Below the pieces are notes generated by a model, which worked only from the letters and a program-made list of their open reading frames with translations, made no database searches and had not been told where the DNA came from. Positions 1 through 64,000 of a stretch of DNA of 64,000 bases are shown here, in pieces. The stretch is from an uncultured Candidatus Saccharibacteria bacterium. Lineage in GTDB: Bacteria; Patescibacteriota; Minisyncoccia; Sungbacterales; JACQCQ01. The stretch is from assembly GCA_964494945.1 (NCBI GenBank), contig CAZBTX010000003.1, positions 47,897-111,896 of the forward strand. Direction: 5' to 3'. Numbering within the stretch: position 1 is the stretch's first letter; the number at the start of each line of letters is the position of its first letter. A program made the translations under genes and the position numbers.

Positions 1-495
1 GTGGTCGCGGCGCGCAATCAGGCGGCACGAGCCGTCGGGGAATGCGAGATAGATTCCCTCGCGGATATCCCATACGGTCGTACCGGTGGCGAGAAAATCA
101 GGCACCGGCAGGGCCAGTGCCCACGTGCCACGCGAGAACCATCCGTCGGCGTGGTACGTCCACTCCTCGCCCTCGGCCGGGGTTCCGAAACCCGGAACCT
201 CGATCATCGGGGTGAGGCGCTCCGGGCGGAGCGCATCCGCGGCGCGCTTGAGCCAGCCGCGCACATAGTGCGCCTCGCCCTGTTGCCCCACGTTCCGAAG
301 CGTCCCGGCGTGGAGCCATGAGCCGATGGCGACGTCGCCGTTCGGCTCGTAGTGCGCGAGGAGTGTGATCCCCGCGTTGGCGCCGAACGCAACGTAGTAC
401 GTACGCTGGTCGGCCGAGACCGCGAAAGTCCGGGGATGCCCCCCGGGGAACTCCCCGATGGGAGCGTCGAACAGGTAACTCTCTCTCGTTTCCAT
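1..495 (-). CDS. Hypothetical protein, high-GC (about 64%), 3' end beyond window edge. Hand-translated; absent from ORF track because its stop codon lies off-window. Begins METRESYLFDAPIGEFPGGHPRTFAVSADQRTYYVAFGAN...
   Basis: Open minus-strand frame from ATG at 495 down to position 1 with no stops; upstream in-frame TAG at 595-597. AGGGGAAAAGCA then ATG gives an SD-like site. Diverse, non-repetitive amino-acid composition, unlike the Arg-rich alternative frames 98..541 and 204..569. Confidence 0.55.
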   Translation of the reverse strand, partial: METRESYLFDAPIGEFPGGHPRTFAVSADQRTYYVAFGANAGITLLAHYEPNGDVAIGSWLHAGTLRNVGQQGEAHYVRGWLKRAADALRPERLTPMIEVPGFGTPAEGEEWTYHADGWFSRGTWALALPVPDFLATGTTVWDIREGIYLAFPDGSCRLIARRDH

Positions 496-926
496 TGCTT
501 TTCCCCTCGCCGCGCTTTGCGCGGCTCCGATCGTTTCGCACCCTGCACCATGCGGGATGCGTACCCCAATCCCCTCTATGCGGGGAAATTTGTTCTAAAC
601 GTACCTCTTAGAACCTCCGAACTTTCATTCCGAGATTCAGTTGAAGCACGAGGTGCGTTCCAGCGGACTTCGCAGGTCCGCACCTCGTTTCGCGTGCCCC
701 GTACGGAGCTGCCGGCCGCGAAAGCCGTTCGGTTCTGATTTGGCGTAGATTGTGGCAGGGCTCTACGCTCACCTTACCGAAAAAGGAATTGCCGGCCCAT
801 GGAAAGTCCCGTTGTCTTGATCTTGGCGATTCATCGGCTTCCCCGCGATGGGCCAAGTTTTTCTCATGCCATGCCTGTCGCCAACATGGGCTTCCCTCCT
901 TTCTTGCGCCTTTGGCTCGGCGCTAG

Positions 927-1247
927 TTACTGCTTCTTCTTGCCGGTGCCCATGCCGGCCGCCATCTGCCGATTCTCCTCGGCGCGACGGTCGCGGTTTT
1001 TGAGCTGACGCTTCTTCCGCGCCGCCTCGCACGAGTGCGAGGCCGTCCGCTCGGAGGCCTGCCGGTTGGCGAGCATACGCCTCGCGCAGGCGAGCCGCGG
1101 CCGCCAGAAGTCGGTGTATCCGAGCTCGTGCGACACGAGCTGGATGTCGGCCGCGACCGTCGAGGTCGCGATCTGACCCGGCAGGGTGCCGGCGAGAAAC
1201 TGGTGCAACCGCCGAATAGAAATGTTCAGGTCGTTCATCACGGTCAT
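927..1247 (-). CDS. Hypothetical 106-aa protein, high-GC, basic Lys/Arg-rich C-terminus
   Basis: ORF with GAGAGGAACAACG then ATG as RBS; coding-like composition. No family confidently recognised. Confidence 0.5.
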   Translation of the reverse strand: MTVMNDLNISIRRLHQFLAGTLPGQIATSTVAADIQLVSHELGYTDFWRPRLACARRMLANRQASERTASHSCEAARKKRQLKNRDRRAEENRQMAAGMGTGKKKQ

Positions 1248-1350
1248 CGTTGTTCCTCTCGTCGCGGTTCGCGGCTTCTGGTTTTCTTACGGAACTTTTA
1301 CTCCTTTGAATCCGCCAGCCAATCTGGTGGACTCGGTTAGAGTGGAGAGT

Positions 1351-1427
1351 TCCGTCCGTGCTTCGGACGGAGCTCTCCAAGGGATTGCTACCTGTGAGTT
1401 TCCCGAGCTCCGTCCGCTATCGGACGG
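1351..1427 (-). terminator. Two GC-rich hairpins downstream of the 1417..1812 gene: TCCGTCCG/CGGACGGA at 1351-1371 and CCGTCCG/CGGACGG at 1410-1427. They also pair with each other through GAGCTC extensions.
   Basis: Perfect 8-bp and 7-bp stems seen directly; the second loop contains the gene's stop codon. No clean T-run follows, so intrinsic-terminator function is tentative. Confidence 0.4.
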
Positions 1428-1812
1428 CGTTGCCTGGGTGACTCTTCTTCTCGGCGCGACGGCTCATCTCGGTTCCCACGGTCACGAGGCCGTAGGCAGC
1501 GAGGACGAGGTACGCTGGGGTAGCGCTTGCCCACATGTTGCGTTGCATGTTATCGATGACCCCCGCGAATCCGAAGAGCATCGGGATTACCGCGATGAAT
1601 GCCACTCCGCCCCAGCCCGAGTGGTAGCAGGAGCGCCGGCAGAACCGGAGCGCGAACCCGATGAACCCGATCGTCACCATCATCATGAAGAGGATGTATG
1701 ATGGTGTGGAGAGGTTTCCGTCGTGCCACCAGAAGAGGAGGCACGCCAGGAGGCCGACCGCGATCAGAACCACTTCGAGCGCGACGCATTGCCGATGTGT
1801 CAGTTCGCTCAT
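1417..1812 (-). CDS. Small integral membrane protein, 131 aa, 3-4 predicted TM helices, high-GC
   Basis: Start MSELTHRQC... at 1812 preceded by GGAGGGTCAC; the longer track ORF 1417..1926 extends upstream of this RBS. Hydrophobic segments visible in the translation. Confidence 0.55.
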   Translation of the reverse strand: MSELTHRQCVALEVVLIAVGLLACLLFWWHDGNLSTPSYILFMMMVTIGFIGFALRFCRRSCYHSGWGGVAFIAVIPMLFGFAGVIDNMQRNMWASATPAYLVLAAYGLVTVGTEMSRRAEKKSHPGNAVR

Positions 1813-1875
1813 GTGACCCTCCGCTGTTGTATAGCATTGCGGTTTTTGAACGGAAGTCGCGATTCTCCCTATCGG

Positions 1876-1933
1876 GAGAAAGATGACGAGAGAAATTATG
1901 TGAAGAACAATCGTAGCTCTCGTCATCTTTCTC
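1876..1933. repeat. Perfect 17-bp inverted repeat GAGAAAGATGACGAGAG ... CTCTCGTCATCTTTCTC with a 24-nt spacer, at the boundary between the high-GC block (1-1.85 kb) and normal-GC DNA
   Basis: Read directly; a smaller CTCCC/GGGAG hairpin lies immediately upstream (1864-1880). Confidence 0.6.
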
Positions 1934-2271
1934 CTTCCGTTTTGCTTTTGTCTCTATAGAAAAAACAAAACGGCCGGGAGATATTTTTTCACCCGCCTTC
2001 GCATAAAGCTTTAGCGGGCAAAGAAGAAGCATCTCCTGGCCGTTCAGAATGGGTTAAGGCATAAAGCCGTTTATTTTGAATACACCATTTGATAGCAATG
2101 AGAAAACCTCTCCTCAATTTTCCTTTGCTTTATGTGCCCTCCGAACCCTTTCAAGGTAGGGAGGCGTTATTTTTCAAATTGCGGGCCTTTCTTGCGGAAT
2201 CTTGAGTACTGAAATCTTACGTTTGCACCCTAGCATAGATTATTGACTTTGTCAAGTGCTTTGACATGAAA

Positions 2272-2311
2272 AGACACCAAAAACGGCTTATTTGCTGGGA
2301 AATAAGTCGTT
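2272..2311 (-). terminator. Rho-independent terminator of hppA
   Basis: On the minus strand, stem AAACGACTTATTT / AAATAAGCCGTTT (one G-U) then TTTTTGGTG; located 25 nt past the hppA stop. Confidence 0.55.
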
Positions 2312-2336
2312 TTGGGGTGGGTTGTTTTTTAGGGTT

Positions 2337-4334
2337 TTAGAGCAAACGCACCAAAAGCAAAGCCACTATATTCACTATTTTTATCATGGGGTTTATAGCG
2401 GGGCCTGCTGTGTCTTTATAGGGGTCGCCGACGGTGTCCCCAGTAACGGCCGCTTGATGGGCGGGGGATTTCTTGCCGCCGTAATTGCCTTCTTCAATAT
2501 ATTTTTTGGCGTTGTCCCAAGCGGCTCCTCCGGCCGTCATGGAGAGCGCCACAAAAAGCCCCGTAAGTAGCGAACCGATTAGAACTCCGCCCAGCGCTTC
2601 AGCGGCGTGCCCGCGGAAAATTATAACTATCAATATGGGAATTACGACGGGTATGAGCGCGGGAATTATCATTTCGCGAATGGCGGCTTTAGTCACGATG
2701 TCCACAGCCCTTCTGTAATCGGGCTTGGCCGTACCCTCCAGAATGCCTTTTATCTCGCGAAACTGGGCCCTGACTTCTTCCACGACTTCACCCGCGGCTT
2801 TGCCGACAGCCCGCATGGCGATGGAAGCAAAAAGATAGGGCATCATGCCTCCGACAAAAAGCCCCGCCAGCAAATACGGATTGGAAAGATCAAAGACCGC
2901 GAAGTTGCCGAAACTTTTTAACTCTTCGGCGTATGAGGCAAAAAGCACAAGTGCCGCAAGTCCGGCGGAGGCAATGGCATAACCTTTGGTAATGGCTTTA
3001 GTGGTATTGCCGACGGCGTCCAGCGGGTCGGTAACGGCGCGTACCGAATCAGAAAGGCCGGCCATTTCGGCAATCCCACCGGCGTTATCCGTAATGGGGC
3101 CGAAAGAATCAATCGCGACAATAATGCCGGCGAGCGATAACATGGCGACTCCCGCAACGGCAATGCCGTAAAGTCCGAAAATAAGGTAAGCCGTTATCAT
3201 GCCTCCCGCGATCACCAGTACCGGGAAGGCCGTGGCCTCCATGGACATGGCAAGTCCCATTATCATATTGGTTCCGTGCCCCGTGGTAGATGAACGCGCG
3301 ATATTTTTAACCGGCCTGAATTTTTTAGAAGTGTAATATTCGGTGGCCAACATCATAAGCGCTGTTACAAAAAATCCGACAAGCCCCGCAAAAAACGCGC
3401 GAGTCGCGTCTCCGCCCATGAAAAATGATTTTGTTATGGGATAGAGAAATATGGCCGCGAGCGCCGAAGAAGCTATCAAACCACGATACATACCTCCCAT
3501 GATTGAGCCGCCCTCTTTAACTCTCACGGCGAAATTTCCGAGAATGGAAGCGACAATGGAGGCGGCACCGATTGATAGCGGGAAAAGTATCATTTTTTCA
3601 TTGCCGGGGAATATAAGAGACCCAAGAAGCATCGCGGCAATCGTGGTAACGGCATAGGTCTCAAAAAGGTCCGCCGCCATGCCTGAAACGTCGCCCACAT
3701 TGTCGCCCGTCGCATCAGCAATAACAGCCGGATTTCGGGGGTCGTCCTCCGGAATACCCGCTTCAATTTTTCCCACGAGGTCCGCGCCCACATCCGCTCC
3801 TTTGGTGAAAATCCCGCCCCCGAGGCGCGCAAATACCGAGATCAGTGAGCCGCCGAAGCCAAGACCTATAAGAGCTGAAATATCATTGAAAATAAAATAA
3901 AAAAGCGAAACGGAAAGAAGTGCCAGTCCCACCACTAAAAATCCCGTAACCGAGCCGCCTTGATAAGCAACCTTAAATGCCCTAGACAGTCCGTTTTTCG
4001 CCGCTTCGGCTACTCGCGTATTGGCATCAACCGCCGTCATCATGCCGAGATACCCGGCGAGGCCCGAAGCAAAAGCGCCGATCAAGAATCCGAGCGCGGT
4101 TTTCCCGCCAATGGCGTACCAAATGATGACGGCGAGGACGATGGCAACCCAGAGCACCGTGATATTTTGGCGTTTCAAATAGGCCTTGGAGCCCTCGCGG
4201 ATGGCATTAGCGATCTCTATCATTTTGGCCTCGCCCCTGGGATACTTCTTCAATCGGTACATGGTGGATATCGCAAAAGCGATTGAACCAAAAGCGACAA
4301 TAATTGGAGCAAACAAAGAAAATGAAGCGAACAT
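2337..4334 (-). CDS. hppA: Membrane-bound proton-translocating pyrophosphatase (H+-PPase)
   Basis: 665-aa polytopic protein with characteristic H+-PPase motifs (GGG(I/L)FTK, DNVGDNVGD-like '[20 protein letters not shown]', C-terminal [11 protein letters not shown]). Confidence 0.9.
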
Positions 4335-4353
4335 ATTTATTCTTATTTTTTAT

Positions 4354-4427
4354 CCCCCACACCAGAACGTGGGCTTATAGTATTTGCTTGATTGCTTTCG
4401 GCAATCTGCCCACGTTTGGTGTGGGGG
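4354..4427. mobile_element. MITE-like inverted-repeat element, copy 1. Arms CCCCCACACCAGAACGTGGGC (4354-4374) and GCCCACGTTTGGTGTGGGGG (4408-4427) with a 33-bp interior. The right arm lies inside the last codons of nusA and the interior contains the nusA stop.
   Basis: Near-perfect 20-bp inverted repeat seen directly. Same terminal motif as elements at 11835-11931, 20336-20651 and 59998-60095. Confidence 0.6.
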
Positions 4428-5766
4428 CGAGCTGATTTTTAGTTGTCTTTCTCGTCTTTTTCTTCGGTACTTCTTCGGTTGACGCCGCGGGCGTTTTTTC
4501 GGACGCTTTTAATTCTTCGATTTTTTCTGCCGATACTTCCGGAGTTACTTCTTCAGGAGCCGTTGCTTCTTCTCTGGGTTTATCGGACCTTACGTCAATT
4601 TTCCAGCCGGTCAGTTTGGCGGCCAGCCGCACGTTTTGCCCGCCCTTGCCGATAGCCAGCGACAACTGATCATCAGGGACGGTAACGCGCGCTTCTCGGG
4701 TTTCCGGGTTGACTTCCGCGTCAATGACTTTGGCGGGGGAAAGAGCATGCGATATGAAAGTCGCGGGGTCTTCGGCCCATTCAATAATGTCAATTTTTTC
4801 TCCGGCCAGTTCATGTATGACCGTAGAAACCCGTACGCCTTTTTGGCCGACCATGGAGCCAACCGGGTCAATACCTTCTTGATTGGATGCCACCGCCACC
4901 TTGGAGCGAGAGCCGGCTTCTCTGGCTATCACTTTAATTTCCACGCTAGCGGCCGCAATTTCCGGCACTTCCAATTCAAAAAGTTTTTTTACAAGCCGCG
5001 GATGCGAACGGGAAACGATGATACCCGGGCCTCTCGGATTTTTTTCAACCGAGACGATCAAAACCTTGATGCGTTCTCCCATGCGGTATCTCTCAAAGGA
5101 AACCTGTTCTTCGGCGGGGAGAAGTGCGGTAGTGCGGCCAAAATCAATGAAAACATTCCGGCCCTCCACGCGCTGGACCATGCCCGAAATAAGTTCGCCC
5201 TCATGGTCTTTGTATTCGTTATAAATGGCGTCTCGCTCCGCTTCACGAATTCTTTGTATAATTACTTGCTTGGCGGTTTGCGCGGCAATACGGCCGAAGT
5301 CCTCTTTGAATTCAAGCGGGAATTCCAGTTCGTCGCCGGGTAGGGCGTCTTTTTTTATTTTTTTGGCCTCGTCCGCCATCAAATGCTTTTCCGGATTGAA
5401 GCGCACCTTTCTTTCGGTCTCGGTGGGGATTCCTTCCATTTCATCCTCATCTCGCAATGGGCCGCGGCTATTTGTCGCGCGCCTAACGCTCTCGGCAAAT
5501 CGCTCGGTTCTTTCGCGCTCTTCGGCTTCAATTTCTTCCTCGGATTTCAGCATGGATTCGTCCACCACTATCTTTATTTGCTTCATTTTTACGTCCCCCG
5601 TGGCGGGATTAAAAACGGCGCGTATGATCTGCCCCTTTTTGCCGTAGTCCTTTTTATAAGCCGCGGCTAAAGCCATCTCAATCGTTTCAATGACCTTTTC
5701 CACCGCGATGCCTTTTTCTTCGGCAATTTGCTGAATAGCCGATCCGAATTGTTTTAAGTCAAACAT
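4375..5766 (-). CDS. nusA: Transcription termination/antitermination factor NusA, with a roughly 90-aa acidic insertion in the N-terminal domain
   Basis: N-terminal RNAP-binding domain, S1 domain and KH domains recognisable (IKVIAREAGSRSKVAV..., VGQKGVRV...). The insertion is an interpretation from alignment memory. Confidence 0.85.
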   Translation of the reverse strand: MFDLKQFGSAIQQIAEEKGIAVEKVIETIEMALAAAYKKDYGKKGQIIRAVFNPATGDVKMKQIKIVVDESMLKSEEEIEAEERERTERFAESVRRATNSRGPLRDEDEMEGIPTETERKVRFNPEKHLMADEAKKIKKDALPGDELEFPLEFKEDFGRIAAQTAKQVIIQRIREAERDAIYNEYKDHEGELISGMVQRVEGRNVFIDFGRTTALLPAEEQVSFERYRMGERIKVLIVSVEKNPRGPGIIVSRSHPRLVKKLFELEVPEIAAASVEIKVIAREAGSRSKVAVASNQEGIDPVGSMVGQKGVRVSTVIHELAGEKIDIIEWAEDPATFISHALSPAKVIDAEVNPETREARVTVPDDQLSLAIGKGGQNVRLAAKLTGWKIDVRSDKPREEATAPEEVTPEVSAEKIEELKASEKTPAASTEEVPKKKTRKTTKNQLAPTPNVGRLPKAIKQIL

Positions 5767-5773
5767 TTTCTTT

Positions 5774-5854
5774 AGCCACTAGCGACTAGAAACTAGTCAC
5801 TAGGAATTTTTATCTTCCGCTGCGGCTAGTCGCTAGGAACTAGTGGCTAGTCGC
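5774..5854. repeat. CTAG-rich palindromic repeats (AGCCACTAGCGACTAG, ACTAGTCACTAGG, GGCTAGTCGCTAGG, ACTAGTGGCTAGTCGC) in the nusA upstream region. The same 12-mer CTAGTGGCTAGT recurs at 21014-21025.
   Basis: Seen directly; motifs are reverse complements of one another (CTAGCGACTAG / CTAGTCGCTAG). Confidence 0.6.
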
Positions 5855-6120
5855 TTATTAAGAGCAAAGACCCGTTCTCACGGGTCCTACTTGGTTGCCA
5901 TATTGGCAGTACAATTTTCATTGTAGCACGTGGCTTGACCTCGTCAAGTGCGACTCCGGGGAATACCATGGAGTTTAGCCGTATCCCCAAGTTGGGGAGC
6001 GTAAGATCAGCGCTTTTTGTGATATTATTTAGACAAACACTATTAAATTCAAAAATCAAAGGTCAAAAGTCAAAATGATTGTAGCGCTGAAAGCGCTTCC
6101 TAAATTTTGACTTTTGCATT

Positions 6121-7896
6121 TTGAATTTTGATTTATCCACTGTGCCCCTCATTCACGATAATCAGCTAAAGGCCCTTCTCAAAGATACCAACGCCGTATC
6201 CAAAGATTTGCTTACAGAAGCCGAAGCCGAAGCCAAGACCGGGGGGAAGCGCTTAAGGGATGTATTGCTGAACAAGGGGATCATAAAAGAAGAAGAGCTT
6301 CATCAACTGGAGGCGTATATTTTGGGTATTCCTTACGTGGACTTGGAAAAAGAAAACATCAGTCCCGAAGTTTTACACATCATTCCCGAGCCCATCGCCA
6401 AAAAAAATAATATTGTGGCCTACAAAAAAGAGGGGAAGGATTTACATGTTGCCATGCTGGACCCCGAAGATATCCAGACCATTGAATTTATAAAGAAAAA
6501 GGCGGGGTTACGGATACTCCCGCGGCTAACCAACACGGCTTCTATCAAGAACGTATTGAGGCAATACCAAAAATCGCTGGCGGCGGAGTTTTCCGAGCTG
6601 ATCTCCAAAGATGCCGCTGAAGCGCTGGTGGTTAGAGCCGAGTCGGGGGAACCGGCTGACGAGAAGGACTTGAAAAAGATGGCTGAGGACCTGCCGGTGA
6701 TTCGCATAGTTGATTCCATCATTCGCCAGGCCATAATTTCCACCGCTTCCGACATACATATTGAACCGCTGGAAAAAGAAGTCATCGTGCGTTACAGGAT
6801 TGACGGGATCCTTCATGACCAGCTCAAACTGCCAAAAGAAATAGCACCTGGAGTGGTGGCCAGGATCAAGGTTCTGGCGAGTCTTAAATTGGACGAACAC
6901 CGCCTGCCGCAAGACGGGCGCTTCAAGATAGAAACCCCGGAATATAAATTTTCTTTCCGCGTTTCCATATTGCCGGTCTTTGACGGAGAAAAGATCGTAA
7001 TGCGGCTTCTACCCGAGGGCTCGCACACATTCTCCTTGGAGCAACTCGGATTTTTTGGCGAGATGCTGGAGCGGGTGCACCGCGCCATAAAAAAACCTAC
7101 AGGCATATTGCTTGCCACCGGCCCCACGGGTTCCGGCAAAACCACGACCCTTTACACAATCTTAGACATGTTGAATGTCCCGGGCGTGAATATTTCCACC
7201 GTTGAAGATCCAGTGGAATACCGCATGCAGCGCGTCAATCAAACGCAGGTAAGGGCCGATATCGGCCTCACTTTCGCCTCGGGACTTCGCACCCTTCTTC
7301 GGCAGGACCCCAACATCATCATGGTGGGCGAGATCCGCGACAACGAAACGGCGGGGCTCGCCATTAACGCGGCCCTAACAGGGCATTTAGTGCTCTCAAC
7401 CCTGCATACCAATTCCGCCGCCGGTTCTCTGCCGCGGTTATTAGACATGAAGATTGAGCCATTTTTGATCGCCTCCACCGTGAACGCCGTCATTGCCCAG
7501 CGGCTGGTGCGTACCCTTTGTGAAGAAAAAGAGATGCGTATTTTGACCGCGGCCGAGATAAGCTCGTTTTCCAAGCAGGTGGATTTGAAACACGTGGTGG
7601 AAAAGTTGAAACAAGAAAAGATCGTGGAACCGAAAGCCGATGTGGGAAACATCAAATGGGGTTTTCCCCGAAAAACCGAAAGTTGCCCGGACGGCTATAA
7701 GGGCAGGATCGGCATACACGAAGTTCTGGAAATGACATCCACCATCAAAGAGCTGATATTAAAGAACGCCACCACCGACCAAATCCATGACGAGGCCCGG
7801 AAAGAAGGCATGCTCACTATGCTGGAAGACGGTTTTGTCAAAGCGGCGCAGGGCGTCACGTCGCTGGAGGAGGTATTGCGCGTAACCAGCGAGTAA
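6121..7896 (+). CDS. pilB: Type IV pilus assembly ATPase PilB (GspE family). Start probably TTG at 6121.
   Basis: N-terminal GSPII_E_N-like domain, Walker A GPTGSGKTTT, Asp box, Walker B, His box, tetracysteine-like region. Confidence 0.85.
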   Translation: MNFDLSTVPLIHDNQLKALLKDTNAVSKDLLTEAEAEAKTGGKRLRDVLLNKGIIKEEELHQLEAYILGIPYVDLEKENISPEVLHIIPEPIAKKNNIVAYKKEGKDLHVAMLDPEDIQTIEFIKKKAGLRILPRLTNTASIKNVLRQYQKSLAAEFSELISKDAAEALVVRAESGEPADEKDLKKMAEDLPVIRIVDSIIRQAIISTASDIHIEPLEKEVIVRYRIDGILHDQLKLPKEIAPGVVARIKVLASLKLDEHRLPQDGRFKIETPEYKFSFRVSILPVFDGEKIVMRLLPEGSHTFSLEQLGFFGEMLERVHRAIKKPTGILLATGPTGSGKTTTLYTILDMLNVPGVNISTVEDPVEYRMQRVNQTQVRADIGLTFASGLRTLLRQDPNIIMVGEIRDNETAGLAINAALTGHLVLSTLHTNSAAGSLPRLLDMKIEPFLIASTVNAVIAQRLVRTLCEEKEMRILTAAEISSFSKQVDLKHVVEKLKQEKIVEPKADVGNIKWGFPRKTESCPDGYKGRIGIHEVLEMTSTIKELILKNATTDQIHDEARKEGMLTMLEDGFVKAAQGVTSLEEVLRVTSE

Positions 7897-7977
7897 AAAC
7901 AAGCGACATGAAACAAGCGACAAGCGACAAGTATTCATATCAGCCATGTCACATGTCCCTTGTTGCATGCTACTAAT

Positions 7978-9192
7978 ATGAGATTCCACTACACCGCGAT
8001 TGACAGGGCGGGGGCCGTCCAAAAGGGCGAGCGCGAGGCCGTTGACGAGAAGGAACTTTCTCGGACACTGCGCCAAGAGGGTTTACTTTTGACGCTCGCG
8101 CGTCCGGCGGGCAAGGACGCCGGCATTTCATATCTGCTGACTTTTTCCATCGGCGGCGTCTCGCTGGTGGATCGCATGGTGTTTGCCAGGAACTTAGGAG
8201 TTATGGTGGGAGCGGGAATTTCCGTGACGAGGGCGCTGGAAGCGCTTGAAGAGCAATCCAAGAACAAGAAATTCAAGCTGGTGATCGGCGACGTTAAAAA
8301 GAGGATCAGGGAGGGCATTTCGTTATCCGCGGCTCTTAACGCCCACCGGCAGGTTTTCGGAGATTTTTTCGTTCACATGATAGAGGCCGGCGAGGTTTCC
8401 GGTAAATTTGAGGGAGCGCTACGGCTTTTGGCGCGCCAAATGAAGCGCGACCATGATCTTCGCGCCAAAGTCAGGGGTGCTATGATGTATCCAGCGATTG
8501 TTTTTACGGCGCTTGTCGGCATCGGGATTCTCATGCTGGTTTATGTGGTGCCTACGCTCACCCAAACCTTCAAAGAGCTTGAAATTCAATTGCCGCCTAC
8601 GACCCAATTCATAATTTCCGCGAGCGATTTCGTGCAGAATTACGCGATATATACCTTGGGGGGATCAATCATGCTTGCCTATGTTGCGTATCGCGCTCTA
8701 AGATCATCCGCGGGCAGGGCGGCTTTTGACCAGGTAATCCTTAGAGTCCCCGTTCTAGGGCCTCTTACGCAGAAACTGAATGCCGCGCGCATGTCCCGAA
8801 CCCTGGCTTCTTTGATAGCGGCGGGGCTTTCCATCACCAAGGCCTTAGATATCACCTCCAGAGTGCTTGGCAACAGCCGATTCCGTGACGCCATGAAAAA
8901 TTCCGCAGTTGAAATTGAAAAAGGCAGGCCTTTCTCGGAGATCTTGAAGAATTCACCTGACCTATTTCCGCCGCTGGTCATACAAATGATCTCCGTCGGC
9001 GAAGAAACGGGGACGCTCTCTCGAATGCTTCTCCGCATCGCCCTTTTTTATGAGGAAGACATCAATAACACCACTAAAAACCTTTCTTCCATCATCGAGC
9101 CGATTATGATGATTTTCATCGGCGCCATCGTGGGGTTTTTCGCGATTTCCATGATTCAGCCGCTTTACTCGTCCTTATCCGGCATTCAATAA
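7978..9192 (+). CDS. pilC: Type IV pilus platform protein PilC (GspF family)
   Basis: Two T2SSF repeats, three TM segments; begins MRFHYTAIDRAGAV... as PilC proteins typically do. Confidence 0.85.
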   Translation: MRFHYTAIDRAGAVQKGEREAVDEKELSRTLRQEGLLLTLARPAGKDAGISYLLTFSIGGVSLVDRMVFARNLGVMVGAGISVTRALEALEEQSKNKKFKLVIGDVKKRIREGISLSAALNAHRQVFGDFFVHMIEAGEVSGKFEGALRLLARQMKRDHDLRAKVRGAMMYPAIVFTALVGIGILMLVYVVPTLTQTFKELEIQLPPTTQFIISASDFVQNYAIYTLGGSIMLAYVAYRALRSSAGRAAFDQVILRVPVLGPLTQKLNAARMSRTLASLIAAGLSITKALDITSRVLGNSRFRDAMKNSAVEIEKGRPFSEILKNSPDLFPPLVIQMISVGEETGTLSRMLLRIALFYEEDINNTTKNLSSIIEPIMMIFIGAIVGFFAISMIQPLYSSLSGIQ

Positions 9193-9198
9193 TAAGTC

Positions 9199-10299
9199 AT
9201 GCTCTTTGCTCCCGTGAGAACATTAGCCAAACGCCTGTTGTCGGTTCCGATAGTGGGGCTGGATATTTCCGACCGCACCGTAAAATTTATACGTTTTAGC
9301 CGGCACCGTCTGCGTGTCAAGGTTGAGAGCTATGGCAGTGTCGCGATTGAAGAAGGAGTAGTGGTGGGCGGCGAGATAAAAAAACCGGAAATTCTCGTAC
9401 CCCAATTGGCCGCGCTTAAACTGCAAAGCGGCGGAATCTTCCGGGGCAGGTTTGTAGTCGCCTCACTCCCCGAAGAAAAAAGTTTTCTGCGCATCATTCA
9501 AGTGCCGCGGGTAAAAGTGGAAAAGCTCCAGAACGCCGTGCGCTGGGAATTAGAGGGGAATATTCCCATCGCCCCGGAAGAAATTTACTTTGATTACGAG
9601 GCGGTGCCGTCATTGGATGAGAAGCCGGATCACTTTGATGTTCTGACGATAGCTTTCCCGCGGACGATCGTTGACACTTACGTTTCCGTTTTGCGCCAGG
9701 CAGGATTTATACCCCTAGCTCTTGAATTGGAGTCCCAGTCCATCGCGAGAGCCCTTGTTGACAGAAAAGACCTTAGTACGCCGAGGGTCTTTGTGGACAT
9801 CGGGGCTTCTCGCACGAGTTTTGTTTTAGTGGGTGGCGGAACCATCATTCTTACTTCCACCATTCAGCTTTCCGGCGTGGAGTTTAACAAAGCCATTATG
9901 CGGGCCCTCAATGTGTCCTATGAAGAAGCTGAAGAGATCAAAAAGAAAGATGGGCTTCGTGAAGATGTCAATGGCGGAAAAGTGGCGGTTGTCCTAAAGC
10001 CGTTTCTTGAGACACTGTCGGATGAGATTGAAAAGCAAATAGAATTCTATCGCGATCATTTATCGGAGCATCACGGCACGTCCCGCGACATAGAATCCAT
10101 AGTTCTTACGGGCGGGGATTCCAGCTTAATAGGACTTGATGCTTATTTGGCCCGGGCGCTTAAAAAACCGGTACTGATGGCGAATTCATTCGCCTCGCTC
10201 GGAACGGCCTTCGGCGATTATATGCCGCCCATTACCCAAAAAGACGCCATGCAATTCACGACTGCCATCGGTCTTGCGCTTCGCGATATGGATATATAA
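9199..10299 (+). CDS. pilM: Type IV pilus assembly protein PilM (actin-like ATPase fold)
   Basis: Begins ...IVGLDISDRTVKFI; length and order (pilM-pilN-pilO) are typical. Confidence 0.8.
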   Translation: MLFAPVRTLAKRLLSVPIVGLDISDRTVKFIRFSRHRLRVKVESYGSVAIEEGVVVGGEIKKPEILVPQLAALKLQSGGIFRGRFVVASLPEEKSFLRIIQVPRVKVEKLQNAVRWELEGNIPIAPEEIYFDYEAVPSLDEKPDHFDVLTIAFPRTIVDTYVSVLRQAGFIPLALELESQSIARALVDRKDLSTPRVFVDIGASRTSFVLVGGGTIILTSTIQLSGVEFNKAIMRALNVSYEEAEEIKKKDGLREDVNGGKVAVVLKPFLETLSDEIEKQIEFYRDHLSEHHGTSRDIESIVLTGGDSSLIGLDAYLARALKKPVLMANSFASLGTAFGDYMPPITQKDAMQFTTAIGLALRDMDI

Positions 10300-10346
10300 C
10301 CCCTCAATAACAAATTCCTAATTCCTAATTTCTAAATAATTACGCC

Positions 10347-10892
10347 GTGATCTTATTCCAGCCCAATTTGCTGCCGCCCCAAGTTCGCGACGAAACGCGA
10401 TACGCGGTGATGTCGCGCGTGGTCGCGCGTCTCGGCGTGATATTCGCGGTTCTTGCCGTATTCTTTGCCGTTTTGCTTTTGCCTTCGTTCATCTTAGTCA
10501 GTTTGCAGAAGAACGAAATTTTGCGACAAGTGGAATTTGAAGAGGCCAATCCGTTAACGCATCGCGTCAACGAAGTTGACGGCAGGGTGGACAAGGCCAA
10601 TAAGCAAATCCTCGGCTTGAAAAATAACCTTTTGGGTCAAGATACGCTTTTTTCAATGCTCTCGGCAGTGCTTGCCGACTCGCCTGAGGGCGTCAGTTTC
10701 CAGCATTTTATTTTTGACAGGGGAGAGAAAACGCTAAGTTTGGCGGGCAAGGCCAAAACCCGGGCGAGCGTTTTGGAATTGGATACGCGGCTTAAAAAAC
10801 TGCCGTTGGCGGAGAAAGTTGAACTGCCGCTTGCGAGCCTAGTGCGCGAAACCGATACTGATTTTACCATACGGATTTTATTGAAATTATGA
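10347..10892 (+). CDS. pilN: PilN-like pilus assembly protein; GTG start, single N-terminal TM
   Basis: N-terminal '...NLLPPQVR' motif characteristic of PilN, then a TM helix; stop overlaps the pilO start (ATGA). Confidence 0.7.
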   Translation: MILFQPNLLPPQVRDETRYAVMSRVVARLGVIFAVLAVFFAVLLLPSFILVSLQKNEILRQVEFEEANPLTHRVNEVDGRVDKANKQILGLKNNLLGQDTLFSMLSAVLADSPEGVSFQHFIFDRGEKTLSLAGKAKTRASVLELDTRLKKLPLAEKVELPLASLVRETDTDFTIRILLKL

Positions 10893-11449
10893 CACATTCC
10901 AGCGGACTTCTTGGTTTTATAAAGACCCTGCTAATTACACTCATAGCTCTTGTGGCTTTGGGGTATTTGCTGCCATATCGGATATTTTCTGCGATTGGGT
11001 CGTCATCAGGCCAAATTCTGGAGGCATATACCAAGCTTGCCCGCATTGATATGGCCAAGCTTTCCGCGCGCCGGAACCAGCAAATGCTTGCAGAAAACGA
11101 GCAGAAAATCGCGCGCGTGAACACGACTTTTTTCTCACCCGAAAATCCCTTGCCGCTCATAGAGCATTTGGAAGCGTTGGCGAAATCCGCTCAAGTGGAA
11201 CTGAAAATCAATTTAGTGCAAATTCCCGGGTCGGAATTTCCCGACTTTCAGCTTTTGGTTTCCGGCGTCACCCCACAAATTTTCTCGTTTCTCCGCATGC
11301 TGGAAAACGGGGATAAGGTAATTGTTGTGAGTACTGCTTCATTTGATAAATTGGGTCCGCAAGAGCTTGCCTCCGCGGGCGGCAAGAGCGGCGTCAGGCC
11401 TCCTCCGGAACGCTTAACGATAACGGTGCGTGGATTGCTCACGAAATAA
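10889..11449 (+). CDS. pilO: PilO-like pilus assembly protein
   Basis: Position after pilN, single TM, coiled-coil region; translational coupling to pilN. Confidence 0.65.
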   Translation: MTHSSGLLGFIKTLLITLIALVALGYLLPYRIFSAIGSSSGQILEAYTKLARIDMAKLSARRNQQMLAENEQKIARVNTTFFSPENPLPLIEHLEALAKSAQVELKINLVQIPGSEFPDFQLLVSGVTPQIFSFLRMLENGDKVIVVSTASFDKLGPQELASAGGKSGVRPPPERLTITVRGLLTK

Positions 11450-11486
11450 ACTTATGCTTTTGCCTTTCTCACAATACTTAAATAAT

Positions 11487-11753
11487 ATGAAGCGCCCCTC
11501 ACTTACTTTAAGTACCGCGCTTGAGATTGTTATTGTCGCAGTAGGACTTCTTTTTGCAACGGCGATAGTGTGGGCGGCACTCGTCTATTACCGTAATACG
11601 CTGCCTTTGGTGGAAAATATGCCTCTCGCGAATTTCAAGCCGCGTGAGCTGAACATTCCCGACCTTGATCGGGTAATAAAATTGCTGGATGCGCGCCGGT
11701 CTCAATTTACCGGCTCTTCCACCCCACCCGATGTCTTGAACGTGTTTCGTTGA
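11487..11753 (+). CDS. Small membrane protein, 88 aa, last gene of the pilMNO unit (PilP-like position)
   Basis: ATG at 11487 (MKRPSLTL...), one TM helix; the longer track ORF starts upstream. Confidence 0.5.
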   Translation: MKRPSLTLSTALEIVIVAVGLLFATAIVWAALVYYRNTLPLVENMPLANFKPRELNIPDLDRVIKLLDARRSQFTGSSTPPDVLNVFR

Positions 11754-11834
11754 TTTTAAAAGTCAAATTGATTTTCTCCGCGGTTCCCGATACAATTCCG
11801 TCTGCATTTGTATCCCTCCCCGTAGTTCAACTTG

Positions 11835-11931
11835 CCCCCACACCAATCCCCTCGTAGCTCAATGGACAGAGCAGCGCTCTTCTAAGGCGTTGATGAGGGT
11901 TCGATTCCTTCCGAGGGGATTGGTGTGGGGG
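11835..11931. mobile_element. MITE-like inverted-repeat element, copy 2, enclosing tRNA-Arg(TCT). Arms CCCCCACACCAATCCCCTCG / CGAGGGGATTGGTGTGGGGG are a perfect 20-bp pair whose innermost 7 bp form the tRNA acceptor stem.
   Basis: Seen directly; same CCCCCACACCA terminus as the other copies. Confidence 0.6.
11848..11919 (+). tRNA. tRNA-Arg (anticodon TCT); begins with a C1-G72 pair; no encoded CCA
   Basis: Manual cloverleaf: acceptor CCCCTCG/CGAGGGG, U8, D-arm GCTC-AATGGACA-GAGC, anticodon loop CTTCTAA, T-arm GAGGG-TTCGATT-CCTTC. Confidence 0.7.
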
Positions 11932-11946
11932 TGAAGACAGAACTCC

Positions 11947-11990
11947 GGACTTCTAAGCTCTTGATCGAGGTTCGATTCCTCGCGAGGGGA
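11947..11990 (+). pseudogene. Partial duplicate of a tRNA 3' half (anticodon loop TTCTAAG, T-arm CGAGGTTCGATTCCTCG, acceptor CGAGGGGA)
   Basis: Aligns with the 3' half of the tRNA at 11848-11919, with substitutions; no matching 5' half. Confidence 0.5.
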
Positions 11991-12063
11991 CACTTTAGAA
12001 AAATTATGGAATTGCACCGATAAAAACCGCAAAAGAACCCAAATTCTAAATCATAATTTTTTC

Positions 12064-12312
12064 ATGCTTTATACACTCAAACCGCACGCGCGAATGCGTA
12101 TGCGAGAGAGAAAAATTACTGAACGTATCATTAAAGACGTACTCGACAATCCCACTAAGATCGAATATGATACAAAAGGTAGAGTGTTATTCAAGAAACT
12201 TTATCAGAATAAAGGAAAAGAACGCCTTGTACTTATTGTAGGCGAAAGACGAGGAAATTTAACGGAAATTATTACGATAATAGACACAACTAAGGTTAAA
12301 AAATATCTATGA
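12064..12312 (+). CDS. DUF4258-family protein (putative toxin of a two-gene toxin-antitoxin-like pair)
   Basis: 82 aa; '...HARMRMRERKITERIIKDVLDNP' matches the DUF4258 N-terminal signature; about 33% GC; overlaps the next gene by 4 nt. Confidence 0.55.
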   Translation: MLYTLKPHARMRMRERKITERIIKDVLDNPTKIEYDTKGRVLFKKLYQNKGKERLVLIVGERRGNLTEIITIIDTTKVKKYL

Positions 12313-12545
12313 ACAAAAAAAACATAAAAATCTTATATGATAAAAATAGTCAAGTTCTTTCTTTAGAAATTAGGAGGGGGGAAAGTGTTGACTCTGATAT
12401 TCAGGACAACGTGGTACTTGATTATGATAAAAGGGGCAAAATCGTCAGAATCAATCTCTACGATTTTAGTTTTGATCAATTTCGATCTAAACGTTCGGCG
12501 CTCAAAAAGTTCTCTCGCCAGCTCCTTTTATCGCCACGGCGATAA
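12309..12545 (+). CDS. DUF2283-family protein (putative antitoxin partner of DUF4258)
   Basis: 78 aa; 'LSLEIRRGE...VVLDYDKRGKIVRINLYD' matches DUF2283; ATGA overlap with the upstream gene. Confidence 0.55.
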   Translation: MNKKNIKILYDKNSQVLSLEIRRGESVDSDIQDNVVLDYDKRGKIVRINLYDFSFDQFRSKRSALKKFSRQLLLSPRR

Positions 12546-12774
12546 AAACCGCCAAAGAACCCGTGAAAAACATCGGCGGGAACTATATTTTGAATTTGCT
12601 TGCACTTGAGTATAGTCGAAGTGGGGGACGGAAAAATTTTCATAAGGATCTTATACGAGAGGTAATAGAAGTGCTGATTTTTTGTTGCTATTGACTTTTG
12701 CGAATGTTTATTCTATACCGTAAACAGTAGTTCAATCCCCTAAATAGCCGTCAACAGACGGCAAGGAGGAGCTC

Positions 12775-13311
12775 ATGATCAGCCGACACACTCTCGAAGG
12801 ACACATGGATGTTCGGGAAGTAAAGGTGAGGCCGGCCATATATCACCTGGTCGGTCCAACCACCGAACGGATGCCGGTGATGACGGGCGAACGTCCGATG
12901 AACTGGGGCTGGGAGAAGCTCTCGGAGCTTTCCGAGATCGCCGGGACCCGAGGCACCGATCTGGTGATGGAGTTTATCTGCATCAGGCCCTGGCGCCTCG
13001 GAAGCAGAGAAGGTGGTAGTATCACACTCGCTATCCCCGACTCCCCAGATGGGTTCGTCATGTATGGCAGAGGCGAGAAGTTTCTAACTCGGGGCTGCTG
13101 GGGGAGCGGGCCCCTCTACACTGTCGCGATCGAGGAAGCCGAGTTTCGGTCGTACCTAGACAAGATGATCGCCAGTCATGAGGTTTTTGTGCCGGCCGGA
13201 TGGGCGATCGCGGTCCTTGAGGACATGATGAAGATCCGCCGCCGCAGGGATGATCAGCGACACAATGACGAGGAGCGGCGGCGACGTGAAGAGGCTTCTC
13301 AGTTCGGCTAA
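12775..13311 (+). CDS. Hypothetical 178-aa protein, high-GC (about 60%), family unknown
   Basis: AAGGAGGAGCTC then ATG; candidate promoter TTGACT-N17-TATACC about 100 nt upstream; own GC-rich terminator. Confidence 0.6.
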   Translation: MISRHTLEGHMDVREVKVRPAIYHLVGPTTERMPVMTGERPMNWGWEKLSELSEIAGTRGTDLVMEFICIRPWRLGSREGGSITLAIPDSPDGFVMYGRGEKFLTRGCWGSGPLYTVAIEEAEFRSYLDKMIASHEVFVPAGWAIAVLEDMMKIRRRRDDQRHNDEERRRREEASQFG

Positions 13312-13345
13312 AGGAAAGGCGTGCCAGCGCCGAGCAACAACTTCT

Positions 13346-13380
13346 GACGAAGTACCTGGCAGTACTTCGTCTTTATTTTT
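13346..13380 (+). terminator. Rho-independent terminator (GACGAAGTAC-CTGGCA-GTACTTCGTC then TTTATTTTT)
   Basis: Perfect 10-bp stem followed by T-run, 35 nt after the stop of 12775..13311. Confidence 0.75.
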
Positions 13381-13543
13381 ACGCGAATTTGCCGCCACAT
13401 CCTTTGTTAAAGCTACGGAAGGGCAAAGCAAAGAAAAACTTGCCTGTCCGTCTCGGGCGGAAAAATTTGATGGTTCGTTCGCCTGGGGCGGGCGAACCAA
13501 CCCAGGACTTAATCAAATTTCTACTACCTGGCATACTTAATAC

Positions 13544-14437
13544 GTGGCGCGGTTTTTCGTTTTTAAAAAAACGCCGAGCAGCACTAAACCCGGATTTACG
13601 TTAATTGAAGTGCTGATAGTTATTGGCGTCTTAGCCATTATCGGCTCAATTTCGTTAGGGGCTCTTTCGCGTTTCCGGGGCGGAAGCCAAATAGATACGG
13701 CGGTTAGATCGGTTCTGGGGACATTAAGACTTGCGCAATCAAAGACCCTGGCCTCCGAGGGTGACGCATCGTATGGCGTGCATTTCGAATCAGATCGCGT
13801 AGTGCTTTTTCAGGGGCCTGTGTATTCTTCAGGCGCCAGCGGCAATCAGATAGTGCTATTACAATCTCCGGTAAGGGTTGCCGTTATCTCGCTGACCGGG
13901 GGCGCGGCAGATACACTTTTTGGGCGCGTAACGGGCACCTCCAGCGTTTCTGGGGCCGTTACTCTTTCTGACGGGACAAGAACCAGAGTCGTAACACTTG
14001 AATCGTCCGGGCAAGCCCGGGCAGAAGCGGCCGCGCTGGCAGCAGGCAATACGCGCATTACTGATACTCGCCACGTAAATTTTTTGCTTGGCTGGAGCAT
14101 TCAAAACGCCACCGCCCTGAAACTTATATTTTCCAATCCGCCTAATCCCGATACGGTGCAGTCAATCGGCATGAGTCCGTATTTCAACGCCGACAAATCC
14201 TCCTTTGACTGGAGCGGTACAGTGAACGTCAACGGAGACAGCCAGACGCTCCGCGTCCACACCGTTTCGCTGGATGCGGTCAATACCCATCTCTCAATTC
14301 ACCGCGATCGCGGCCTTAACGATAAGGCAGTCGCAATCTTTATTACCGACGGCGGCTTTGATAAGGAGATTGTGAGCTACACTGCCGCCGGTACGTCCAC
14401 CGCCGGCATTTATGGCGGGACCATGACGGTGCAGTAA
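13544..14437 (+). CDS. Type IV pilin-like protein (prepilin class III signal: ...KPG|FTLIEVLIVIGVLAII); GTG start
   Basis: N-methylation/prepilin-peptidase motif G-FTLIE plus hydrophobic helix; Ser/Thr/Gly-rich globular domain. Confidence 0.75.
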   Translation: MARFFVFKKTPSSTKPGFTLIEVLIVIGVLAIIGSISLGALSRFRGGSQIDTAVRSVLGTLRLAQSKTLASEGDASYGVHFESDRVVLFQGPVYSSGASGNQIVLLQSPVRVAVISLTGGAADTLFGRVTGTSSVSGAVTLSDGTRTRVVTLESSGQARAEAAALAAGNTRITDTRHVNFLLGWSIQNATALKLIFSNPPNPDTVQSIGMSPYFNADKSSFDWSGTVNVNGDSQTLRVHTVSLDAVNTHLSIHRDRGLNDKAVAIFITDGGFDKEIVSYTAAGTSTAGIYGGTMTVQ

Positions 14438-14477
14438 AAATCCTAATTTCTAATATCTAATTTCTAGGCAAATCCCA

Positions 14478-15041
14478 ATGATTAAAATTACAAACTCAAA
14501 ACACAGATTTAAGAAATTTGAATTTAGAATTTTGAATTTGTTTAGGATTTCGGATTTAGGATTTAGAGTTTCCGCATATGGGGGTTTCGGTTTGATTGAG
14601 GTTATTATCACCTCGGCCTTGATCTCGCTGGTGCTGGGCGCCTTTATTCAAGTGGCCAATGTTTCGCTTAAACTCCTGCAAAACGAAAAATATACTCTGG
14701 AAGCGTCTTATCTTTTGGAAGAAGGCATAGAGGGGTTGCGGGTGATCCGCGACAGCGGCTGGGACGCCAATATTGCGCCTTTGGCCAACGGTACCAGCTA
14801 CTATCTGCTTGCGGCTTCAACCTATTCCTTAACCGCCGTGCCCCCGCCGTTTATCAACGGGCGCTATATGCGCACGATTGTCTGGGGCGCGGTAAATCGC
14901 GATGCCAACGACCGCATCGCGTCTGCTGGGACGCTTGACCCCGGTACGCGGCAAGCAACCGTTACCGTCGCCTGGTCAAATCGCCAGGCCACCACATCGG
15001 TCCAGTCGGTTATTTATCTTACGAATTTTAGGCAGGACTAG
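14478..15041 (+). CDS. Pseudopilin/minor pilin (motif ...GG|FGLIEVIITSALISL). Start uncertain; possibly an internal TTG giving a shorter leader.
   Basis: Prepilin-type N-terminal cleavage/methylation motif; 5' part of the ORF overlaps AT-rich repeats. Confidence 0.65.
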   Translation: MIKITNSKHRFKKFEFRILNLFRISDLGFRVSAYGGFGLIEVIITSALISLVLGAFIQVANVSLKLLQNEKYTLEASYLLEEGIEGLRVIRDSGWDANIAPLANGTSYYLLAASTYSLTAVPPPFINGRYMRTIVWGAVNRDANDRIASAGTLDPGTRQATVTVAWSNRQATTSVQSVIYLTNFRQD

Positions 15042-15114
15042 CTATGTTCAAGCATTATTTCCGCCCATTGGGTTTCACCCCGTTAGAAATTTCTAAAATG
15101 TGCTGTTTAGTATC

Positions 15115-15681
15115 ATGAGGTTTTATCCCAGGAAAGAAAACCACATTTCCTCACCAGCTCTTGCGGGATTTCTAACGGGGTTCACGCTTATTGAGATCAT
15201 GGTCTATGTTGCCATCTTGGCGGTAATTTCGGCGTTCCTTTTGCAGACGCTCATTTCTTTTTCGGCGGTCTACCGCAAAGTCCAGGCGGAACGCGATGTG
15301 CTGGCCAATGCCCGCGGCGCCATGGAAACGCTGGGTCTGGAAATCCGCGGCGCTAAGAATGTTTATACTCCCACATCCGCTCTCTCGGCGACCACAAGCC
15401 AACTGTCGCTCGCAACTTCACTAAGTTCTAATGTGAACGAGGCGTTAACGTACGTTGATTTCTACGTTGATAATAAGCGCTTGTATTCAAAGCGCGAAGG
15501 CGCCGCAGCTTCTCCCATAACTTCGGAGAACGTGGAAGTCGCTGAATTTTTAGTGGAGCGCGTAACGGCTGGAACACGCGAATCAGCGCGGATAACGCTG
15601 ACACTCACTTCCGCGCTTCGCGGCCCGTTCCAGGCCTCCTCAACCATTACCGCCGCTTTTACGCCCAGAGGCAATTACTAA
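15115..15681 (+). CDS. Pseudopilin/minor pilin (motif ...LTG|FTLIEIMVYVAILAVI)
   Basis: ATG at 15115 in frame; prepilin motif G-FTLIE. Confidence 0.7.
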   Translation: MRFYPRKENHISSPALAGFLTGFTLIEIMVYVAILAVISAFLLQTLISFSAVYRKVQAERDVLANARGAMETLGLEIRGAKNVYTPTSALSATTSQLSLATSLSSNVNEALTYVDFYVDNKRLYSKREGAAASPITSENVEVAEFLVERVTAGTRESARITLTLTSALRGPFQASSTITAAFTPRGNY

Positions 15682-15724
15682 CAAAATTTTCAATTATCAA
15701 TTTACAATTTTCAATCAAATCAAA

Positions 15725-17032
15725 ATGTACCAATATTCCAAACATTTGAAAATTGAATCATTGAAAATTCATTGGAAATTAGGAATTGAAAATTGGAAAT
15801 TTCAGAAGGGGTTCGCCGCCTTGACCTCGTTAATATTTGTTCTGGGCATTTCGCTGGCGTTGATTTCGGGTTTCGTGTTTGTAACACTTCGCGAGGTAAA
15901 AACTGCCAGGAACTTCTCGCAGTCGATGAGGAGTTATTACGCCGCGGAGAGCGGTGTGGAAGACGCGATATATCGCTTCATTACGGGGAAGCAAATTACG
16001 TCCGGCGAAACTTTGGCTACCGGCACTGCCACCGGAACCATCTCCATCGCCACTCTTGGCGCGGAGAAAACCATCACTGTTTCCGGCGTCGCCCCCAACC
16101 AGTACTATCGCAAAGTGGAAGCCAAGATCGCTTCCCAGGTTATGGATGTCGGGTTTCATTACGGAGTGCAAGTGGGGTACGGCGGTCTGACTTTGGGCGA
16201 TGGTTCGGAAATCGTGGGCGACGTCTTTTCTAACGGCAAGATTAAAGGCGCCGGCAAGGCAAAAAGCACGGTAACGGGTACAGCGGAAGTTGCCGGCACC
16301 AGCACTATAGAAGATATTAAAATAAACCAAAACGCCTACGCCTATAGCTTTGAAGATTGCGCTATCGGCGGCGTGGCGAATTATTTCAATTCCTTTTCCG
16401 AATGCACCGCCGGCGGAGGCGCGGTAGTAATGAGCCAGCAAATACCGGCGCAGAATTTTCCCATCTCGCAGGACGACATTACCGCGTGGGAGAACGATGC
16501 TTCCGCCGGCGGCTATACGTCAAGCTACTCGCTTGGCAATAACACTTCCGGTTCGCTCGGCCCCAAGCATATTACCGGGGACGTTACCCTGGGCAATAGT
16601 TCCACACTGACTCTTGGCGGAACGGTTTGGATAAGCGGCACGCTAACATTCGGCAACACGGATAAAATAAAACTTGATTCGTCGTATGGAGCAAACGGCG
16701 GGATAATTATCGTGGACGGTGCGGTTGATATGAGCAATAAACCCATCCTAGAGGGTTCGGGACAAGCCGGGAGCTATTTGCTGCTTATCTCAAATTATAG
16801 AGGCGCGGGGTACGCTATCAATGTGGGGAACAGCGCCTCAAGTTCCGTGTATTTCGCGCCCAACGGTACGATCAATTTAGGCAACGGCATAGATTTGCTG
16901 GAGGCAACGGCATACAAGATTATCATCGGCAATAATGCCTCGGTCACGTATCAGCAGGGGCTTCTGGATACAAATTTCACTTCCGGTCCCACCGCAAACT
17001 GGTCAGTAAAAAGTTGGAAGGAGGTTCAGTAA
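15725..17032 (+). CDS. Large pilus-associated protein, 435 aa: prepilin-like N-terminus (QKG|FAALTSLIFVLG...) then Gly/Thr/Ser/Asn-rich repetitive, beta-helix-like domain. Candidate tip/minor pilin (PilX/PilY-like role).
   Basis: N-terminal hydrophobic helix after a KG motif but lacking Glu5; repetitive G-x-x-T/S segments. Confidence 0.55.
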   Translation: MYQYSKHLKIESLKIHWKLGIENWKFQKGFAALTSLIFVLGISLALISGFVFVTLREVKTARNFSQSMRSYYAAESGVEDAIYRFITGKQITSGETLATGTATGTISIATLGAEKTITVSGVAPNQYYRKVEAKIASQVMDVGFHYGVQVGYGGLTLGDGSEIVGDVFSNGKIKGAGKAKSTVTGTAEVAGTSTIEDIKINQNAYAYSFEDCAIGGVANYFNSFSECTAGGGAVVMSQQIPAQNFPISQDDITAWENDASAGGYTSSYSLGNNTSGSLGPKHITGDVTLGNSSTLTLGGTVWISGTLTFGNTDKIKLDSSYGANGGIIIVDGAVDMSNKPILEGSGQAGSYLLLISNYRGAGYAINVGNSASSSVYFAPNGTINLGNGIDLLEATAYKIIIGNNASVTYQQGLLDTNFTSGPTANWSVKSWKEVQ

Positions 17033-17118
17033 TCCCGCCAGAAGTCACGATCGCAAAATATAGATTAGAAACATATTAACTTCTTCAATTTAAGATTCTA
17101 TAAGGCATGAACGCGTTT

Positions 17119-17141
17119 GATCGCGATCTGCTTCTAACGGG
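17119..17141 (+). promoter_or_regulatory. 23-nt leader motif GATCGCGATCTGCTTCTAACGGG (contains palindrome GATCGCGATC) immediately before an ATG. A second copy at 22479-22501 precedes the DUF457 gene; an inverted variant lies at 22392-22414.
   Basis: Exact 23-nt repeat seen at two loci, each ending 0 nt before an ATG. Confidence 0.5.
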
Positions 17142-17189
17142 ATGAATTTCTACCAAGAGGTCTATAAGTGGGTAAGAAAAATTCTTTGA
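17142..17189 (+). pseudogene. Truncated paralog of the alkyltransferase-like gene (MNFYQEVYKWVRKIL*), a 15-codon remnant
   Basis: Its first 12 residues are near-identical to the N-terminus of the 18673..19008 product (MNFYEEVYKWVCKV...), then a stop. Confidence 0.6.
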
Positions 17190-17220
17190 GAAAACGCAGA
17201 TGCAAATAGAAAAGAAGTAT

Positions 17221-17247
17221 ACCAAGGGCCGCGATTGAATCGCGGCC
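17221..17247. terminator. Bidirectional hairpin AGGGCCGCGAT-TGA-ATCGCGGCCCT (11-bp stem)
   Basis: Perfect stem; T-rich on both flanks; lies 3' of the minus-strand gene 17267..17527. Confidence 0.55.
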
Positions 17248-17266
17248 CTTTCGTGATTTATGGAAA

Positions 17267-17527
17267 CTACCCCCTGGGATAGGCAGCCGTCCACTCAGTG
17301 AGCTTTCCCATAGCCTCCTCGACATTGTGTGTAGGGCGAAGCTCCTCGTAGTATTTCTCATCGAGCTTCGTGAGGAAGATGTTCATTTCTTCAACCTCGA
17401 TCTCGAAAGCCCGCCCGATGGAGATACCATCCTCCCGTTGGCGCTTCAGCGCTTGCTCATATAAACCCTGTGCGAACATCGTGAGTCCTTTCAGCATCTT
17501 GGGGTTGAATCCACAAAGTGGCATCAT
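17267..17527 (-). CDS. Hypothetical 86-aa protein (MMPLCGFNPKMLKGL...)
   Basis: AGGAGAAA then ATGATG; followed by the hairpin terminator above. Confidence 0.5.
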   Translation of the reverse strand: MMPLCGFNPKMLKGLTMFAQGLYEQALKRQREDGISIGRAFEIEVEEMNIFLTKLDEKYYEELRPTHNVEEAMGKLTEWTAAYPRG

Positions 17528-17618
17528 TTTCTCCTTTTCTGTTTCTGTTCTTGATTCCATTCCGTCATGCTTTTCAGGGTTTCCTCGACTGTCTGCGTCT
17601 CTCTGAATTTTTTGAACA
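17523..17618 (-). CDS. Possible 31-aa upstream ORF (MFKKFRETQTVEETLKSMTEWNQEQKQKRRK) translationally coupled (ATGA overlap) to 17267..17527
   Basis: Hand-translated; below the ORF-track size cutoff; stop overlaps the downstream start. Confidence 0.3.
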
Positions 17619-17857
17619 TCTTATCTCGGGTAATCCAGAGAGCATCCTGTTTCTCCCAATCCCCGTCGCTCTCCCCAAGCTAATCAGCGTTGAACACCAT
17701 GGGTAGTGTCTCCTTATAGGTAGTGTCTCCTTGCTGGGAATGAACTGTCTGTGCCTATCTCACAGCAAATAAGTATTATGGTCAAAAAATGCCTTATTTT
17801 AATATAGTAAGTAAACACTCTGTTTACTTTTGAGTACTTCTTTGCTATTCTCCAAGT

Positions 17858-18676
17858 ATGGCTATTTCAGTCGAGGAATCAGTACTCGAGGCTATTCGGC
17901 GGGGTAGTATGGCTACTTCAGGTCTCGTTCATAGTTTAAGACCTATTACAAAGCAGGGTGTCTATCGGGTTTTGAGAAAATTGAAAGAGGAGGGGAAAAT
18001 CGTAATCCATGGAAAAGAAGTATCGCTGAATCTTCAGTGGATCAAGAAGATGAGTGAGTTTTTTTCACTTGCAGAGTATTATTACTCGCCCAAAGCCGGG
18101 GCTGATAGTTTCTTGAATCTTTCTGATTTGGACAAAGTCGTATATTTTTTCAAAAATCTGAATTTACTTGACTCATTTGCGAGCCATATATTGCATATGC
18201 TTAACGAAGTTGTGGATTCAAAGGAACCGATTTACGCATACAATCCACATGAATGGTTTTTTTATGCGCGGCAAGAGGCAGAAGAAATGTTGGTTGATGC
18301 CTTCAATCAAAGCAAAAGGCAAATCTTAATTACCTCAATTCACCATGATCCTCTCGATAAAGAATTAAAGAAACACTATAACAACGACCTCGTCCAGTAC
18401 GATATTTCTGGCCGACAAATCAGAGACGATACCTATTATTTTGTTGTCATTGGTAACTACTTGATAGAGCTCTTCCTGGATGAAAAAATAGCGAAGGAGA
18501 TTGACACATTCTATAAACGGACGAAGCTGTTTGATGAAAAAGCGAAAGCCGAACTTCATGAAATCGTGTTTACGCCTAGCCGAAACAAGTTAGTCATCTC
18601 ACGGAATCGGAGTAAAATTGAGAAATATAAAAAAGTTTTATCGAGAAACTTTTTTATCTCAAGCCATATCATATGA
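17858..18676 (+). CDS. Hypothetical 272-aa protein, low-GC (about 34%), possible N-terminal winged-helix
   Basis: Clean ORF overlapping the next gene's start (ATGA); no confident family assignment. Confidence 0.5.
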   Translation: MAISVEESVLEAIRRGSMATSGLVHSLRPITKQGVYRVLRKLKEEGKIVIHGKEVSLNLQWIKKMSEFFSLAEYYYSPKAGADSFLNLSDLDKVVYFFKNLNLLDSFASHILHMLNEVVDSKEPIYAYNPHEWFFYARQEAEEMLVDAFNQSKRQILITSIHHDPLDKELKKHYNNDLVQYDISGRQIRDDTYYFVVIGNYLIELFLDEKIAKEIDTFYKRTKLFDEKAKAELHEIVFTPSRNKLVISRNRSKIEKYKKVLSRNFFISSHII

Positions 18677-19008
18677 ATTTTTACGAAGAAGTTTACAAAT
18701 GGGTGTGCAAAGTCCCGCGCGGAAAAGTTGCCACCTACGGCCAAATCGCCTCTATTATTTCAACACCGCGCTCGGCCCAAGTGGTGGGGTTTGCGCTCCG
18801 GGCTCTCCCGAAAGATAACGATGTCCCGTGGCAGAGGGTGATAAATTCCCAGGGCCGCATTTCCATACAAAATCCCAGATGGCCGCAATCGGAACAAGCG
18901 CGATTATTAAAAAAAGAAGGCGTTAAAGTCATTTATAAAGAGAATGCCTATTGGGTAGATTTGGATAAATATTTATACGAGTTCCGAAGACCAAAAACCG
19001 CCTTATAG
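18673..19008 (+). CDS. Alkyltransferase-like protein (ATL; MGMT/Ogt DNA-binding-domain family lacking the catalytic Cys: has PWQRV instead of PCHRV)
   Basis: '...KVATYGQIASIISTPRSAQVVGFALRA...VPWQRVINSQGRIS' matches the MGMT C-terminal domain with Trp replacing the nucleophilic Cys, as in ATL proteins. Confidence 0.7.
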   Translation: MNFYEEVYKWVCKVPRGKVATYGQIASIISTPRSAQVVGFALRALPKDNDVPWQRVINSQGRISIQNPRWPQSEQARLLKKEGVKVIYKENAYWVDLDKYLYEFRRPKTAL

Positions 19009-20328
19009 GCGGTTTTTGATGTATTCCGCAAGTTTTTCTTTGGCGACGGCTTCCTGGGTTTCTTTCCGCAGGTCTTTTATTTGCGGATTTCCCGATAATT
19101 TTTCTTTTTCTCCGTAAATTAGGACGAAAGGAATTTCTTTTTTAACGGCGTAAGCGAGCTGGTTTTGAAATGACATATCATCGCCGATATACAACATTGA
19201 GCGAATTTTTTCTATTCTCAAGTTCTTAAGAACTTGAGAATAGTCGGAAGCCAGCTCTGGCGAAAGATTAAGCACTAAAACCTGAACGAGCGTTGCTTGC
19301 TTTTTGATCTTCCCCAGTTTTTCCAAAGCCGCCAAAAGCCGGTCTACGCCGACGGAAGCCCCCACCGCCGGCCAGGATTCACGGGAAAATCGCGAGGTCA
19401 GACCGTCAAACCGTCCGCCGGAAAATACTGAGCCGATTTCGGGAATGTCCGTCAGTACCGTTTCAAAAACCGAGCCGGTATAATATCCAAACCCTCTTAC
19501 GAGCGAGGTGTCATAGATAAGATATTTTTGCGGCACGCCGAGTTTCTCAACTTTTTCGCGCAGCGCCTTGATTTTGGTGGTTTCCAGCATATTTTCTCCG
19601 GAAATTTTCCAAAGATATTTCTCGGCGGCTTCGGGTGAAATCCCCGAGGCGCGGATTACTTCATTTTTCCATTTGTCGGGACTTAACTTATCTTTTTTAT
19701 CTACGGCGATAAGTAGCACTTTTCGATTATTTTCTGGGATACCGAATTCATCCAGGAGTTTCAGCATTTCTTCTTTGTCATTAAGCCGTATCTTGAAATT
19801 ATCAATGCCAAGCGTTTTCATGGCCTCGTACATCACTTGTATGACTTCAGCATCGGCATCCGCGGATTTAACACCCAAGATATCAATATCCATTTGCGTG
19901 AATTCTTTGTAGCGGCCGAATTGAGAGCGCTCGCCTCTCCATACATTCCCGATTTGGTAGCGCTTGAAGGGTTTGGGAATATCAGGATTAGCGGCAAGCA
20001 CTCGCGCTAAGGGTACGGTTAGATCAAAACGGAGAGATGCTTCATCTCGGTCAGTATCTTTTACTTCACCACGCACAGCCGGAGCAACACGAAAAATAAT
20101 TTTGTCAGATTCTTTATCCCCCGTGATTAGTACGTCAGTTCGCTCCACGGCCGGTGTTTCCATGGGGTCAAAACCAAACTTCTCAAAAACGCCGCGGATC
20201 GCCTCCATCATTTTTTGTTTAGCTATCATTTGGCTTGGTAGAACATCGCGAAAACCGCCGGGGAGTTCCGGTTTTATAAGTTTTTTCCTGTCTTTATCTG
20301 CCGGTTTAGGCATATATTCTCTCACCAT
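19003..20328 (-). CDS. hisS: Histidine--tRNA ligase. Start at ATG 20328 or 20313; the track's GTG 20343 lies inside the inverted-repeat arm.
   Basis: Class II aaRS motifs and HisRS-specific regions (…RGERSQFGRYKEF…, GGRFD…, anticodon-binding C-terminus). Confidence 0.85.
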   Translation of the reverse strand: MVREYMPKPADKDRKKLIKPELPGGFRDVLPSQMIAKQKMMEAIRGVFEKFGFDPMETPAVERTDVLITGDKESDKIIFRVAPAVRGEVKDTDRDEASLRFDLTVPLARVLAANPDIPKPFKRYQIGNVWRGERSQFGRYKEFTQMDIDILGVKSADADAEVIQVMYEAMKTLGIDNFKIRLNDKEEMLKLLDEFGIPENNRKVLLIAVDKKDKLSPDKWKNEVIRASGISPEAAEKYLWKISGENMLETTKIKALREKVEKLGVPQKYLIYDTSLVRGFGYYTGSVFETVLTDIPEIGSVFSGGRFDGLTSRFSRESWPAVGASVGVDRLLAALEKLGKIKKQATLVQVLVLNLSPELASDYSQVLKNLRIEKIRSMLYIGDDMSFQNQLAYAVKKEIPFVLIYGEKEKLSGNPQIKDLRKETQEAVAKEKLAEYIKNRL

Positions 20329-20335
20329 GCCATTT

Positions 20336-20651
20336 ACCCCCACACCAAAACGCTTAGGCGGAGATAGATTCTTTTATCCTTTTTAATAATTGCTGTAAAG
20401 CGTGAGCGCGGAGTTTTAAGTTTTTCTCTCTGTACCTTGCCTCTTTCTCACTAGAGTACGCTTCGTAGTATACCAGTTTTAGTGGTTTCCGAAATTTAGT
20501 GGAAAATACCGCCCCAGAATTATGTAAAAGGATTCTTTTCTTTAGGTTATTCGTTGAGCCTATATAAAGCTTTTTGTCTTTTAGGCTTTTTAGGATGTAA
20601 ACAAAGAACATAGATAAATTTTAGCATATTTAAGCGTCTTGGTGTGGGGGT
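20336..20651. mobile_element. Inverted-repeat-bounded element enclosing a GIY-YIG nuclease gene. Arms ACCCCCACACCAAAACGC (20336-20353) and GCGTCTTGGTGTGGGGGT (20634-20651), 17/18 complementary. Same terminus family as 4354-4427, 11835-11931 and 59998-60095.
   Basis: Seen directly; the gene occupies the interior exactly (stop 1 nt from the left arm, start 22 nt from the right arm). Confidence 0.6.
20354..20611 (-). CDS. GIY-YIG nuclease family protein (COG2827 / YhbQ-like, 85 aa)
   Basis: 'FFVYILKSLKDKKLYIGSTNNLKKRILLHNSG...LVYYEAYSSEKEARYREKNLK' shows the GIY-(10)-YIG, Arg, His/Asn and Glu core motifs. Confidence 0.8.
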   Translation of the reverse strand: MFFVYILKSLKDKKLYIGSTNNLKKRILLHNSGAVFSTKFRKPLKLVYYEAYSSEKEARYREKNLKLRAHALQQLLKRIKESISA

Positions 20652-20678
20652 AAACTTGCTTTTTTCAACTTTTGCGTT

Positions 20679-20942
20679 ATGCTCCAAATACTTATGGAAG
20701 TGCCGATAGGAAAGGTGACGCACTATTACGGCAAGGCGGGAGTGGCCGTGGTGGCGCTCTCCGCGCCGCTTAAAATCGGCGACAGGGTAAAGGTCAAAGA
20801 CGGCGATCGCGAATGGGAGCAGGAAGTTGCTTCCATGCAAATAGACCACAAGCCGGTGCAGGCATCCGATACCGGGGACGAGGTCGCGATCAAGGTCAAC
20901 GACAAAGCCCGCGAGGGAGCGCTCGTGATAGTGGAGAGATAA
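20679..20942 (+). CDS. Small 87-aa beta-rich protein (possibly EF-Tu domain-2-like barrel); function unknown
   Basis: ORF with Gly/Val/Lys-rich composition; weak resemblance only. Confidence 0.4.
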   Translation: MLQILMEVPIGKVTHYYGKAGVAVVALSAPLKIGDRVKVKDGDREWEQEVASMQIDHKPVQASDTGDEVAIKVNDKAREGALVIVER

Positions 20943-21002
20943 GATAGAGCCGGAAAGAATTACAATTCTTTCCAAGATTCTTTGGTTGTGTAAAAATTAT
21001 TT

Positions 21003-21030
21003 AGCGACTAGCGACTAGTGGCTAGTTACT
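21003..21030. repeat. Second locus of the CTAG-rich repeat (AGCGACTAGCGACTAGTGGCTAGTTACT), about 25 bp upstream of tRNA-His
   Basis: Shares exact 12-mer CTAGTGGCTAGT and AGCGACTAG units with 5774-5854. Confidence 0.6.
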
Positions 21031-21051
21031 AATTCCTATGAACTAGAATAT

Positions 21052-21126
21052 GGCGGCTATGGTGTAGAGGTAACACAGGAGCTTGTGGAGCTCTTATCAC
21101 GGGTTCGATTCCCGTTAGCCGCCCCA
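21052..21126 (+). tRNA. tRNA-His (anticodon GTG) with G-1 and encoded CCA
   Basis: Acceptor GCGGCTA/TAGCCGC with extra 5' G opposite discriminator C73; anticodon loop TTGTGGA; T-arm ACGGG-TTCGATT-CCCGT. Confidence 0.8.
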
Positions 21127-21129
21127 GGC

Positions 21130-21534
21130 ATGGAAAAAGTAGTGTATCTAGATCCAATAAAAGTTGTTTACACGAATTCTTTTGGTGACCCGAGTCATTC
21201 AAATGCCTTTGTTAAATTAGAAGCAGTTGTTCCGTTAAGAGGCAATAAGTTTTATGCAACCTACAACTCTGAAACTGGTGAGTATTGTGCTTGCGCAAAG
21301 ATAGAAAATGAGGAACAGGCAAAGGTATTTAATCTCCCTGTCAAAACTTTGGAAGGTGGCTGGTATGCAGCCGCAGAATTAGAGGGCTCATTTAGAGATA
21401 TCGTGAGGAATATAGCTCCAACTTTCGCTGATTTAGCGAAGAACTATAAGACAGATCCTGCTAGACTGCCGATCGAGTTCTATAAACGGCATACACACGT
21501 CATTTTATACATGCCGATTATAAAAGAAAGCTAA
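21130..21534 (+). CDS. Hypothetical 134-aa protein, possibly GyrI-like/SRPBCC small-molecule-binding fold
   Basis: ATG 4 nt after the tRNA CCA end; weak similarity to effector-binding-domain proteins; low confidence on family. Confidence 0.4.
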   Translation: MEKVVYLDPIKVVYTNSFGDPSHSNAFVKLEAVVPLRGNKFYATYNSETGEYCACAKIENEEQAKVFNLPVKTLEGGWYAAAELEGSFRDIVRNIAPTFADLAKNYKTDPARLPIEFYKRHTHVILYMPIIKES

Positions 21535-21650
21535 ACCCCCCTCACCGCCGTCTGAAGCACCACTCAATAAGTTCAGGACAAGGTAACCCTTTGACGGGCT
21601 CAGATCAAGCCGCTAGGTGATTCCAGAAAGTCCAAAAGTGAGACACAAGA

Positions 21651-21690
21651 AATCGAGAAATTGAAAATCGTCGGGGGCATCCCCGACGAT
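21651..21690 (-). terminator. Rho-independent terminator of the high-GC gene (ATCGTCGGGG-GCAT-CCCCGACGAT, then a T-run on the minus strand)
   Basis: Perfect 10-bp GC-rich stem then TTTTCAATTTC on the transcribed strand. Confidence 0.7.
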
Positions 21691-21734
21691 TGCGAGCCTT
21701 TGTGGCCGCTCGCCTCACCGACTTCGTCCGAGTG

Positions 21735-22205
21735 CTACCGGTGCGTATGGCCGAGCATCTTCATGAGGCCGGTCACGTCGATGATCGCCCCGTGGGTATG
21801 CTCCTCGATCGTGACGATCTGGCCGCCCCTGCGGATGGCGACGTCGGTCGTCAGCGTCGCCGGGAAGTCCGCCTTGACCTCCCCCCAGAAGAGCTGTTTG
21901 GTGGTCTTCAGCCGGTTCTGGATCTCAGCGTCCTCGGACATCAGCGGCCGAACCCTCTCCTCGAGCGCCACCGCGTTCATCTGCTTGGGATCGATGTCGG
22001 CGATCACGTGAAGGATCCGCCGAAGGAACGCCTCGTACTCGGCGCCGATTTGCTTCACAACGCCCCAGAGGCGCAGGAGCTCATCCGAAGCCGTGCCCAC
22101 GACCGTTTCGTCGGGCTGGGGTTTCGACTCGGCTAGACCCGCCAGCACCTGCTGGGGGTCCACCTTCGCCATCGCGTCCGCGATCTTTCGCATCAGGTTC
22201 GTCAT
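21735..22205 (-). CDS. Hypothetical 156-aa protein, high-GC (about 63%)
   Basis: AAGGAGGCGGCAG then ATG; candidate promoter TTGACA-N17 about 60 nt upstream; own terminator. Confidence 0.6.
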   Translation of the reverse strand: MTNLMRKIADAMAKVDPQQVLAGLAESKPQPDETVVGTASDELLRLWGVVKQIGAEYEAFLRRILHVIADIDPKQMNAVALEERVRPLMSEDAEIQNRLKTTKQLFWGEVKADFPATLTTDVAIRRGGQIVTIEEHTHGAIIDVTGLMKMLGHTHR

Positions 22206-22501
22206 CTGCCGCCTCCTTGTGGGTGGGGTAGCTGCGTCAGTAAAATAACAATAGATTCAGTTATTGTCAACTCAAGGATTTTTCTGATAGCATTGATTAG
22301 TATGCCGAAGCATTCCGTAGTGGGATTTAAAAATGAAATCTATAATTGGCATTTTCCGCCGCTTCCTTAGTCCTTAATTCTTACTGAATGGATCCCGTTA
22401 GAAGCCGCGATCGCGAAAGAAATTTAAAGAATAAATTATGGCATTATTAAGAGATTATTATAAGCAGAAAGCGACTCTGATCGCGATCTGCTTCTAACGG
22501 G

Positions 22502-23059
22502 ATGGATATTTTCGCGCACGCGCTCTGGTCGGGCGCTGTCTACAACAAAAAACGAGTGGGCTGGGCGATTTTTTTCGGCATAGCGCCGGATTTATTTTCT
22601 TTCGGCATTCTGATAGTCCTGCATCTTGCCGTAAACGGTTTTGTACCCATCGCCTTCAATCACGGCGACATCCCGCGACCGGAATTTGTGCCGCCGTTTG
22701 TATATTCTCTTTATAACTTCTCACACAGCTTGGTCGTCTGGGCAGTACTATTTGCCATCGGCTGGCTTTATTTCAAGCGACTGCCGTGGGAATTCACGGC
22801 TTGGGCCGTCCACATTTTAATTGATGTCCCCACGCATTCAGCCGCCTTTTTCCCCACTCCGTTCCTTTGGCCCCTGCCCCAACCCTTTTTCATAAACGGC
22901 ATTTCCTGGGCCACGCCCTGGTTCATGGCGGTCAATTACGGCGCCATAATCCTGATTTACGGTTATCTTTACTCCGTACACCGGAGGCGAATCAAAAATC
23001 TCGGCGGAGTCCCGCCTGGCCGGCAGGCAGGCGACACTTTGCGGAACACAACGCCCTGA
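22502..23059 (+). CDS. Membrane-bound metal-dependent hydrolase-like protein (DUF457/YdjM-like)
   Basis: 'MDIFAHALWSGAV...' N-terminus and His-rich TM core typical of the YdjM/DUF457 family. Confidence 0.55.
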   Translation: MDIFAHALWSGAVYNKKRVGWAIFFGIAPDLFSFGILIVLHLAVNGFVPIAFNHGDIPRPEFVPPFVYSLYNFSHSLVVWAVLFAIGWLYFKRLPWEFTAWAVHILIDVPTHSAAFFPTPFLWPLPQPFFINGISWATPWFMAVNYGAIILIYGYLYSVHRRRIKNLGGVPPGRQAGDTLRNTTP

Positions 23060-23152
23060 TGCCTCGGAGCTTATGCGCGAGGACGTTTTATTGCCGCTGG
23101 CGGGCGGCTTTACGCGTAAAGCAATAATGAGTTTGGGATTCTTGGAAAAGCG

Positions 23153-23187
23153 AAAAGCCGCCCCGCGTTTAACGCGGGGCGGCTTTT
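23153..23187. terminator. Bidirectional terminator AAAAGCCGCCCCGCG-TTTAA-CGCGGGGCGGCTTTT
   Basis: Perfect 15-bp stem (including 4 A-T pairs at the base) with T-runs on both strands, between convergent genes. Confidence 0.75.
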
Positions 23188-23240
23188 AACGGCTTAATCC
23201 CTACTTACTTCTGAATTCTTAATCCTTAATTCTAATCTTA

Positions 23241-24308
23241 TTACGGCGCCACTTCTCTAAAGTTCTGGATGGGACCGAATTGAGTAGTAACCGTTGCCTG
23301 TCCGGTCCCGCCCGCCCCCGTTACGGTGCAGGTCTGTGTTTGTAGTGGATTTACTTGAATGCTCCCGTTGATGGAGCCCGACCCGATATTTCCCGTGCAT
23401 GAGTAAGTGCCTGCGCCGCAAGATGACGCGGAAAGCGTCGTAGTTGCGCTTGGATTCACTGTTGAGGGAGTGAACGTAACCGTGCAGGAGGGGAGTCCGC
23501 ACGTACCGCTATTGCAGGAGCCGCTCTGGCACTGACTACCCGCGTTGCAGCTATACCCGTTGGGATTGGCGGGGCTTGATTCATTGTTATCACTACTGCC
23601 ACTGCACCCGGGGTCGGAGAGGTCTATTAAACCGTCACCGTCATTGTCGCTTCCATCCGCGCATTGTGTCGTCGGCGGAGCGCAGTTTGGGGTGCTGAAA
23701 GAGCCGCTTGAGATAAGATGGCCGTTTCCGGTGGAATAAGTGATGGGCGGCCCACTTCCGTACACAACCCCGACGCAAGCGCATTCTCCTTTCGGGTTGC
23801 AGACCGTTTCTCTGCAGGGGTTTGTGACAATGGTGGTGTTAACAGTTTTATACCGGACGTTGTATGAGTAATTGGTGTTGGAAGACGCGCCGCTCCAAGC
23901 ATAACTGCCGGAGCAGGCAAGACCGGTACCCGCGACAGCGCTATTGGCGGTAATCTCCGTGGTGGCGCAGGTTATGCTTATGGTAGTGCCATACGTATTT
24001 GCCGCGCACGCCGCTTGTTCTTCCGGCAACGGAGCCGCGCAATTCACGCCCATATTCCCGCTGTCAGCCCAAGTGAACGTCACACTGGTTTGCCCCCCAG
24101 AACAAGTGGCGACGGCGCTGGATGAACCGCAAGCGGGTGTGGCCAGCCCAAGACCCGTTTGGCTTGTCCACTGTAACGTAGAGGGCGACGGCAAATTGCC
24201 GCCGGGTGTTAACCCCAATGCGACCATCAGAATAAATAAAACCAGCGCAATCAGCACCGGTGGATGCGGGAGCAGATTATCCTTGAGAAAATGAGCGGCG
24301 TTCGTCAT
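23241..24308 (-). CDS. Cys/Gly/Ser/Thr-rich cell-surface protein with N-terminal signal-anchor and a DGSDNDGDGLIDLSDPGC calcium-binding-like (DxDxDG) motif
   Basis: About 30 Cys in 355 aa, low-complexity T/S/G stretches, hydrophobic N-terminus; ATG at 24308 preferred over the track's GTG. Confidence 0.6.
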   Translation of the reverse strand: MTNAAHFLKDNLLPHPPVLIALVLFILMVALGLTPGGNLPSPSTLQWTSQTGLGLATPACGSSSAVATCSGGQTSVTFTWADSGNMGVNCAAPLPEEQAACAANTYGTTISITCATTEITANSAVAGTGLACSGSYAWSGASSNTNYSYNVRYKTVNTTIVTNPCRETVCNPKGECACVGVVYGSGPPITYSTGNGHLISSGSFSTPNCAPPTTQCADGSDNDGDGLIDLSDPGCSGSSDNNESSPANPNGYSCNAGSQCQSGSCNSGTCGLPSCTVTFTPSTVNPSATTTLSASSCGAGTYSCTGNIGSGSINGSIQVNPLQTQTCTVTGAGGTGQATVTTQFGPIQNFREVAP

Positions 24309-24501
24309 GTCCTTATTATATGGCAGCCAGAATTTTTTTATCTCCCGGTTTATCCCCACACTTTCCCAGAGTACCCCGCGGGAAGGTGCGGGGATTTATT
24401 CACCGTGTTTATAAGTTGGGGTCAGTATACTTGTTAGCTACCAAACACGCCAATGACGCGCCGGAATTGAGCGCGCTTATTACGCGTGGTAAGCTGACGC
24501 C

Positions 24502-25551
24502 ATGGCAATAACGCTCTCTATCTCACAGTTCGATAGCGCTCCGGTGTTTTACGCTCGGCGCTTGCAAACTTTTCTCATTTCCCCCTTTTTCCTTATCATC
24601 TCAATTTCACTGCTTCTCACCGCCGCATTTTATGGGCTTGTTTTTGCGTGGAAAGGAATACTCGGCGTCATCCTGGGAACAACGCTATTCGCACAAACAC
24701 ATTTTATTCTTGGCTACGCATTTGCCTTTAACCGCCTCAAGGAAAGGACTCGCTCTTCGTACACCGCACTCGGAATATATGCCCTCTTTCTTGGCGGGAC
24801 TGCGCTCCTGTATCCCGCCCTCCAGGGTTTAACTATGACATTCTGGGGCGTGATGGCGATACTGGGGTACTTCTTCCTTCACTATTATGAAAACATCCTT
24901 TATTTCTGGGATGTGAACTTCGGCCCTCCCGTCTACTCGCGGCGTCCGCTGTATTTTCTTATGAGCGCGACCGCTTTTCTCGCGCTCCTTCCGTTCGCGC
25001 GGCTTTTTGGACCGCAGTTCGCTGGCGCGGCCATTTCTTATCAGGGCGTGAATAACTTCGCTTTTCTGCTCTCGGCTTCCGCGATTATTTTTTTTGCGGC
25101 ATTGCTTTTCCGAAACAGTTCCTACCAAAAAAGCGGCGGAATGGTCATGACCGCGGCAGCTCTGGTCGGCGCTATTGTCATCACTATCCTTATCGCCTCA
25201 TATTTTCTCAACTTTCTGGGCATTGCCTATCTTATCGTTATCTGGCATTTCTTTATGTGGCATATATTCTATTTCTGGAAATTATGGCGTCGGGCACCGG
25301 GACTTTCCCTTTGGCCGTCATTTATTAGAGAGGGCCGGGGCCCGCTGAACCTGTTTCTGGCTTACGCTACAAGCGGCGTGGTTCCGTTTACCGCGGCCAC
25401 GGCGCTTGTGGCCGCGCCTATACTTACATACTTTATGTTGAGCTACGACGGGGCGCGCTCCACGTTCCTCTTTAATCCTTTCTACGGCCAATTCGCGATG
25501 TTCGTCTGGGCGGTGCCGCACATTACTCTCTCCTTCGTCATCAGAAGATAA
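24502..25551 (+). CDS. Polytopic integral membrane protein (about 10 TM), function unknown
   Basis: 349-aa ORF with many hydrophobic helices rich in F/Y/W. Confidence 0.55.
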   Translation: MAITLSISQFDSAPVFYARRLQTFLISPFFLIISISLLLTAAFYGLVFAWKGILGVILGTTLFAQTHFILGYAFAFNRLKERTRSSYTALGIYALFLGGTALLYPALQGLTMTFWGVMAILGYFFLHYYENILYFWDVNFGPPVYSRRPLYFLMSATAFLALLPFARLFGPQFAGAAISYQGVNNFAFLLSASAIIFFAALLFRNSSYQKSGGMVMTAAALVGAIVITILIASYFLNFLGIAYLIVIWHFFMWHIFYFWKLWRRAPGLSLWPSFIREGRGPLNLFLAYATSGVVPFTAATALVAAPILTYFMLSYDGARSTFLFNPFYGQFAMFVWAVPHITLSFVIRR

Positions 25552-25602
25552 TATCCGCGCGTTATTGCCGCGGGGGGTCTCTTTAGCCGAGTGCGGGTGA
25601 CT

Positions 25603-27255
25603 TTAGGCGTTCTTTTGCCCGGGCAACTTCCACCATACGGCTAAAACAATAAAAGCAAAAAACAGGAACCAATTCCGGTATCGTACTGCCGGAGTGATTA
25701 TATCATTCGTGTGTAACTCCGCCGTGATAACCCTTTCCGAAAGGTCAGGACTTTCCAGCACAATTTTTCCAAAAGGATCAAGCATGAACGACCGTTCCCC
25801 GCTTGAAACATAAGAGAGCGCCCGCCTCGTTCCTGCCGCATTTATACGCGCCATGGCGATATTTTGCGCATGCAACACCGGCGACCCCCTCAAAATCGCA
25901 TCGGATGCCGTATACATGAGAATCTCCGCGCCCGCAGCAACTGTTTTTATATTCAAATTCGGCGAAAGTATTTCCGAACAGGTTAAGAGGCCTATTTTCC
26001 CAAAAGGAGACGAAAACACGCCAGCCCCGCTCCCCGACTCATACCATCTTAATTGCCGGTTTCTTTCAAGCCACGCGCCGCCATCAATGACTTTAGCCAT
26101 CCATTGAATAGCGTACGGCAGATATTCGCCATAAGGCATCAAGAACTGCTTTTCATAGAGTCCGATGACACCGCGCTGGTTATCAAATACCGCGGTGGTA
26201 TTTCTAGGTTTGAGAGCGTTTGGAACATGTTCCCACTTCGTCAGTAATATTTGGCGCTTAACGGGAGATAGAAACTCACCTAATTTATCATGACGGGATT
26301 TCTCGTCGGTAAGCGGTATTTGTGGGAACAGAACGGCGCTTTCCGGCACGGCAATAATATCGGCGGGCGGGTCAAGGGCGGCTGTTTCCCGCATCAGGCG
26401 TTTGTAGGTTGCTTCCGCACGGGCGATATAACCGGGTTTGACCCATTCTTCGGGGAAAAATGCGGCTTGTACGAGCGCAATGCGAACCATACTCTTCGGT
26501 TCATAAAAACGTGTACCGATTAGGCGCCCCAGAAATGTAAGCGCGATGAATACGAGCAGCAACAGCGCGCTGAAGAAAAGAACTGGTCTTATTCGTCGCT
26601 CTAGGCGATGCTGAAAGAAATCACGGATTATAACGAAGATAAACATATTCGGCAGGGCAACCAAAAAGCTCAAAAAATACACGCCGCCGATGGCTGAAAA
26701 CTGACGGAGCGCGTCATTGTCGGCCAGTCCGTATCCCAGAAGGGCAAACGCCATATTGTCCCCGACAATCGTTCCTTCCCCGTATCCCAGCGGATGAAAT
26801 GAAAAAAGAAATGTCCGCAAATATTCAAGAAGCGTCCAAAGCAGGGCCAAAGAGACGGTGTCAAAAAGAGTGCCCCTTACAACGCGGCGCGCGAGAACAA
26901 GGAAAATACCGAACGCGATGGCGAAATAACCGACCGGCAGAAACCAGCCGAACACCGCAAGCCACACGCTTCCCCAATAACTGTTGATTCCTATCCATGT
27001 CAGCGGCACGGCATCAAAAAACCACCGAAGATATGTTCCTACTGCCGCGACTCCCGCCAGCCAACCAAGTAAAAACAGCTCCTTTCCACTTTTAGTCGGG
27101 AAAGTAAGTATCAGAAGAAACGGCACCAGGGAAATCCAATACATGCCGGGCGCGATTTTTGGAGGCAAAGAAAAAGCAATAAAAAAACCGGCGCCAACCG
27201 CATACAACCCGTGCCACCAATGACTACGGCAATATCGCCCAAATACCCTTTGCAT
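25603..27255 (-). CDS. lnt: Apolipoprotein N-acyltransferase
   Basis: N-terminal multi-TM region plus C-terminal carbon-nitrogen hydrolase domain with catalytic Glu/Lys/Cys context (…LLTCSEIL…). Confidence 0.75.
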   Translation of the reverse strand: MQRVFGRYCRSHWWHGLYAVGAGFFIAFSLPPKIAPGMYWISLVPFLLILTFPTKSGKELFLLGWLAGVAAVGTYLRWFFDAVPLTWIGINSYWGSVWLAVFGWFLPVGYFAIAFGIFLVLARRVVRGTLFDTVSLALLWTLLEYLRTFLFSFHPLGYGEGTIVGDNMAFALLGYGLADNDALRQFSAIGGVYFLSFLVALPNMFIFVIIRDFFQHRLERRIRPVLFFSALLLLVFIALTFLGRLIGTRFYEPKSMVRIALVQAAFFPEEWVKPGYIARAEATYKRLMRETAALDPPADIIAVPESAVLFPQIPLTDEKSRHDKLGEFLSPVKRQILLTKWEHVPNALKPRNTTAVFDNQRGVIGLYEKQFLMPYGEYLPYAIQWMAKVIDGGAWLERNRQLRWYESGSGAGVFSSPFGKIGLLTCSEILSPNLNIKTVAAGAEILMYTASDAILRGSPVLHAQNIAMARINAAGTRRALSYVSSGERSFMLDPFGKIVLESPDLSERVITAELHTNDIITPAVRYRNWFLFFAFIVLAVWWKLPGQKNA

Positions 27256-27261
27256 TATTTG

Positions 27262-28062
27262 TTAGAACGATCTATTTGCGTTTTCTGCTTGTCTCAAATT
27301 AGTTGTGATAGCGTCTTTAAACGCCCCAAGCCCGTTTTCGGCGGCCTCGGGATTATTCCCGGGATATGCTGCTTGCCAGTCAGCCAACGACAACCCATCA
27401 GCCAATTTTTGGGCGCTCTCAAAGGCCTTTTTTGCTTCTTCAAATTTGCCTAAATTAAGTTCGGCTACGCCGAGGCCGTTCCAAAGCCACGGATTTTTTT
27501 CGGCATTCAGTGCTTCTTTAAAGGCCGAGTTTAAAATTTTTTCCGCTTTTTCGTATTTTGCTTCTTTTTGCAAAATCCAGGCCAGGTCATTGTATCCCGC
27601 CCATTCCTTGGGCGCCCATTCTGTGAATCGGCGGAAGTCATCTTCGGCGGCCGCCAGATTGCCACCATATCCGTAAATCAGCCCGCGGACGTACAAAGAG
27701 CGTAGATTTTCCGGATTAGCTTCCAGTTCTTTGTTGATTTCCGCAAGCGCTTCAGCATATTTGCCTTTTACAAAAATAATTCGCGCCAGCTGGTAATGCC
27801 CCCATAGGATTTTAGGGTCGGCTACCACGGCCTTCCGGTACGCCCGCTCGGCTTTCGCCAAATCGTAAGCCCCGCCGTTAAAATAATAGTTGCCGAGTTG
27901 CATAGAAAGTCCGGCGTCTCGTCCCACAAGAGCCAGCGCGGCGGCAGGGGAGCGGTATTTTTGCCAGGCGGCATCCGCCAAAGAATCCCGCCAAAATAAA
28001 AAACCTAGGAGAAAGATCAAACAAACGGCGACAATAATTTCCCAGTGCTTCGCAAAGAACAT
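27262..28062 (-). CDS. Membrane-anchored TPR-repeat protein
   Basis: N-terminal TM helix then tetratricopeptide-like repeats (A/L/Y-rich 34-aa periodicity). Confidence 0.6.
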   Translation of the reverse strand: MFFAKHWEIIVAVCLIFLLGFLFWRDSLADAAWQKYRSPAAALALVGRDAGLSMQLGNYYFNGGAYDLAKAERAYRKAVVADPKILWGHYQLARIIFVKGKYAEALAEINKELEANPENLRSLYVRGLIYGYGGNLAAAEDDFRRFTEWAPKEWAGYNDLAWILQKEAKYEKAEKILNSAFKEALNAEKNPWLWNGLGVAELNLGKFEEAKKAFESAQKLADGLSLADWQAAYPGNNPEAAENGLGAFKDAITTNLRQAENANRSF

Positions 28063-28065
28063 TTA

Positions 28066-28350
28066 TTAGTGTGGTTTTATTCTCTTCTGCAAAAGGCCGT
28101 GTTCTGATTGTTTTTTTCTTCCTCTATTTCCGTCTTGCTCTATAGACCACTCCAGTAAGTTGATGTACCAATTTAGGTATCCAACAAGCGCTTGGGCTTG
28201 GCAATTCGCGCAGTCAAAACAAAGCTCGGTACACACTCTTTTCCCGAATCCCTTTTGAACGTCCTTTTTTAATTGTTTTGCGATTCGCAAAGAAACTTTA
28301 TCGTTCATGCACGTTTTTATCATTCCCAATAACACTTCGGACATTCCCAA
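28066..28350 (-). CDS. Small Cys-rich protein, 94 aa (CTELCFDCANCQ cluster); start uncertain
   Basis: ORF overlapping the preceding ORF by 31 nt in another frame. Confidence 0.35.
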   Translation of the reverse strand: MGMSEVLLGMIKTCMNDKVSLRIAKQLKKDVQKGFGKRVCTELCFDCANCQAQALVGYLNWYINLLEWSIEQDGNRGRKKQSEHGLLQKRIKPH

Positions 28351-28595
28351 TACTCGACATGAGCATAGGATTTCGGATCCTTTTTCAAAACATCAACAAC
28401 CATGTCGCCTATACGGCGCTTAACAATGCCGGCTCGATAGGCCTTGTCCCACTCTTTTTTCTTAAATAGCGGAATCTTGCCGAAATAGTGTCCGCCCCGA
28501 TATCGGCCACCCCGATACTGTATAAGCCGGATGTTTCTCGCGCATATCGAACATTTCTTGAAGGATCGTTTCTTGATTTCTTTATGCACCACCAT
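28320..28595 (-). CDS. Small zinc-ribbon protein, 91 aa (CSIC ... CPKC, with an RGGRYRGG segment)
   Basis: Two CxxC pairs at N- and C-terminal ends. Confidence 0.4.
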   Translation of the reverse strand: MVVHKEIKKRSFKKCSICARNIRLIQYRGGRYRGGHYFGKIPLFKKKEWDKAYRAGIVKRRIGDMVVDVLKKDPKSYAHVEYWECPKCYWE

Positions 28596-28613
28596 GGAGA
28601 AGATAGCACTGAC

Positions 28614-28874
28614 TCAAGAATACAAGTTGCTATGCGTATCGATAATGGCAAATTCAACAGAGGTATCGTTCAATGGTTTATAGAAAGCACGGAAATCGCC
28701 GGTTACATTGATACTGCGAAAATCTCGCCACTCACCATGGAGGGCATGATTATTAAGTAATGGGTTAAAAGGATTGGTAATAAATAGCCGGAGCCTCTTT
28801 TTGAACTTATCTCTTACCGACTTCGGAAGTTTTTGATAATTTTTATCAAAATTCTTGTGAAAGAGAACTTTCAT
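28614..28874 (-). CDS. Type II toxin RelE/YafQ family
   Basis: 86 aa; '...NNHALHGEWRDFRSINVTGDFRAFYK...' matches the YafQ/RelE core; overlaps the antitoxin by ATGA. Confidence 0.75.
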   Translation of the reverse strand: MKVLFHKNFDKNYQKLPKSVRDKFKKRLRLFITNPFNPLLNNHALHGEWRDFRSINVTGDFRAFYKPLNDTSVEFAIIDTHSNLYS

Positions 28875-29146
28875 AGCCGATCAAGGTGCCGGAGCGCTTC
28901 TTCATAGGCAAACGGCCTGCGGGCATTCTTGTCGCTTTTGATATCCTTAATAATTTGCCGGAGCAGTTTTTGAGTACGCTTGTTCGGCATCGGAGGCACC
29001 GAGAAAATAACCCGCTTTTCACGTATAAATTCTTTAAGATACGCGTTGATGATAGTTCCCAGTGGAAGTCCAAGCTCCCGTGCCGCCATCTGCGCTTCTT
29101 GTTTGAGCTTTTTATCAGTTTTTACATTAAGCAACGTTTTTTCCAT
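28871..29146 (-). CDS. Type II antitoxin RelB/DinJ family
   Basis: 91 aa; ribbon-helix-helix N-terminus '...LNVKTDKKLKQEAQMAARELGLPLGTIINAYL'. Confidence 0.75.
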   Translation of the reverse strand: MEKTLLNVKTDKKLKQEAQMAARELGLPLGTIINAYLKEFIREKRVIFSVPPMPNKRTQKLLRQIIKDIKSDKNARRPFAYEEALRHLDRL

Positions 29147-29252
29147 ATATCCATAGTATATACTTTAGTTGTATATATCGTCAATTCTCCAATAAATAAA
29201 TTAGCGCCAACTGATAATGCCCTCAAAGAATCTTAGGGGCAATTATATTTCT

Positions 29253-29405
29253 TTATTTCCCCACAGCCAGCCCGTAAACTACGGATTCCGTAACTCCATC
29301 AATATCAACCAGCGTCTCCAAGTTATGGTCCCGCGTGCCGCCCAGAGCACAGCATTTAAGACCAAGCGCCTCCGAAACCAAATATATGTTTTGGCCACGC
29401 GATAA
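29253..29405 (-). pseudogene. Remnant of a SagB-type (nitroreductase-fold) dehydrogenase paralog: ...GQNIYLVSEALGLKCCALGGTRDHNLETLVDIDGVTESVVYGLAVGK*
   Basis: Hand-translated 50-codon segment aligns with the C-terminus of the 32248..32967 product (GQNIYLVGTALGLGVLAIGRMTDHAAVERELDLDAEEETVFYQLAIGYPKK); in-frame stops lie upstream. Confidence 0.6.
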
Positions 29406-29526
29406 CGACAAGGTTGTCCTTATAACTAATTATTGCCAGTAGTGCGATTATTCCAATACTGGCAAAGATATACCCCTGTCTCATCAACAGGTTTTTGTTA
29501 CACTGCTCTGCTATGCGGGATCCCCG

Positions 29527-30645
29527 CTATAAATCCTGTAGTGCTTTCCCAAACTCTTCTCTGTTTCGGAATACGAAGATGTTCTTTTCCTTGAACTCGG
29601 CCGTGACCGCAAGGTAGCGCTCAAGATATTGTTTGGCCATTGCTTTATCGCGCTTTGCCATGTACGTGCGAGCAAGGGTTTCCAGACAGATTGATTTAGG
29701 GTAGTCAAATTGAGTAACTCCAGCTATTTTCCCACTAGCAGTTGTAATTGCTTGACTATAATCTCCAGTATAGTAATATATTTTCCCCAAAATACATTGG
29801 TGAATATTTTTCTTACTAAAGGTTTTTTCAGCGAGTGCGTCGGCTTTCTGGTACTCATCAAGGGCTTGTTTCAAGTTTTTTTCTGCTGCAAATTGTTGAG
29901 CCAAAATGAGGTGAGCGATTTGGACATCGACATTGGCATTGTCTCCGGCGGCACTAATGGCGGCCGAGGCGAAGGATTTGGTACTTGAAGTATCACTCGA
30001 ATACGAAAATAATCTGGCGGTGAGCACCTGCAGGCGGTAAACGCTCTTCTCATAGATAGTTCTGCCATTGACGCTCAGGTTCGCCGTATTTAAGCCGAAA
30101 ACGGGCAAGAGTATTTGCAGGGCCTCTGCGGGTTTGTTAGAGCGGTCAAAGTAATCTAGCGCCACGTAATACCTCGCAACGAATGAAGTGTCCGGTGCCA
30201 ATTCTATAAGTTCTAGATATTGAGCTGTCGCCTCGGGGTATTGCTTTAGCATCCAATGCGCAAATCCAGCGTCATTCAGGGCCTCTTTAAAATTGTTATA
30301 ATTTTTATTTTTTAAATTAAGAGCTATAGCCGCCTCGTACTTGTCTACAGCTTCCGGATAGTTCGCATTGGGGTATAGTAACGGGCCACCGACATCGGGT
30401 TTACCCAAAGCCAACTTCCCAAGATAGAAGTGGGGTTCCGGATTTTTTGAATCGAATTTTAAGGCTTTCTCAAAAAGCGGTTTGGCCTTAGTGATATTTC
30501 CACCTTGGAATTCCTGAATACCGCGTTTAAAATAGTAGCCAGCAATGGCTTTGGAACCATACAAAAAACCGCCAACGGCAAGCAAAAGCACGATAATGCC
30601 GGAGATAACCCAAAACGGCTTTAAGTTGCGCGGCGTCTCATCCAT
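29527..30645 (-). CDS. Membrane-anchored TPR-repeat protein
   Basis: N-terminal TM then TPR-like repeats. Confidence 0.6.
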   Translation of the reverse strand: MDETPRNLKPFWVISGIIVLLLAVGGFLYGSKAIAGYYFKRGIQEFQGGNITKAKPLFEKALKFDSKNPEPHFYLGKLALGKPDVGGPLLYPNANYPEAVDKYEAAIALNLKNKNYNNFKEALNDAGFAHWMLKQYPEATAQYLELIELAPDTSFVARYYVALDYFDRSNKPAEALQILLPVFGLNTANLSVNGRTIYEKSVYRLQVLTARLFSYSSDTSSTKSFASAAISAAGDNANVDVQIAHLILAQQFAAEKNLKQALDEYQKADALAEKTFSKKNIHQCILGKIYYYTGDYSQAITTASGKIAGVTQFDYPKSICLETLARTYMAKRDKAMAKQYLERYLAVTAEFKEKNIFVFRNREEFGKALQDL

Positions 30646-30648
30646 GAA

Positions 30649-32151
30649 TTACTTTGTGTATTTCTCAAGAGGTATAAGTGATTTAAGGCGCGTTCTTGCT
30701 TCTTCCGAAATTCGTTCCTCCCAATTTCCGGCGAGCGCCTTAGATTCTTTTCTAATCGCCGAATAAAAACCGAATGATTTCATAAGATAAGTTTCCCCTT
30801 CTTGCTGGCCGCAGTTCAATTCGGGACTTCTGAACTCAACATCTACAGTATCGCCGGGAATGAGATGGAGGTATTCGGCAGCTGAAGTTTCCGAAAGCGT
30901 TGACGTCACATCCCCAGCTCTAGAACTCTCCGCATGTTCGACCGTCAATTCCTCAATTCGATACCGGCGCTCTTCCATGTCTTGGAGCGCGCCGAGGAAT
31001 CCTAAAGCATGGCGCTTGGTAAAATCTGCGCGAATTTCCAAAGAGCCGTCTTCGCGAACCGCCCCTTTAGGAAGTGTGATAATTTCAGCTCCGTAGTTCC
31101 AGGCCCGGGGCTTATTAATCGCGGCCTGCTTCCACTTTCCCGAAGGGTCTTTGTAGGAAAAGTAGATTGATTTGCCACCGCACATTGACCCACCATCACC
31201 TCCACCCCCACCCCCACCTCCACCGCCACTCCCAACTATAAAAGGAGTAAACGCTAAAGCCCCCGAAAGTCCTTTTCTGCCCAAGAAAAAATAGACCGTG
31301 GCAATAGCGAGAATCGCCATACGCGCAGCCGTGTTGGTAAATATTTGAGGGATAAATTCTCGCATACTCCGCTTACTCACTCTTTTCCCCGGCATCCAAT
31401 CGCGGAATACCGATTTCACAAAAAGATTAACCGCTTTTTCTGTAGAAAGGCTTTGAAAAGTGAATTCAATGAAGTCCCCCCTTTGCAGGATAGACGCGCC
31501 GCTGGGGTTTGATTCCCAAAGCGCTTGTTTATCGCCGTAACGACCGCTGATTTCTAAAGTGCCGTTTAAAAGCACGTTTTGGGGTAGCTGTAGATTCTTT
31601 TCGGTTGAGGATTTATCCAGTACCCATATTTTCTCAAACGAGGAATCAACAAAAACCTCTGATGTTTTAGGATGGATTACGCGAATTAGTTTTACCCAAT
31701 CAACAAATGATTCTTCAAGTTCATTCTCTTGAAGCTGTATTATAAGTTTCCCATCTTTTTTCCGTGGTGGTGCGCTAAATTTTAACAAATCAGGAATAGT
31801 GAAACGACGCTTCAGTGATTGAAACGATTTTATGTTCGCGTAATCTGTAATAAAATATTCCGGCCTCCCGCCAAGGAAATCGTTCTCTATCTTAAATTTC
31901 GTCCCGTCAAAGTAGGCCACATGCGGGCACCCAAAGCCGCAGTCACCGCCAGAGCAGTTGCTACAACTGGGCGCAGGCGCATCCGCCTTGGCTTTGTCTG
32001 AGCCGAAGAGGTTTGCATCCTTATTTCCGTTAGATGGAGAGTTACTCTTGATCAGGTTGGAAACATTGATGAATACCCAACCCAGGAATAAAAGAAGAAT
32101 TAAAAACAGGGCTTTGAAAATAAACAAAGACGAATTGATAATTTTTTTCAT
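30649..32151 (-). CDS. Unusual 500-aa membrane protein: N-terminal signal-anchor, Cys cluster CSNCSGGDCGFGCPH, internal TM, and a poly-Gly/Cys segment GSGGGGGGGGGGDGGSMCGG
   Basis: Features read from the translation; no family recognised; lies immediately downstream of the YcaO/dehydrogenase pair. Confidence 0.6.
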   Translation of the reverse strand: MKKIINSSLFIFKALFLILLLFLGWVFINVSNLIKSNSPSNGNKDANLFGSDKAKADAPAPSCSNCSGGDCGFGCPHVAYFDGTKFKIENDFLGGRPEYFITDYANIKSFQSLKRRFTIPDLLKFSAPPRKKDGKLIIQLQENELEESFVDWVKLIRVIHPKTSEVFVDSSFEKIWVLDKSSTEKNLQLPQNVLLNGTLEISGRYGDKQALWESNPSGASILQRGDFIEFTFQSLSTEKAVNLFVKSVFRDWMPGKRVSKRSMREFIPQIFTNTAARMAILAIATVYFFLGRKGLSGALAFTPFIVGSGGGGGGGGGGDGGSMCGGKSIYFSYKDPSGKWKQAAINKPRAWNYGAEIITLPKGAVREDGSLEIRADFTKRHALGFLGALQDMEERRYRIEELTVEHAESSRAGDVTSTLSETSAAEYLHLIPGDTVDVEFRSPELNCGQQEGETYLMKSFGFYSAIRKESKALAGNWEERISEEARTRLKSLIPLEKYTK

Positions 32152-32247
32152 AAATGCTTCTTAGTGATGCGTTGGAATTGTACTTACTATAAACCTAGTT
32201 ATTTTTTCATCAACACTAAGTTTATTCACAGTAATTCTATCATTTTT

Positions 32248-32967
32248 CTATTTTTTAGGGTAGCCGATGGCTAACTGGTAAAATACGGTCTCTTCTTCCG
32301 CATCTAAATCAAGTTCGCGCTCAACCGCGGCGTGATCAGTCATCCTGCCAATAGCTAGAACTCCCAATCCCAAAGCCGTCCCCACAAGGTAAATATTCTG
32401 CCCGATATGACCGCCCTCAAGGATTCCAAGTTTATATCCAAGATTGCCGTATTTTCCCGCGGTTCGTTCGCCGACAAACGACAGCAAAATCAGCGCCGGA
32501 GCTGTTTTGTAGAAATCATAAGTCGTGGCTTGTCGAATTTTCTCAGCGTCTGCGCCGTGAATCAGTTCTAGCGAATGTTCCAGAAAGTTGTAGTGATACG
32601 CGCCCTTCTTAACACCTTTTCCATTAAATAACGCGACATAAATTTCAACTGGGAATCTTGCGCCGCCGGAGGGATAGGGCCGGCGGAACGAATTTCCCGT
32701 TGCGCTTAATTTGTGGATTGGGCCCGCGCTCCAAAAAAGCAATCTGCCCAATACGTTTTGAGATATGGGTTGGTTAGAAAAATTTCTTTCCGTTCTCCTC
32801 TTCAATAAGGCCTCGGCCAAGTTTAAACTGGGGAATGATTTGAATTTGGACAAAAAAATGCGCGGCGAGCGCGGATATTCTTTAAAGGAAATATTTTTCC
32901 ATTCCGTCGCTTCAGGGTCAATAGCCGGCCTGTCTTTGTAAAAAAAATCAAAAAATGGATCTGGCAT
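32248..32967 (-). CDS. SagB-type dehydrogenase (nitroreductase superfamily; McbC-like oxidase of azoline-forming RiPP pathways)
   Basis: Nitroreductase-fold motifs and the '...RPYPSGGARFP...' signature of SagB/ThcOx dehydrogenases. Confidence 0.7.
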   Translation of the reverse strand: MPDPFFDFFYKDRPAIDPEATEWKNISFKEYPRSPRIFLSKFKSFPSLNLAEALLKRRTERNFSNQPISQNVLGRLLFWSAGPIHKLSATGNSFRRPYPSGGARFPVEIYVALFNGKGVKKGAYHYNFLEHSLELIHGADAEKIRQATTYDFYKTAPALILLSFVGERTAGKYGNLGYKLGILEGGHIGQNIYLVGTALGLGVLAIGRMTDHAAVERELDLDAEEETVFYQLAIGYPKK

Positions 32968-32990
32968 AAGACTTCCGGTGTTACCTTTTA

Positions 32991-34481
32991 TTATAAAAAT
33001 GGGTGAGGTATGACATTAAACTCCTCTTCTTTTTTAGGTCGTTGAAATATCCCCATCTTTATCGGCGCTTCATGAAGGCGCTGCGAGCCGAGACACTTAA
33101 AATGTTCGTTAAGATACAACGGGTAAAGACCGGCAACCAGCGCCATTACCACACGGAGTCCGGCTTGACTTGCGAGCGAACCGGTAATATCGGTAATGTA
33201 AGCACTAAGTCCATAATTAGTCAGGATCTTCTTAAGTTCTTTCAGTTTAGCGGCATCGTCTTTCCCCTCATGGCCATTTCTCTCCAGTATCTCAGTTTGC
33301 CCCAAAAACATAAATTCGGCGTCCCGGTCGCGTCTTTCGTCGCACCAATAAATTCTGCGCTCGTTAAGGTTTTCTATAGCCGGCGCTTTTTGCTCAACTC
33401 GTTTAATTTCTTCCACGGTTGTTGTTGAAAGAAATCCCGCGCGAAAGCCGTCAGTCAGCGCGGCAACCAGCGCTTTCTCTTTATCAAGATCACAACGCGG
33501 GGATAGATAAAGTCGCGGCAACCCCGGCGCATGAGGCCTAATCACCGCCATAAATACCGGCACCCTTAGATCAGTCGTGATATCAAGCAGGGATACGTTG
33601 ATAGCATATTTTTCATAAAGGTTTAAAAGCGCGTTGATTTCCAGATGGCCGAGTTTGCGGAGGGCTGTCAATTCTACTTGGGGAGGAGAAATCTGATTAA
33701 GCCAGTGAACCATCAGAGCGTCGCGTTCTATGACCTCGCATAGGGCGTGATATGCGGCCCCGTCCCAGGAAATTCCGGCGGCCCCGCCGTTGGAAATGGT
33801 CTGGCGGATACGTGGCTCTTCCGATAAAAAATCATATTTGATATGAGCCAGCTGTGCTGGGACCAGATATATCCCATTTCCTTCCAGAGAAACCGATTTT
33901 ACCCAGCGGAAGGTGGAATCACTTTTAATTCGATGCGGCGCATATTCCGGCCTTTCGAGCTGGGCGGAGGAAAAATGATTGAACAGCCGCGGGTCAATGG
34001 CTTTATTGTGACCGAGCTTTTCAAAAGAACCGGTGACAAATCTTTGATAATCCGGGGTAGCAAGCGTATGCCATTCAATAAGTTCGGCAACCGCCTTAGT
34101 AGCCGCAATTTCCGGATCCAGAGCGTAACCGGAAGCATGAACTTCGTTGCTTGAAAGAATGGAGAAAGCCGGGATATGCGGCCATCCGGCTATTGGTTGA
34201 GGAAAAAAGATTTTCTCAATCACTCCTTTGCGGGCAAGTTCACGCAGTATGCGCTGGAAACGAGCGGGAATATTATCCCACGGGGACAAGGAGCTTTTAA
34301 CATATATTTCTCCGCCCATAAGCACTTCTAGGGAAAGGAAGAAATTTTTGGTCAAGCGTTCAAGAAAATTATTGGAGGATTGAGGCCGACCAAACGGCCG
34401 TTTGGACCAAACAGCCACTCTTTCTTTCGCGTAATCAGCTAGCCGCTTGCCGCGAATGAATTGGATTTTGTTTTCGGTCAT
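32991..34481 (-). CDS. YcaO-domain protein (ATP-dependent cyclodehydratase/amide-activating enzyme) with a roughly 110-aa N-terminal extension
   Basis: YcaO core ('HASGYALDPEIAATKAVAELIEWH...', 'GGAAGISWDGAAYHALCEVIERD'); 23 bp upstream of the SagB-type gene. Confidence 0.7.
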   Translation of the reverse strand: MTENKIQFIRGKRLADYAKERVAVWSKRPFGRPQSSNNFLERLTKNFFLSLEVLMGGEIYVKSSLSPWDNIPARFQRILRELARKGVIEKIFFPQPIAGWPHIPAFSILSSNEVHASGYALDPEIAATKAVAELIEWHTLATPDYQRFVTGSFEKLGHNKAIDPRLFNHFSSAQLERPEYAPHRIKSDSTFRWVKSVSLEGNGIYLVPAQLAHIKYDFLSEEPRIRQTISNGGAAGISWDGAAYHALCEVIERDALMVHWLNQISPPQVELTALRKLGHLEINALLNLYEKYAINVSLLDITTDLRVPVFMAVIRPHAPGLPRLYLSPRCDLDKEKALVAALTDGFRAGFLSTTTVEEIKRVEQKAPAIENLNERRIYWCDERRDRDAEFMFLGQTEILERNGHEGKDDAAKLKELKKILTNYGLSAYITDITGSLASQAGLRVVMALVAGLYPLYLNEHFKCLGSQRLHEAPIKMGIFQRPKKEEEFNVIPHPFL

Positions 34482-34742
34482 ATATCTTAGTGGATGCTGG
34501 CTTTTAACAGAAAAAGTTGGTTAGTTACAAGATACGAATCATTTATTTTAAGTTAATACACCCGTAGCTTACTGCGGATAATGCCCGCCGGTAAGCATCC
34601 TCAATTAAAAGAATTCAATCTTCAGCGGTGCTTCTTCTACGTAAGAATAATATTTAGTGATTTCTTGTCTTTTACGGCATCGGATAGTACGGTGGGGATA
34701 CAGAAACCATTTTTACCCTATCTCTTTGGACGAAAAAACACA

Positions 34743-35600
34743 ATGCAAAAAGTTCTCATTATAGGCGGCTCGCGTTTTATCGGCCCATTTTTGGTGGAGG
34801 AGTTGCTTTTCAGGGGTCATGAAGTCACTGTGTTTAATCGGGGACGGATTCAAAAACAATATCCCGACAGAGTGCGATTTATACCAGGAGACCGAAATGA
34901 CGGCTTTGGCGTCAAAGAGCGGTTTGATGCGGTAATAGATATGTGCGCTATGTATGGCGCACATACGGCAAAAGCCATTAACGAATTAGTTTTTGATTTT
35001 TTTGTCAATTTGGGGACAGCCGCGGTTTATGAGAAATCCGAACTTTTTCCCCTTACCGAAGAATCTAATTTGGGTAATTGGTCCTTGTGGGGCGACTACA
35101 ATCGCGGCAAGGTAGAGTGTGAACGTGTTCTCGCAAAAAGCGGAGTCAGCTACGCTTCTCTCCGTCCGGTTTACATACTCGGACCCAGGAACTATTTACT
35201 GCGCGAAGCATTTATTTATGCAAAACTAAAGCGTGGCGAGCCGTTGATTCTTCCCGGCAACGGTCAAGCGCTTTTACAATTCATTCATGCGCGTGAGGTC
35301 GCGGCGTCACTTGCCCTTATTATGGAAAAACGAATTGAGGGAGTTTTTAACTGTGCTGGCGATAAAATAGTTACATTAAGAGGTTTAATTGAGGAGATGG
35401 CTGGAATTGTTCACAAAGAACCGCACATTGAATATAATCCCAAGGCCGATGGCTGGAGATTTAACGCACGGGAGTTTCCATTTGCTAATGAAAATTTTGT
35501 TGTCGCTAATGATAAAATAAAGGGTCTGGGCGCGCGCTTCGCGCCCATTTCCGAGTTCCTCCGAAGCGATTATGATAACTATTATGAAAAAATCATCTAG
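34743..35600 (+). CDS. NAD-dependent epimerase/dehydratase family protein
   Basis: Rossmann GGSRFIG motif and YxxxK-type catalytic context; start at ATG 34743. Confidence 0.7.
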   Translation: MQKVLIIGGSRFIGPFLVEELLFRGHEVTVFNRGRIQKQYPDRVRFIPGDRNDGFGVKERFDAVIDMCAMYGAHTAKAINELVFDFFVNLGTAAVYEKSELFPLTEESNLGNWSLWGDYNRGKVECERVLAKSGVSYASLRPVYILGPRNYLLREAFIYAKLKRGEPLILPGNGQALLQFIHAREVAASLALIMEKRIEGVFNCAGDKIVTLRGLIEEMAGIVHKEPHIEYNPKADGWRFNAREFPFANENFVVANDKIKGLGARFAPISEFLRSDYDNYYEKII

Positions 35601-36327
35601 CCCCATTGCTGTTATTCTCGCCGCCGGCCGGGGAAAACGTCTTGGAGAATTTACGCGTTTAAAGCCCAAGTGTCTCATTGAGGTAGGCGGCTTACCCATT
35701 TTGCATCGTCAACTTACGGCGCTGGAGACGTACGGAGTAAAAAAAGTTGCTATAACGGTGGGGTTTTTGGCGGAAATGGTGAAAACGTACGCTGTTACGC
35801 ATTTCTCAAATATGGACTTTATCTTCGTGCATAATCCGGATTTTGAAAACACCAACACGCTTTATTCCCTGGCGCTCGCTGCCGAAGAAATAGATTATCG
35901 CGGGGTCGTTTTGCAATTAAACGGCGATGTGGTTTTTGACCCGGGGGTTATTGAGCGTCTGCTGAATACAGATGAAAATGAGTGCTATGTTGGCGTAAAG
36001 ATCGCATTGTGCGGGAAAGAAGAAGTAAAAGTTGTGCTTGCCCCCGGTAACACCGTGAGCGCGATAAGCAAGCAATGCGACCCGAACCGGGCCGCCGGGG
36101 AGGCCGTGGGGATCAATAAATTCTCCCACGTTTTCTGGGGGGCACTATCACGCAATTTACAATCCTTGAAAATGAAGCTCCCGCACGAATATTTTGAATA
36201 CGCCGTAGAGCGAACAATAGGGGAAGGAGCAAAAATTCAAGCGTTCAATATAGCGCCTCATCGGGCTATGGAAATAGACTTTCCCGCCGACCTCGCGGCC
36301 GCTAGAAAAAAATTTAAGAACGAATAA
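35584..36327 (+). CDS. Sugar-phosphate nucleotidyltransferase (NTP_transferase fold; LicC/cytidylyltransferase-like)
   Basis: 'AVILAAGRGKRLGE' G-rich loop. Confidence 0.7.
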   Translation: MKKSSSPIAVILAAGRGKRLGEFTRLKPKCLIEVGGLPILHRQLTALETYGVKKVAITVGFLAEMVKTYAVTHFSNMDFIFVHNPDFENTNTLYSLALAAEEIDYRGVVLQLNGDVVFDPGVIERLLNTDENECYVGVKIALCGKEEVKVVLAPGNTVSAISKQCDPNRAAGEAVGINKFSHVFWGALSRNLQSLKMKLPHEYFEYAVERTIGEGAKIQAFNIAPHRAMEIDFPADLAAARKKFKNE

Positions 36328-38789
36328 TGAATTTAGCCAGGGCTTTTAAACTCATCACAACTGTCCAAAATAAGCGAACCACCTATCAAGAATTGGCGGA
36401 ATTTTTGTTTAGTGAAGCTCCGCCTCAAGACCATAATTTCTTGCGGAGAATCAACGACTCGGTCATTTCAGAAAATATAAAATCTAGATCGTATGACGAG
36501 ATATTGGAACTTAGCGAGTCGCCAAGGGCTGGTGCGACCATTGCGTTTCTTATCAACTATCCATTTCAATATTATATTTACAAAAATATATATCGTTATC
36601 TGCCGGAGGCGGAATTCGTAATTGACGCCGCATGGATTCGGCGCAATGTGGATAACTGGCAAGAACTTTTGGAGTCATTCGCATCATTTTTGCAAGCCGA
36701 GAAAGCATATTTCAGAATATTTACACCTGCCTCCAAACCGGAAGAATTTTTTGCGGGTTATGAAGTTTTAATTTCCTATAGCCGCACGCCGCCCATTGAT
36801 TTTCCGTGCAATGTTCACAAAAAGAAAATCAGGGTGATGTATGGGCACAGCAAGGATTTATGGAATTTCGGCGCTTGGTCGCGCGTTTTCGATTTGGCTT
36901 TGACATACGGACCCTATAGCCACGAACGCATGAGTCCGTACGTGAAAAGCGTTGTAGTCGGTAATCCGCGATTTGATGACTGGTTTAATCGGAGCACCAA
37001 ATCATCAAGCGCCTCGTACATTGAGAAAAGAATTGACAGCAGCAAAAAAACTGTATTTTATGTTCCAACCCATGGCAGTCTTTCCTCGCTCGAAAAAATG
37101 CCCGGCGCGTTGTTTGATCTCAACAAACTTTATAATGTTATTATCCGACCGCATCCGTTAACGCTCTATACGGAGCGTGAAAGGTTTATGCGATTTAAAG
37201 AGGCGGTAGAAAAGCAGGACAGGACCGGCAAAATTGTCTGGCTTGATGATACCGTGGATCTTATTGATATATTGTTTGTTTCTGACATCGTTATTTCCGA
37301 CAACAGCGGCGCAATCTTTGACGCGGTACTTGTTGATAAGCCACTGGTATTGCTTGATTTTCTGAAAGAAGATTTTTTTGAGAGCGAACTTAAAAATATT
37401 AAGCAATGGAAACCGGATTTATCCACTAGGCCGCTCACTTATTCTCAAAGCATTGAACAGCGCATAAAAAAAGAGGATGAGCTTAAGCCGGGAGAGATCG
37501 TTTCCCGCAAAGAAGAAATATGCTCTGCCGTCGCTAAGGCGTTGGCCAACGAGCATTATTACAGGCCGCGGAGGCGAAGAGTCAGGAAAATGCTTTTTTC
37601 ATTTTGCGACGGCAGTTCCGGTAAACGCGCCGCAGATGCTGTACACGCGCTTTTAGAGAGTTCGCCGCAAGAGAAGACTCTAATTGCGATACAAACGGAC
37701 ATCGAGATTCGTTGGTATGCCGCGCATATCCACAAAATCTTTAACATACTGTATAAAGCCATTCGCGATTATCTTAATATTTCACCCACCCTGATAAGGG
37801 AAGCTGGCCTTTTTTCTCCGGGGGAAGAAGACTTGCGCGACATTCTTTTTAGTGTAGTAATACCGACGCGCAATCAATGCCAATCTTTAGATAGAACACT
37901 AGCATCGCTTATCTCACAGGACGGCATCGCAAAAAACCGCTTTGAAATATTGATTGTGGACAATAATTCCGATGACCAAACAAAAAGAACGACCGAATGT
38001 TTTATAAAAGACCACCCGGATTACAGAATTCGCTACCTTGCCTTAAGAGAAAACAAGGGTCTGGCGTTTGCGAAGAATGTTGGGATTAATTGTGCTCGCG
38101 GGTACGTTGTTGCATTTACAGACGATAATTCTGTACTGCCGCGGCAATGGCTTGCCGATTTTCGGAATGATTTTGAAAATAATCCGGAGATTGCCGGGAG
38201 CGGAGGATGGTTGGAACCGGGAGCGCCGATGGATAGCGAAGAATCAAGTGTTTATAACAAGCATGTGTATTTGCAGAGGACAGTGCCCCTGAAGCATCCG
38301 TATAAATCTATTGCGGCAGATTCCGATATCAGTTGCGTAAGCACAAGCAATATCTGCTATAAGAAATCGGTTTTGTATAAAATTGGTGGATTTAATCACT
38401 ATTTTGGGTCTGCCGCTATGAATGATTACGAATTTAAGATCCGTTTGCATGAATTAAAGTTTCCATTTTTTTACAATGCAAGGCCGGTCATGCGTTTAAA
38501 AAGTGTTTCGCTGTCCGATTTTACGCGTTATTGGCTTCTGCAGGGATGGGGCTATTTTTTGGCGCACAAAGTTCATCCCGCTCAAGCGCATCTAAACTGC
38601 TCTTTGTGGTATTGCATTTTTAATGCTGTTCGCGGAATTTTGCGTGTTGTAAAAGAGAAAAATTTTGCGGTATTAAAGCTGTCAATGCTGGATAAGTTAA
38701 AACTATCTCTTCTTGTTGTATTAGAAAACTTATGTCTGTGGTTTGGGAAATACTGGGTGCCGTTATTCTTGAATGAGGATTTTGGCTAA
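36327..38789 (+). CDS. Fusion protein: CDP-glycerol glycerophosphotransferase (TagF/TagB-like) N-terminal part plus family-2 glycosyltransferase C-terminal part
   Basis: TagF-like '...IIRPHP...SDNSGAIFDAVLVDKP' region; GT2 'FSVVIPTRNQ...ILIVDNNSDD...' region. Confidence 0.65.
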   Translation: MNLARAFKLITTVQNKRTTYQELAEFLFSEAPPQDHNFLRRINDSVISENIKSRSYDEILELSESPRAGATIAFLINYPFQYYIYKNIYRYLPEAEFVIDAAWIRRNVDNWQELLESFASFLQAEKAYFRIFTPASKPEEFFAGYEVLISYSRTPPIDFPCNVHKKKIRVMYGHSKDLWNFGAWSRVFDLALTYGPYSHERMSPYVKSVVVGNPRFDDWFNRSTKSSSASYIEKRIDSSKKTVFYVPTHGSLSSLEKMPGALFDLNKLYNVIIRPHPLTLYTERERFMRFKEAVEKQDRTGKIVWLDDTVDLIDILFVSDIVISDNSGAIFDAVLVDKPLVLLDFLKEDFFESELKNIKQWKPDLSTRPLTYSQSIEQRIKKEDELKPGEIVSRKEEICSAVAKALANEHYYRPRRRRVRKMLFSFCDGSSGKRAADAVHALLESSPQEKTLIAIQTDIEIRWYAAHIHKIFNILYKAIRDYLNISPTLIREAGLFSPGEEDLRDILFSVVIPTRNQCQSLDRTLASLISQDGIAKNRFEILIVDNNSDDQTKRTTECFIKDHPDYRIRYLALRENKGLAFAKNVGINCARGYVVAFTDDNSVLPRQWLADFRNDFENNPEIAGSGGWLEPGAPMDSEESSVYNKHVYLQRTVPLKHPYKSIAADSDISCVSTSNICYKKSVLYKIGGFNHYFGSAAMNDYEFKIRLHELKFPFFYNARPVMRLKSVSLSDFTRYWLLQGWGYFLAHKVHPAQAHLNCSLWYCIFNAVRGILRVVKEKNFAVLKLSMLDKLKLSLLVVLENLCLWFGKYWVPLFLNEDFG

Positions 38790-38854
38790 CCTGAAAACCA
38801 CAAGCCTAAATACGGGCCAGTTGCTCTTTTGGGTCGGTATGACAGCAGCCATTT

Positions 38855-39946
38855 TTACGATGATTCAAAGAACCTTTTAATTAGGTTGATTGTTCGCATA
38901 GTTTCTTTTTCCGGGATCTTGCTATCGGTAGGCAGAACTAAAGATTCTTCGGAGATTTTTTCGGCAATCGGGAAATCGCCCCTTTTGTATCCTAGATGTT
39001 CAAACGCGCCGAAATACGGCAGAAGAACTCCGTACTCTATGCGCGCCGTAACCCCACCTCTCTTCAAAAATCTATGCAGTTCACCTCTTTCCTTAGTGAG
39101 AACGACGTATCTGTAGCCGTTGATAAAATAATCGGATTGATGCGCGATTTCGGGGAGCACTAGTTCGTCCATTCCGCGAAGCAATTTCGCATACAAGAAA
39201 TAATTTTTTCGCCATGCATAAACGGTTTTATCCAAATTCTTAAGATTTTCACTCAATATCGCAGCGTGAAATTGGCTTAAACGGCTCGCTACACCAATTA
39301 TGGGATGACGGGTACTTATGTCCCCAGGCCTCGCGCCGTACATCTTCATAAAAAAAATTTTTTCTGCCAGCACGGCGATATTGGTAGCTATCGCGCCGCC
39401 ATCGCCGTAACTGGAAAGAATTTTGGTGGGATTAAAACTGAAGCAGGCCAAGTCGCTGTAATATCCGGGCGATTTCCCTTTATATTTTGAGCCGATGGCT
39501 TGCGCGGCATCTTCAATCAGAAATAGATTATGCTTTTTCGCTATGGCCGAAATTCTTTCCATATCGGCCATCCTGCCGTTTAGATGGACAGCAATTATAG
39601 CTTTCGTTTTTGAAGTAATCGCTTGCTCAATTTTTGTCGGGTCAATATTTAAACTTTCTTTTTCAATATCCACAAAAACCGGTTTCGCGTTAATCCAGGC
39701 AACCGCGCCAGCAGTTGAGAAAAAACTAAGCGCGGGCACAATAACTTCGTCGCCGGGGCCTATCCCTAGCGCTTTTAAGGCAATAATAAGAGCATCCGTC
39801 CCGCTCGCCACACTTATGACGCTATTGATGTCGAGATAATGCGCCAATTTTCTTTCAAAATCAAAGGTTGTACCCCGTGTGACGTTCCCATTCTTAAGAG
39901 TTTTAAAAAAGGACAGCAGGATTTTAATTTTAGAGAGGAGATTCAT
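38855..39946 (-). CDS. DegT/DnrJ/EryC1/StrS-family PLP-dependent sugar aminotransferase
   Basis: Family-typical length and motifs (…SGTDALIIALKALGIGPGDEVIVPALSF…, Lys-containing PLP region). Confidence 0.75.
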   Translation of the reverse strand: MNLLSKIKILLSFFKTLKNGNVTRGTTFDFERKLAHYLDINSVISVASGTDALIIALKALGIGPGDEVIVPALSFFSTAGAVAWINAKPVFVDIEKESLNIDPTKIEQAITSKTKAIIAVHLNGRMADMERISAIAKKHNLFLIEDAAQAIGSKYKGKSPGYYSDLACFSFNPTKILSSYGDGGAIATNIAVLAEKIFFMKMYGARPGDISTRHPIIGVASRLSQFHAAILSENLKNLDKTVYAWRKNYFLYAKLLRGMDELVLPEIAHQSDYFINGYRYVVLTKERGELHRFLKRGGVTARIEYGVLLPYFGAFEHLGYKRGDFPIAEKISEESLVLPTDSKIPEKETMRTINLIKRFFESS

Positions 39947-41247
39947 TTAAAATTTTTGATGAATGGGGGGGTTTTGCCGTCCTTGTTCGGCATAATAAAC
40001 GGTACTTTCTCAATAGTGCATGAAACCTCATTGTGGAAAATGTCTTTTAGAGATGCCAATAATCTGGTATCTGAATTCTCTACGTAATATTCTGATGGTG
40101 CAAAACGGAATATAAATTTATCTTGGCTAACCTGTTCCAATTGAAATTTCTTGATTTCTCTATGGAAATATTTCGCAATTAGTGAATTTATTCCAATAAA
40201 TGAGACAAATTTGCCACTTGGGGTTTCAATGCTGGTCGCGGATCGCCCGGTGAATGTAATGGTTTTTGTTTGTTTTCCGCACGGACACGGCTCCGTGCGG
40301 ATAACCCCTCGGTCTCCGATGTCGTAACGTATAAATGGCATGACAAAATTATGAAAATAAGTCACCACAATTCTCCCATTAACTTCTTCCGGTAAGGTAT
40401 TCCCATCATCATCTATTATTTCAGCATAATTTACCCACGGGGTGAGATGGAAATTGCCCCTTTTACACTCAAGTGCTATGGAAGAACATTCGCGTGTGCC
40501 GTAGTTGGAGAATATTTTACCTTGATAAATATTGCGTAGATAATCTCGATCGGTTGGTGTAAGCTGTTCTCCAACAGTACGGATGATTTTTGCACTACAG
40601 AAAAATCCGTCCAACTTAAGGAAATGCGCAAGTCGTTTTAGGTTGGTTGGTGTTCCTATAATTGCTGAAGGATTCGCGTTATTTATAAAACGATAGAGTT
40701 GGTTTTTCCGCGTTTTATCATTTTCTATGTCTGTCTCCGAGAAGCGTGTTCCAAAACTGTTCAATTGTTGATGTGTTTTAAGTCCAAGAATGAGCGCGGG
40801 CTTATCCAATGTGAATCCGAACTCAGAAAATTCATAGATAACACCGGCCTCACGCCATACAAACTCTCGTGAATCCCGGAAAAACTCCAGCGGTTCAGCT
40901 GTGGATCCTGATGTCGTGGTTCGAACACGGTGTTTTAGATTAGAAGTTTTAACTTGGAATGCCTCTCTGCATTTTTTAAGATCGGAGCGCGTAATAATTG
41001 GAAGTTGATAAAATTTTTTATCGGAGATTAGTCTTGGCTCAAAGTGTAATTTCTCAAAAACTGATTCCCAATATGGGGTGCCGCGCGCAGTTCTGAGTAT
41101 GTTTTTCAATCTTGCTTTTTGGATCTTATGCCACGAAGTAGCGGGGAGTGTATTTGCTAGTTCTAGTATATAAGCAAGATACTTTGGGTTTCGATACATC
41201 CAACTCGGGGTACATCCAAGAATAAATTCAAGAAAGAAGTTTTTCAT
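39943..41247 (-). CDS. CapK-like adenylate-forming enzyme (phenylacetate-CoA ligase / F390 synthetase family), copy 1
   Basis: AMP-binding motif TTSGSTAEP and PaaK-family architecture. Confidence 0.65.
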   Translation of the reverse strand: MKNFFLEFILGCTPSWMYRNPKYLAYILELANTLPATSWHKIQKARLKNILRTARGTPYWESVFEKLHFEPRLISDKKFYQLPIITRSDLKKCREAFQVKTSNLKHRVRTTTSGSTAEPLEFFRDSREFVWREAGVIYEFSEFGFTLDKPALILGLKTHQQLNSFGTRFSETDIENDKTRKNQLYRFINNANPSAIIGTPTNLKRLAHFLKLDGFFCSAKIIRTVGEQLTPTDRDYLRNIYQGKIFSNYGTRECSSIALECKRGNFHLTPWVNYAEIIDDDGNTLPEEVNGRIVVTYFHNFVMPFIRYDIGDRGVIRTEPCPCGKQTKTITFTGRSATSIETPSGKFVSFIGINSLIAKYFHREIKKFQLEQVSQDKFIFRFAPSEYYVENSDTRLLASLKDIFHNEVSCTIEKVPFIMPNKDGKTPPFIKNFK

Positions 41248-41297
41248 TATGTATTGCTAGCGAGAGGGCTTATATCTATGCCTCGCCAGATATACTA

Positions 41298-42569
41298 TCA
41301 TCGTATGTTGACTATTGTTTTTCGTTTGCCGTTAGCCATTGGTTCTATGTAATCTACCAACCTGATTACGAACCGCGATGTGTTATTTGTAAGTTTTTTG
41401 ATATCCAACTTTAATCGTGATACAAGGTCATATCGAATGGGTTCGAACGGAACTATACGGATTTCAAATATCCCCGAAGATCGTGATACGATTTGATATT
41501 GCATCACATAAGCGCTGTAGTGGTTCATGATATCAGCAAATTCAAAATGATGAATTTTGCCTACGCGGGTATTTATGAATGAAGCTACTCTCCCCGCCAA
41601 GTGTAGACGGGGAGATGCTACCCCGCAGGGGCAAGGGGTATTATCTAAGCGTCCATAATCTCCCGTATGGTATCTTATGAACGGCATATTGAAATTGTAT
41701 AGATCTGTAATGATAATATTTCCCGCTACACCGGGTGGTGTAGGAAAACCATTATCATCAACTATTTCTATAAGTAGCGTTTCTTCATTGATGTGAAACC
41801 CCGTTTGATAACCGCACTCTTGCCCAATAGCTCCAAATTCTTCCATACCATATCTATCGTAGACAGTGCATTGGAATAGTTTCTCAATATAGCGTCTAGT
41901 GGCGGGAAATAACTTTTCTCCATAAGAAATTATAAATTTTGGATTGAGCACATTTATCTCACGACTACTCATATACTTAGCTAATTCTAGGAGCACGGAA
42001 GGAAAAGATTCAATAACTTCGGGACTGAAGTTAGATATTTTAGAAAAAGCAACAGCTTTATTTCTAATAATATCTTGTACAGGAATAAAAAGACGGTAAG
42101 AGTGCTTGAATGGCGTCAGACGAATATGGACCATTCTGAGTCCTAGCATTATTTTCTGGAGACTGATCCCCTGCCATATCAAGGACCGGTATCCAAGAAA
42201 ATCGTGATAGTAATTGGGCAATGGGAAGTTGTGGATCACAAATTCAAAAGGTGCGCCAGTGGAGCCTGAAGTTTGTTTGCGCACAAGATGTTCTTGGGAT
42301 AAGGCATTGATGTAATCCGAAGCGCTTCTTTTTCTGAAAGTATTTTTATCAATAATAGGAAGATGGGTGAGTTCTACAATACCTTTGAATTTCTTGGGAG
42401 GGATGTCTATTTCGCGCATAATTCTGCTGTAAAGTGGAACTTTTTCAGCAAAATGCCGTACTAGTTTCTTTAAGCGATGATTTTGCCAGATTTTAACGAA
42501 TCTTCTTGGCATAGTATGAATACTTTTCCACACTTCGAACTCAATTCTATTTGTATACAGAAGTGCCAT
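41298..42569 (-). CDS. CapK-like adenylate-forming enzyme, copy 2 (tandem paralog)
   Basis: Motif QTSGSTGAPFEF; similar length. Confidence 0.65.
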   Translation of the reverse strand: MALLYTNRIEFEVWKSIHTMPRRFVKIWQNHRLKKLVRHFAEKVPLYSRIMREIDIPPKKFKGIVELTHLPIIDKNTFRKRSASDYINALSQEHLVRKQTSGSTGAPFEFVIHNFPLPNYYHDFLGYRSLIWQGISLQKIMLGLRMVHIRLTPFKHSYRLFIPVQDIIRNKAVAFSKISNFSPEVIESFPSVLLELAKYMSSREINVLNPKFIISYGEKLFPATRRYIEKLFQCTVYDRYGMEEFGAIGQECGYQTGFHINEETLLIEIVDDNGFPTPPGVAGNIIITDLYNFNMPFIRYHTGDYGRLDNTPCPCGVASPRLHLAGRVASFINTRVGKIHHFEFADIMNHYSAYVMQYQIVSRSSGIFEIRIVPFEPIRYDLVSRLKLDIKKLTNNTSRFVIRLVDYIEPMANGKRKTIVNIR

Positions 42570-42615
42570 GTTTATTTTTCTAAAACCAGGTGCGCTTACT
42601 GGGTTATTACTGAGA

Positions 42616-43020
42616 TTACTTTATTTGGCGCACTTCACCAATGTGCCAAGAGCCGTTTTTGATCAAAGTAATGATGCGGTTATCTATTTTTTTGTTCGTA
42701 TTTATTATAGATGATGACAGTTGTAGTGAATAATATACCTTAGCTAAGTTCTGCCCATAAATGCGAATTAATACATCTTTATATATTGAAACCCCAATAA
42801 CATTAATGTGCTTTTGTATATTTTCTATGAATTGCTCTCTATTAATAAACCTACCATTTATTTCTATAGATGCTTTTAGAGAATAAAACTCTTTAAGTTT
42901 CTCCCAGTTCCTCGTTTTTATCGCGCTCTGTAGTGTAGTTAATAAATTGGCGATTTCTTTTTCCGGGCGAGTCACGGGCTTTTCTAAATAATAGATAGCT
43001 GTGTGCATATTTGTTAACAT
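42616..43020 (-). CDS. Hypothetical 134-aa protein (NTF2/SnoaL-like?), low-GC
   Basis: ORF only; weak fold guess. Confidence 0.4.
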   Translation of the reverse strand: MLTNMHTAIYYLEKPVTRPEKEIANLLTTLQSAIKTRNWEKLKEFYSLKASIEINGRFINREQFIENIQKHINVIGVSIYKDVLIRIYGQNLAKVYYSLQLSSSIINTNKKIDNRIITLIKNGSWHIGEVRQIK

Positions 43021-43026
43021 GAAGAT

Positions 43027-43707
43027 TTATTTAACTATTTCCCATATGTCAATATCGCTTCTATAAGGCACTCTAATGCGGCGCGTTACAATAGATACTA
43101 TAACATGCGCAACATCTTTAGCTGGCCTGCCAACGAAGCTTGTCATTGAAGTTGCTGTTGCGTCCGGATTTACAAGATAAATATCCAGGTGAGGATATTC
43201 TGCCGCTAAGGATTTAGTGAAACCACGAATGCCGAACTTTGAGGCACAATACGTTGCAAGATTTGCACTTCCGAATTTACTAAAACGGCTACCAATATTT
43301 ATAACCATTTCCTCAACATACGGTAAATACCTTTGTGTTAGTAATATTGGTCCCCAAAGATTGATTTGCAGTATTTTTTGTATTTCATTGTCAGTTCGTT
43401 TCAACAGAGAGCCATAGAAATTTATCCCAGCGTTATTAATTAAGATAGATATTGAGCCGTACCATTTAATGACTTGTTTTAGTGTTATATTGATACTTGC
43501 GGGATTTTGTAAATCTAGTTTAAGCAAGTGCACGTTAGGAGAACCGAGCCTAAGACATTCTTTAGCTATGCGCGTTGCGGTATGGTGCTTTCTGTGATAC
43601 CCAAGTATAAGAATTGCTCGCTCTTTTGCTAACTCTAGCGCGGTTGCTTCACCAATTCCTCCTGTAGCTCCTGTTAGTAATATGACCTTATTCTCTAAAC
43701 TTTTCAT
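43027..43707 (-). CDS. Short-chain dehydrogenase/reductase (SDR)
   Basis: TGATGGIG Rossmann motif, NNAG, YxxxK (YCASKFG). Confidence 0.8.
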   Translation of the reverse strand: MKSLENKVILLTGATGGIGEATALELAKERAILILGYHRKHHTATRIAKECLRLGSPNVHLLKLDLQNPASINITLKQVIKWYGSISILINNAGINFYGSLLKRTDNEIQKILQINLWGPILLTQRYLPYVEEMVINIGSRFSKFGSANLATYCASKFGIRGFTKSLAAEYPHLDIYLVNPDATATSMTSFVGRPAKDVAHVIVSIVTRRIRVPYRSDIDIWEIVK

Positions 43708-44185
43708 ATATTGACCAATGTATTTATTGAACGCCCTTACTTACTTTAATTAATAATAGACTGCGTTTCCCTGTGCGTATAAGAAATCAAAATAACCAAT
43801 CTCTTAAATCATGACCCGCTGGCTTAATTAATTCGGTATGCATCGTTGAATCTTCAGATAACTGCAGTGAACTTACTTAATTGTATTCAGCCTCTTTAGG
43901 GATTGATATCCTCGGCCAGGGAAGCTTATAGATAGTATAACCCCCGCACACTTCTCGTGCGGGGTCTGTGCTTGATACCGGGGGTTACATTTGAGGATTT
44001 ACCCCCCGTAGAGAAAGAAATCCCAGTTGTGCTTCTTCAACCCAAACGCTACTTTTTGAGTGTTTAGCCATCTGAAATAGGCGTTAAGAAAATAATATTA
44101 GTTTTATCCATTTGTAATTTGCGAGCATCTTTTAGTTAAAATGAGATAAAGATTAGAAAGATTAGTAAAACTATTAAGATCAAGA

Positions 44186-44226
44186 TAAAGAAGAAAAAGC
44201 CGACCCCCTTTATCTTGGAGTCGGCT
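44186..44226 (-). terminator. Terminator of the secreted-protein operon (AGCCGAC ... GTCGGCT then TTTTTCTTCTTT on the minus strand)
   Basis: 7-bp GC stem, 15-nt loop, T-run. Confidence 0.5.
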
Positions 44227-44248
44227 CTGTTGCGGCCGCGTAGCGGTC

Positions 44249-44716
44249 TTACTTCACCTTGTAGAACTTCCCCTCCCACGTCACCTTCCGGAGCTCGCCG
44301 GTTCCTCGCAGCATGCCGCCGAAAGTGGGAGAGTACTCCAAATCCCACTTGATCGTGCTCTCCGTTCCACCCTCGAGCTTGAGCTTGAGCTTCTTGTAGT
44401 CGGCGTCGAGGAACGCGGTACCGCTCATGGGGATGTTTCTGTTGCGGTTTGTGTACTGCAGATCGACGTTACCGGCGTCGTCGATCCTCTCCACCACGAA
44501 GATGGTGGGATTCATGCCGTCGTCGTACTTCCACTTGCCGAGGAGCGGCCGGAACTTCTCCGGGGTCTCGGAGGTGGACGCCTTCACAGCATCCTTGGGG
44601 GCACCCTCCTGCGCGACGACCGGGGCCTGCTGGGCCGCGGTGATGGTCGTGAACGTGAACACGTTCACGAGCGCGAACAGCGCGATGATGGGAGTGATAG
44701 CGGTGAGGTTCTTCAT
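44249..44716 (-). CDS. Secreted protein A, 155 aa, high-GC (about 64%), signal peptide MKNLTAITPIIALFALVNVFTFTTITAAQQAPVVAQ
   Basis: GGGAGAAGACC then ATG; classic n-h-c signal peptide; unknown mature domain. Confidence 0.6.
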   Translation of the reverse strand: MKNLTAITPIIALFALVNVFTFTTITAAQQAPVVAQEGAPKDAVKASTSETPEKFRPLLGKWKYDDGMNPTIFVVERIDDAGNVDLQYTNRNRNIPMSGTAFLDADYKKLKLKLEGGTESTIKWDLEYSPTFGGMLRGTGELRKVTWEGKFYKVK

Positions 44717-44741
44717 GGTCTTCTCCCTGTGTTGTGGCGGC

Positions 44742-45089
44742 CTATGTCCCACCACCCTTGACGATCTTGCGGGTCATCTCGTCAACCCCATCGGTTGAAT
44801 CCGGGCTGACGGCGACGCATCTGTGAGTTGCCCAGTCGTACTTCCCGTCCTCCGTGCCGCAGAGGGCGTCCAGGGCCCAGTCGATCCACGTCTCTTCCGG
44901 CTTGGCGCTGTCAAAGCGCGGCCAGTTGGCTGGTGCTGGCGCGAGCACACTGCCGCTACGAGACGTTTCTCCCCCCTGCGCGACGACCGGGGCCTGCTGG
45001 GCCACGGCGGGACTCGTGAACGTGAACACGTTCACGAAGACGAGCGCGAGAACCGTGATGATGGGAAAGAGCGGACGCTTCGTGGTCAT
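44742..45089 (-). CDS. Secreted protein B, 115 aa, high-GC, signal peptide nearly identical to protein A (…VLALVFVNVFTFTSPAVAQQAPVVAQ); unrelated mature domain
   Basis: GGGAGGTTCCGCA then ATG; about 60 nt of near-identical DNA shared with gene A across the signal-peptide region. Confidence 0.6.
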   Translation of the reverse strand: MTTKRPLFPIITVLALVFVNVFTFTSPAVAQQAPVVAQGGETSRSGSVLAPAPANWPRFDSAKPEETWIDWALDALCGTEDGKYDWATHRCVAVSPDSTDGVDEMTRKIVKGGGT

Positions 45090-45144
45090 TGCGGAACCTC
45101 CCATGGTTCGGGCTGGACCTAGAAGTCGTTTGTTGAGTATATTC

Positions 45145-45173
45145 TATATACTCTATTCCATTAAAAATGTCAA
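45145..45173 (-). promoter_or_regulatory. Sigma-70-like promoter for the secreted-protein operon (minus strand: TTGACA-N17-TATATA)
   Basis: Hexamers read directly as reverse complement of 45168-45173 and 45145-45150; about 55 nt upstream of ATG 45089. Confidence 0.55.
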
Positions 45174-45283
45174 GTTTAGCTTAAAAATACGGCTTTTCTA
45201 TAAAAACCCCTCAAACACCACACGAAACATCAAAAACTCCCAATAACTCTTACTCCCCGTGTACTGTTCTCTAATACTATTCT

Positions 45284-45301
45284 CTAATTCGTGCGAATTA
45301 G
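45284..45301. promoter_or_regulatory. Palindromic site CTAATTCG-TG-CGAATTAG, copy 1
   Basis: 8-2-8 inverted repeat; second copy at 45531-45552. Confidence 0.5.
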
Positions 45302-45530
45302 CGCATAAGGAGAAAAACCAAGCCACCTAGATTGTGTCAGATCTAAATTGTATCAGCTAAAGCCACCAATTATTTAGCCATTTCATACCCACGAGAATTC
45401 GCATAAATTTAACCCCCATTAGCAAATACCATTCTGGCACGATTACACTCTCTCCGACAAGCAAGGGATTAAATGGAGCTGGCAGAAACCAAGCAAACCC
45501 AACTCCCACCCATATACTTAATTCATATAT

Positions 45531-45552
45531 CCCTAATTCGCACGAATTAGGG
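45531..45552. promoter_or_regulatory. Palindromic site CCCTAATTCG-CA-CGAATTAGGG, copy 2 (10-2-10)
   Basis: Reverse complement of copy 1's core; about 250 bp apart, upstream of the promoter above. Confidence 0.5.
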
Positions 45553-45619
45553 ATATAGTTAATTACCTATGGAGGGGTTTTCTCCGGATGATTGATGATT
45601 TTTTAGGAGATTTTAACTA

Positions 45620-46309
45620 CTACACCCGCGAGGAGGGGCAAATGTTTTTTAGGGGGCACTGGGCGCATTTGGGATTTTGGGCAATACACGTTCCGCGCCC
45701 AAGGTCTACCAAAAGCGTATTGACCTTGGGCCAGAGTTTTTTATTCGGCACCAGCGCCATTAAATCCTTTTCTATCTTTTTGGGGTCGTCATGCTCGGTA
45801 AATCCCAAACGCTGGGCCAGGCGCGCGGCGTGAGTATCAATAGCAATGCCGGAAATGACGCCATGTACGTTCCAAAGTACGATATTCGCGGTTTTTCTGG
45901 CTACTCCCCGGAGCCGCAAAATTTCCGGCATGGTTTTCGGGATTTTGCCGCCGAACTCGTTGCGGAGCATTTTGGCTGATGTCAAAATAGATTTGGCTTT
46001 GGAGTGGAAAAGTCCTACTTGCGATATCTCTTTTTCAAATGTTTTGGGGTCGGCATTCGCAAAATCATTCACGGTCTTGTATTTTTTGAAAAGATGGTTT
46101 TGCGTTATTTCATTGACTTTTTTATCGGTGGATTGCGCCGACATTATAACAGTAGCCAGCATCTGCATCGGTGTTTTAAAGAGCAATGCGGTTTTGGAAC
46201 GAGGATTTAGTTTATTAAGAATTGCCAAAACCCTAGCCGCCCGCTTTTTCTTGGCGGCTACGGACTCTTTTTTAATCCAAGATTTCTTGTATTCGTTATA
46301 TTCGCCCAC
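45620..46309 (-). CDS. nth: Endonuclease III
   Basis: HhH-GPD motif and C-terminal 4Fe-4S loop CIAQNPKCAQCPLKNIC. Confidence 0.85.
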   Translation of the reverse strand: MGEYNEYKKSWIKKESVAAKKKRAARVLAILNKLNPRSKTALLFKTPMQMLATVIMSAQSTDKKVNEITQNHLFKKYKTVNDFANADPKTFEKEISQVGLFHSKAKSILTSAKMLRNEFGGKIPKTMPEILRLRGVARKTANIVLWNVHGVISGIAIDTHAARLAQRLGFTEHDDPKKIEKDLMALVPNKKLWPKVNTLLVDLGRGTCIAQNPKCAQCPLKNICPSSRV

Positions 46310-46312
46310 AAT

Positions 46313-47386
46313 CTATTTCCTTTCTTCAAGGATTACAGAGATTTCTATTTCTTTCGCGTCGCGCAGGATTTTCAATTTTATTTCATCGCCGATTTTGGCG
46401 TTTTCCAGGATATCTTCAAGCACGTTGGTTTCCGAAAGCTCTTTGCCGTTAACTTCCAGAACAATGTCGCCCTCGCGAACGCCGGCTTTATCCGCGGGAC
46501 TTCCCCGCATGATCGCCGGGCGGCCGGGCAATTCCTCGCCACGCACCAAAACGCCTTTTTCCACCGGCAATTTTAATTTTTCTTTTAGTCCCTGACTTAT
46601 AGGAATGTAACGTACGCCGAGATACGGCTTTTTTAGATAGCCGAATTTTTTTATGTCAGCTAAGTCCTTTTTGGCTTTGTTTACGGGAATAGCGAACCCA
46701 ATGTTGGAAGCTCCAAAAACCATGGCCGAGTTAATACCTATAACCTCGCCCGTCAAATTAACCAAGGGGCCGCCGGAGTTCCCGGGATTTATGGCGGCAT
46801 CGGTCTGGATTAGTCCCCGCAAATGTTCGGGCGCGCCGTCACCGTCAGAAAAGGCCGTGATAAATCGCGAAAGTCCGGAAATAATCCCGGCTGACGCCGA
46901 ATTTTTAAATTCACCCAGAGCGTTCCCCAGCGCTATCACGCTCTGACCCAATAAAATTTTTCCGGAGTCACCCAGTTCGGCAGTCGGCAGATTGTTTTCT
47001 TCAATTTTTAGTATAGCCACGTCGTTCAAAGGGTCGCGCGCGAGGACTTTTGCTGTGTAGCGATCTTCAGCAGCGGTGGTGATAGTGTATTCGGCATCCG
47101 CGTCAATCACCACGTGCTTATTAGTCAAAATTAATCCGTCAGACGAAATAATAAACCCGGAGCCGTAGCCAACTCTCACCTTGCCCGATTCGGTTTTCGG
47201 CATATGACTTACGATCTCCTTTCTATCAACATCTTCATTTTCTTCTCGCGCCGAACTTTCAATTTCCTGCCACACGGCCTCTGGTATGGAACGCTGAACA
47301 GCGCCGGCCTCTTTGCCTATCATGATGGAGACCACCGCCGGCAAGGTCTTTTTAATGGCGGAAATGATTTGTTCTTCGTGGGTCAT
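46313..47386 (-). CDS. htrA: HtrA/DegP-family serine protease with C-terminal PDZ domain
   Basis: Catalytic triad context (…TNKHVV…, …GNSGGPLVN…) and PDZ. Confidence 0.8.
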   Translation of the reverse strand: MTHEEQIISAIKKTLPAVVSIMIGKEAGAVQRSIPEAVWQEIESSAREENEDVDRKEIVSHMPKTESGKVRVGYGSGFIISSDGLILTNKHVVIDADAEYTITTAAEDRYTAKVLARDPLNDVAILKIEENNLPTAELGDSGKILLGQSVIALGNALGEFKNSASAGIISGLSRFITAFSDGDGAPEHLRGLIQTDAAINPGNSGGPLVNLTGEVIGINSAMVFGASNIGFAIPVNKAKKDLADIKKFGYLKKPYLGVRYIPISQGLKEKLKLPVEKGVLVRGEELPGRPAIMRGSPADKAGVREGDIVLEVNGKELSETNVLEDILENAKIGDEIKLKILRDAKEIEISVILEERK

Positions 47387-47547
47387 GTAGACATTATATA
47401 GTGAATAAGGTATAGGGAATAGGTAAGGTAAGCACAAATATCAAAGCTCAAAATCCAAAACAAATCTAAAGTTCAAATGTTTAAAAACTTTTGGAATTAG
47501 GATTTATGAATTGATTTGGATTTTGTACTTTGGATTTATTAGTATAG

Positions 47548-47622
47548 GCCCTCGTAGTTCAACGGATAGAACTGCACACTCCTAACGTGCCGATTGAGGT
47601 TCGACTCCTCACGAGGGCGCCA
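47548..47622 (+). tRNA. tRNA-Arg (anticodon CCT) with encoded CCA
   Basis: Acceptor GCCCTCG/CGAGGGC, D-arm GTTC-AACGGATA-GAAC, anticodon loop CTCCTAA, T-arm TGAGG-TTCGACT-CCTCA; one A-C mismatch in the anticodon stem. Confidence 0.75.
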
Positions 47623-47676
47623 GTGGATCGTTAACAACCAGAATATAATTCAACGTCAAACAAGATGGAGGTTGAC

Positions 47677-48222
47677 ATGCCGAAGCTCGCGGATGTCCTG
47701 CCGGCAGAAGCCAAGACCATTTTTGACGCCAACCCGCTGGACTGGAGTTTCTGCTACGCTAAGGAACGGCTGGCGCGTCTCTATCCGTTCGCTGTAGCGG
47801 ATGTTATCTGGGACGACGGGAGCGGTCTTTATTTGGTCAACGTGGCGCGCTGTCTCGAGGAGTACCCGCGTTTTCAGCACGGGGTCCCGGTAACGATGGC
47901 CAAGCTCTACTGGAAAGAGCCGCCGTCTTTTAAGCATCGCCATTCTTTCCGCGCGCCAGCCACGGCTGGCGTCACAACGCTTCGGGTGACAACAGTGCTA
48001 ACGCCCGCAGAGCTCGCGCACAGTTTCGAGATGGTCGTCCCGGATTTGCTTTGGGGCTGGCTGGAGCGTCGCCGCCGGGCGATCTTCGGTGATGCCGAAA
48101 GCAAGTCAAAGGTATCCTTCACCTTCTTCGCGGAGCACATCCGCGTTGAGGTTGAGGGAGCCGAGAATAGGCCCGATCTTTTCGTCGTCTCACTCGCGCT
48201 GGGCGACTGGGACGACTATTAG
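47677..48222 (+). CDS. Hypothetical 181-aa protein, high-GC (about 62%), 55 nt downstream of tRNA-Arg(CCT)
   Basis: GGAGGTTGAC then ATG; own terminator. Confidence 0.6.
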   Translation: MPKLADVLPAEAKTIFDANPLDWSFCYAKERLARLYPFAVADVIWDDGSGLYLVNVARCLEEYPRFQHGVPVTMAKLYWKEPPSFKHRHSFRAPATAGVTTLRVTTVLTPAELAHSFEMVVPDLLWGWLERRRRAIFGDAESKSKVSFTFFAEHIRVEVEGAENRPDLFVVSLALGDWDDY

Positions 48223-48236
48223 GCAGATTCTATCTG

Positions 48237-48280
48237 CACCCCACCCCGGCGTAGACACGCCGGGATGGGGCAACTTTTTC
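48237..48280 (+). terminator. Rho-independent terminator (CCCGGCG-TAGACA-CGCCGGG, extended CCCC/GGGG, then CAACTTTTTC)
   Basis: GC stem plus T-run after the high-GC gene. Confidence 0.6.
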
Positions 48281-48369
48281 TTGACACAACTTGTCGCTAG
48301 GTTTACTTTTAATCATGATTTCATACTTTTCATATTTTCACTCAGTTAGAGATTTAAGATGCATTGTCT

Positions 48370-48627
48370 ATGAAAAAATCCAAGTCAATATTCCCCGGCA
48401 ATCACACCTTCTACGGTTCTACGGTCGTGGGTGCTAGGGGACAAATGGTAATTCCTATTAAGGCCCGGCGGGACCTTAAACTAAAGACCGGCGAGGAGCT
48501 TTTGGTTTCGGGAATGCACGGCCGGTTTTTAATGATAATGAAGATTTCCGAGATAAAAGGTGTCATGGAAGAGCTTTCCGCCAAGGTTAAAGAATTTCAG
48601 AAGATTTTGACGAAAGTAAAAAAATGA
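48370..48627 (+). CDS. AbrB/MazE/SpoVT-family DNA-binding protein
   Basis: Swapped-hairpin motif '...TVVGARGQMVIPIKARRDLKLKTGEEL'. Confidence 0.7.
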   Translation: MKKSKSIFPGNHTFYGSTVVGARGQMVIPIKARRDLKLKTGEELLVSGMHGRFLMIMKISEIKGVMEELSAKVKEFQKILTKVKK

Positions 48628-50168
48628 GAAATATTTTGTCTCGCATAACGAAATTAAGCCGCCGCGCTAAAATTATTTACGGTGTAATTCTTATTGCCGT
48701 TCTTGTGGGCGGGTATTTTTTATTTTTCCGTCCCAGTCCCGCGCCGGAAGTCGTAAAAGTTGAACGCCGCAATTTGACGCAAGTAGTGGCGGTAACGGGC
48801 ACGGTAAAACCTGTATCCATCATTGACTTGGAATTTCTTTCAAGCAATCGTGTGGTCTGGCGTCCCGTGGCGGTGGGAGACAAAGTCCGGCGCGGCCAGG
48901 TCTTGATGGCGCTGGACGCCAGAGACGCGGATATTCAAATTGCCAAAGCCGAAGCGGCTCTCGCCGGGAATCGCGCGAAGTTGGAACAATTGAAAATGGG
49001 CTCAACGCCGGAAAGCATTCGCCAGGCGGAAAACGCGGTAGACGCAAGTTATAGAAGCGCCTTATCTTCGCTTGATACGGCTCTTACTAAAGCCGATAAG
49101 GCGCTTACCGTACTGCGAACGGAAATATTTACTTCCGCCAACACCGTACGCACTGATTTTTTGCTTCCCCATGACAGTTACTTAAGCAGAGCCGAGCAGG
49201 AAAAATCAGCGGCGGATGCCGACTTGGCGAAAGCCAGGGCTGCCCGAGAGGAAGCCGCGCGCAATTTTTCTCAAGTGCCCGTGCCGGCGGAAGTAGACAC
49301 CCTATTCAATCAAGCGCCAGAACTGCTTAATTCCACGCGTGCGGTCATGGTAACCACTATTGAACTCCTTAGACGCGTAGTTTCCTCGGCTATATCGCAA
49401 TCAACCGTAAACGGCTACATTACGGATGTTGCGACCGCCCAGGGTGAATTTGAAAGCGCCATGACTTCTTTAACGACCAGTATTGCTTCCATTCAAGCCG
49501 CCAAAGACACCTTGAGAGTCAAACGAGAACCCCCGCGCTCGGTGGACATTGAAGTATTGGAGGCCAACGTAAAATCAACGGAGGCGGACTTAGCACTTCT
49601 TAAGAAACAAAAGAGCGATTTGGCATTAACAGCACCCGCGGATGGAGTTATTACCGACCTTAAATATGAGGTTGGGGAAGTAGCGCGCACGGGAGCCACG
49701 GCGGTCTCCATGATAAGCGGCGCTAATGCCGAAATTGAAGCGAACGTGCCGGAAGTGGACATAGCAAAACTTGCGATAGCAGAAAATGTTTCCATAACAC
49801 TGGACTCGCTTCCCGGAGAAAAGTTTTCCGGCAAAGTCGTTCATATTGATCCGGCCGAAACGCTGGTGGACGGCGTTACCAATTACAAGGTAAAAATTTC
49901 TTTTGACGCCAACGACCCGCGCGTAAAACCTGGCTCCACGGCTAATTTAGACATTGAAACATTGAAAAAAGAAAATGTGCTGTCTCTGCCGCAATTCGGC
50001 ATCGTGGAAAAAGACGAAGGGACCTTTGTCCGCAAATTGGTTAGCGGCAATTCCCAGGAATTACCCGTTAAGATCGGCATCCGCTCCTCCGATGGCTATA
50101 TCGAGATATTAGATGGACTTTCCGAAGGCGAAGAAGTGCTGAACGCCGGATTAAAAATCGTAGAATAA
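48624..50168 (+). CDS. HlyD/MacA-like periplasmic adaptor (membrane fusion protein)
   Basis: N-terminal TM, long coiled-coil, beta-barrel/lipoyl-like segments; precedes MacB-type ABC components. Confidence 0.75.
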   Translation: MRNILSRITKLSRRAKIIYGVILIAVLVGGYFLFFRPSPAPEVVKVERRNLTQVVAVTGTVKPVSIIDLEFLSSNRVVWRPVAVGDKVRRGQVLMALDARDADIQIAKAEAALAGNRAKLEQLKMGSTPESIRQAENAVDASYRSALSSLDTALTKADKALTVLRTEIFTSANTVRTDFLLPHDSYLSRAEQEKSAADADLAKARAAREEAARNFSQVPVPAEVDTLFNQAPELLNSTRAVMVTTIELLRRVVSSAISQSTVNGYITDVATAQGEFESAMTSLTTSIASIQAAKDTLRVKREPPRSVDIEVLEANVKSTEADLALLKKQKSDLALTAPADGVITDLKYEVGEVARTGATAVSMISGANAEIEANVPEVDIAKLAIAENVSITLDSLPGEKFSGKVVHIDPAETLVDGVTNYKVKISFDANDPRVKPGSTANLDIETLKKENVLSLPQFGIVEKDEGTFVRKLVSGNSQELPVKIGIRSSDGYIEILDGLSEGEEVLNAGLKIVE

Positions 50169-50170
50169 AA

Positions 50171-50893
50171 ATGATCTCGGTGCGAGATCTAAAAAAAGAA
50201 TACGAGACCGATGGTACTAGTACCGTGGCGCTTGACGGCGTTTCTTTTGAAATTAAGGAAGGTGAGTTTGTGGCGATCATGGGGCCTTCGGGTTCCGGCA
50301 AATCCACGCTTCTCCATATTTTAAGTTTTCTAGACCGTCCCACGGGCGGCTCGTATACTTTTCTCGGCAAAAGTATCAATGACTTAACGGATGCGGAGTT
50401 AGCTAGGATCCGCAATCAGGAAATGGGGTTCGTATTTCAAGCATTTAATTTGCTGTCGCGCGCTTCGGTCTACGAAAATGTGGAGTTGCCGCTTTTGTAT
50501 TCGGATGTGTCAATTTCCGAAAGAAAAGAAAGGGTGGAAAAGGCGATTTCAGCCGTCGGTATTCAAGAAAAACTTTGGTCCGAGGCGGGGCGGCTTTCCG
50601 GCGGCCAAAAACAAAGAGTTGCGATTGCGCGGGCCCTGGTCAATGAGCCCTCGGTGATATTCGCCGACGAGCCGACGGGGAATTTGGATTCCAAATCCGG
50701 CGGGCAGGTGATGGAAATACTGGAGGGTCTCCATAAAGCCGGCCGTACTATTGTTCTTGTAACGCATGAAACCTATACTTCGGAGTTCGCCAATCGTCTC
50801 ATCCGTTTGAAAGACGGCCTTGTGGAAATTGATGAACCGATGAAAAAGAAGCATCGTCATACAGAAGACAGCGAAAACGATTTTTTCAAATAA
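50171..50893 (+). CDS. ABC transporter ATP-binding protein (MacB/LolD type)
   Basis: Walker [10 protein letters not shown], signature LSGGQKQR, Walker [12 protein letters not shown]. Confidence 0.85.
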
Positions 50894-50894
50894 T

Positions 50895-52139
50895 ATGCGC
50901 TTTCAAGACACATTCAAAACTTCCAAAGAGGCCCTAAAGCGCAACCGCACGCGCTCCATATTAACCATGCTTGGTATTGTCATCGGTATCGGGTCGGTTA
51001 TCCTTTTGATGTCCATCGGCAGCTCGGCGCAGAAATTAATTTTAGACCAAGTGCAGGGCACGGGGTCTAATTTGGTATTCGTTATCCCGGGAGCGACTAA
51101 GGGCTCCAGATTTGCTTCGCCGCCGTCAGTGCAGGGAGTGGTCATTAAAACGCTGGTGAAAAACGACGTGGATATTTTGCGCCGTGAGCCCACGATCGTT
51201 CGCGTAGCTCCCGAAGTTAGGGGGCAAGCCAAGGCCGTTTCTGATATCAATGACACTACTGTGACTTACGAAGGCACTACCGCGGATTTTTTTGAGATAA
51301 GGAACTTTACTATCGCGAATGGCGCGGCTTTCACCAATTCCGATGTGGATTCTTTCAACCGCGTGGCGGTTTTGGGGCCGGAAATCGCCAAAACGCTTTT
51401 TAGCGAAATTGATCCTGTGGGCAAAACCATACGTTTGAAGGACATAACGTTCCGAGTTGTTGGTGTTCTAGATAAAAAAGGATTGGGGCCCTTTGGTGTT
51501 GACCAGGATAACTTGGTCATCATTCCCATCACTATCGCGCAAAAACAAATGCTGGGTATTAATCACTACAATGTGATTACCATTCAAGCGGGGGATTCTT
51601 ACAATATTGAGTTTACCAAGGCCAGAATTATTTCCGTGCTCCGCCAAAATCACCACATCACCGATCCCGACAAAGACGATTTCACCATAAGAACGCAGGA
51701 AGACGCGCTGTCGCTTCTCGGCAATATCACGTCTATTCTGACTCTATTCCTGACTTCCATCGCTTTTATTTCTCTGATAGTCGGCGGTATCGGCATTATG
51801 AATATAATGCTGGTTTCAGTAGTGGAAAGGACGCGGGAAATTGGCCTGCGAAAAGCCGTAGGGGCTACCAACCGCGATATTCTTCAGCAATTCTTGACGG
51901 AAGCCGTTATCCTTACTTTTGTCGGCGGACTTGTCGGAATTATTCTCGGCTCTGGTCTCACTGTGGTACTTTATTTCGTTCTCATCAATCTTCTACCGAC
52001 GGGCTGGGCTTTTGCTCTGCCGCCGTCCGCCATCGGACTTGCCGTTCTCGTCTCATCCGTTACGGGGATTGTTTTCGGCATTTATCCCGCGCGAAAAGCG
52101 TCTTTAGCGAGTCCCATAGATTCGTTGCGGTATGAATGA
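50895..52139 (+). CDS. ABC transporter permease (MacB/FtsX family)
   Basis: MacB periplasmic core domain plus 4 TM FtsX domain. Confidence 0.8.
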   Translation: MRFQDTFKTSKEALKRNRTRSILTMLGIVIGIGSVILLMSIGSSAQKLILDQVQGTGSNLVFVIPGATKGSRFASPPSVQGVVIKTLVKNDVDILRREPTIVRVAPEVRGQAKAVSDINDTTVTYEGTTADFFEIRNFTIANGAAFTNSDVDSFNRVAVLGPEIAKTLFSEIDPVGKTIRLKDITFRVVGVLDKKGLGPFGVDQDNLVIIPITIAQKQMLGINHYNVITIQAGDSYNIEFTKARIISVLRQNHHITDPDKDDFTIRTQEDALSLLGNITSILTLFLTSIAFISLIVGGIGIMNIMLVSVVERTREIGLRKAVGATNRDILQQFLTEAVILTFVGGLVGIILGSGLTVVLYFVLINLLPTGWAFALPPSAIGLAVLVSSVTGIVFGIYPARKASLASPIDSLRYE

Positions 52140-52143
52140 GAGC

Positions 52144-52181
52144 GGCCTCGCTTGAACTTTGCAAAGTTCAAGCGAGGCCGG
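52144..52181. terminator. 38-bp perfect palindrome CGGCCTCGCTTGAACTTTG|CAAAGTTCAAGCGAGGCCG between convergent genes
   Basis: Seen directly; 17-bp stem with 4-nt loop. Confidence 0.6.
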
Positions 52182-52183
52182 CG

Positions 52184-52456
52184 TTACAAGGTGAACGGGA
52201 CTTCCACCCACTCGTGTGTCTCGGAAGTTTCTTCTTCCGTTTGCGTTACCGTCGTCGTAAGGATCAAAATCCTCGGCGTTCCGACAAAAGGAGGGTCGGC
52301 TAGCTTTTGTCGTTTCACCATCGTTCTTGCGGCTTCCTCCACTTGAGTCGGGTCGAGGTCTTTGCCGATAAAGATGGCCCGCGAGACGGGGACGGCGGCG
52401 GGGGCTCGCGCAGGAACCCGAAGAGCCACCAAAAATACATGCCTCGTTGTTTTCAT
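52184..52456 (-). CDS. Hypothetical 90-aa protein, moderately high-GC
   Basis: GGAGGCGCTA then ATG. Confidence 0.5.
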   Translation of the reverse strand: MKTTRHVFLVALRVPARAPAAVPVSRAIFIGKDLDPTQVEEAARTMVKRQKLADPPFVGTPRILILTTTVTQTEEETSETHEWVEVPFTL

Positions 52457-52529
52457 TAGCGCCTCCGGTTGAAAGTTGCCGCCAGGATTGTTACTCTTTA
52501 GAACACGTTTTGTTCATAAATAAGTTTCG

Positions 52530-52603
52530 GGGCCTATAGTAAAATGGCATTACGCATCCATGGCATGGATGAGTCCGGGGTCCGATTCCCCGTAGGTCCA
52601 CCA
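52530..52603 (+). tRNA. tRNA-Ala (anticodon GGC) with G3·U70 and encoded CCA
   Basis: Acceptor GGGCCTA/TAGGTCC containing the Ala identity wobble pair; anticodon loop ATGGCAT; T-arm CGGGG-TCCGATT-CCCCG (unusual T-loop). Confidence 0.7.
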
Positions 52604-52661
52604 CGTACCAACTTATGCCAAGTTATACCAACTTGTTCCACAGTTTAGTTTAAATGTCTCT

Positions 52662-53210
52662 ATGAAGCGAATTTGCATCTTTCTTTCAGGGTATGTTACA
52701 GATGAAAAATATGCCGGGCCGGCAAAGGAATTCGCTCGGCTTATGTGCCAACATGATTATGGTCTAGTATGGGGCGGCACAAATCTTGGGTTAATGCAAA
52801 TTGTTTGTGAGACGGTCCAGGAAAATGGTGGGAATTTGTGCGGAGTTACGATGGAAATGTTAAAAGATACTCGTAAGCTGGATGCTGATGAGATGATTAT
52901 CGCCAAAGACCTTTCGGAGCGAAAAAAGCTTCTTTTAGAGAAATCCGACGCAATTGTGGTGATGGTTGGAGGAATTGGGACGTTAGATGAAGCGACCGAA
53001 GTTCTTGAACTAAAAAAGCATGGTGCTCACAATAAGCCCATTGTATTTTTAAATACTGATAACTTCTACGGCGGTTTAAAGTCGCAATTAGAAAAAATGG
53101 AGCGAGAAGGATTTTTACCAAAAAGGTTATCAGAACTCACTTATTTCGCAGCGGCGCCTTACGATGCGATAAGCTTTATAGAAAAAGAGCTAAGCTTGAA
53201 CAAAGTATAA
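52662..53210 (+). CDS. LOG-family protein (TIGR00730 Rossmann-fold nucleotide-binding / cytokinin riboside 5'-monophosphate phosphoribohydrolase-like)
   Basis: '...VVMVGGIGTLDE...' PGGxGTxxE motif. Confidence 0.75.
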   Translation: MKRICIFLSGYVTDEKYAGPAKEFARLMCQHDYGLVWGGTNLGLMQIVCETVQENGGNLCGVTMEMLKDTRKLDADEMIIAKDLSERKKLLLEKSDAIVVMVGGIGTLDEATEVLELKKHGAHNKPIVFLNTDNFYGGLKSQLEKMEREGFLPKRLSELTYFAAAPYDAISFIEKELSLNKV

Positions 53211-53264
53211 ATGCCCGAAAACGAACGTCCTAAAATTGGAATAGGTATAATCGTCGTTCGAATA

Positions 53265-53286
53265 GGACAATTCCATAGAATTGTCC
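53265..53286. promoter_or_regulatory. Palindromic operator-like site GGACAATTC-CATAG-GAATTGTCC, copy 1 of a 4-member family. Just downstream of a TATAAT box and upstream of the high-GC gene 53435..54148.
   Basis: 9-5-9 perfect inverted repeat. It and about 30 bp to its right are about 90% identical to copy 2 at 54267-54288. Confidence 0.55.
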
Positions 53287-53328
53287 TATGTTCGTGCTTT
53301 TTCCAAAATTAGCCACCGCGAAAACTTT

Positions 53329-53366
53329 GAAAAATCAGCCAGTGATTGGCTGATTTTTCGTTTGGC
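53329..53366 (+). other. Strong hairpin GAAAAATCAGCCA-GTGAT-TGGCTGATTTTTC followed by GTTT, in the 5' leader of the high-GC gene
   Basis: Perfect 13-bp stem; absent from the otherwise similar copy-2 region. Confidence 0.5.
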
Positions 53367-53434
53367 TGAACTTGTTTTTTCTCTTGCAAAGCGCTACATT
53401 CCCACCACGCGGTCATACACGAAAGGAGAAGGTC

Positions 53435-54148
53435 ATGAGGGAAGAAGATCTCAGTGCGGTGGTTTCCCATGGGGAAAGCTCGCTTCTGAAGACCGATCTC
53501 AACCAAGCGGTAATGGCACTCGCGGCCGCACACGAGTCGCACTTCCGGCCGCACGTTTGCCTGAACGGCGAAGACGGTGTGAGGGTCATCGGCGAAATCA
53601 TGCCAACCTCGAACACGGCGTTCCACCTCTGGCACCACATGATCGCTTCCGGGGACGACGTGTGGCTGAACATCATCCTCTGCGTCTACCTCAACGACTT
53701 CTGCATACCGACCAATCTCGCGCGGTTAAGTCCTCGGCAGTCGGCCTATGTCATCGCGAACCTGCCGGCCGAGTCGCGGACGGCTGTTCTCGCCAAGGCC
53801 AAGCGCTGGTACCTCGAGAGGTTCCTCGCCGACATCAAGAAGGGCCTCGACACCATCACCAAGCAGTTCGAGCACGGTGATCCGCTCCTCGAGAGCGACC
53901 ATCGGAATCGGATCCTCGATCTCCACGGCGAGCGCTTCTCTATGGGCATCCCGTACACCGAGACGTGGGTCGTCGGTGAGCAGCTCTTCTGGGCCACGTG
54001 CTACGGCGGGACGATGTTCGAGCACGAGGAGGACGGGTTCCTCCGCGCGGATGAACTCATCACCGCGAGGCGCGAACGGCAGAAAGGCACTGTCGAAGCT
54101 GTCGTAGGCGTATTCCGGGGGCTGGAGCGGATCAAACGAGGAATTTGA
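53435..54148 (+). CDS. Hypothetical 237-aa protein, high-GC (about 62%)
   Basis: AAGGAGAAGGTC then ATG; the track's longer ORF 53372.. extends through the leader. No family recognised. Confidence 0.6.
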   Translation: MREEDLSAVVSHGESSLLKTDLNQAVMALAAAHESHFRPHVCLNGEDGVRVIGEIMPTSNTAFHLWHHMIASGDDVWLNIILCVYLNDFCIPTNLARLSPRQSAYVIANLPAESRTAVLAKAKRWYLERFLADIKKGLDTITKQFEHGDPLLESDHRNRILDLHGERFSMGIPYTETWVVGEQLFWATCYGGTMFEHEEDGFLRADELITARRERQKGTVEAVVGVFRGLERIKRGI

Positions 54149-54266
54149 CCGTAACGACTTCGGAGATGGAGAGCCATCTCGTCTTACCACAGCCACCCTC
54201 GCCGATGGCAACAGTGCCAACGGCGAGGGTCTCCCATCCCAAAAATCTCCGGTACATGTTCCCATA

Positions 54267-54288
54267 GAACAATTCCATAGAATTGTCC
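54267..54288. promoter_or_regulatory. Palindromic site GAACAATTC-CATAG-GAATTGTCC, copy 2, about 35 bp upstream of the GNAT start
   Basis: Core ACAATTC-CATAG-GAATTGT identical to the other copies. Confidence 0.55.
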
Positions 54289-54321
54289 TATGTTCGCACT
54301 TTTTTCAAAATTGGCCACCAT

Positions 54322-54801
54322 ATGGCAAATCCGGGAAAATCATCAGGAAAAGAGCTGAAAATATCTTTCCGAAAATCTACTAATGAAGATTTTGATTTTG
54401 TCTTTAAGCTTAATAAAACCAACATGCAAAAGTATGTTGAAAAGATAAGAGGATGGGACGAGGAAGCTGAACGCAAAGATATGAAAGACAAGTTTACAGC
54501 TGACATTGATTTGATAATTCAAATAAATGGAGAGGACGCGGGGGTTCTCCGCGTGCTGGAAAAAGAAGGTTCGATAAATCTCGGCCACATTGAGTTACTC
54601 CCCAAGTTTCAGAATCAAGATGTCGGCAGCAAAATTATTGAAGGCGTGATACGTAAAAATAAACCAGTGACCTTACAAGTTCTAAAATCAAATCCCGCCG
54701 TAGAATTATATAAAAGACTTGGATTTGAGATAATGGGAGAAACAGACCTAAAATATAAAATGTCGATTCAAGTAAGCCCAAAATCGACCGTTAATCGATA
54801 A
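54322..54801 (+). CDS. GNAT-family N-acetyltransferase
   Basis: Acetyl-CoA-binding motif region '...QNQDVGSKIIEGVI...LKSNPAVELYKRLGFE'. Confidence 0.7.
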   Translation: MANPGKSSGKELKISFRKSTNEDFDFVFKLNKTNMQKYVEKIRGWDEEAERKDMKDKFTADIDLIIQINGEDAGVLRVLEKEGSINLGHIELLPKFQNQDVGSKIIEGVIRKNKPVTLQVLKSNPAVELYKRLGFEIMGETDLKYKMSIQVSPKSTVNR

Positions 54802-54811
54802 AAGGAGCACT

Positions 54812-54855
54812 AATAAATAAAAAAGCTGCGCCCGCTTGGGAAACCAAGCGGGCGC
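54812..54855 (-). terminator. Rho-independent terminator for 54863..55093 (GCGCCCGCTTGG-GAAA-CCAAGCGGGCGC, then a T-run on the minus strand)
   Basis: Perfect 12-bp stem with GNRA-like loop and AGCTTTTTTATTTATT on the transcribed strand. Confidence 0.7.
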
Positions 54856-54862
54856 CGGTGTT

Positions 54863-55093
54863 CTAGAACTCGAAACGCTGGGGGAGTAACTCCGCTGTTT
54901 CCGGGATCTCCGGGTAGGGGATGTACCCCTCAACCCCCGCTCGCACGCCCTTGATGAACATATCGAGATGTTCACGGGTAGGACAAGTTTCCTCCCAGAC
55001 GCCCCCGTCGCGTTCCACTTCTACGTGGAAGATGTCGATTTCCGGGTCGAGATTGACCCGGTACCGCCTGATGCGGATGGTAATTTCCCTCAC
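54863..55093 (-). CDS. Hypothetical 76-aa protein, high-GC (about 57%); GTG start
   Basis: GGGAGAACTCCGCC then GTG; 13 bp downstream of 55107..55772; followed by a strong terminator. Confidence 0.5.
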   Translation of the reverse strand: MREITIRIRRYRVNLDPEIDIFHVEVERDGGVWEETCPTREHLDMFIKGVRAGVEGYIPYPEIPETAELLPQRFEF

Positions 55094-55106
55094 GGCGGAG
55101 TTCTCC

Positions 55107-55772
55107 CTAGTCCGCCAAGGTGGGGTCGTGAAGATAGGCCGTCTGCTCGAGGAGATGCACGCCCTTCAGCTCAAGATCGGCATGATCGGGGGCACGCAGG
55201 ATTCCCTCGGCGAACATGTGGGTCTGCCCCTCGCTTATCCTGATGCGCGTCCCGTGGCCATTCAGTTGATGGCGCGTTCCAAAGACTGACTGATCCTTTA
55301 CTTCGTCCGGGTCCTTAAACTCCGGCAGGTTGGAAAGAATGACGCTCATGCGGGCCACTTCTTTCCACGAAGACGAAACCGGGAAAGCAAAGATATCTCC
55401 CTGCCGTTTTGCTTTCTTGCCGAGAAGGTTCTCGAGGCGGCGGATGTGAGGAGGGCGCAGGGCTTCAAAAAATCCCTTTTCGCCGCCCTTATTGAAGGCA
55501 TCCCGCACGCTGCCGTTCAGACGCACGAGAAAGGGTTCCTCGTCGGTCCCGCCAAAAAACGTCAAGTCATCGTCGTAGCTGTTTCTCGTTCTCGCGGCGA
55601 AGAGAAACTGCGTCCCTCGGGCAAGCTGCACGATCCGGGCTTCCGGATAGAGCGGAAGTGTAATGATATCTTTTTGTCGCGCGGGAGCCAACCGCTTTTC
55701 ATACGGGACCCATTCGATGCGCGCTTTTCCTGCCCGAGTTGGGAGCTTGGGATTCGACACCATAACGTTCAT
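55107..55772 (-). CDS. Hypothetical 222-aa protein, high-GC (about 55%)
   Basis: GAGGAGGACGAC then ATG (MNVMVSNPKLP...). Confidence 0.55.
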   Translation of the reverse strand: MNVMVSNPKLPTRAGKARIEWVPYEKRLAPARQKDIITLPLYPEARIVQLARGTQFLFAARTRNSYDDDLTFFGGTDEEPFLVRLNGSVRDAFNKGGEKGFFEALRPPHIRRLENLLGKKAKRQGDIFAFPVSSSWKEVARMSVILSNLPEFKDPDEVKDQSVFGTRHQLNGHGTRIRISEGQTHMFAEGILRAPDHADLELKGVHLLEQTAYLHDPTLAD

Positions 55773-55861
55773 GTCGTCCTCCTCTGAAGTTTTAGCTTCT
55801 ATACTTTCAAAGACCCGATTGCATCGTCGCATTTGCGTTGAGATTATCTAGACAATCGGGA

Positions 55862-55888
55862 ATTGACTCAAATTTGATTTGAGTCAAT
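55862..55888. promoter_or_regulatory. Palindrome ATTGACTCAAAT-TTG-ATTTGAGTCAAT, 22 bp upstream of the wHTH-Nudix gene (candidate autoregulatory operator, overlapping a TTGACT -35-like hexamer)
   Basis: Perfect 12-bp arms. Confidence 0.5.
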
Positions 55889-55909
55889 CATTGCTGCGAG
55901 AATAGCATC

Positions 55910-56566
55910 ATGCATTTCATCCAGCAGCACATCCTGAAATTGCTCACCTACGGGGGAGCCAAGCGGTACTCCGATTTGAAACCGTCCGGAGTAGAAGGCA
56001 ACCGGTTTATGTATCATCTGAACCGGCTGATCGCCGGCGGGTACATCCGAAAAACAAAGTCGGGCTATTTTCTCGCGGCATTCGGCAATCGGTATGTTGA
56101 TAAATTGAGTTTGAAAACATTCACGCCCCGCATACAGCCCAAAATCGTCACGGTCCTTCTTTGCCGGAATAAGGCGGGAGAATATCTTACGTACACAAGG
56201 AACCACGAGCCATTTAAGAACTTACTGGCTTTTCCGTACGGCAAGCTGCATCTTACGGAAACCATATATGAAGCGGCGGCGCGCGAACTAAAGGAAAAAA
56301 CCGGCCTTGCCGGTAAACTTTCTCATCGGGGTGATGTGTATCTGAAGATCTTTTTGGAAAAAGAATTTATCACCCACATGCTTTGTCACGTGTTTGAGGG
56401 AAAAGATCTAAAAGGCACGTTGGTCAAGGAGTCCGACTACGGATCATGCCGATGGCAAGCGCTGGATGCCGCCAAATCAAAAGAATGGATACCGGGATTT
56501 TTGGAAATTGAGAAATTATGCCGGAAAGGACCTGCTCGTTTCTTTGACGAGTTGACGCTCTTGTGA
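55910..56566 (+). CDS. NUDIX hydrolase with N-terminal winged-helix DNA-binding domain
   Basis: Nudix box GKLHLTETIYEAAARELKEKTGL; N-terminal '...LLTYGGAKRYSDL...' wHTH-like segment. Confidence 0.7.
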   Translation: MHFIQQHILKLLTYGGAKRYSDLKPSGVEGNRFMYHLNRLIAGGYIRKTKSGYFLAAFGNRYVDKLSLKTFTPRIQPKIVTVLLCRNKAGEYLTYTRNHEPFKNLLAFPYGKLHLTETIYEAAARELKEKTGLAGKLSHRGDVYLKIFLEKEFITHMLCHVFEGKDLKGTLVKESDYGSCRWQALDAAKSKEWIPGFLEIEKLCRKGPARFFDELTLL

Positions 56567-56677
56567 GCCGCATCCATCCCCGGACCAAGTCCCGCGGGGC
56601 TGGGGTTTGAAACACTGCTCCCCGAAAACTGTTTATATACAATATTAATAATTAATAGGGCGTGCCGGCGAAGAAAT

Positions 56678-56710
56678 AGTCATTGAACAATTCCATAGAA
56701 TTGTCCTATG
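56678..56710. promoter_or_regulatory. Palindromic site copy 3 (TAGTCATTGAACAATTC-CATAG-GAATTGTCCTATGA) upstream of the ArsR-family gene, near a TATAAT box
   Basis: Shares left arm with copy 4 and right arm with copies 1/2. Confidence 0.55.
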
Positions 56711-56794
56711 ATACAATGATATACAGATACCTATAATAATAGAAGAGACCTCCTGGTTACTAGATTACCAACAGAACAAACATACAGAACAAAC

Positions 56795-57061
56795 ATGAAA
56801 AGGTGGACAGTGGTTTTTAGAGCCCTGGCAAATATAAACCGGCTTAAGATAATTAAGATGCTCTCCAACGGCCGAAAGATGAGCGTTACCGAGATCGCGG
56901 AAGATATCGGCATTTCCTTCAAGGCAACCTCAAACCATTTGGCGTTGTTGAAGAATTTAGACGTCGTAGAGGCGCGGGGGGCCTTGGGCCATGTTTTCTA
57001 TTCTTTTAATCGGCAACTGCCCAAAGATTTCCAAAAAACAATTGAGATCGCCCTGAAATAG
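56795..57061 (+). CDS. ArsR/SmtB-family transcriptional regulator (no metal-binding Cys motifs)
   Basis: HTH '...MSVTEIAEDIGISFKATSNHLALLKNLDVVEAR...'. Confidence 0.75.
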   Translation: MKRWTVVFRALANINRLKIIKMLSNGRKMSVTEIAEDIGISFKATSNHLALLKNLDVVEARGALGHVFYSFNRQLPKDFQKTIEIALK

Positions 57062-57096
57062 TCATTGAACAATTCCATAGAATTGTTCAATGACTA
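57059..57096. promoter_or_regulatory. Palindromic site copy 4 (TAGTCATTGAACAATTC-CATAG-GAATTGTTCAATGACTA, 17-bp perfect arms). Begins with the ArsR stop codon and is followed by TTTTCTG, so it may double as a terminator hairpin.
   Basis: Contains TGAACA...TGTTCA half-sites typical of ArsR/SmtB-family operators. Confidence 0.55.
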
Positions 57097-57138
57097 TTTT
57101 CTGAAATTCTAATTTCAAAATAGTAAAAATATGAAAAA

Positions 57139-57363
57139 ATGAAAAAATCGGATTACTTTTTTAGAAGTTTAGTGAATGCCGCGGGTGTCTTTATTTATAT
57201 GTCCGGTGTAGCGTGGCTGGGTTTTAATAACCAGATGATTTTCGGCAAGCCAACTAATTTTCTTACGCCGTTATTCGTACTTCTGTTATTCGTCATATCC
57301 GCTTCCGTGACGGGCCTTTTGGTCTTCGAACCCATCTCTAAAATATCTCCAGCCGCGATATAG
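57139..57363 (+). CDS. Small membrane protein, 74 aa, 2 TM
   Basis: ORF with two hydrophobic helices; 77 bp after the ArsR gene. Confidence 0.45.
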   Translation: MKKSDYFFRSLVNAAGVFIYMSGVAWLGFNNQMIFGKPTNFLTPLFVLLLFVISASVTGLLVFEPISKISPAAI

Positions 57364-57454
57364 GCCAATTTCAGGCAATCCCAGAAGCGATGACGAAGGT
57401 GTATCCTCTGCGATACTCTGAGGAGGAGCGACGCAGGAGTGCCTGAAATTGGCC
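57363..57454. repeat. Long inverted repeat GGCCAATTTCAGGCA ... TGCCTGAAATTGGCC (15-bp perfect arms, 62-nt spacer) starting at the stop codon of 57139..57363
   Basis: Seen directly; spacer contains further short repeats (CCTCTGCG twice). Confidence 0.55.
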
Positions 57455-57744
57455 ATATCCCGCAGGGTTCTTACATTTTTCTTCCTCTGCGGCGTTACTC
57501 CTCGTCGCCGTAGTGCTGCGACTACGGCTTCCTCGTCGTGCCTTGCAGGAAAAGAAAAATTCTAAAGAACGCGACTCGGATATATTTTAGAGATGGGTTC
57601 TAGGCAAACCTATTCACTTGTATTTAGGTGGCCTTAGAAAAGAAGCATTTACCTTGCTTTTTGCCACTTTGGCGTGGCTTATTCTCTTTCTTGCCGCGGT
57701 TGTGATTGTGTTATTGGCGCGGTAGTTTTTTCAGTTTTTGTTTG

Positions 57745-57790
57745 CGTCCACTAAAAATTGAGAAGGCCCGACTCGCCGGCGAGTCGGGCC
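57745..57790 (-). terminator. Rho-independent terminator for 57793..58092 (GGCCCGACTCGCC|GGCGAGTCGGGCC palindrome, then a T-run on the minus strand)
   Basis: Perfect 13-bp arms directly after the stop; TTCTCAATTTTTAG on the transcribed strand. Confidence 0.7.
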
Positions 57791-57792
57791 TT

Positions 57793-58092
57793 TTAGGTCG
57801 CGGTCTTTACCGCGCGCGGGAGGATTACCTCAAATTCCTCACGCAGTTCCGGTTCAACGGCGGCGTAGGGCGTGATTAGCGGCAGGCCGTTCTCTGCAGA
57901 AAGCTCGAGCATCTCTTCTGCGGCGAAGCGCCGGAGAATTTCGTTCAGTGTCCAGCCGGGGCCGAACGCGGGCTTAATGCCTATTCTCCTGGTTCTTGCG
58001 AAGATCTCTATCACGAGGTCTCTCCAAGAGATTTGCCCGCCGAGATGATCCGCCAAAATACGGCGGATGAGATACACCATGAAGTCCTTCAT
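57793..58092 (-). CDS. Hypothetical protein of about 100 aa, high-GC (about 57%)
   Basis: GGGGGAGGTGA region upstream of clustered GTG/ATG starts; strong terminator. Confidence 0.5.
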   Translation of the reverse strand: MKDFMVYLIRRILADHLGGQISWRDLVIEIFARTRRIGIKPAFGPGWTLNEILRRFAAEEMLELSAENGLPLITPYAAVEPELREEFEVILPRAVKTAT

Positions 58093-58249
58093 CACGATGG
58101 TCACGTTCTCACCTCCCCCCAGCGAGTTGAATCTATATTTAATGATAACTCAAGTCCCGCGTTAATTGGAAGAAGTTTATTGACATTTTAGGCATAACTG
58201 TTAAAACGTCTATAAGTTGTAGATTCCAAAAATTCGCAAGGAGGGTCGG

Positions 58250-58648
58250 ATGCAAAGACATGAAATCATAGGGGAACTGCAGGGCCCCGAGGACGTGGGG
58301 CGAGCTATCGATATCTACAGCTTCGTGGATAAAGTTCGGTTCATTTCATGGGTCATTCGGATCTCCGGGTTCATCGGCGGCGGCGGTTTCTTTCTTCTGC
58401 TTCCGCACGGGGGCGGATGGAAGTGGGAGCTGGCGGCGTTTGCAATCTCACTTGCCACCGGCTTCGTGGCCACGGGCTGCGCCCGGGCCGCGTTTGGGAG
58501 TGCTAGGAGGAAACTGGTGGCAGAGCTCGGGGTGTTGCTGGAGAGCGGTCAGGGGTACGTCCTGGTGCTCACTGAACTAACCCCGGAGGATTTCTGGCTT
58601 AACTGTTTCCTCCAGAAATATCTTCCGAAGTATGCCGAGTACGACTAG
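58250..58648 (+). CDS. Hypothetical 132-aa membrane protein, high-GC (about 58%)
   Basis: AAGGAGGGTCGG then ATG; hydrophobic Gly-rich helices; followed by a strong terminator. Confidence 0.55.
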   Translation: MQRHEIIGELQGPEDVGRAIDIYSFVDKVRFISWVIRISGFIGGGGFFLLLPHGGGWKWELAAFAISLATGFVATGCARAAFGSARRKLVAELGVLLESGQGYVLVLTELTPEDFWLNCFLQKYLPKYAEYD

Positions 58649-58667
58649 CCAGAATCACCGCGATTTT

Positions 58668-58709
58668 GCGGCGGTCGGGCGAATTTCGCCCGACCGCCGC
58701 CTCTTTTTA
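58668..58709 (+). terminator. Rho-independent terminator (GCGGCGGTCGGGCGAA-T-TTCGCCCGACCGCCGC then CTCTTTTTA)
   Basis: Perfect 16-bp stem plus T-run. Confidence 0.75.
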
Positions 58710-58875
58710 TACAGAAACCTTTGACTACTGACCTCCGTTATAGTAAACAGAGAGCGTAGTCAGTCCCAATCTACTTAGAAAAGTACACATTTCGCACATG
58801 TCTTTGGACCCACACGACTCTCTCAAAACAAAAGAAAACTCGGAAGGCCAGTCCCGGTTCGGGAAAGGGAACGGG

Positions 58876-59472
58876 ATGGCCGACGAGGTTCTTTTGGCGT
58901 CATCGGAGGATGACCCGCAACTTTTTGAAATATTGGTGCGCCGTTACCAAGAGCCGTTCTTAAGAGCGGCGGGGAGAGTGGTGCACCGCCGTGAGGATGC
59001 TGAGGATATAGTTCAAGAAGCATTTCTGAAGATCTATAGAAACGCCGGTAAATTCGTAAAGCAGGAAGGGATTGAATTTAAAAGCTGGGCGTATCGCGTA
59101 GTTCTGAACACATCTTTTACGCACTATCAGCGCCTGAAAAAACGCGGAATCTGCGAAGAAGACGACGGCGAAGAATCTTTGATAAATGTTATTTCCGAAA
59201 ATGACGACATAAAACGAACATTGGATGTCAAAATGCTGATTGAACGGGTGCTGGTTGATATGCCCGAGGACCTGGCGCGGGTGTTAAGGAGGCACTATCT
59301 GGAAGATAAGGCCTATGAGACCATTGCCGGAGAGGATAAAACAACTATTGCTTCAATAAAAATGCGGCTTTATAGAGCCAGAAAACAATTCAAGAAACTT
59401 GCCGATACCAGCCGCGGTTCTATAAAGAAGAAAGCCGACGTTAAAGTATCAAACGAGACCCAACCATTATGA
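58876..59472 (+). CDS. ECF-type RNA polymerase sigma factor (sigma-70 regions 2 and 4)
   Basis: Region 2 '...DAEDIVQEAFLKIYRN...' and region 4 HTH '...KAYETIAGEDKTTIASIKMRLYRARKQ'. Confidence 0.75.
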   Translation: MADEVLLASSEDDPQLFEILVRRYQEPFLRAAGRVVHRREDAEDIVQEAFLKIYRNAGKFVKQEGIEFKSWAYRVVLNTSFTHYQRLKKRGICEEDDGEESLINVISENDDIKRTLDVKMLIERVLVDMPEDLARVLRRHYLEDKAYETIAGEDKTTIASIKMRLYRARKQFKKLADTSRGSIKKKADVKVSNETQPL

Positions 59473-59849
59473 CCCAACTCATCAATTATTCGGAAGCATT
59501 AACCAGACGCATCATGCGCCGGGTTTATTTTACGTGGTTTGTGAAGCGCGTGGCTCCGACCATGGCTTTGCAGACGGCGTCACTGGCTCTTCTGCTTATC
59601 GGAGTTCATGAGTTTATTTCGGTGAAATTCGTTTTAGCCAATGCCGTGGATTCCATCTCTAGCGTGCCGTCGTTGGTCAGTTTCACCACGAGTGCCGTGG
59701 GTAATGCAGGATTCATCCCGCAATTATTGCTCGGCGCTTCAACGTTTCTCGGGCTCTTGATAGTTCGCGATGTTCTTAAAGTATTCCGTAGCCGCACGTT
59801 TGTTCTTCAAGGAAAGATAACACCGATGGCAGAAAGAATTTATCGTTAG
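59469..59849 (+). CDS. Putative anti-sigma factor / membrane protein co-transcribed with the ECF sigma (ATGA overlap)
   Basis: Position and overlap; 2-3 TM helices; no conserved anti-sigma domain recognised. Confidence 0.45.
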   Translation: MTQLINYSEALTRRIMRRVYFTWFVKRVAPTMALQTASLALLLIGVHEFISVKFVLANAVDSISSVPSLVSFTTSAVGNAGFIPQLLLGASTFLGLLIVRDVLKVFRSRTFVLQGKITPMAERIYR

Positions 59850-59915
59850 GCCTTCTATTTTGGAGGTCTGCCCATGCGCCTTGCCGGCGTGTTGGTAGAA
59901 AAAGGTCGTTTGTGT

Positions 59916-59957
59916 AATAAACAATCCCCGCCCTTTAAAGGGCGGGGATTGTTTATT
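59916..59957. terminator. 42-bp perfect palindrome (AATAAACAATCCCCGCCCTTT|AAAGGGCGGGGATTGTTTATT) after the sigma/anti-sigma pair
   Basis: Seen directly. Confidence 0.6.
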
Positions 59958-59997
59958 GAAAAAAGCGGTTTTTAGTGCTAGATTTGGTTTTGTTTTA

Positions 59998-60095
59998 CCC
60001 CCACACCAGAAAGCTCCACCCCTCAGGGCGGAGATGAATGGAGTTATGAAATAGGTCATTAGAAATGCCGTGTCCCTTAGGGCGTGGTGTGGGGG
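59998..60095. mobile_element. MITE-like inverted-repeat element, copy 4 (CCCCCACACCAG ... TGGTGTGGGGG, interior about 75 bp sharing GGCGGAGAT with copy 3), abutting the tRNA-Ser fragment
   Basis: Same termini as the other three copies. Confidence 0.55.
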
Positions 60096-60102
60096 TTTAC
60101 TG

Positions 60103-60263
60103 GGAGGGTTGGCTCGAGTGGGTCAAAAGCCAAGGTCTTGGCTTTTGACGGGAAATTAGCGCAGATTTATCGGAGCGTATAATTTCCCGGGGTTTCGCTG
60201 GCGAGACGCGAGAGCTTCCGCAATAGCGGAGCTCCCGTCTTAGGGAAGCGAAACAAGGCGCCG
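60103..60263 (+). pseudogene. Disrupted tRNA-Ser copy: 19-nt 5' end (GGAGGGTTGGCTCGAGTGG) and a later internal piece (AAGGCGCCGCACTCG) separated by about 125 bp of hairpin-rich insert
   Basis: Both pieces are identical to the corresponding parts of the intact tRNA at 60425-60512. Confidence 0.55.
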
Positions 60264-60424
60264 CACTCGCCCCGCACTAAAAATTTGGAAGCGTGCCAGA
60301 GTGGGCAAAATCTGAATGTTTTCAGGTTTTGCCGGAAAATAGTGTAAATTTATTGAAACGTAATTTTCCGTGGGTTTCGCCGGGGGGCGAAACAATGGGC
60401 GAGAGGTCTCGTCCCGCACTAAGC

Positions 60425-60512
60425 GGAGGGTTGGCTCGAGTGGACTAAGGCGCCGCACTCGAAATGCGGTTGGGGAGAAATCCCCTCAGAGGTTCGAATC
60501 CTCTACCCTCCG
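60425..60512 (+). tRNA. tRNA-Ser (anticodon CGA), class II with long variable arm. Flanked by a perfect 12-bp inverted repeat (CCCGCACTAAGC / GCTTAGTGCGGG) that extends the acceptor stem.
   Basis: Acceptor GGAGGGT/ACCCTCC, anticodon loop CTCGAAA, variable stem GGGGA-GAAA-TCCCC, T-arm AGAGG-TTCGAAT-CCTCT. Confidence 0.75.
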
Positions 60513-60599
60513 CTTAGTGCGGGATTGCGATTTGTTCCTGAAAATTTGCCCCGTAAATTTGTCAGACAAATCGGGAAAAAACCGTTATACCGGAAACGG

Positions 60600-60708
60600 T
60601 ATCGGAGGTTCGAATCCTCCCGCTTCCGTAGTCAAATTTTAGTGCGGGGTAAAAAATGCGGTTGGGGAGCAATCCTCTCGCAGGTTCGAATCCTGCACCC
60701 TCCGCAAG
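60600..60708 (+). pseudogene. Two further partial tRNA 3' halves: 60600-60632 (T-arm GGAGGTTCGAATCCTCC plus acceptor 3') and 60655-60708 (variable arm, T-arm GCAGGTTCGAATCCTGC, ACCCTCCG)
   Basis: The second aligns base-for-base with the 3' half of tRNA-Ser(CGA), with compensatory changes. Confidence 0.55.
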
Positions 60709-60848
60709 TCAGGATTTTGCAAATGGACAAAGGAAGCCTCGCGGCGCGAGACGCGCCGCTCGGCTAGGATTTGAAAGGGCTTTTTGTGCGAAAACGAAAA
60801 GGATTTATCGATGAAGGGCGAAAGAAATTTTTTCATATTAAAATAATC

Positions 60849-61550
60849 ATGAATAAAAAAATAATCATATCAATTATCTTCTTGGTCTTACTAAGCTCAG
60901 TTAGTTTTGTATCGGCAATTTCTTCTGGTTATAATCTTGAAATTGCAAACATTAATATTCAGAAGGGTTGGAATTTGGTTCCTTTAATTTATGATTATCA
61001 TATAATTGCTGAAGATTCAGACATAAAGCTTCAAGATATTAAGGTAGCCTACATGTACCCTCCGATTGAAAATAAATATGTTAAATATATTGAAAAGGGT
61101 AGAGTTCTTCGAGGAAATACCGGTCATTTTTGGATAAGCGAAGAAGAGATAAGAAAGATCATTGCTTCAAAACAATATTTAATTGACTCAGAAGCAGACG
61201 CAAGGAATTTAACGTTCGGTATGTCTTCTTGGGTTTATATCAATAAAACAGGGAATATAAAGATTAATATTGGTCATGATAGCGATGGGGATAAAATCCT
61301 TATAAGCGGATGGAGCTTTTTAATCATAACTCCCGAGATGATTGGAAAAAACTTGAGCCAAATTAAAGGGGGCTGCGATATTATAAAATCTTATGCATGG
61401 TGGGCCGAAAAGCAAACTTGGGACTTAATTGATTTAAATGACGCTCCATTTGACAACAACCTTATGGGTATGGGTATAATTGTAAAAGTTTCAAATGATT
61501 GTGTATTGAGTAGCGCCAGCCCCACCATTCCTCCACCACTGCCAAATTAA
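60849..61550 (+). CDS. Secreted protein, 233 aa, very AT-rich (about 31% GC), signal peptide; C-terminus ...SASPTIPPPLPN
   Basis: N-terminal MNKKIIISIIFLVLLSSVSFVSA signal; paralog of 61719..62447. Confidence 0.6.
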   Translation: MNKKIIISIIFLVLLSSVSFVSAISSGYNLEIANINIQKGWNLVPLIYDYHIIAEDSDIKLQDIKVAYMYPPIENKYVKYIEKGRVLRGNTGHFWISEEEIRKIIASKQYLIDSEADARNLTFGMSSWVYINKTGNIKINIGHDSDGDKILISGWSFLIITPEMIGKNLSQIKGGCDIIKSYAWWAEKQTWDLIDLNDAPFDNNLMGMGIIVKVSNDCVLSSASPTIPPPLPN

Positions 61551-61561
61551 AAGTTGAGAAT

Positions 61562-61708
61562 ATGAAAAAACTAATTTTAATTATCCTAATTATAGGAGTT
61601 GTAATAGGATTGGGGCTATATTTGTGGCGTTTTGGCTTGTCTATCCCAGGGACAGATACTTTTTCAACTGAAGGGACCATTCCTCAACCGCCGGCATTAC
61701 CAGAATAA
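61562..61708 (+). CDS. Small 48-aa membrane peptide (MKKLILIILIIGVVIGLGLYLWRFGLSIPGTDTFSTEGTIPQPPALPE), sharing the proline-rich C-terminal motif of its neighbours
   Basis: Hand-translated; below the ORF-track cutoff. Confidence 0.4.
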   Translation: MKKLILIILIIGVVIGLGLYLWRFGLSIPGTDTFSTEGTIPQPPALPE

Positions 61709-61718
61709 CTTTAAATTT

Positions 61719-62447
61719 ATGAAGAAACTCTTCCTTTTCACATTATTTTTATTACTTGTAGCCAGCACTGTGTATGCGGCTAGTTCTGCTTTTTACTTTG
61801 TTTCTGCCAAGGAAAATGTAGCAGTAATATTTTTTAGCTATGATCAATGGAACCTTGTTCCATTTACTTCGACGGCCTGGTCTAAAATTATCACTAAGGA
61901 TAGTTTATCCGCTGAACTTAAAGAGCGTTTTAATGCGGCCGAGGTAGATATAAAGGAATCCGATATCACCGCCGCATTTGTCTTTGATTCTAAAGATCGA
62001 AAATATGTTCAAGTTGCTGGACGCGGAACGGATCAAAGTAAATTGCAGACAATTGATTACGACGATGTATCGCGTTATCCAGCCGTGTGGATCTATGTTA
62101 AAGCGGGAAGCGATAAACAATATGCTAAAAATATGTGGTTGAAGATTAACCCCGAACGAATGCCGAAAATAACGGACTTTACAATGAAACGCGGGTGGAA
62201 TTTCGTCTGGTTAACTCCTGACATCACTATGATATCTATGGCGTCGCTGAATGAATACAAAGGAACTTGCTCGATTGACAAAGTAGCGATATGGGAAGGC
62301 AAATGGAATGTTCATAATTACACTGCCGAGGTCGCACAAGATTTAAAAAATGGAACTCCTGGACCAATTTTTCTACTGAAAGTCATGAGCGATTGCCAAT
62401 TGCGGTATGAACCAGTGGTGCCTCAAGCCCCCTCTCTTCCTGAATAA
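61719..62447 (+). CDS. Secreted protein, 242 aa, paralog of 60849..61550; C-terminus ...YEPVVPQAPSLPE
   Basis: Signal peptide MKKLFLFTLFLLLVASTVYA; shared internal motifs (KGWNLVPL/RGWNFVWL, GGCDIIKSYAWW/GTCSIDKVAIWEG, SNDCVLS/SDCQLR). Confidence 0.6.
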   Translation: MKKLFLFTLFLLLVASTVYAASSAFYFVSAKENVAVIFFSYDQWNLVPFTSTAWSKIITKDSLSAELKERFNAAEVDIKESDITAAFVFDSKDRKYVQVAGRGTDQSKLQTIDYDDVSRYPAVWIYVKAGSDKQYAKNMWLKINPERMPKITDFTMKRGWNFVWLTPDITMISMASLNEYKGTCSIDKVAIWEGKWNVHNYTAEVAQDLKNGTPGPIFLLKVMSDCQLRYEPVVPQAPSLPE

Positions 62448-62597
62448 ATTATCTCTCGCCAAAGAAAAACTTGAAATTGTTAATGTTCGCGGTGGAGCTG
62501 CGCGGATTTCTCGCCCTCCCGACCCGAGCCCGCCGCAGGCGGGCGAGGATAGAATTCCGTTCGAGCTATATTCAAGATACACCGCTAGGAAAATTTT

Positions 62598-63062
62598 ATG
62601 ACAACTGATCCCATTATTATTGCTATAGCTGTTTTAGGGGCGCTAGCCATAGCAATGTCTTATTTTCTGTATGACACAAGAAAAAAGTTTCAGTGGCTTT
62701 TCAAAAGTGATTTGCCGGAAAACTACGGCCCTGCGCTGGCTCAAGCTCTGGAACGCATTGACTTGGCAGAAAAAGAAATTAAAGTATTGTCGTCAAGAGC
62801 CGATATATTGGAAAGTATTGCTCGTATCAGTTTCCAAAAAATAGGTTTCATGCGGTTTAATCCGTTTGAAAATACGGGCGGGGACCAGAGTTTTGCTTTG
62901 TGCCTTTTGGACAAAGACAATAACGGCGTTATAATCTCGTCGCTTTACGGTCGCGAAGGCACCAGGGTTTACGCCAAAGCCGTAGACCACGGAATACCGA
63001 AGCATCCTATAAGCAATGAAGAAAAAGAAGTGCTGGAAAGAGCGACACGTAAGAATTTCTAA
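62598..63062 (+). CDS. Hypothetical 154-aa membrane protein (single N-terminal TM)
   Basis: ORF; possible DUF-type family but not confidently recognised. Confidence 0.45.
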   Translation: MTTDPIIIAIAVLGALAIAMSYFLYDTRKKFQWLFKSDLPENYGPALAQALERIDLAEKEIKVLSSRADILESIARISFQKIGFMRFNPFENTGGDQSFALCLLDKDNNGVIISSLYGREGTRVYAKAVDHGIPKHPISNEEKEVLERATRKNF

Positions 63063-63186
63063 TTTCCAATATCTAATTTCTAATCCAAATCCTAATACCC
63101 AATACCCAATACCCAATACATTTCTACATCTTAGAGCATTTCATTAGAAATTAGGAATTAGTAATTGGGCATTGTGAAGAGACAAT

Positions 63187-64000
63187 ATGGCAAAGGCAAT
63201 TGCAGAAAAAACAAAGTTAGGGATGATGACGCGACCACCTGTCGTGGTGGTATTAGGTCACGTGGACCACGGGAAAACCACTTTGCTTGATTATATCCGG
63301 AAAACCCGTGTCGCCGAAAAAGAAACCGGCGGCATTACTCAACATATCGGCGCTTATACCGTTGATATACCGCGAAAAATAACTTTTATTGATACGCCGG
63401 GCCACGAGGCCTTTGCCGCCATGCGCTCGCGGGGTGTTAAGGTGGCTGATGTCGGAATACTGGTTGTCGCGGCTGATGAAGGAGTAAAACCGCAGACCAA
63501 AGAGGCAATTGATATTTTAAAATCAGCTAAACTGCCTTTCGCGGTTGCTATAAATAAAACCGACCGCGCGGGTAAAGACATAGAGCGCGTAAAAAAAGAG
63601 CTTTCGGAGAACGGCGTTCAGGTGGAATCATGGGGGGGCAATGTGCCCGCGGTAGAGGTCTCCGCCAAAACTGGAGATAAAGTTGATGAATTACTGGAAA
63701 CCATCGTGCTCTTGGCGGATTTGGAAAATTTGGCTGGTGATACCGAAGCTCCAGCGGAAGGCGTAGTGATTGAATCCCATCGCGACCCCAAACGTGGGGC
63801 CACCGCCACCATATTGATCAGGAACGGCAAACTTTCGCGGGGTAATTGCGTGGTCATAGATGGACACGCGAGCTCAGTGAAAATCCTTGAGGATTTTAAG
63901 GGCGGGACAATTGAAACCGCAGAACCCTCCGACCCCGTTAGAATTGCCGGACTTTCTGAAGTGCCAGCGGTTGGGTCTATGGTAAAAACATGCGAGACGA
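63187..64000 (+). CDS. infB: Translation initiation factor IF-2, 5' part (continues beyond the window); short form without a long N-terminal extension
   Basis: GTPase G1 '...VVVLGHVDHGKTTLLD', G3 DTPGHEAF, G4 NKTD; hand-translated since no stop lies in the window. Confidence 0.85.
   Translation, partial: MAKAIAEKTKLGMMTRPPVVVVLGHVDHGKTTLLDYIRKTRVAEKETGGITQHIGAYTVDIPRKITFIDTPGHEAFAAMRSRGVKVADVGILVVAADEGVKPQTKEAIDILKSAKLPFAVAINKTDRAGKDIERVKKELSENGVQVESWGGNVPAVEVSAKTGDKVDELLETIVLLADLENLAGDTEAPAEGVVIESHRDPKRGATATILIRNGKLSRGNCVVIDGHASSVKILEDFKGGTIETAEPSDPVRIAGLSEVPAVGSMVKTCET

What the first reader, a model, noticed from the sequence alone, without database searches (positions are those of the whole stretch)
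1..58648. At least 13 compact high-GC unknown-function genes, each with a canonical Shine-Dalgarno site and a GC-clamp terminator, scattered through an SD-poor host genome
Genes at <1-495, 927-1247, 1417-1812, 12775-13311, 21735-22205, 44249-44716, 44742-45089, 47677-48222, 52184-52456, 53435-54148, 54863-55093, 55107-55772, 57793-58092 and 58250-58648 are about 55-65% GC. Core genes are about 47-50% and the accessory polysaccharide and secreted loci about 31-40%.

Every one is preceded by a strong GGAGG-type ribosome-binding site at canonical spacing. Most are followed by a perfect 10-16-bp GC stem plus T-run. Surrounding core genes (pilM, pilO, hppA, lnt, macAB, LOG, nusA) show no recognisable SD.

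Several sit directly next to tRNA genes: Arg-TCT at 11848, His at 21052, Arg-CCT at 47548 and Ala at 52530. Two have their own TTGACA-N17 promoters.

None matches a family I recognise. The signature is repeated acquisition of foreign, self-contained expression units from a high-GC, SD-using donor. For an epibiotic CPR lineage an actinobacterial host is an attractive source, but that is speculation. The genes could also form an unrecognised functional set.
Basis: partly seen in the sequence, partly recalled or inferred. Interest (0 to 1): 0.75.

Follow-up and report, generated by a model that had tools for sequence, protein, structure and literature searches.

The report
GC-rich ribosome-site gene cassettes in Sungbacteria
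A groundwater Candidatus Sungbacteria genome whose ordinary genes lack ribosome-binding sites carries about 15 small GC-rich genes of unknown function, each a self-contained unit with promoter, strong ribosome-binding site and terminator; relatives of the three families tested occur only in related tiny bacteria and one phage, not in a high-GC donor.

Summary
The window comes from a Candidatus Sungbacteria MAG (GCA_016181625.1 population).

- **Composition and SD:** the listed genes are 55-67% GC (GC3 0.60-0.89). Their SD:anti-SD duplex energy averages -9.3 kcal/mol, against -1.2 for 49 core genes (p=1.5e-7).
- **Terminators:** 8 of 13 candidates have strong hairpin-plus-T terminators, against 2 of 48 core genes.
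- **Assembly:** three stretches carrying seven of the candidate genes are spanned by independent assemblies, so chimerism is excluded there.

The genes are autonomous, partly mobile expression cassettes, but nothing points to an actinobacterial or other high-GC donor.

- **Homologs:** the three families I could search have relatives only in Sungbacteria or Patescibacteria-type contigs, plus one SD-using phage.
- **Same signature elsewhere:** in those genomes the relatives again carry a strong SD and usually excess GC, inside SD-poor, 32-51% GC genomes.
- **Position:** some sit next to the same neighbour gene (NUDIX-c55107; c53435 with an ArsR regulator). One, c21735, sits at a different locus and has less synonymous divergence than the core genes.

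Best reading: a lineage-wide pool of moron-like accessory cassettes that depend on SD because their GC-rich 5' ends are structured. The cause of the high GC, the protein functions (two confident models have no known fold) and the 16S anti-SD remain open.

The parts
1..495 (-). c1: 5' part of a 278-aa GC-rich gene (GC 0.67, GC3 0.83) that runs off the left end of the window; SD GAGGGG
   Evidence: complete gene in Logan contig L108, which matches window 1-2517 at 100%
927..1247 (-). c927: 106-aa gene, GC 0.66, GC3 0.89, weak SD (GAGGA, -6.0); last gene of the left-hand GC-rich island
1343..1926 (-). c1417: membrane protein (131 aa from ATG 1812, or 169 aa from ATG 1926; both starts have an SD); marginal DUF6234 match; 16-bp hairpin at 1343-1379 without a T-run
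12691..13371 (+). c12775 unit: TTGACT-N17-TATAC promoter-like site at 12691-12718, SD AAGGAGGAG, CDS 12775-13311 (178 aa, GC 0.59), terminator 13346-13371
   Evidence: junctions confirmed by L003-L005
17224..17524 (-).
21666..22270 (-). c21735 unit: TTGACA-N17-TATTTT promoter 22270-22242, SD AAGGAGG, CDS 21735-22205 (156 aa, GC 0.64, GC3 0.89), conserved 3'UTR hairpin containing 21704-21719, terminator 21691-21666
44198..45173 (-). Two-gene unit of paralogous secreted proteins: promoter-like TTGACA-N17-TATATA at 45173-45145, c44742 (44742-45089) and c44249 (44249-44716), each with its own SD, terminator 44226-44198
47677..48270 (+). c47677 unit: starts 54 nt after tRNA-Arg(CCT); SD TGGAGG, CDS 47677-48222 (181 aa, GC 0.60), terminator 48239-48270
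52143..52456 (-). c52184 unit: CDS 52184-52456 (90 aa, GC 0.55), SD CGGAGG, perfect 16-bp palindromic hairpin 52143-52180; divergent from tRNA-Ala
53435..54230 (+). c53435 unit: SD AAGGAG, CDS 53435-54148 (237 aa, GC 0.61, GC3 0.80), 16-bp hairpin 54195-54230. Member of a small family (31 clusters at 50% identity) with no known fold
54828..55772 (-). Two-gene unit c55107 (55107-55772, 221 aa) and c54863 (54863-55093, 76 aa), divergent from a wHTH-NUDIX gene; SDs GAGGAGG and GGGAG; terminator 54855-54828. Family shared with Patescibacteria-type contigs and one phage
57763..58104 (-). c57793 unit: corrected start GTG 58104 (103 aa), SD GGGAGGTGA, terminator 57792-57763
58180..58700 (+). c58250 unit: TTGACA-N17-TAAAAC promoter-like site 58180-58207, SD AAGGAGGG, CDS 58250-58648 (132 aa membrane protein), 15-bp terminator 58668-58700

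Best explanation
The GC-rich genes are a distinct class of autonomous accessory gene cassettes, native to the gene pool of Sungbacteria and allied Patescibacteria.

**Structure (shown at consensus level).** Each unit carries its own sigma70-type promoter, a roughly 30-45 nt leader with a strong Shine-Dalgarno site, a GC-rich coding sequence and, in most cases, an intrinsic terminator. It can therefore be expressed wherever it lands between housekeeping genes.

**Contrast with core genes (shown).** The housekeeping genes start translation without an SD, from A/T-rich, weakly structured start regions.

**Why the SD is kept (inferred).** The cassettes have GC-rich, structured start regions and so depend on SD:anti-SD pairing. 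That would explain why the SD is retained in nearly all homologs, even where the GC excess has faded.

**History (partly shown).** Some cassettes are long-term residents inherited together with a neighbouring gene: c55107-c54863 beside NUDIX, and c53435 near an ArsR-type regulator. Others move as whole promoter-to-terminator units among Sungbacteria (c21735). At least one family is shared with an SD-using phage.

**How it compares.** The units behave like phage 'morons' scattered in a bacterial chromosome. They do not look like recent imports from a high-GC host.

**Open.** The proteins belong to small lineage-restricted families of unknown function: secreted, membrane and cytosolic, and two have no known fold. 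I infer host-interaction or conflict-type accessory roles, but this was not shown.
For: **The dichotomy inside the window.**
- SD energy differs between candidates and core genes.
- So do terminators.
- Start-region folding energy is -15.7 against -8.2 kcal/mol (p=3e-5). Upstream composition is G 0.34 and T 0.09 for candidates, G 0.13 and T 0.30 for core genes.

**Source and continuity.**

**Homologs are lineage-restricted.**
- c55107: 14 relatives at 32-48% identity.
- c53435: 31 clusters among 1.84 billion representatives.
- c21735: 3 relatives, one annotated as Candidatus Sungbacteria.

**Contexts of the homologs**.
- All 5 c55107-family members and all 3 c21735-family members have an SD of -8.8 to -12.6 kcal/mol.
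- About 6 of 8 c53435 relatives do as well.
- All lie among SD-less housekeeping genes in genomes of 32-51% GC.
- The GC excess ranges from 0 to +0.13.
- L100 and L087 contain further, unrelated genes that are both GC-rich and SD-led.

**Conserved neighbourhoods and equal divergence.**
- NUDIX is 54% and c55107 48% identical between the window and L087. Both are saturated at synonymous sites.
- c53435 and the HTH_5 gene are neighbours in both the window and L095.

**Mobility of the c21735 unit.**
- It occupies a different locus in L100.
- Homology runs from the -35 box to the 3' hairpin.
- Identity at four-fold sites is 0.72 (0.39 expected, permutation p=6e-4), against 0.42 for nusA and 0.35 for hppA. 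Protein identity is 59% against 71-79%.

**Phage link.** L104 carries a DNA polymerase, ThyX and Sak4. Most of its genes are SD-led, and it has a c55107 homolog.
Against: - The other 11 are untested beyond profile libraries and phage or plasmid records.
- The cause of the persistently high GC3 is unexplained. c21735 homologs have GC3 of 0.74-0.89 against backgrounds of about 0.53.
- No insertion mechanism, target duplication or recombinase was found.
- The 3' end of the 16S rRNA of this genome was not available, and the anti-SD motif was reported in only 48% of Parcubacteria 16S sequences (PMC9297842). That the SD sites function in this cell is therefore inferred from their conservation, not shown.
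- Several context contigs have no taxonomic label. Only L095 (Patescibacteria) and L100-L103 (Sungbacteria) are named.
- Loci chosen without bias through MacB in other Patescibacteria are SD-poor but show no class of GC-rich SD-led genes. The class is therefore not universal.
- c1417's marginal DUF6234 match could point to an origin outside the lineage.
Confidence: 0.5

Rival explanations
1. Vertically inherited, selection-maintained 'SD regulon'. The GC-rich SD-led genes would be an old native gene class. Their translation would be gated by the availability of the 16S anti-SD, as in Bacteroidia, where bS21, bS18 and bS6 sequester it. High GC and the SD would both be kept by selection, and mobility would be incidental.
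For: - The SD is conserved in homologs at 36-48% protein identity, even where the GC excess has gone (L095, L106).
- The GC3 offset of c55107 is the same (+0.10 relative to the adjacent NUDIX) in two genomes that are saturated at synonymous sites.
- c53435 shares an 18-nt palindromic operator with neighbouring low-GC genes and an ArsR-type regulator.
- There is a precedent for SD sites acting as regulatory elements in an SD-poor phylum (PMC7797042).
Against: - The c21735 unit changes locus and has lower synonymous divergence than the core genes.
- Different, unrelated cassettes occupy the slot after hppA in the window and in L100.
- One family occurs in a phage.
- No ribosomal-protein gene is among the SD-led genes of the window.
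- The anti-SD status is unknown.
Confidence: 0.2
2. Phage-derived leftovers. The cassettes would be morons or fragments of SD-using phages of Sungbacteria, left behind singly after prophage decay or recombination.
For: - The c55107 family is present in IMGVR_UViG_3300031673_016581, between a MarR gene and ThyX. Most genes on that contig have strong SD sites.
- The units have the moron architecture, an independent transcription unit of atypical composition (PMC3594210).
- A GIY-YIG gene and toxin-antitoxin-like genes lie nearby.
Against: - There is no phage structural, integrase or replication gene in the window.
- PHROGs gave nothing for the 10 candidates tested, and no phage record was hit by any of the 14.
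- The c53435 and c21735 families were absent from IMG/VR.
- The phage contig is about 50% GC, lower than the cassettes.
- The flanks are housekeeping genes at every site.
Confidence: 0.15
3. One reading: repeated recent horizontal acquisition from a high-GC, SD-using non-CPR donor, for example an actinobacterial host.
For: - GC3 reaches 0.89, and codon usage is distinct (for example CTC makes up 0.55 of four-fold Leu codons, against 0.19 in core genes).
- The units carry complete foreign-looking expression signals.
- c1417 marginally matches DUF6234. From memory that family is mostly actinobacterial, but I did not verify this.
Against: - None of the three searched families has a relative in a high-GC context. 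All contexts are SD-poor, 32-51% GC genomes of Patescibacteria type.
- There is no tblastn hit in 72,556 plasmids or 50,697 phage records.
- Neighbourhoods are conserved and divergence equals that of the neighbour gene.
- The promoters sit in A/T-rich native DNA.
Confidence: 0.1
4. Artefact: chimeric assembly or mis-binning of high-GC reads into a CPR contig.
For: None beyond the compositional contrast itself.
Against: - Independent Logan assemblies from four sequencing runs reproduce three stretches (window 1-2517, 11963-14466 and 52575-56702) at 100% identity. These carry seven of the candidate genes.
- A second NCBI contig carries the same genes.
- The same pattern appears in unrelated samples (L087, L100, L105).
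Confidence: 0.01

Closest known systems
Phage 'morons' (independent transcription units spread among phage genomes; PMC3594210)
   Same: - One or two genes with their own promoter and terminator.
- Nucleotide composition unlike the surrounding DNA.
- Inserted between conserved genes without disturbing them.
- Homologs found at different positions in related genomes.
- One family is also present in a phage.
   Different: - These units lie between housekeeping genes of a bacterial chromosome, not inside a prophage.
- There are about 15 of them in 64 kb.
- They also differ from the host in how translation starts: they have an SD and the host genes do not.
SD-poor translation in Bacteroidia, with a few SD-bearing regulatory genes (rpsU and rpsR; anti-SD sequestered by bS21, bS18 and bS6; PMC7797042)
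   Same: - Genome-wide absence of SD sites, with A/T-rich, unstructured start regions.
- A small minority of genes carry strong, conserved SD sites.
   Different: - Here the SD-bearing genes are GC-rich accessory ORFans, not ribosomal-protein genes.
- They make up about 16% of the ORFs in the window.
- Neither anti-SD sequestration nor even the presence of an anti-SD is known for this lineage (PMC9297842).
Genomic islets or ORFan genes acquired by horizontal transfer (atypical GC, sometimes next to tRNA genes)
   Same: - Atypical GC and codon usage.
- Lineage-restricted ORFans.
- Variable location.
- Two units lie next to tRNA genes.
   Different: - The compositional offset and the SD persist in homologs at 36-60% identity in several genomes.
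- No donor lineage is visible.
- There are no integrases or direct repeats.
- tRNA adjacency is no more than chance would give.
Integron gene cassettes
   Same: Single-gene mobile units, each ending in an inverted repeat.
   Different: - The units are scattered, not in an array.
- Each has its own promoter.
- The 3' hairpins are ordinary GC stems with T-runs. They share no sequence with each other and have no attC core sites.
- No integrase is present.

Membership tests
Phage moron | Independent transcription unit with its own promoter and terminator | tested here: met
   TTGACA-type -35/-10 matches lie upstream of c12775, c21735, c44742 and c58250. The promoter is conserved in the L100 homolog. 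Eight of 13 genes (about 8 of 10 units) end in a strong hairpin plus T-run. This is consensus-level evidence only; there are no transcript data.
Phage moron | Located inside a phage or prophage genome, between conserved phage genes | tested here: not met
   The flanks are housekeeping genes (nusA, hppA, pil genes, hisS, macB, LOG and others). Neither the Pfam-annotated flanking genes nor the 10 candidates run against PHROGs show a phage hallmark.
Phage moron | Nucleotide composition different from the surrounding genome | tested here: met
   GC is 0.55-0.67 against 0.43-0.53. GC3 is 0.18 above the window median.
Phage moron | Homologs spread among phage genomes | tested here: inconclusive
   One of the three families tested (c55107) has a homolog in an IMG/VR contig. 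c53435 and c21735 have none.
Horizontally acquired island from a foreign high-GC donor | Closest homologs lie in the donor lineage rather than in relatives of the recipient | tested here: not met
   For c55107, c53435 and c21735, every homolog with recoverable context lies in an SD-poor genome of 32-51% GC. The named ones are Sungbacteria or Patescibacteria. There were no plasmid or phage hits. Eleven families could not be searched.
Horizontally acquired island from a foreign high-GC donor | Association with tRNA genes, integrases or flanking direct repeats | tested here: not met
   Two of 14 are directly beside a tRNA gene, which is about the chance expectation. There is no integrase. No repeats flank the units.
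Integron cassette | attC recombination site, intI integrase, arrayed promoterless cassettes | tested here: not met
   The hairpins share no sequence with each other. The units are scattered and each has its own promoter. No integrase domain was found.
Bacteroidia-type SD-regulated genes | SD-poor genome that still carries a canonical anti-SD, occluded by ribosomal proteins | not testable with these tools
   SD poverty was shown. No 16S 3' end is available in the window or in the fetched loci; L091 holds only 16S positions 1-977. Only 48% of Parcubacteria 16S sequences were reported to carry CCTCCT (PMC9297842).
Bacteroidia-type SD-regulated genes | The SD-bearing genes are rpsU and rpsR (autoregulation) | tested here: not met
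   None of the SD-led genes in the window matches a ribosomal protein family.
Pfam DUF6234 (c1417 only) | Score above the Pfam gathering threshold | tested here: met
   28.1 bits against a cut-off of 27.5, E=2.9e-6, covering residues 41-127. The match is marginal, and NCBIfam gave nothing for c1417.

The most novel reading that the evidence does not exclude
Sungbacteria and some allied Parcubacteria may run two translation-initiation regimes in one cell. Housekeeping mRNAs would initiate without an SD. A conserved class of GC-rich accessory genes, possibly for host interaction or conflict, would be strictly SD-dependent. The availability or occlusion of the 16S anti-SD could then switch the whole accessory class on or off. 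The unusual GC3 would be held by selection on mRNA structure or stability, and would not be a relic of transfer.
Probability: 0.2. Interest if true: 0.8.

Novelty: new variant of a known kind. Interest (0 to 1): 0.58.

Why it matters
CPR/Patescibacteria genomes are full of small hypothetical genes, and their translation apparatus is unusual: ribosomal proteins are missing, and the anti-SD is reported absent in many Parcubacteria.

A clean, conserved split between SD-less core genes and GC-rich, SD-led accessory cassettes would be useful in three ways.

- It gives a simple sequence signature for picking out the flexible or accessory genes of these uncultured organisms.
- It argues that SD:anti-SD recognition still works in at least these Parcubacteria.
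- It raises a testable possibility that translation initiation is used to partition or regulate gene classes, as recently shown for Bacteroidia.

It also warns against reading high-GC islands in CPR genomes as host-derived DNA without checking for homologs.

Two of the families (c53435 and c55107) are confidently foldable and have no structural relatives.

Tried and rejected
- **Concatenated query.** A concatenated multi-protein query in the search for homologous proteins returned nothing, not even self-hits, and wasted one of three searches.
- **Profile libraries.** Pfam (all 14 candidates) and PHROGs, PADLOC and NCBIfam (10 candidates each) gave nothing usable, apart from the marginal DUF6234 match and a sub-threshold TIGR03066 hit.
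- **Phage and plasmid records.** tblastn of all 14 proteins against both collections gave no match.
- **Shared ancestry among the cassettes.** Only c44249 and c44742 are related. c1 against the c55107 profile gave only a 17-column hhalign match at 60% probability.
- **Synteny through MacB.** The closest genomes are only 60% identical and share just the macAB operon, so no empty-site comparison was possible.
- **Integron, MITE or REP explanation.** Rejected: no shared repeat flanks the units.
- **RNA-gene explanation.** Rejected: Rfam finds only five tRNAs in the window, and GC3 periodicity supports coding.
- **tRNA-targeted integration.** Rejected as no more than chance.
- **Extending the genome beyond the window.** Two exact-protein look-ups failed.
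- **Anti-SD.** The 16S anti-SD sequence could not be obtained.

Full report
**Source and integrity**

Exact-protein look-ups place the window in a Candidatus Sungbacteria MAG population (NCBI GCA_016181625.1, contig JACOYZ010000014.1, 62,480 bp). The same proteins also occur on a 113,758-bp NCBI contig.

The 62,480-bp contig matches window 622-63119 at 99.98-100% identity, apart from two local variants. Independent Logan assemblies from four sequencing runs match the window at 100%:
- window 1-2517, so the first 621 bases are contiguous with the rest;
- window 11963-14466;
- window 52575-56702.

Together these cover the junctions of c1, c927, c1417, c12775, c53435, c54863 and c55107. Chimeric assembly is excluded at those sites. 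The junctions of the other seven candidates are not covered by an independent assembly.

**Checking the observation**

All listed ORFs exist.
- GC is 0.55-0.66 and GC3 0.60-0.89. The order GC3 > GC1 > GC2 is as expected for real coding sequence.
- Core genes are 0.43-0.53 GC. A third, low-GC class of polysaccharide and toxin-antitoxin-like genes is 0.32-0.41.

*SD sites.* The SD:anti-SD duplex energy averages -9.35 kcal/mol for 13 candidates and -1.21 for 49 core genes (p=1.5e-7). No core gene reaches -8. To guard against start-codon errors I allowed any start in the first 25 codons. Then 13 of 80 ORFs reach -8 or lower, and these have GC3 0.18 above the median (p=7e-7). A scrambled anti-SD gives 2 of 80.

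*Terminators.* The strongest hairpins found by the scanner all lie just 3' of candidates. In my own test, 8 of 13 candidates and 2 of 48 core genes have a GC-rich stem of at least 8 bp plus a T-run (Fisher p=1.6e-5). One of the two core cases is the bidirectional terminator shared with c54863. Three of the candidates without a full terminator (c44742, c55107 and c1417) are operon-internal.

*Start regions.* Candidate start regions (-30 to +40) fold at -15.7 kcal/mol, core ones at -8.2 (p=3e-5). Core leaders are A/T-rich (G 0.13), and the first 30 nt of their CDS are 37% GC.

*Corrections.*
- c57793 starts at GTG 58104.
- c927 has a weak SD.
- '<1-495' is part of a 278-aa gene.
- c1417 marginally matches DUF6234.
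- 17267-17524 is a probable extra member.
- tRNA adjacency (2 of 14 directly adjacent) is no more than chance.

**What the proteins are**

Only c44249 and c44742 are paralogs; both are secreted proteins sharing a signal peptide. All 14 candidates were run against Pfam and, by tblastn, against 50,697 phage and 72,556 plasmid records. Ten were run against each of PHROGs, PADLOC and NCBIfam. None of these gave an assignment. At 90% identity every cluster contains only this organism.

Three families could be searched deeply.
- **c55107** has 14 full-length relatives at 32-48% identity. The conserved motifs are FGGTDEEPFLVRL, KRQGDIF, TRH and APDH.
- **c53435** has 31 clusters among 1.84 billion representatives. 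Invariant motifs include CLN, WLN, PRQ and YTE.
- **c21735** has three relatives, one annotated as Candidatus Sungbacteria.

c55107 sits beside nucleotide-metabolism genes: a wHTH-NUDIX gene in the window and in L087, and ThyX in a phage. It sits beside MarR/TrmB regulators in L104 and L106. This is a weak lead towards nucleotide metabolism.

**Where the relatives live**

This is the key result.

*c55107 family.*
- In L087 (a 384-kb scaffold; core genes 35-39% GC with no SD) the c55107-c54863 pair is again divergent from the NUDIX ortholog. It is 48-49% GC, with SD energies of -10.2 and -9.5 and a GC hairpin terminator. Four neighbouring genes are also GC-elevated and SD-led.
- In L089/L090 (about 40% GC) the homolog is 47% GC, with SD -10.2 and a terminator.
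- In L106 it has an SD (-8.8) but no GC excess.

*c53435 family*.
- About 6 of 8 relatives from metagenome contigs have a clear SD: -8.2 to -12.6 in the five scored, and GAGGAGG in L097.
- One (L093) has only a weak site (-5.4), and L092 has none.
- The four longest contigs (11-21 kb) are 32-44% GC overall.
- GC excess ranges from 0 (L095, a named Patescibacterium) to +0.13.
- In L095 the gene is again next to a homolog of the window's ArsR-type HTH_5 gene.
- In the window, c53435, a low-GC GNAT gene and that regulator share a four-copy 18-nt palindrome, where 0.02 copies would be expected by chance.

*c21735 family.*
- The homolog in a Rifle Sungbacterium (L100-L103, 50% GC) has GC 0.61, GC3 0.81 and SD -12.1.
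- The same contig carries three further GC-rich SD-led genes. One lies just after hppA and is unrelated to the window's c1417 or c927 at that position.
- A 39%-identical relative (L105) has GC 0.60, GC3 0.74 and SD -11.9, against a background of 0.51.

No relative was found in a high-GC genomic background.

**Age and mobility**

Between the window and L087, NUDIX is 54% and c55107 48% identical. Four-fold sites are at the chance level for both, consistent with old co-inheritance. Yet the pair keeps a GC3 offset of +0.10 in both genomes.

Between the window and L100 the picture differs.
- nusA and hppA are 71-79% identical at the protein level. Their four-fold-site identity is 0.42 and 0.35, with 0.30 expected.
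- c21735 is only 59% identical at the protein level, but 0.72 identical at four-fold sites (0.39 expected; permutation p=6e-4; 29 sites).
- It sits at a different locus: upstream of nusA in L100, and near tRNA-His in the window.
- DNA homology runs from the -35 box (GTTGACA), through the SD and CDS, to a perfectly conserved 3'UTR hairpin. It stops there.

That is the signature of a whole expression unit that moved after the two lineages split and whose protein evolves fast.

One c55107-family gene lies in an IMG/VR phage contig. The contig carries a DNA polymerase, ThyX, Sak4 and MarR, and most of its genes are SD-led. The other two families are absent from IMG/VR.

**How general is it?**

Other Patescibacteria loci were fetched without bias through MacB, the closest at 60% identity. 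They are likewise SD-poor (0-17% of ORFs, near the scrambled control) but show no class of GC-rich SD-led genes in 12-21 kb samples.

The class is therefore seen in Sungbacteria and some allies, not in all Patescibacteria.

**Interpretation**

*Shown.*
- A clean two-class architecture inside the window.
- Homologs restricted to the lineage.
- Conservation of the SD, and usually of excess GC, in those homologs.
- Both conserved-neighbourhood and relocated cases.
- One link to a phage.

*Inferred.*
- The cassettes depend on SD pairing because their structured GC-rich starts cannot use the A/U-rich, SD-independent route.
- They form a moron-like flexible gene pool circulating within Parcubacteria and their phages.

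*Unexplained.*
- What maintains GC3 at 0.74-0.89 in c21735-type genes.
- How the units insert: no repeats and no recombinase were found.
- Whether this lineage's 16S rRNA carries an anti-SD. The motif was detected in only 48% of Parcubacteria 16S sequences (PMC9297842).

**Comparison with known systems**

- *Phage morons* (PMC3594210). The units work like them, but they fail the defining context: they are not in a prophage.
- *Bacteroidia* (PMC7797042). The coexistence of an SD-less majority with a few strong-SD genes recalls this phylum, where the SD sites of rpsU and rpsR are regulatory. Here, however, the SD-led genes are accessory ORFans, and the state of the anti-SD is unknown.
- *Integron cassettes and classical tRNA-linked islands.* Both are rejected on tested features.

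Two full-text searches (Shine-Dalgarno with 'Candidate Phyla Radiation', then with 'Patescibacteria') found no description of such a gene class in CPR bacteria.

**Verdict**

I classify it as a new variant of a known kind, with interest of about 0.6.

Noticed in passing
window 53267-53284, 54269-54286, 56687-56704, 57069-57086: The perfect 18-nt palindrome ACAATTCCATAGAATTGT occurs four times, where 0.02 copies are expected by chance. It lies in front of c53435, the GNAT gene 54283-54801, the ArsR/HTH_5 gene 56795-57061 and ORF 57139-57363. A 62-nt stretch around it is 89% identical upstream of c53435 and of the GNAT gene. It is probably an operator of the local ArsR-type regulator. c53435 and an HTH_5 homolog are also neighbours in L095.
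   Followed up: partly
window 4350-4371, 11831-11852, 20333-20354, 20631-20654, 59994-60015; L100 about 4090-4110: The motif TTTACCCCCACACCA(A/G)A recurs in intergenic DNA. As a 24-nt inverted repeat it brackets the GIY-YIG gene 20354-20611, and it flanks tRNA-Arg(TCT). It is also present upstream of nusA in the related Sungbacterium L100. Its function is unknown; it could be a promoter, a processing signal or a homing site.
   Followed up: no
window 10306-10334, 14438-14466, 63054-63115 and others: Repeats of the AATTTCTAA(T) type lie in the leaders of SD-less core genes, especially the pilus genes. They are possibly the native SD-independent initiation signal or a promoter signal.
   Followed up: no
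window 11936-11990, 60578-60629, 60654-60705: These tRNA-like sequences were not called by ARAGORN or Rfam. One is 76% identical to tRNA-Arg(TCT), just downstream of it. Another is 88% identical to the 3' half of tRNA-Ser(CGA). They may be extra or degenerate tRNA genes.
   Followed up: no
window 55569-55631 and 19017-19074: There are two strain or assembly variants relative to contig JACOYZ010000014.1. One is a 63-bp in-frame stretch inside c55107 that is missing from the NCBI contig. The other is a different sequence at the 3' end of the hisS region, 56 bp in the window against 102 bp in the contig.
   Followed up: partly
window 21695-21730 (minus strand); L100 4030-4075: A 3'UTR element, GGTGAGGCGAGCGGCC...GCTCGCAA, follows the c21735 stop codon directly and is perfectly conserved in the 59%-identical L100 homolog. 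It is more conserved than the coding sequence. It occurs nowhere else in the window or in other loci.
   Followed up: partly
L108 2023-2859 (window 1-495 plus 342 nt further left) and L108 3317-3760: c1 is a 278-aa protein. Its motifs (P.R..I.VP, RRQGDIF, NRH, HPQHD) are collinear with those of the c55107 family, which may mean remote homology, but hhalign gives only 60% probability over 17 columns. Further left lies another SD-led 147-aa gene with a strong terminator, so the left-hand GC-rich island extends beyond the window.
   Followed up: partly
window 12064-12545 and 20354-20611: Low-GC (0.35-0.36) accessory genes lie in the same flexible slots as the high-GC cassettes: a DUF4258/DUF2283 toxin-antitoxin-like pair next to c12775, and a GIY-YIG nuclease. 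The genome therefore has three compositional classes.
   Followed up: no
window 27262-34481: A YcaO cyclodehydratase gene (32991-34481) lies with two TPR proteins and unannotated genes. It may be a RiPP-type or modification locus, unrelated to the finding.
   Followed up: no
L091 1-85 and 10201-11275: The 70%-identical c53435 homolog lies about 700 bp upstream of a 16S rRNA gene, on a contig that begins with a 5S rRNA. Only 16S positions 1-977 are present, so the anti-SD could not be read.
   Followed up: no

What the first reader, a model, noticed from the sequence alone, without database searches (positions are those of the whole stretch)
20336..20651. GIY-YIG nuclease gene bounded by 18-bp terminal inverted repeats, with gene-less copies of the same repeat elsewhere
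Four elements share the termini CCCCCACACCA...TGGTGTGGGGG:
- 4354-4427: 74 bp, overlapping the nusA stop codon.
- 11835-11931: encloses an intact tRNA-Arg(TCT).
- 20336-20651: encloses an 85-aa COG2827-type GIY-YIG nuclease gene that fills the interior exactly, immediately upstream of hisS.
- 59998-60095: abuts a tRNA-Ser fragment.

Copies 3 and 4 also share an internal GGCGGAGAT box next to the left arm.

This is the architecture of an autonomous element plus non-autonomous MITE derivatives. The only candidate mobility protein is a GIY-YIG nuclease, not a DDE, HUH, serine or tyrosine transposase. GIY-YIG enzymes are known as homing endonucleases and in the Penelope-like retroelement endonuclease domain, but not as the sole protein of a TIR-bounded bacterial element. 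If these elements are mobile, the mechanism would be unusual.
Basis: partly seen in the sequence, partly recalled or inferred. Interest (0 to 1): 0.8.

Follow-up and report, generated by a model that had tools for sequence, protein, structure and literature searches.

The report
Tiny GIY-YIG transposon and miniature copies
A 314-bp unit bounded by inverted repeats and encoding only an 85-residue GIY-YIG nuclease, together with gene-less miniature copies, belongs to a widespread and apparently undescribed family of mobile palindromic DNA in ultra-small (CPR) bacteria that inserts with a 4-bp duplication, often in frame inside genes and sometimes into tRNA genes.

Summary
CCCCCACACCA occurs 8 times as four inward-facing pairs (0.44 expected). 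One pair encloses an intact 85-aa GIY-YIG gene.

The MITE reading is supported:
- Close GIY-YIG homologues in Woesebacteria, Buchananbacteria, Omnitrophota and others sit at unrelated loci inside the same inverted-repeat core.
- A divergent GIY-YIG carries a different repeat.
- A metagenome scan found at least 120 contigs with small copies.
- 57 of 126 small copies have an exact 4-bp target duplication (9.6 expected). The target is T-N-N-A.
- Four to five of nine gene-bearing copies show the same duplication.
- Sungbacteria relatives have empty sites for element 1 and for the tRNA-Arg element.
- No pair of termini encloses anything larger than the GIY-YIG gene.

New findings:
- About one fifth of small copies are read through in frame inside real genes, for example leucyl-tRNA synthetase. 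This resembles Rickettsia palindromic elements.
- Cassettes carrying a tRNA sit inside resident tRNA genes with the same anticodon.

Caveats: nothing shows that the nuclease performs the transposition. The hisS copy is old, orthologous and under strong purifying selection. The literature searches found no description of these elements.

Verdict: a candidate new class of transposable element, of high interest.

The parts
20337..20650 (-). Gene-bearing element (314 bp), CCCCCACACCA...TGGTGTGGGGG. The flanking 4-mers are TTTA / TAAA.
   Evidence: (I16)
20333..20356 (.). Inverted-repeat arm next to the 3' end of the GIY-YIG ORF. It contains the stop codon.
   Evidence: I16: 24 nt, 96% complementary
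20631..20654 (.). Inverted-repeat arm upstream of the GIY-YIG start codon.
   Evidence: I16
20354..20611 (-). 85-aa GIY-YIG nuclease gene of the UPF0213/Slx1-like branch.
   Evidence: Pfam PF01541 E=2.9e-17. Invariant Y5 Y16 G18 R26 H30 E62. AlphaFold2 pLDDT 96.3. Nearest structures are 1zg2 and Slx1.
4354..4427 (.). Gene-less 74-bp element at the 3' end of nusA. It has an 11-bp outer stem, a 1-nt bulge, an inner stem and a small hairpin. It supplies the last 17 codons and the stop of nusA.
   Evidence: It is absent from the same junction in three relatives.
11835..11931 (+). 97-bp cassette in which the repeat arms abut an intact tRNA-Arg(TCT) at 11847-11920, giving a 20-bp perfect stem.
11816..11834 (+). 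5' fragment of the resident tRNA-Arg(TCT) gene, now decayed, split in its D-loop by the cassette.
   Evidence: The intact orthologue is at L146 3398-3470.
11932..11990 (+). 3' fragment of the resident tRNA-Arg(TCT) gene. The anticodon stem is broken.
   Evidence: D3, 76% to the cargo tRNA
59998..60095 (.). Gene-less 98-bp element with flanking TTTA / TTTA, a direct 4-bp duplication. It shares the ATCTCCGCC box with the 3' end of the GIY-YIG ORF.
15078..15180 (.). Element of a second repeat family (CCCCGTTAGAAAT...ATTTCTAACGGGG) with flanking TTCA / TTCA. It is placed exactly at the Gly|Phe-Thr-Leu-Ile-Glu site of a prepilin gene.
22393..22502 (.). Second-family element (TCCCGTTAGAAGC...GCTTCTAACGGGA) with flanking TGGA / TGGA.
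17034..17142 (.). Second-family element (TCCCGCCAGAAG...CTTCTAACGGGA).
   Evidence: (D14)
60270..60649 (+). Third repeat family (CCCCGCACTAAAA...TTTTAGTGCGGGG). The cassette lies in the anticodon loop of a tRNA-Ser(CGA) gene and carries a further, degenerate tRNA.
60412..60524 (+). Innermost cassette (TCCCGCACTAAGC...GCTTAGTGCGGGA) carrying the intact tRNA-Ser(CGA) at 60425-60513.

Best explanation
The four repeats are copies of a DNA transposable-element family with conserved termini 5'-CCCCCACACCA...TGGTGTGGGGG-3'. The family inserts at Y-N-N-R targets, mostly T-N-N-A and best G|TNNA|C, and duplicates 4 bp.

The 314-bp copy upstream of hisS is the gene-bearing form. Its only product is an 85-aa Slx1/UPF0213-type GIY-YIG nuclease. 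The others are miniature forms: a hairpin-only copy, a tRNA-carrying cassette, and a possible deletion derivative.

Shown here:
- The family is mobile DNA.
- The GIY-YIG gene and the termini travel as one unit.
- A different GIY-YIG subfamily has different termini.
- The termini contain no stop codon in any frame, and the G-run plus the duplication can rebuild what lay downstream (a tRNA 5' end, or a Gly-Phe-Thr prepilin site).
- Copies survive inside genes as in-frame translated inserts and inside RNA genes.

Inferred, not shown:
- The nuclease, probably as a dimer, recognises the paired termini as a hairpin or cruciform base carrying the conserved 9-11 bp.
- It makes the 4-nt staggered break at the palindromic target.
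- Host polymerase and ligase finish the job.
For: Association of the GIY-YIG gene with the repeat:
- The same core flanks homologues of 60-77% identity at unrelated loci. These are rmuC-adjacent in Woesebacteria, upstream of groES in Buchananbacteria, upstream of Wzy_C, between pstA and pstB in Omnitrophota, downstream of ftsH, and in a tRNA-Ser gene.
- With up to 1 mismatch, the only long pairs of termini in 766 kb of metagenome loci plus the window are the GIY-YIG units of 304 and 314 bp.
- A 39%-identical GIY-YIG in L146 is bounded by a different 20-bp perfect repeat, ACCCGCCCAAATTTTTTGAA. A small copy of that repeat family sits in a 16S rRNA gene.
- Within one genome, the subterminal sequence of the gene-bearing and small copies matches: window elements 1 and 3, and L137.

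Mobility:
- At least 120 metagenome contigs carry small copies.
- 57 of 126 have an exact 4-bp direct repeat. Shuffling gives a mean of 9.6 and a maximum of 19 in 2000. The length is exactly 4.
- The target profile is T .86 / C .14 at position 1 and A .86 / G .14 at position 4.
- Gene-bearing copies have duplications TTGA (L137), TAAA (L151), CGTG (L153) and CACA (L156).
- Tandem and nested copies occur.
- Empty sites: the nusA / H+-PPase junction in three relatives, and an intact tRNA-Arg(TCT) at the syntenic site in L146.
- A second repeat family shows the same signature, 13 of 33 against 1.1 expected.

Nuclease:
- The catalytic residues are invariant.
- pN is 0.16-0.17 while pS is 0.73-0.76.
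- The fold is nearest UPF0213 and the structure-specific Slx1.

Tolerance of insertion:
- 21 of 113 copies are read through in frame, and 18 of those 21 have (length+4) divisible by 3.
- Overall 62 of 126 have (length+4) divisible by 3, p=1.7e-4.
- The host proteins are real: LeuRS, Dak2/DegV, GT4, peptidase U32 and ComEC.
Against: - No GIY-YIG enzyme is known to carry out strand transfer, and an 85-aa catalytic domain has no separate DNA-binding module.
- A simple cut-and-religate model is contradicted. Near-identical 74-bp copies carry different duplications (TTTA, TCTA, TTGA).
- Five of nine gene-bearing loci show no direct duplication, including the window copy (TTTA / TAAA).
- The hisS copy is orthologous in a second Sungbacteria genome. 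It is 77% identical in protein, against 65% for HisS, and synonymous sites are saturated. This looks like a host-selected gene rather than a decaying parasite.
- Only about 1.15 Mb of sequence was inspected, so a conventional transposase elsewhere in these genomes is not excluded.
- The sample of small copies was chosen by exact termini and by size (72-102 bp).
Confidence: 0.55

Rival explanations
1. The repeats are ordinary MITEs moved in trans by a conventional transposase encoded elsewhere, for example an IS family with 4-bp duplications. The GIY-YIG gene is a passenger, or a homing-endonuclease-like gene that settled in the loop of such MITEs.
For: TIRs plus a 4-bp duplication are the signature of DDE transposition. 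GIY-YIG chemistry is hydrolytic (established knowledge). Small copies carry unrelated cargo such as hairpins and tRNAs.
Against: No pair of termini encloses anything but GIY-YIG in about 830 kb. No transposase was called next to any of the GIY-YIG loci, apart from an unrelated serine recombinase at L153. A different GIY-YIG subfamily is bounded just as exactly by a different repeat, which a passenger model must explain twice. The target is TNNA, not the YTAR of IS5-type elements (ISfinder knowledge from memory).
Confidence: 0.2
2. The GIY-YIG protein is a host-serving or domesticated structure-specific nuclease that processes the hairpins or cruciforms formed by these palindromes, in the way SbcCD or Slx1 act. 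Its gene lies inside a copy for regulation or by history. Mobility is due to something else or is extinct.
For: Strong purifying selection and orthologous retention at hisS and in the pst operon, while the repeats there drift. The fold is nearest Slx1. UPF0213 genes are single-copy chromosomal genes in many bacteria (knowledge from memory, not tested).
Against: The gene plus repeats sits at many unrelated loci with its own 4-bp duplications, so the unit itself has transposed repeatedly. In the window-L002 pair the repeat core stays conserved although synonymous sites are saturated.
Confidence: 0.15
3. The repeat acts only at the RNA level, as a processing stem or intron-like feature (RNase III site, IVS-like excision), or is a static REP-like structural palindrome. 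On this view it is not mobile DNA.
For: The arms form 11-24-bp perfect stems with strong predicted stability, z -3.5 to -8.8. The inner parts of the arms differ between copies yet stay complementary. Copies occur in tRNA and 16S rRNA genes. CPR rRNA genes are known to hold non-intron insertions, some with GIY-YIG ORFs (PMC11270868).
Against: 4-bp duplications of variable sequence, empty sites and nested copies all require insertion of DNA. Copies are depleted from ORF interiors, 11/98 against 303/490 for random positions. Those inside ORFs are in frame and free of stops, so they are translated, not spliced. There was no Rfam match. RNA processing may still be what makes insertions in RNA genes tolerable.
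Confidence: 0.05

Closest known systems
Rickettsia palindromic elements (RPEs)
   Same: Short palindromic repeats that spread within a reduced genome. They are often found in frame inside protein-coding genes, where they are translated, and also in RNA genes. No transposase is known (review PMC10969869). Here 21 of 113 copies are read through in frame, including one in LeuRS.
   Different: There is no sequence relationship, and the host lineages differ (CPR, Omnitrophota). These elements have a clear 4-bp duplication and a gene-bearing form with a GIY-YIG nuclease. RPEs have no associated protein.
Bacterial MITEs derived from IS elements (e.g. Correia/NEMIS, IS5-type MITEs)
   Same: Terminal inverted repeats, fixed-length target-site duplication, high copy number, insertion polymorphism, nested copies.
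   Different: The partner element encodes no DDE, HUH, serine or tyrosine transposase, only a GIY-YIG nuclease. At about 300-315 bp it is far smaller than any IS, which are 0.7 kb or more (from memory). The inner arms vary while staying complementary, which suggests a hairpin requirement.
GIY-YIG homing endonucleases (I-TevI; free-standing Seg proteins of T4, SegB in the tRNA gene cluster)
   Same: GIY-YIG catalytic domain in a selfish element, with a recurring link to tRNA genes.
   Different: Homing enzymes carry long DNA-binding extensions. They cut one cognate empty allele and spread by recombinational repair, with no inverted repeats and no target duplication (PMC1564403). Here the protein is the bare 85-aa domain, sites are many and unrelated, and a 4-bp duplication is made.
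Slx1 / bacterial UPF0213 (YhbQ, BH0048) structure-specific nucleases
   Same: Closest in sequence and fold: 1zg2 at E=2.4e-4 by sequence, and Slx1 with TM 0.55-0.66 normalised to the query. Slx1 cuts branched DNA, which would fit recognition of a hairpin or cruciform base.
   Different: Slx1 has a RING domain and needs Slx4. UPF0213 genes are not known to be bounded by repeats or to be mobile.
Non-intron insertions with GIY-YIG ORFs in CPR rRNA genes
   Same: The same lineages and the same protein family. [quoted passage not shown] A repeat-bounded 187-nt insertion in a 16S gene was seen here.
   Different: In the passages retrieved, that paper does not use the terms 'inverted repeat' or 'palindrom' (0 occurrences). 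The passages mention no target duplication, no miniature copies and no insertion outside rRNA genes.
REP elements and their RAYT (Y1 HUH) transposases
   Same: Palindromic repeats spread in trans by a single small domesticated gene that is itself flanked by the repeats.
   Different: The enzyme family differs. REPs make no target duplication and are extragenic.

Membership tests
GIY-YIG nuclease superfamily | GIY...YIG motifs with catalytic Tyr, Tyr, Gly, Arg, His and Glu | tested here: met
   PF01541 at E=2.9e-17. Y5, Y16, G18, R26, H30 and E62 are invariant in 20 and in 29 sequences.
GIY-YIG nuclease superfamily | Alpha/beta fold with a three-stranded sheet | tested here: met
   AlphaFold2 pLDDT 96.3, with strands 2-9, 15-20 and 44-52 and helices 23-32 and 55-84. 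Matches are 1zg2, Slx1, I-TevI and UvrC.
Slx1/UPF0213 branch | Closest relatives are UPF0213/Slx1 rather than the I-TevI/UvrC branch | tested here: met
   The only PDB sequence hit is 1zg2 UPF0213. The top fold hits are 1zg2 and Slx1, and I-TevI comes only at E=0.36.
Slx1/UPF0213 branch | Structure-specific cleavage of branched DNA | not testable with these tools
   Needs biochemistry.
GIY-YIG homing endonuclease | Extended DNA-binding region (NUMOD, zinc finger or HTH) attached to the catalytic domain | tested here: not met
   The protein is 85 aa, and PF01541 is the only family above its curated Pfam cut-off; PF10544 T5orf172 scores below cut-off over the same stretch, so no separate DNA-binding domain is detected. 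The NCBIfam group I intron endonuclease model scores 24 bits against a cut-off of 56.
GIY-YIG homing endonuclease | A single cognate target allele, with spread by repair and no target duplication | tested here: not met
   The loci are unrelated, with 4-bp duplications TTGA, TAAA, CGTG and CACA.
TIR transposon / MITE | Terminal inverted repeats shared by all copies | tested here: met
TIR transposon / MITE | Target-site duplication of fixed length | tested here: met
   57 of 126 exact 4-bp duplications against 9.6 expected. Counts are 57 for n=4 and 2 for n=5.
TIR transposon / MITE | Insertion polymorphism (empty sites) | tested here: met
   In-silico excision restores an 871-aa LeuRS ORF.
TIR transposon / MITE | Autonomous partner encoding a recognised transposase (DDE, HUH, Ser, Tyr, Cas1) | tested here: not met
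   Only GIY-YIG lies between the termini, and Pfam finds no transposase domain in it.
Rickettsia palindromic element-like | Palindromic repeat inserted in frame in ORFs and translated | tested here: met
   Translation is inferred from open frames and was not measured.
Rickettsia palindromic element-like | Sequence homology to RPE families | not tested
   No RPE sequences were compared. Homology is not expected.
REP/RAYT | Associated Y1 HUH transposase | tested here: not met
   The enclosed ORF is GIY-YIG.
Group I / group II intron or other curated RNA family | Match to an Rfam covariance model | tested here: not met
   Only tRNAs reach the gathering threshold in the window. Nothing credible appears at 59900-60800 with permissive settings.

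The most novel reading that the evidence does not exclude
A bare 85-aa GIY-YIG nuclease is the transposase of a new class of DNA transposon, and at about 300 bp the smallest autonomous transposable element known. It would recognise its own ends as a hairpin or cruciform and make 4-nt staggered breaks at G|TNNA|C. The termini would have been shaped so that insertions stay harmless: stop-free in all frames, and able to rebuild tRNA 5' ends and prepilin cleavage sites. Derivatives that carry a tRNA would invade and replace the resident tRNA gene with the same anticodon, making themselves indispensable.
Probability: 0.4. Interest if true: 0.95.

Novelty: categorically new. Interest (0 to 1): 0.85.

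Why it matters
If the GIY-YIG protein moves these elements, it adds a sixth enzyme class to the known transposases (DDE/RNase H-like, HUH, serine, tyrosine, Cas1). It would also define the smallest self-contained transposon.

It would explain the uncharacterised non-intron insertions, some with GIY-YIG ORFs, reported in CPR rRNA genes. It would offer the first candidate enzyme for the class of in-frame palindromic selfish DNA known from Rickettsia, whose means of mobility is unknown.

It bears on the annotation of CPR genomes. These elements lengthen proteins, create GIY-YIG-prepilin fusion ORFs, split tRNA genes and fragment rRNA genes.

A compact nuclease that recognises a defined hairpin and a 6-bp target could also be of technical interest.

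Tried and rejected
Searches that led nowhere:
It returned only four distant loci (26-48% identity) without the element.
- Viral contigs: the DNA pattern gave nothing. The protein search gave only three 19-residue matches (68% identity, E about 5e-5) in ~170-kb viral contigs, which were not followed up.
- Rfam: no family matches any of the elements.
- Literature: nine of ten full-text searches (GIY-YIG with TIR, MITE, transposase, Patescibacteria, pilin; the motif itself; UPF0213/COG2827/YhbQ; RPE) found no description of these elements.

Ideas rejected or left weak:
- Element 4 as an internal deletion of element 3. Only the termini and one 9-mer align. Weak, not claimed.
- A restriction-and-religation model, in which the element carries its 4-nt overhangs. 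Rejected because near-identical copies have different duplications.
- A spliced-intron model. Rejected on the duplications, the depletion from ORFs, and the in-frame stop-free copies.
- A functional split tRNA-Arg. Rejected, because no in-silico splice gives a valid tRNA and the anticodon stem is broken. The orthologue in L146 is intact.
- A consistent 4-bp duplication for the tRNA-carrying cassettes. Not found. They have CTTG / TGAA flanks in two unrelated hosts, and this is unexplained.
- Looking for identical GIY-YIG proteins in different contexts as a sign of recent jumps. P0022 and P0024 each occupy a single locus.
- Other copies of the tRNA D-loop inserts. None were found in the 1.15 Mb held.
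Full report
**1. The observation**

The 11-mer CCCCCACACCA occurs eight times in the window. All are exact and they form four inward-facing pairs, at 4354/4427, 11835/11931, 20337/20650 and 59998/60095. Dinucleotide shuffles predict 0.44 occurrences.

Around the third pair the repeat extends to 24 nt with one mismatch, at 20333-20356 / 20631-20654 (I16). This pair encloses an 85-codon ORF on the minus strand, 20354-20611. The ORF matches Pfam GIY-YIG at E=2.9e-17 and is followed on the same strand by hisS.

The second pair abuts an intact tRNA-Arg(TCT) and extends its acceptor stem to 20 perfect base pairs. The first pair is a 74-bp hairpin that supplies the last 17 codons of nusA. The gene downstream of nusA is an H+-pyrophosphatase.

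The window matches a Candidatus Sungbacteria (CPR) metagenome-assembled genome.

**2. The nuclease gene and the repeat travel together**

Homologues of 60-77% identity were traced to their contigs. Each one lies inside the same repeat core, and the loci are unrelated:

- Woesebacteria, next to rmuC: ACCCCCACACCAATT...AATTGGTGTGGGGGT.
- Buchananbacteria, upstream of groES: TTCACCCCCACACTTAACTTTTTA and its complement.
- A third lineage, upstream of a Wzy_C gene.
- Omnitrophota, between pstA and pstB.
- A contig downstream of ftsH.
- One copy inside a tRNA-Ser gene.

In every case the nuclease gene points toward, and directly precedes, the next gene.

The inner part of the arms differs from copy to copy but stays complementary. 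In Sungbacteria, GACGCTTA/TAAGCGTT in the window corresponds to AAGGCTTA/TAAGCCTT in L002.

Allowing one mismatch to the 11-mer, the only long pairs of termini are GIY-YIG units of 304 and 314 bp. This covers 766 kb of metagenome loci plus the window.

A second, 39%-identical GIY-YIG lies just upstream of nusA in the L002 genome. It is absent from that position in the window. It is bounded by a different perfect 20-bp repeat, ACCCGCCCAAATTTTTTGAA.

**3. It is mobile DNA**

After removing duplicates, 57 of 126 elements are flanked by an exact 4-bp direct repeat. Shuffling the flanks gives a mean of 9.6 and a maximum of 19 in 2000 trials. The repeat is exactly four bases long.

The duplicated site is Y-N-N-R. 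Position 1 is T in 86% of cases, position 4 is A in 86%, with G favoured before the site and C after it.

Gene-bearing copies show the same signature: TTGA in L137, TAAA in L151, CGTG in L153 and CACA in L156. In L137 the nuclease element and a 72-bp element sit in tandem and share TTGA. Elements nested within elements also occur. L119 is an internally deleted nuclease gene.

Relatives provide empty sites. Three Sungbacteria contigs, with NusA 77-82% identical, lack element 1 at the nusA / H+-PPase junction. The L002 genome has an uninterrupted tRNA-Arg(TCT) at the syntenic place of element 2.

A second repeat family is present three times in the window (CCCCGTTAGAA...). It shows the same 4-bp TNNA duplication in 13 of 33 copies against 1.1 expected.

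**4. How insertions are tolerated**

After in-silico excision, only 11 of 98 sites lie well inside an ORF, against 303 of 490 random positions. Yet 21 of 113 elements are read through by an ORF with at least 50 codons on each side. In 18 of those 21, element length plus 4 is a multiple of three. Over all copies the figure is 62 of 126 (p=1.7e-4).

The hosts are genuine proteins: leucyl-tRNA synthetase, a Dak2/DegV protein, a GT4 glycosyltransferase, a U32 peptidase and ComEC. In LeuRS the insert is 26 residues, DPHTKR...YGVGV. By inspection, neither 11-mer contains a stop codon in any frame.

The terminal G-run plus the duplication can also rebuild what lay downstream of the site:
- The 5' acceptor strand of a tRNA in L153 and L156.
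- The Gly|Phe-Thr-Leu-Ile-Glu site of prepilins. Seven element ends are followed directly by this motif, against a background of 4.7e-5 per position.

Eight of ten long homologues tested are GIY-YIG fused in frame to a prepilin N-terminus.

This behaviour is closest to that of the Rickettsia palindromic elements (PMC10969869).

**5. The protein**

Y5, Y16, G18, R26, H30 and E62 are invariant. The AlphaFold2 model is confident, with pLDDT 96.3. It shows the GIY-YIG sheet plus a 30-residue C-terminal helix.

The nearest solved structures are UPF0213 BH0048 and the nuclease domain of Slx1, a structure-specific enzyme. I-TevI and UvrC are more distant.

The family comprises 744 clusters at E<=1e-10 in the representative library.

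**6. Mechanism**

That the family is mobile DNA, and that the nuclease gene and the termini move as one unit, rests on the evidence above. That the nuclease does the moving is inference.

My reading rests on three observations:
- The 9-11 terminal base pairs are conserved across phyla.
- The inner arms vary but remain complementary.
- The enzyme's relatives cut branched DNA.

I therefore think the enzyme recognises the paired ends as a hairpin or cruciform base. It would also make the 4-nt staggered break at the palindromic G|TNNA|C target, and host enzymes would fill and seal.

A plain restriction-and-religation scheme is excluded, because near-identical copies carry different duplications.

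Against the simple parasite picture stands the age of the hisS copy. It is orthologous in two genomes. Its protein is 77% identical, against 65% for HisS, and pN is 0.17 while pS is saturated at 0.76. The pst-operon copy behaves the same way while its repeats drift. Selection therefore maintains the gene at fixed loci, and domestication or a host-useful role cannot be dismissed.

**7. tRNA cassettes (unexplained)**

Element 2 carries a tRNA-Arg(TCT) and sits in the D-loop of the resident tRNA-Arg(TCT). The resident gene has since lost its anticodon stem.

In L043 and L049 a cassette with tRNA-Met(CAT) sits in the T-loop of a resident tRNA-Met(CAT). The two hosts differ by five compensatory pairs, and the two cargos differ by one base.

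In the window a tRNA-Ser(CGA) cassette of a third repeat family lies inside a degenerate tRNA. That tRNA in turn lies in the anticodon loop of another tRNA-Ser(CGA), which is valid once its inserts are removed.

In the Arg and Met cases host and cargo share the anticodon, and in the Ser nest the inner and outer tRNAs are both CGA while the middle tRNA's anticodon is undetermined. The first-family cassettes have CTTG / TGAA flanks rather than a duplication. Replacement of an essential single-copy tRNA gene by the invader, perhaps spread by homing-like repair, would explain this. I could not test it.

**8. Comparison and novelty**

The elements meet the defining features of TIR/TSD transposons, except that there is no recognised transposase. 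They do not meet the features of GIY-YIG homing endonucleases: there is no DNA-binding extension, the sites are many, and a duplication is made.

Nine full-text searches found no description of these elements. The nearest report is a paper on CPR rRNA-gene insertions. It notes GIY-YIG ORFs in insertions that are not introns and do not look like homing elements, and the passages retrieved mention no repeats or duplications (PMC11270868). A repeat-bounded insertion in a 16S gene was seen here.

I rate the finding as a candidate new class of transposable element. Confidence that the family is mobile and nuclease-associated is about 0.9. Confidence that the nuclease is the mobilising enzyme is about 0.55.

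Noticed in passing
window 60103-60705: Nested tRNA genes. A tRNA-Ser(CGA), valid by ARAGORN once two inserts are removed, holds in its anticodon loop a repeat-bounded cassette with a degenerate second tRNA. That tRNA in turn holds a cassette with the intact tRNA-Ser(CGA) at 60425-60513.
   Followed up: partly
window 60122-60254 and 60305-60393: Two related structured inserts, 133 and 89 nt, lie at the same D-loop position (after GAGTGG) of the outer and middle tRNAs. Both fold into the same three-hairpin architecture with compensatory changes (z -6.9 and -5.4). They have no Rfam match and no other copy in the 1.15 Mb held.
   Followed up: partly
window 15078-15180, 17034-17142, 22393-22502; many metagenome loci: A second family of small palindromic elements (CCCCGTTAGAA...TTCTAACGGGG) also makes 4-bp TNNA duplications, in 13 of 33 copies. 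No cognate protein was identified.
   Followed up: partly
P0252, P0255, P0266, P0268, P0272, P0285, P0286, P0352; L035, L053, L054, L057, L092, L106; window 15181: Elements insert exactly at the Gly|Phe-Thr-Leu-Ile-Glu cleavage site of prepilin genes. Many database ORFs are GIY-YIG fused in frame to a prepilin N-terminus. Whether prepilin peptidase would then release the nuclease is unknown.
   Followed up: partly
L146 9696-9994 (same genome as L002): A divergent GIY-YIG gene (39% identical) just upstream of nusA is bounded by a different perfect 20-bp inverted repeat (ACCCGCCCAAATTTTTTGAA). It is absent from that site in the window.
   Followed up: yes
L058 802-988 (minus strand, inside a 16S rRNA gene): A 187-nt insertion bounded by CCCGCCCAAA...TTTGGGCGGG interrupts a CPR 16S rRNA gene between the 1100 and 1392 regions. 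It is the same repeat family as the second GIY-YIG of L146.
   Followed up: partly
L049 about 2100-2500: Outside the host tRNA-Met that carries the tRNA-Met cassette lie decayed halves of a further cargo-type tRNA plus a repeat arm. This is an A[B[A]B]A nesting, just upstream of an rRNA operon.
   Followed up: no
L090 about 780-1200: A distant GIY-YIG (41% identical) lies between a duplicated 14-nt tRNA 5' fragment and the complete tRNA gene. It lacks the CCCCCACACCA termini.
   Followed up: no
window 53253-53291, 54255-54293, 56673-56711, 57055-57099: Four copies of a 39-nt palindromic motif (GAACAATTCCATAGAATTGTCCTATG) occur in intergenic positions. It may be an operator or another repeat family.
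   Followed up: no
window 5768-5867 and 20997-21042: Repeated CTAGCGACTAG / CTAGTGGCTAG motifs occur upstream of nusA and upstream of tRNA-His. A similar motif follows nusA in L148.
   Followed up: no
window 44604-44693 and 44971-45066: A 67-nt direct repeat at 90% identity, containing GTGAACGTGAACACGTTCACGA palindromes, lies in a locally GC-rich stretch.
   Followed up: no
window 2337-4334 (-): The 665-aa gene after nusA is an H+-pyrophosphatase (PF03030 in the orthologues), not infB. This nusA / H+-PPase order is conserved in the Sungbacteria relatives.
   Followed up: yes
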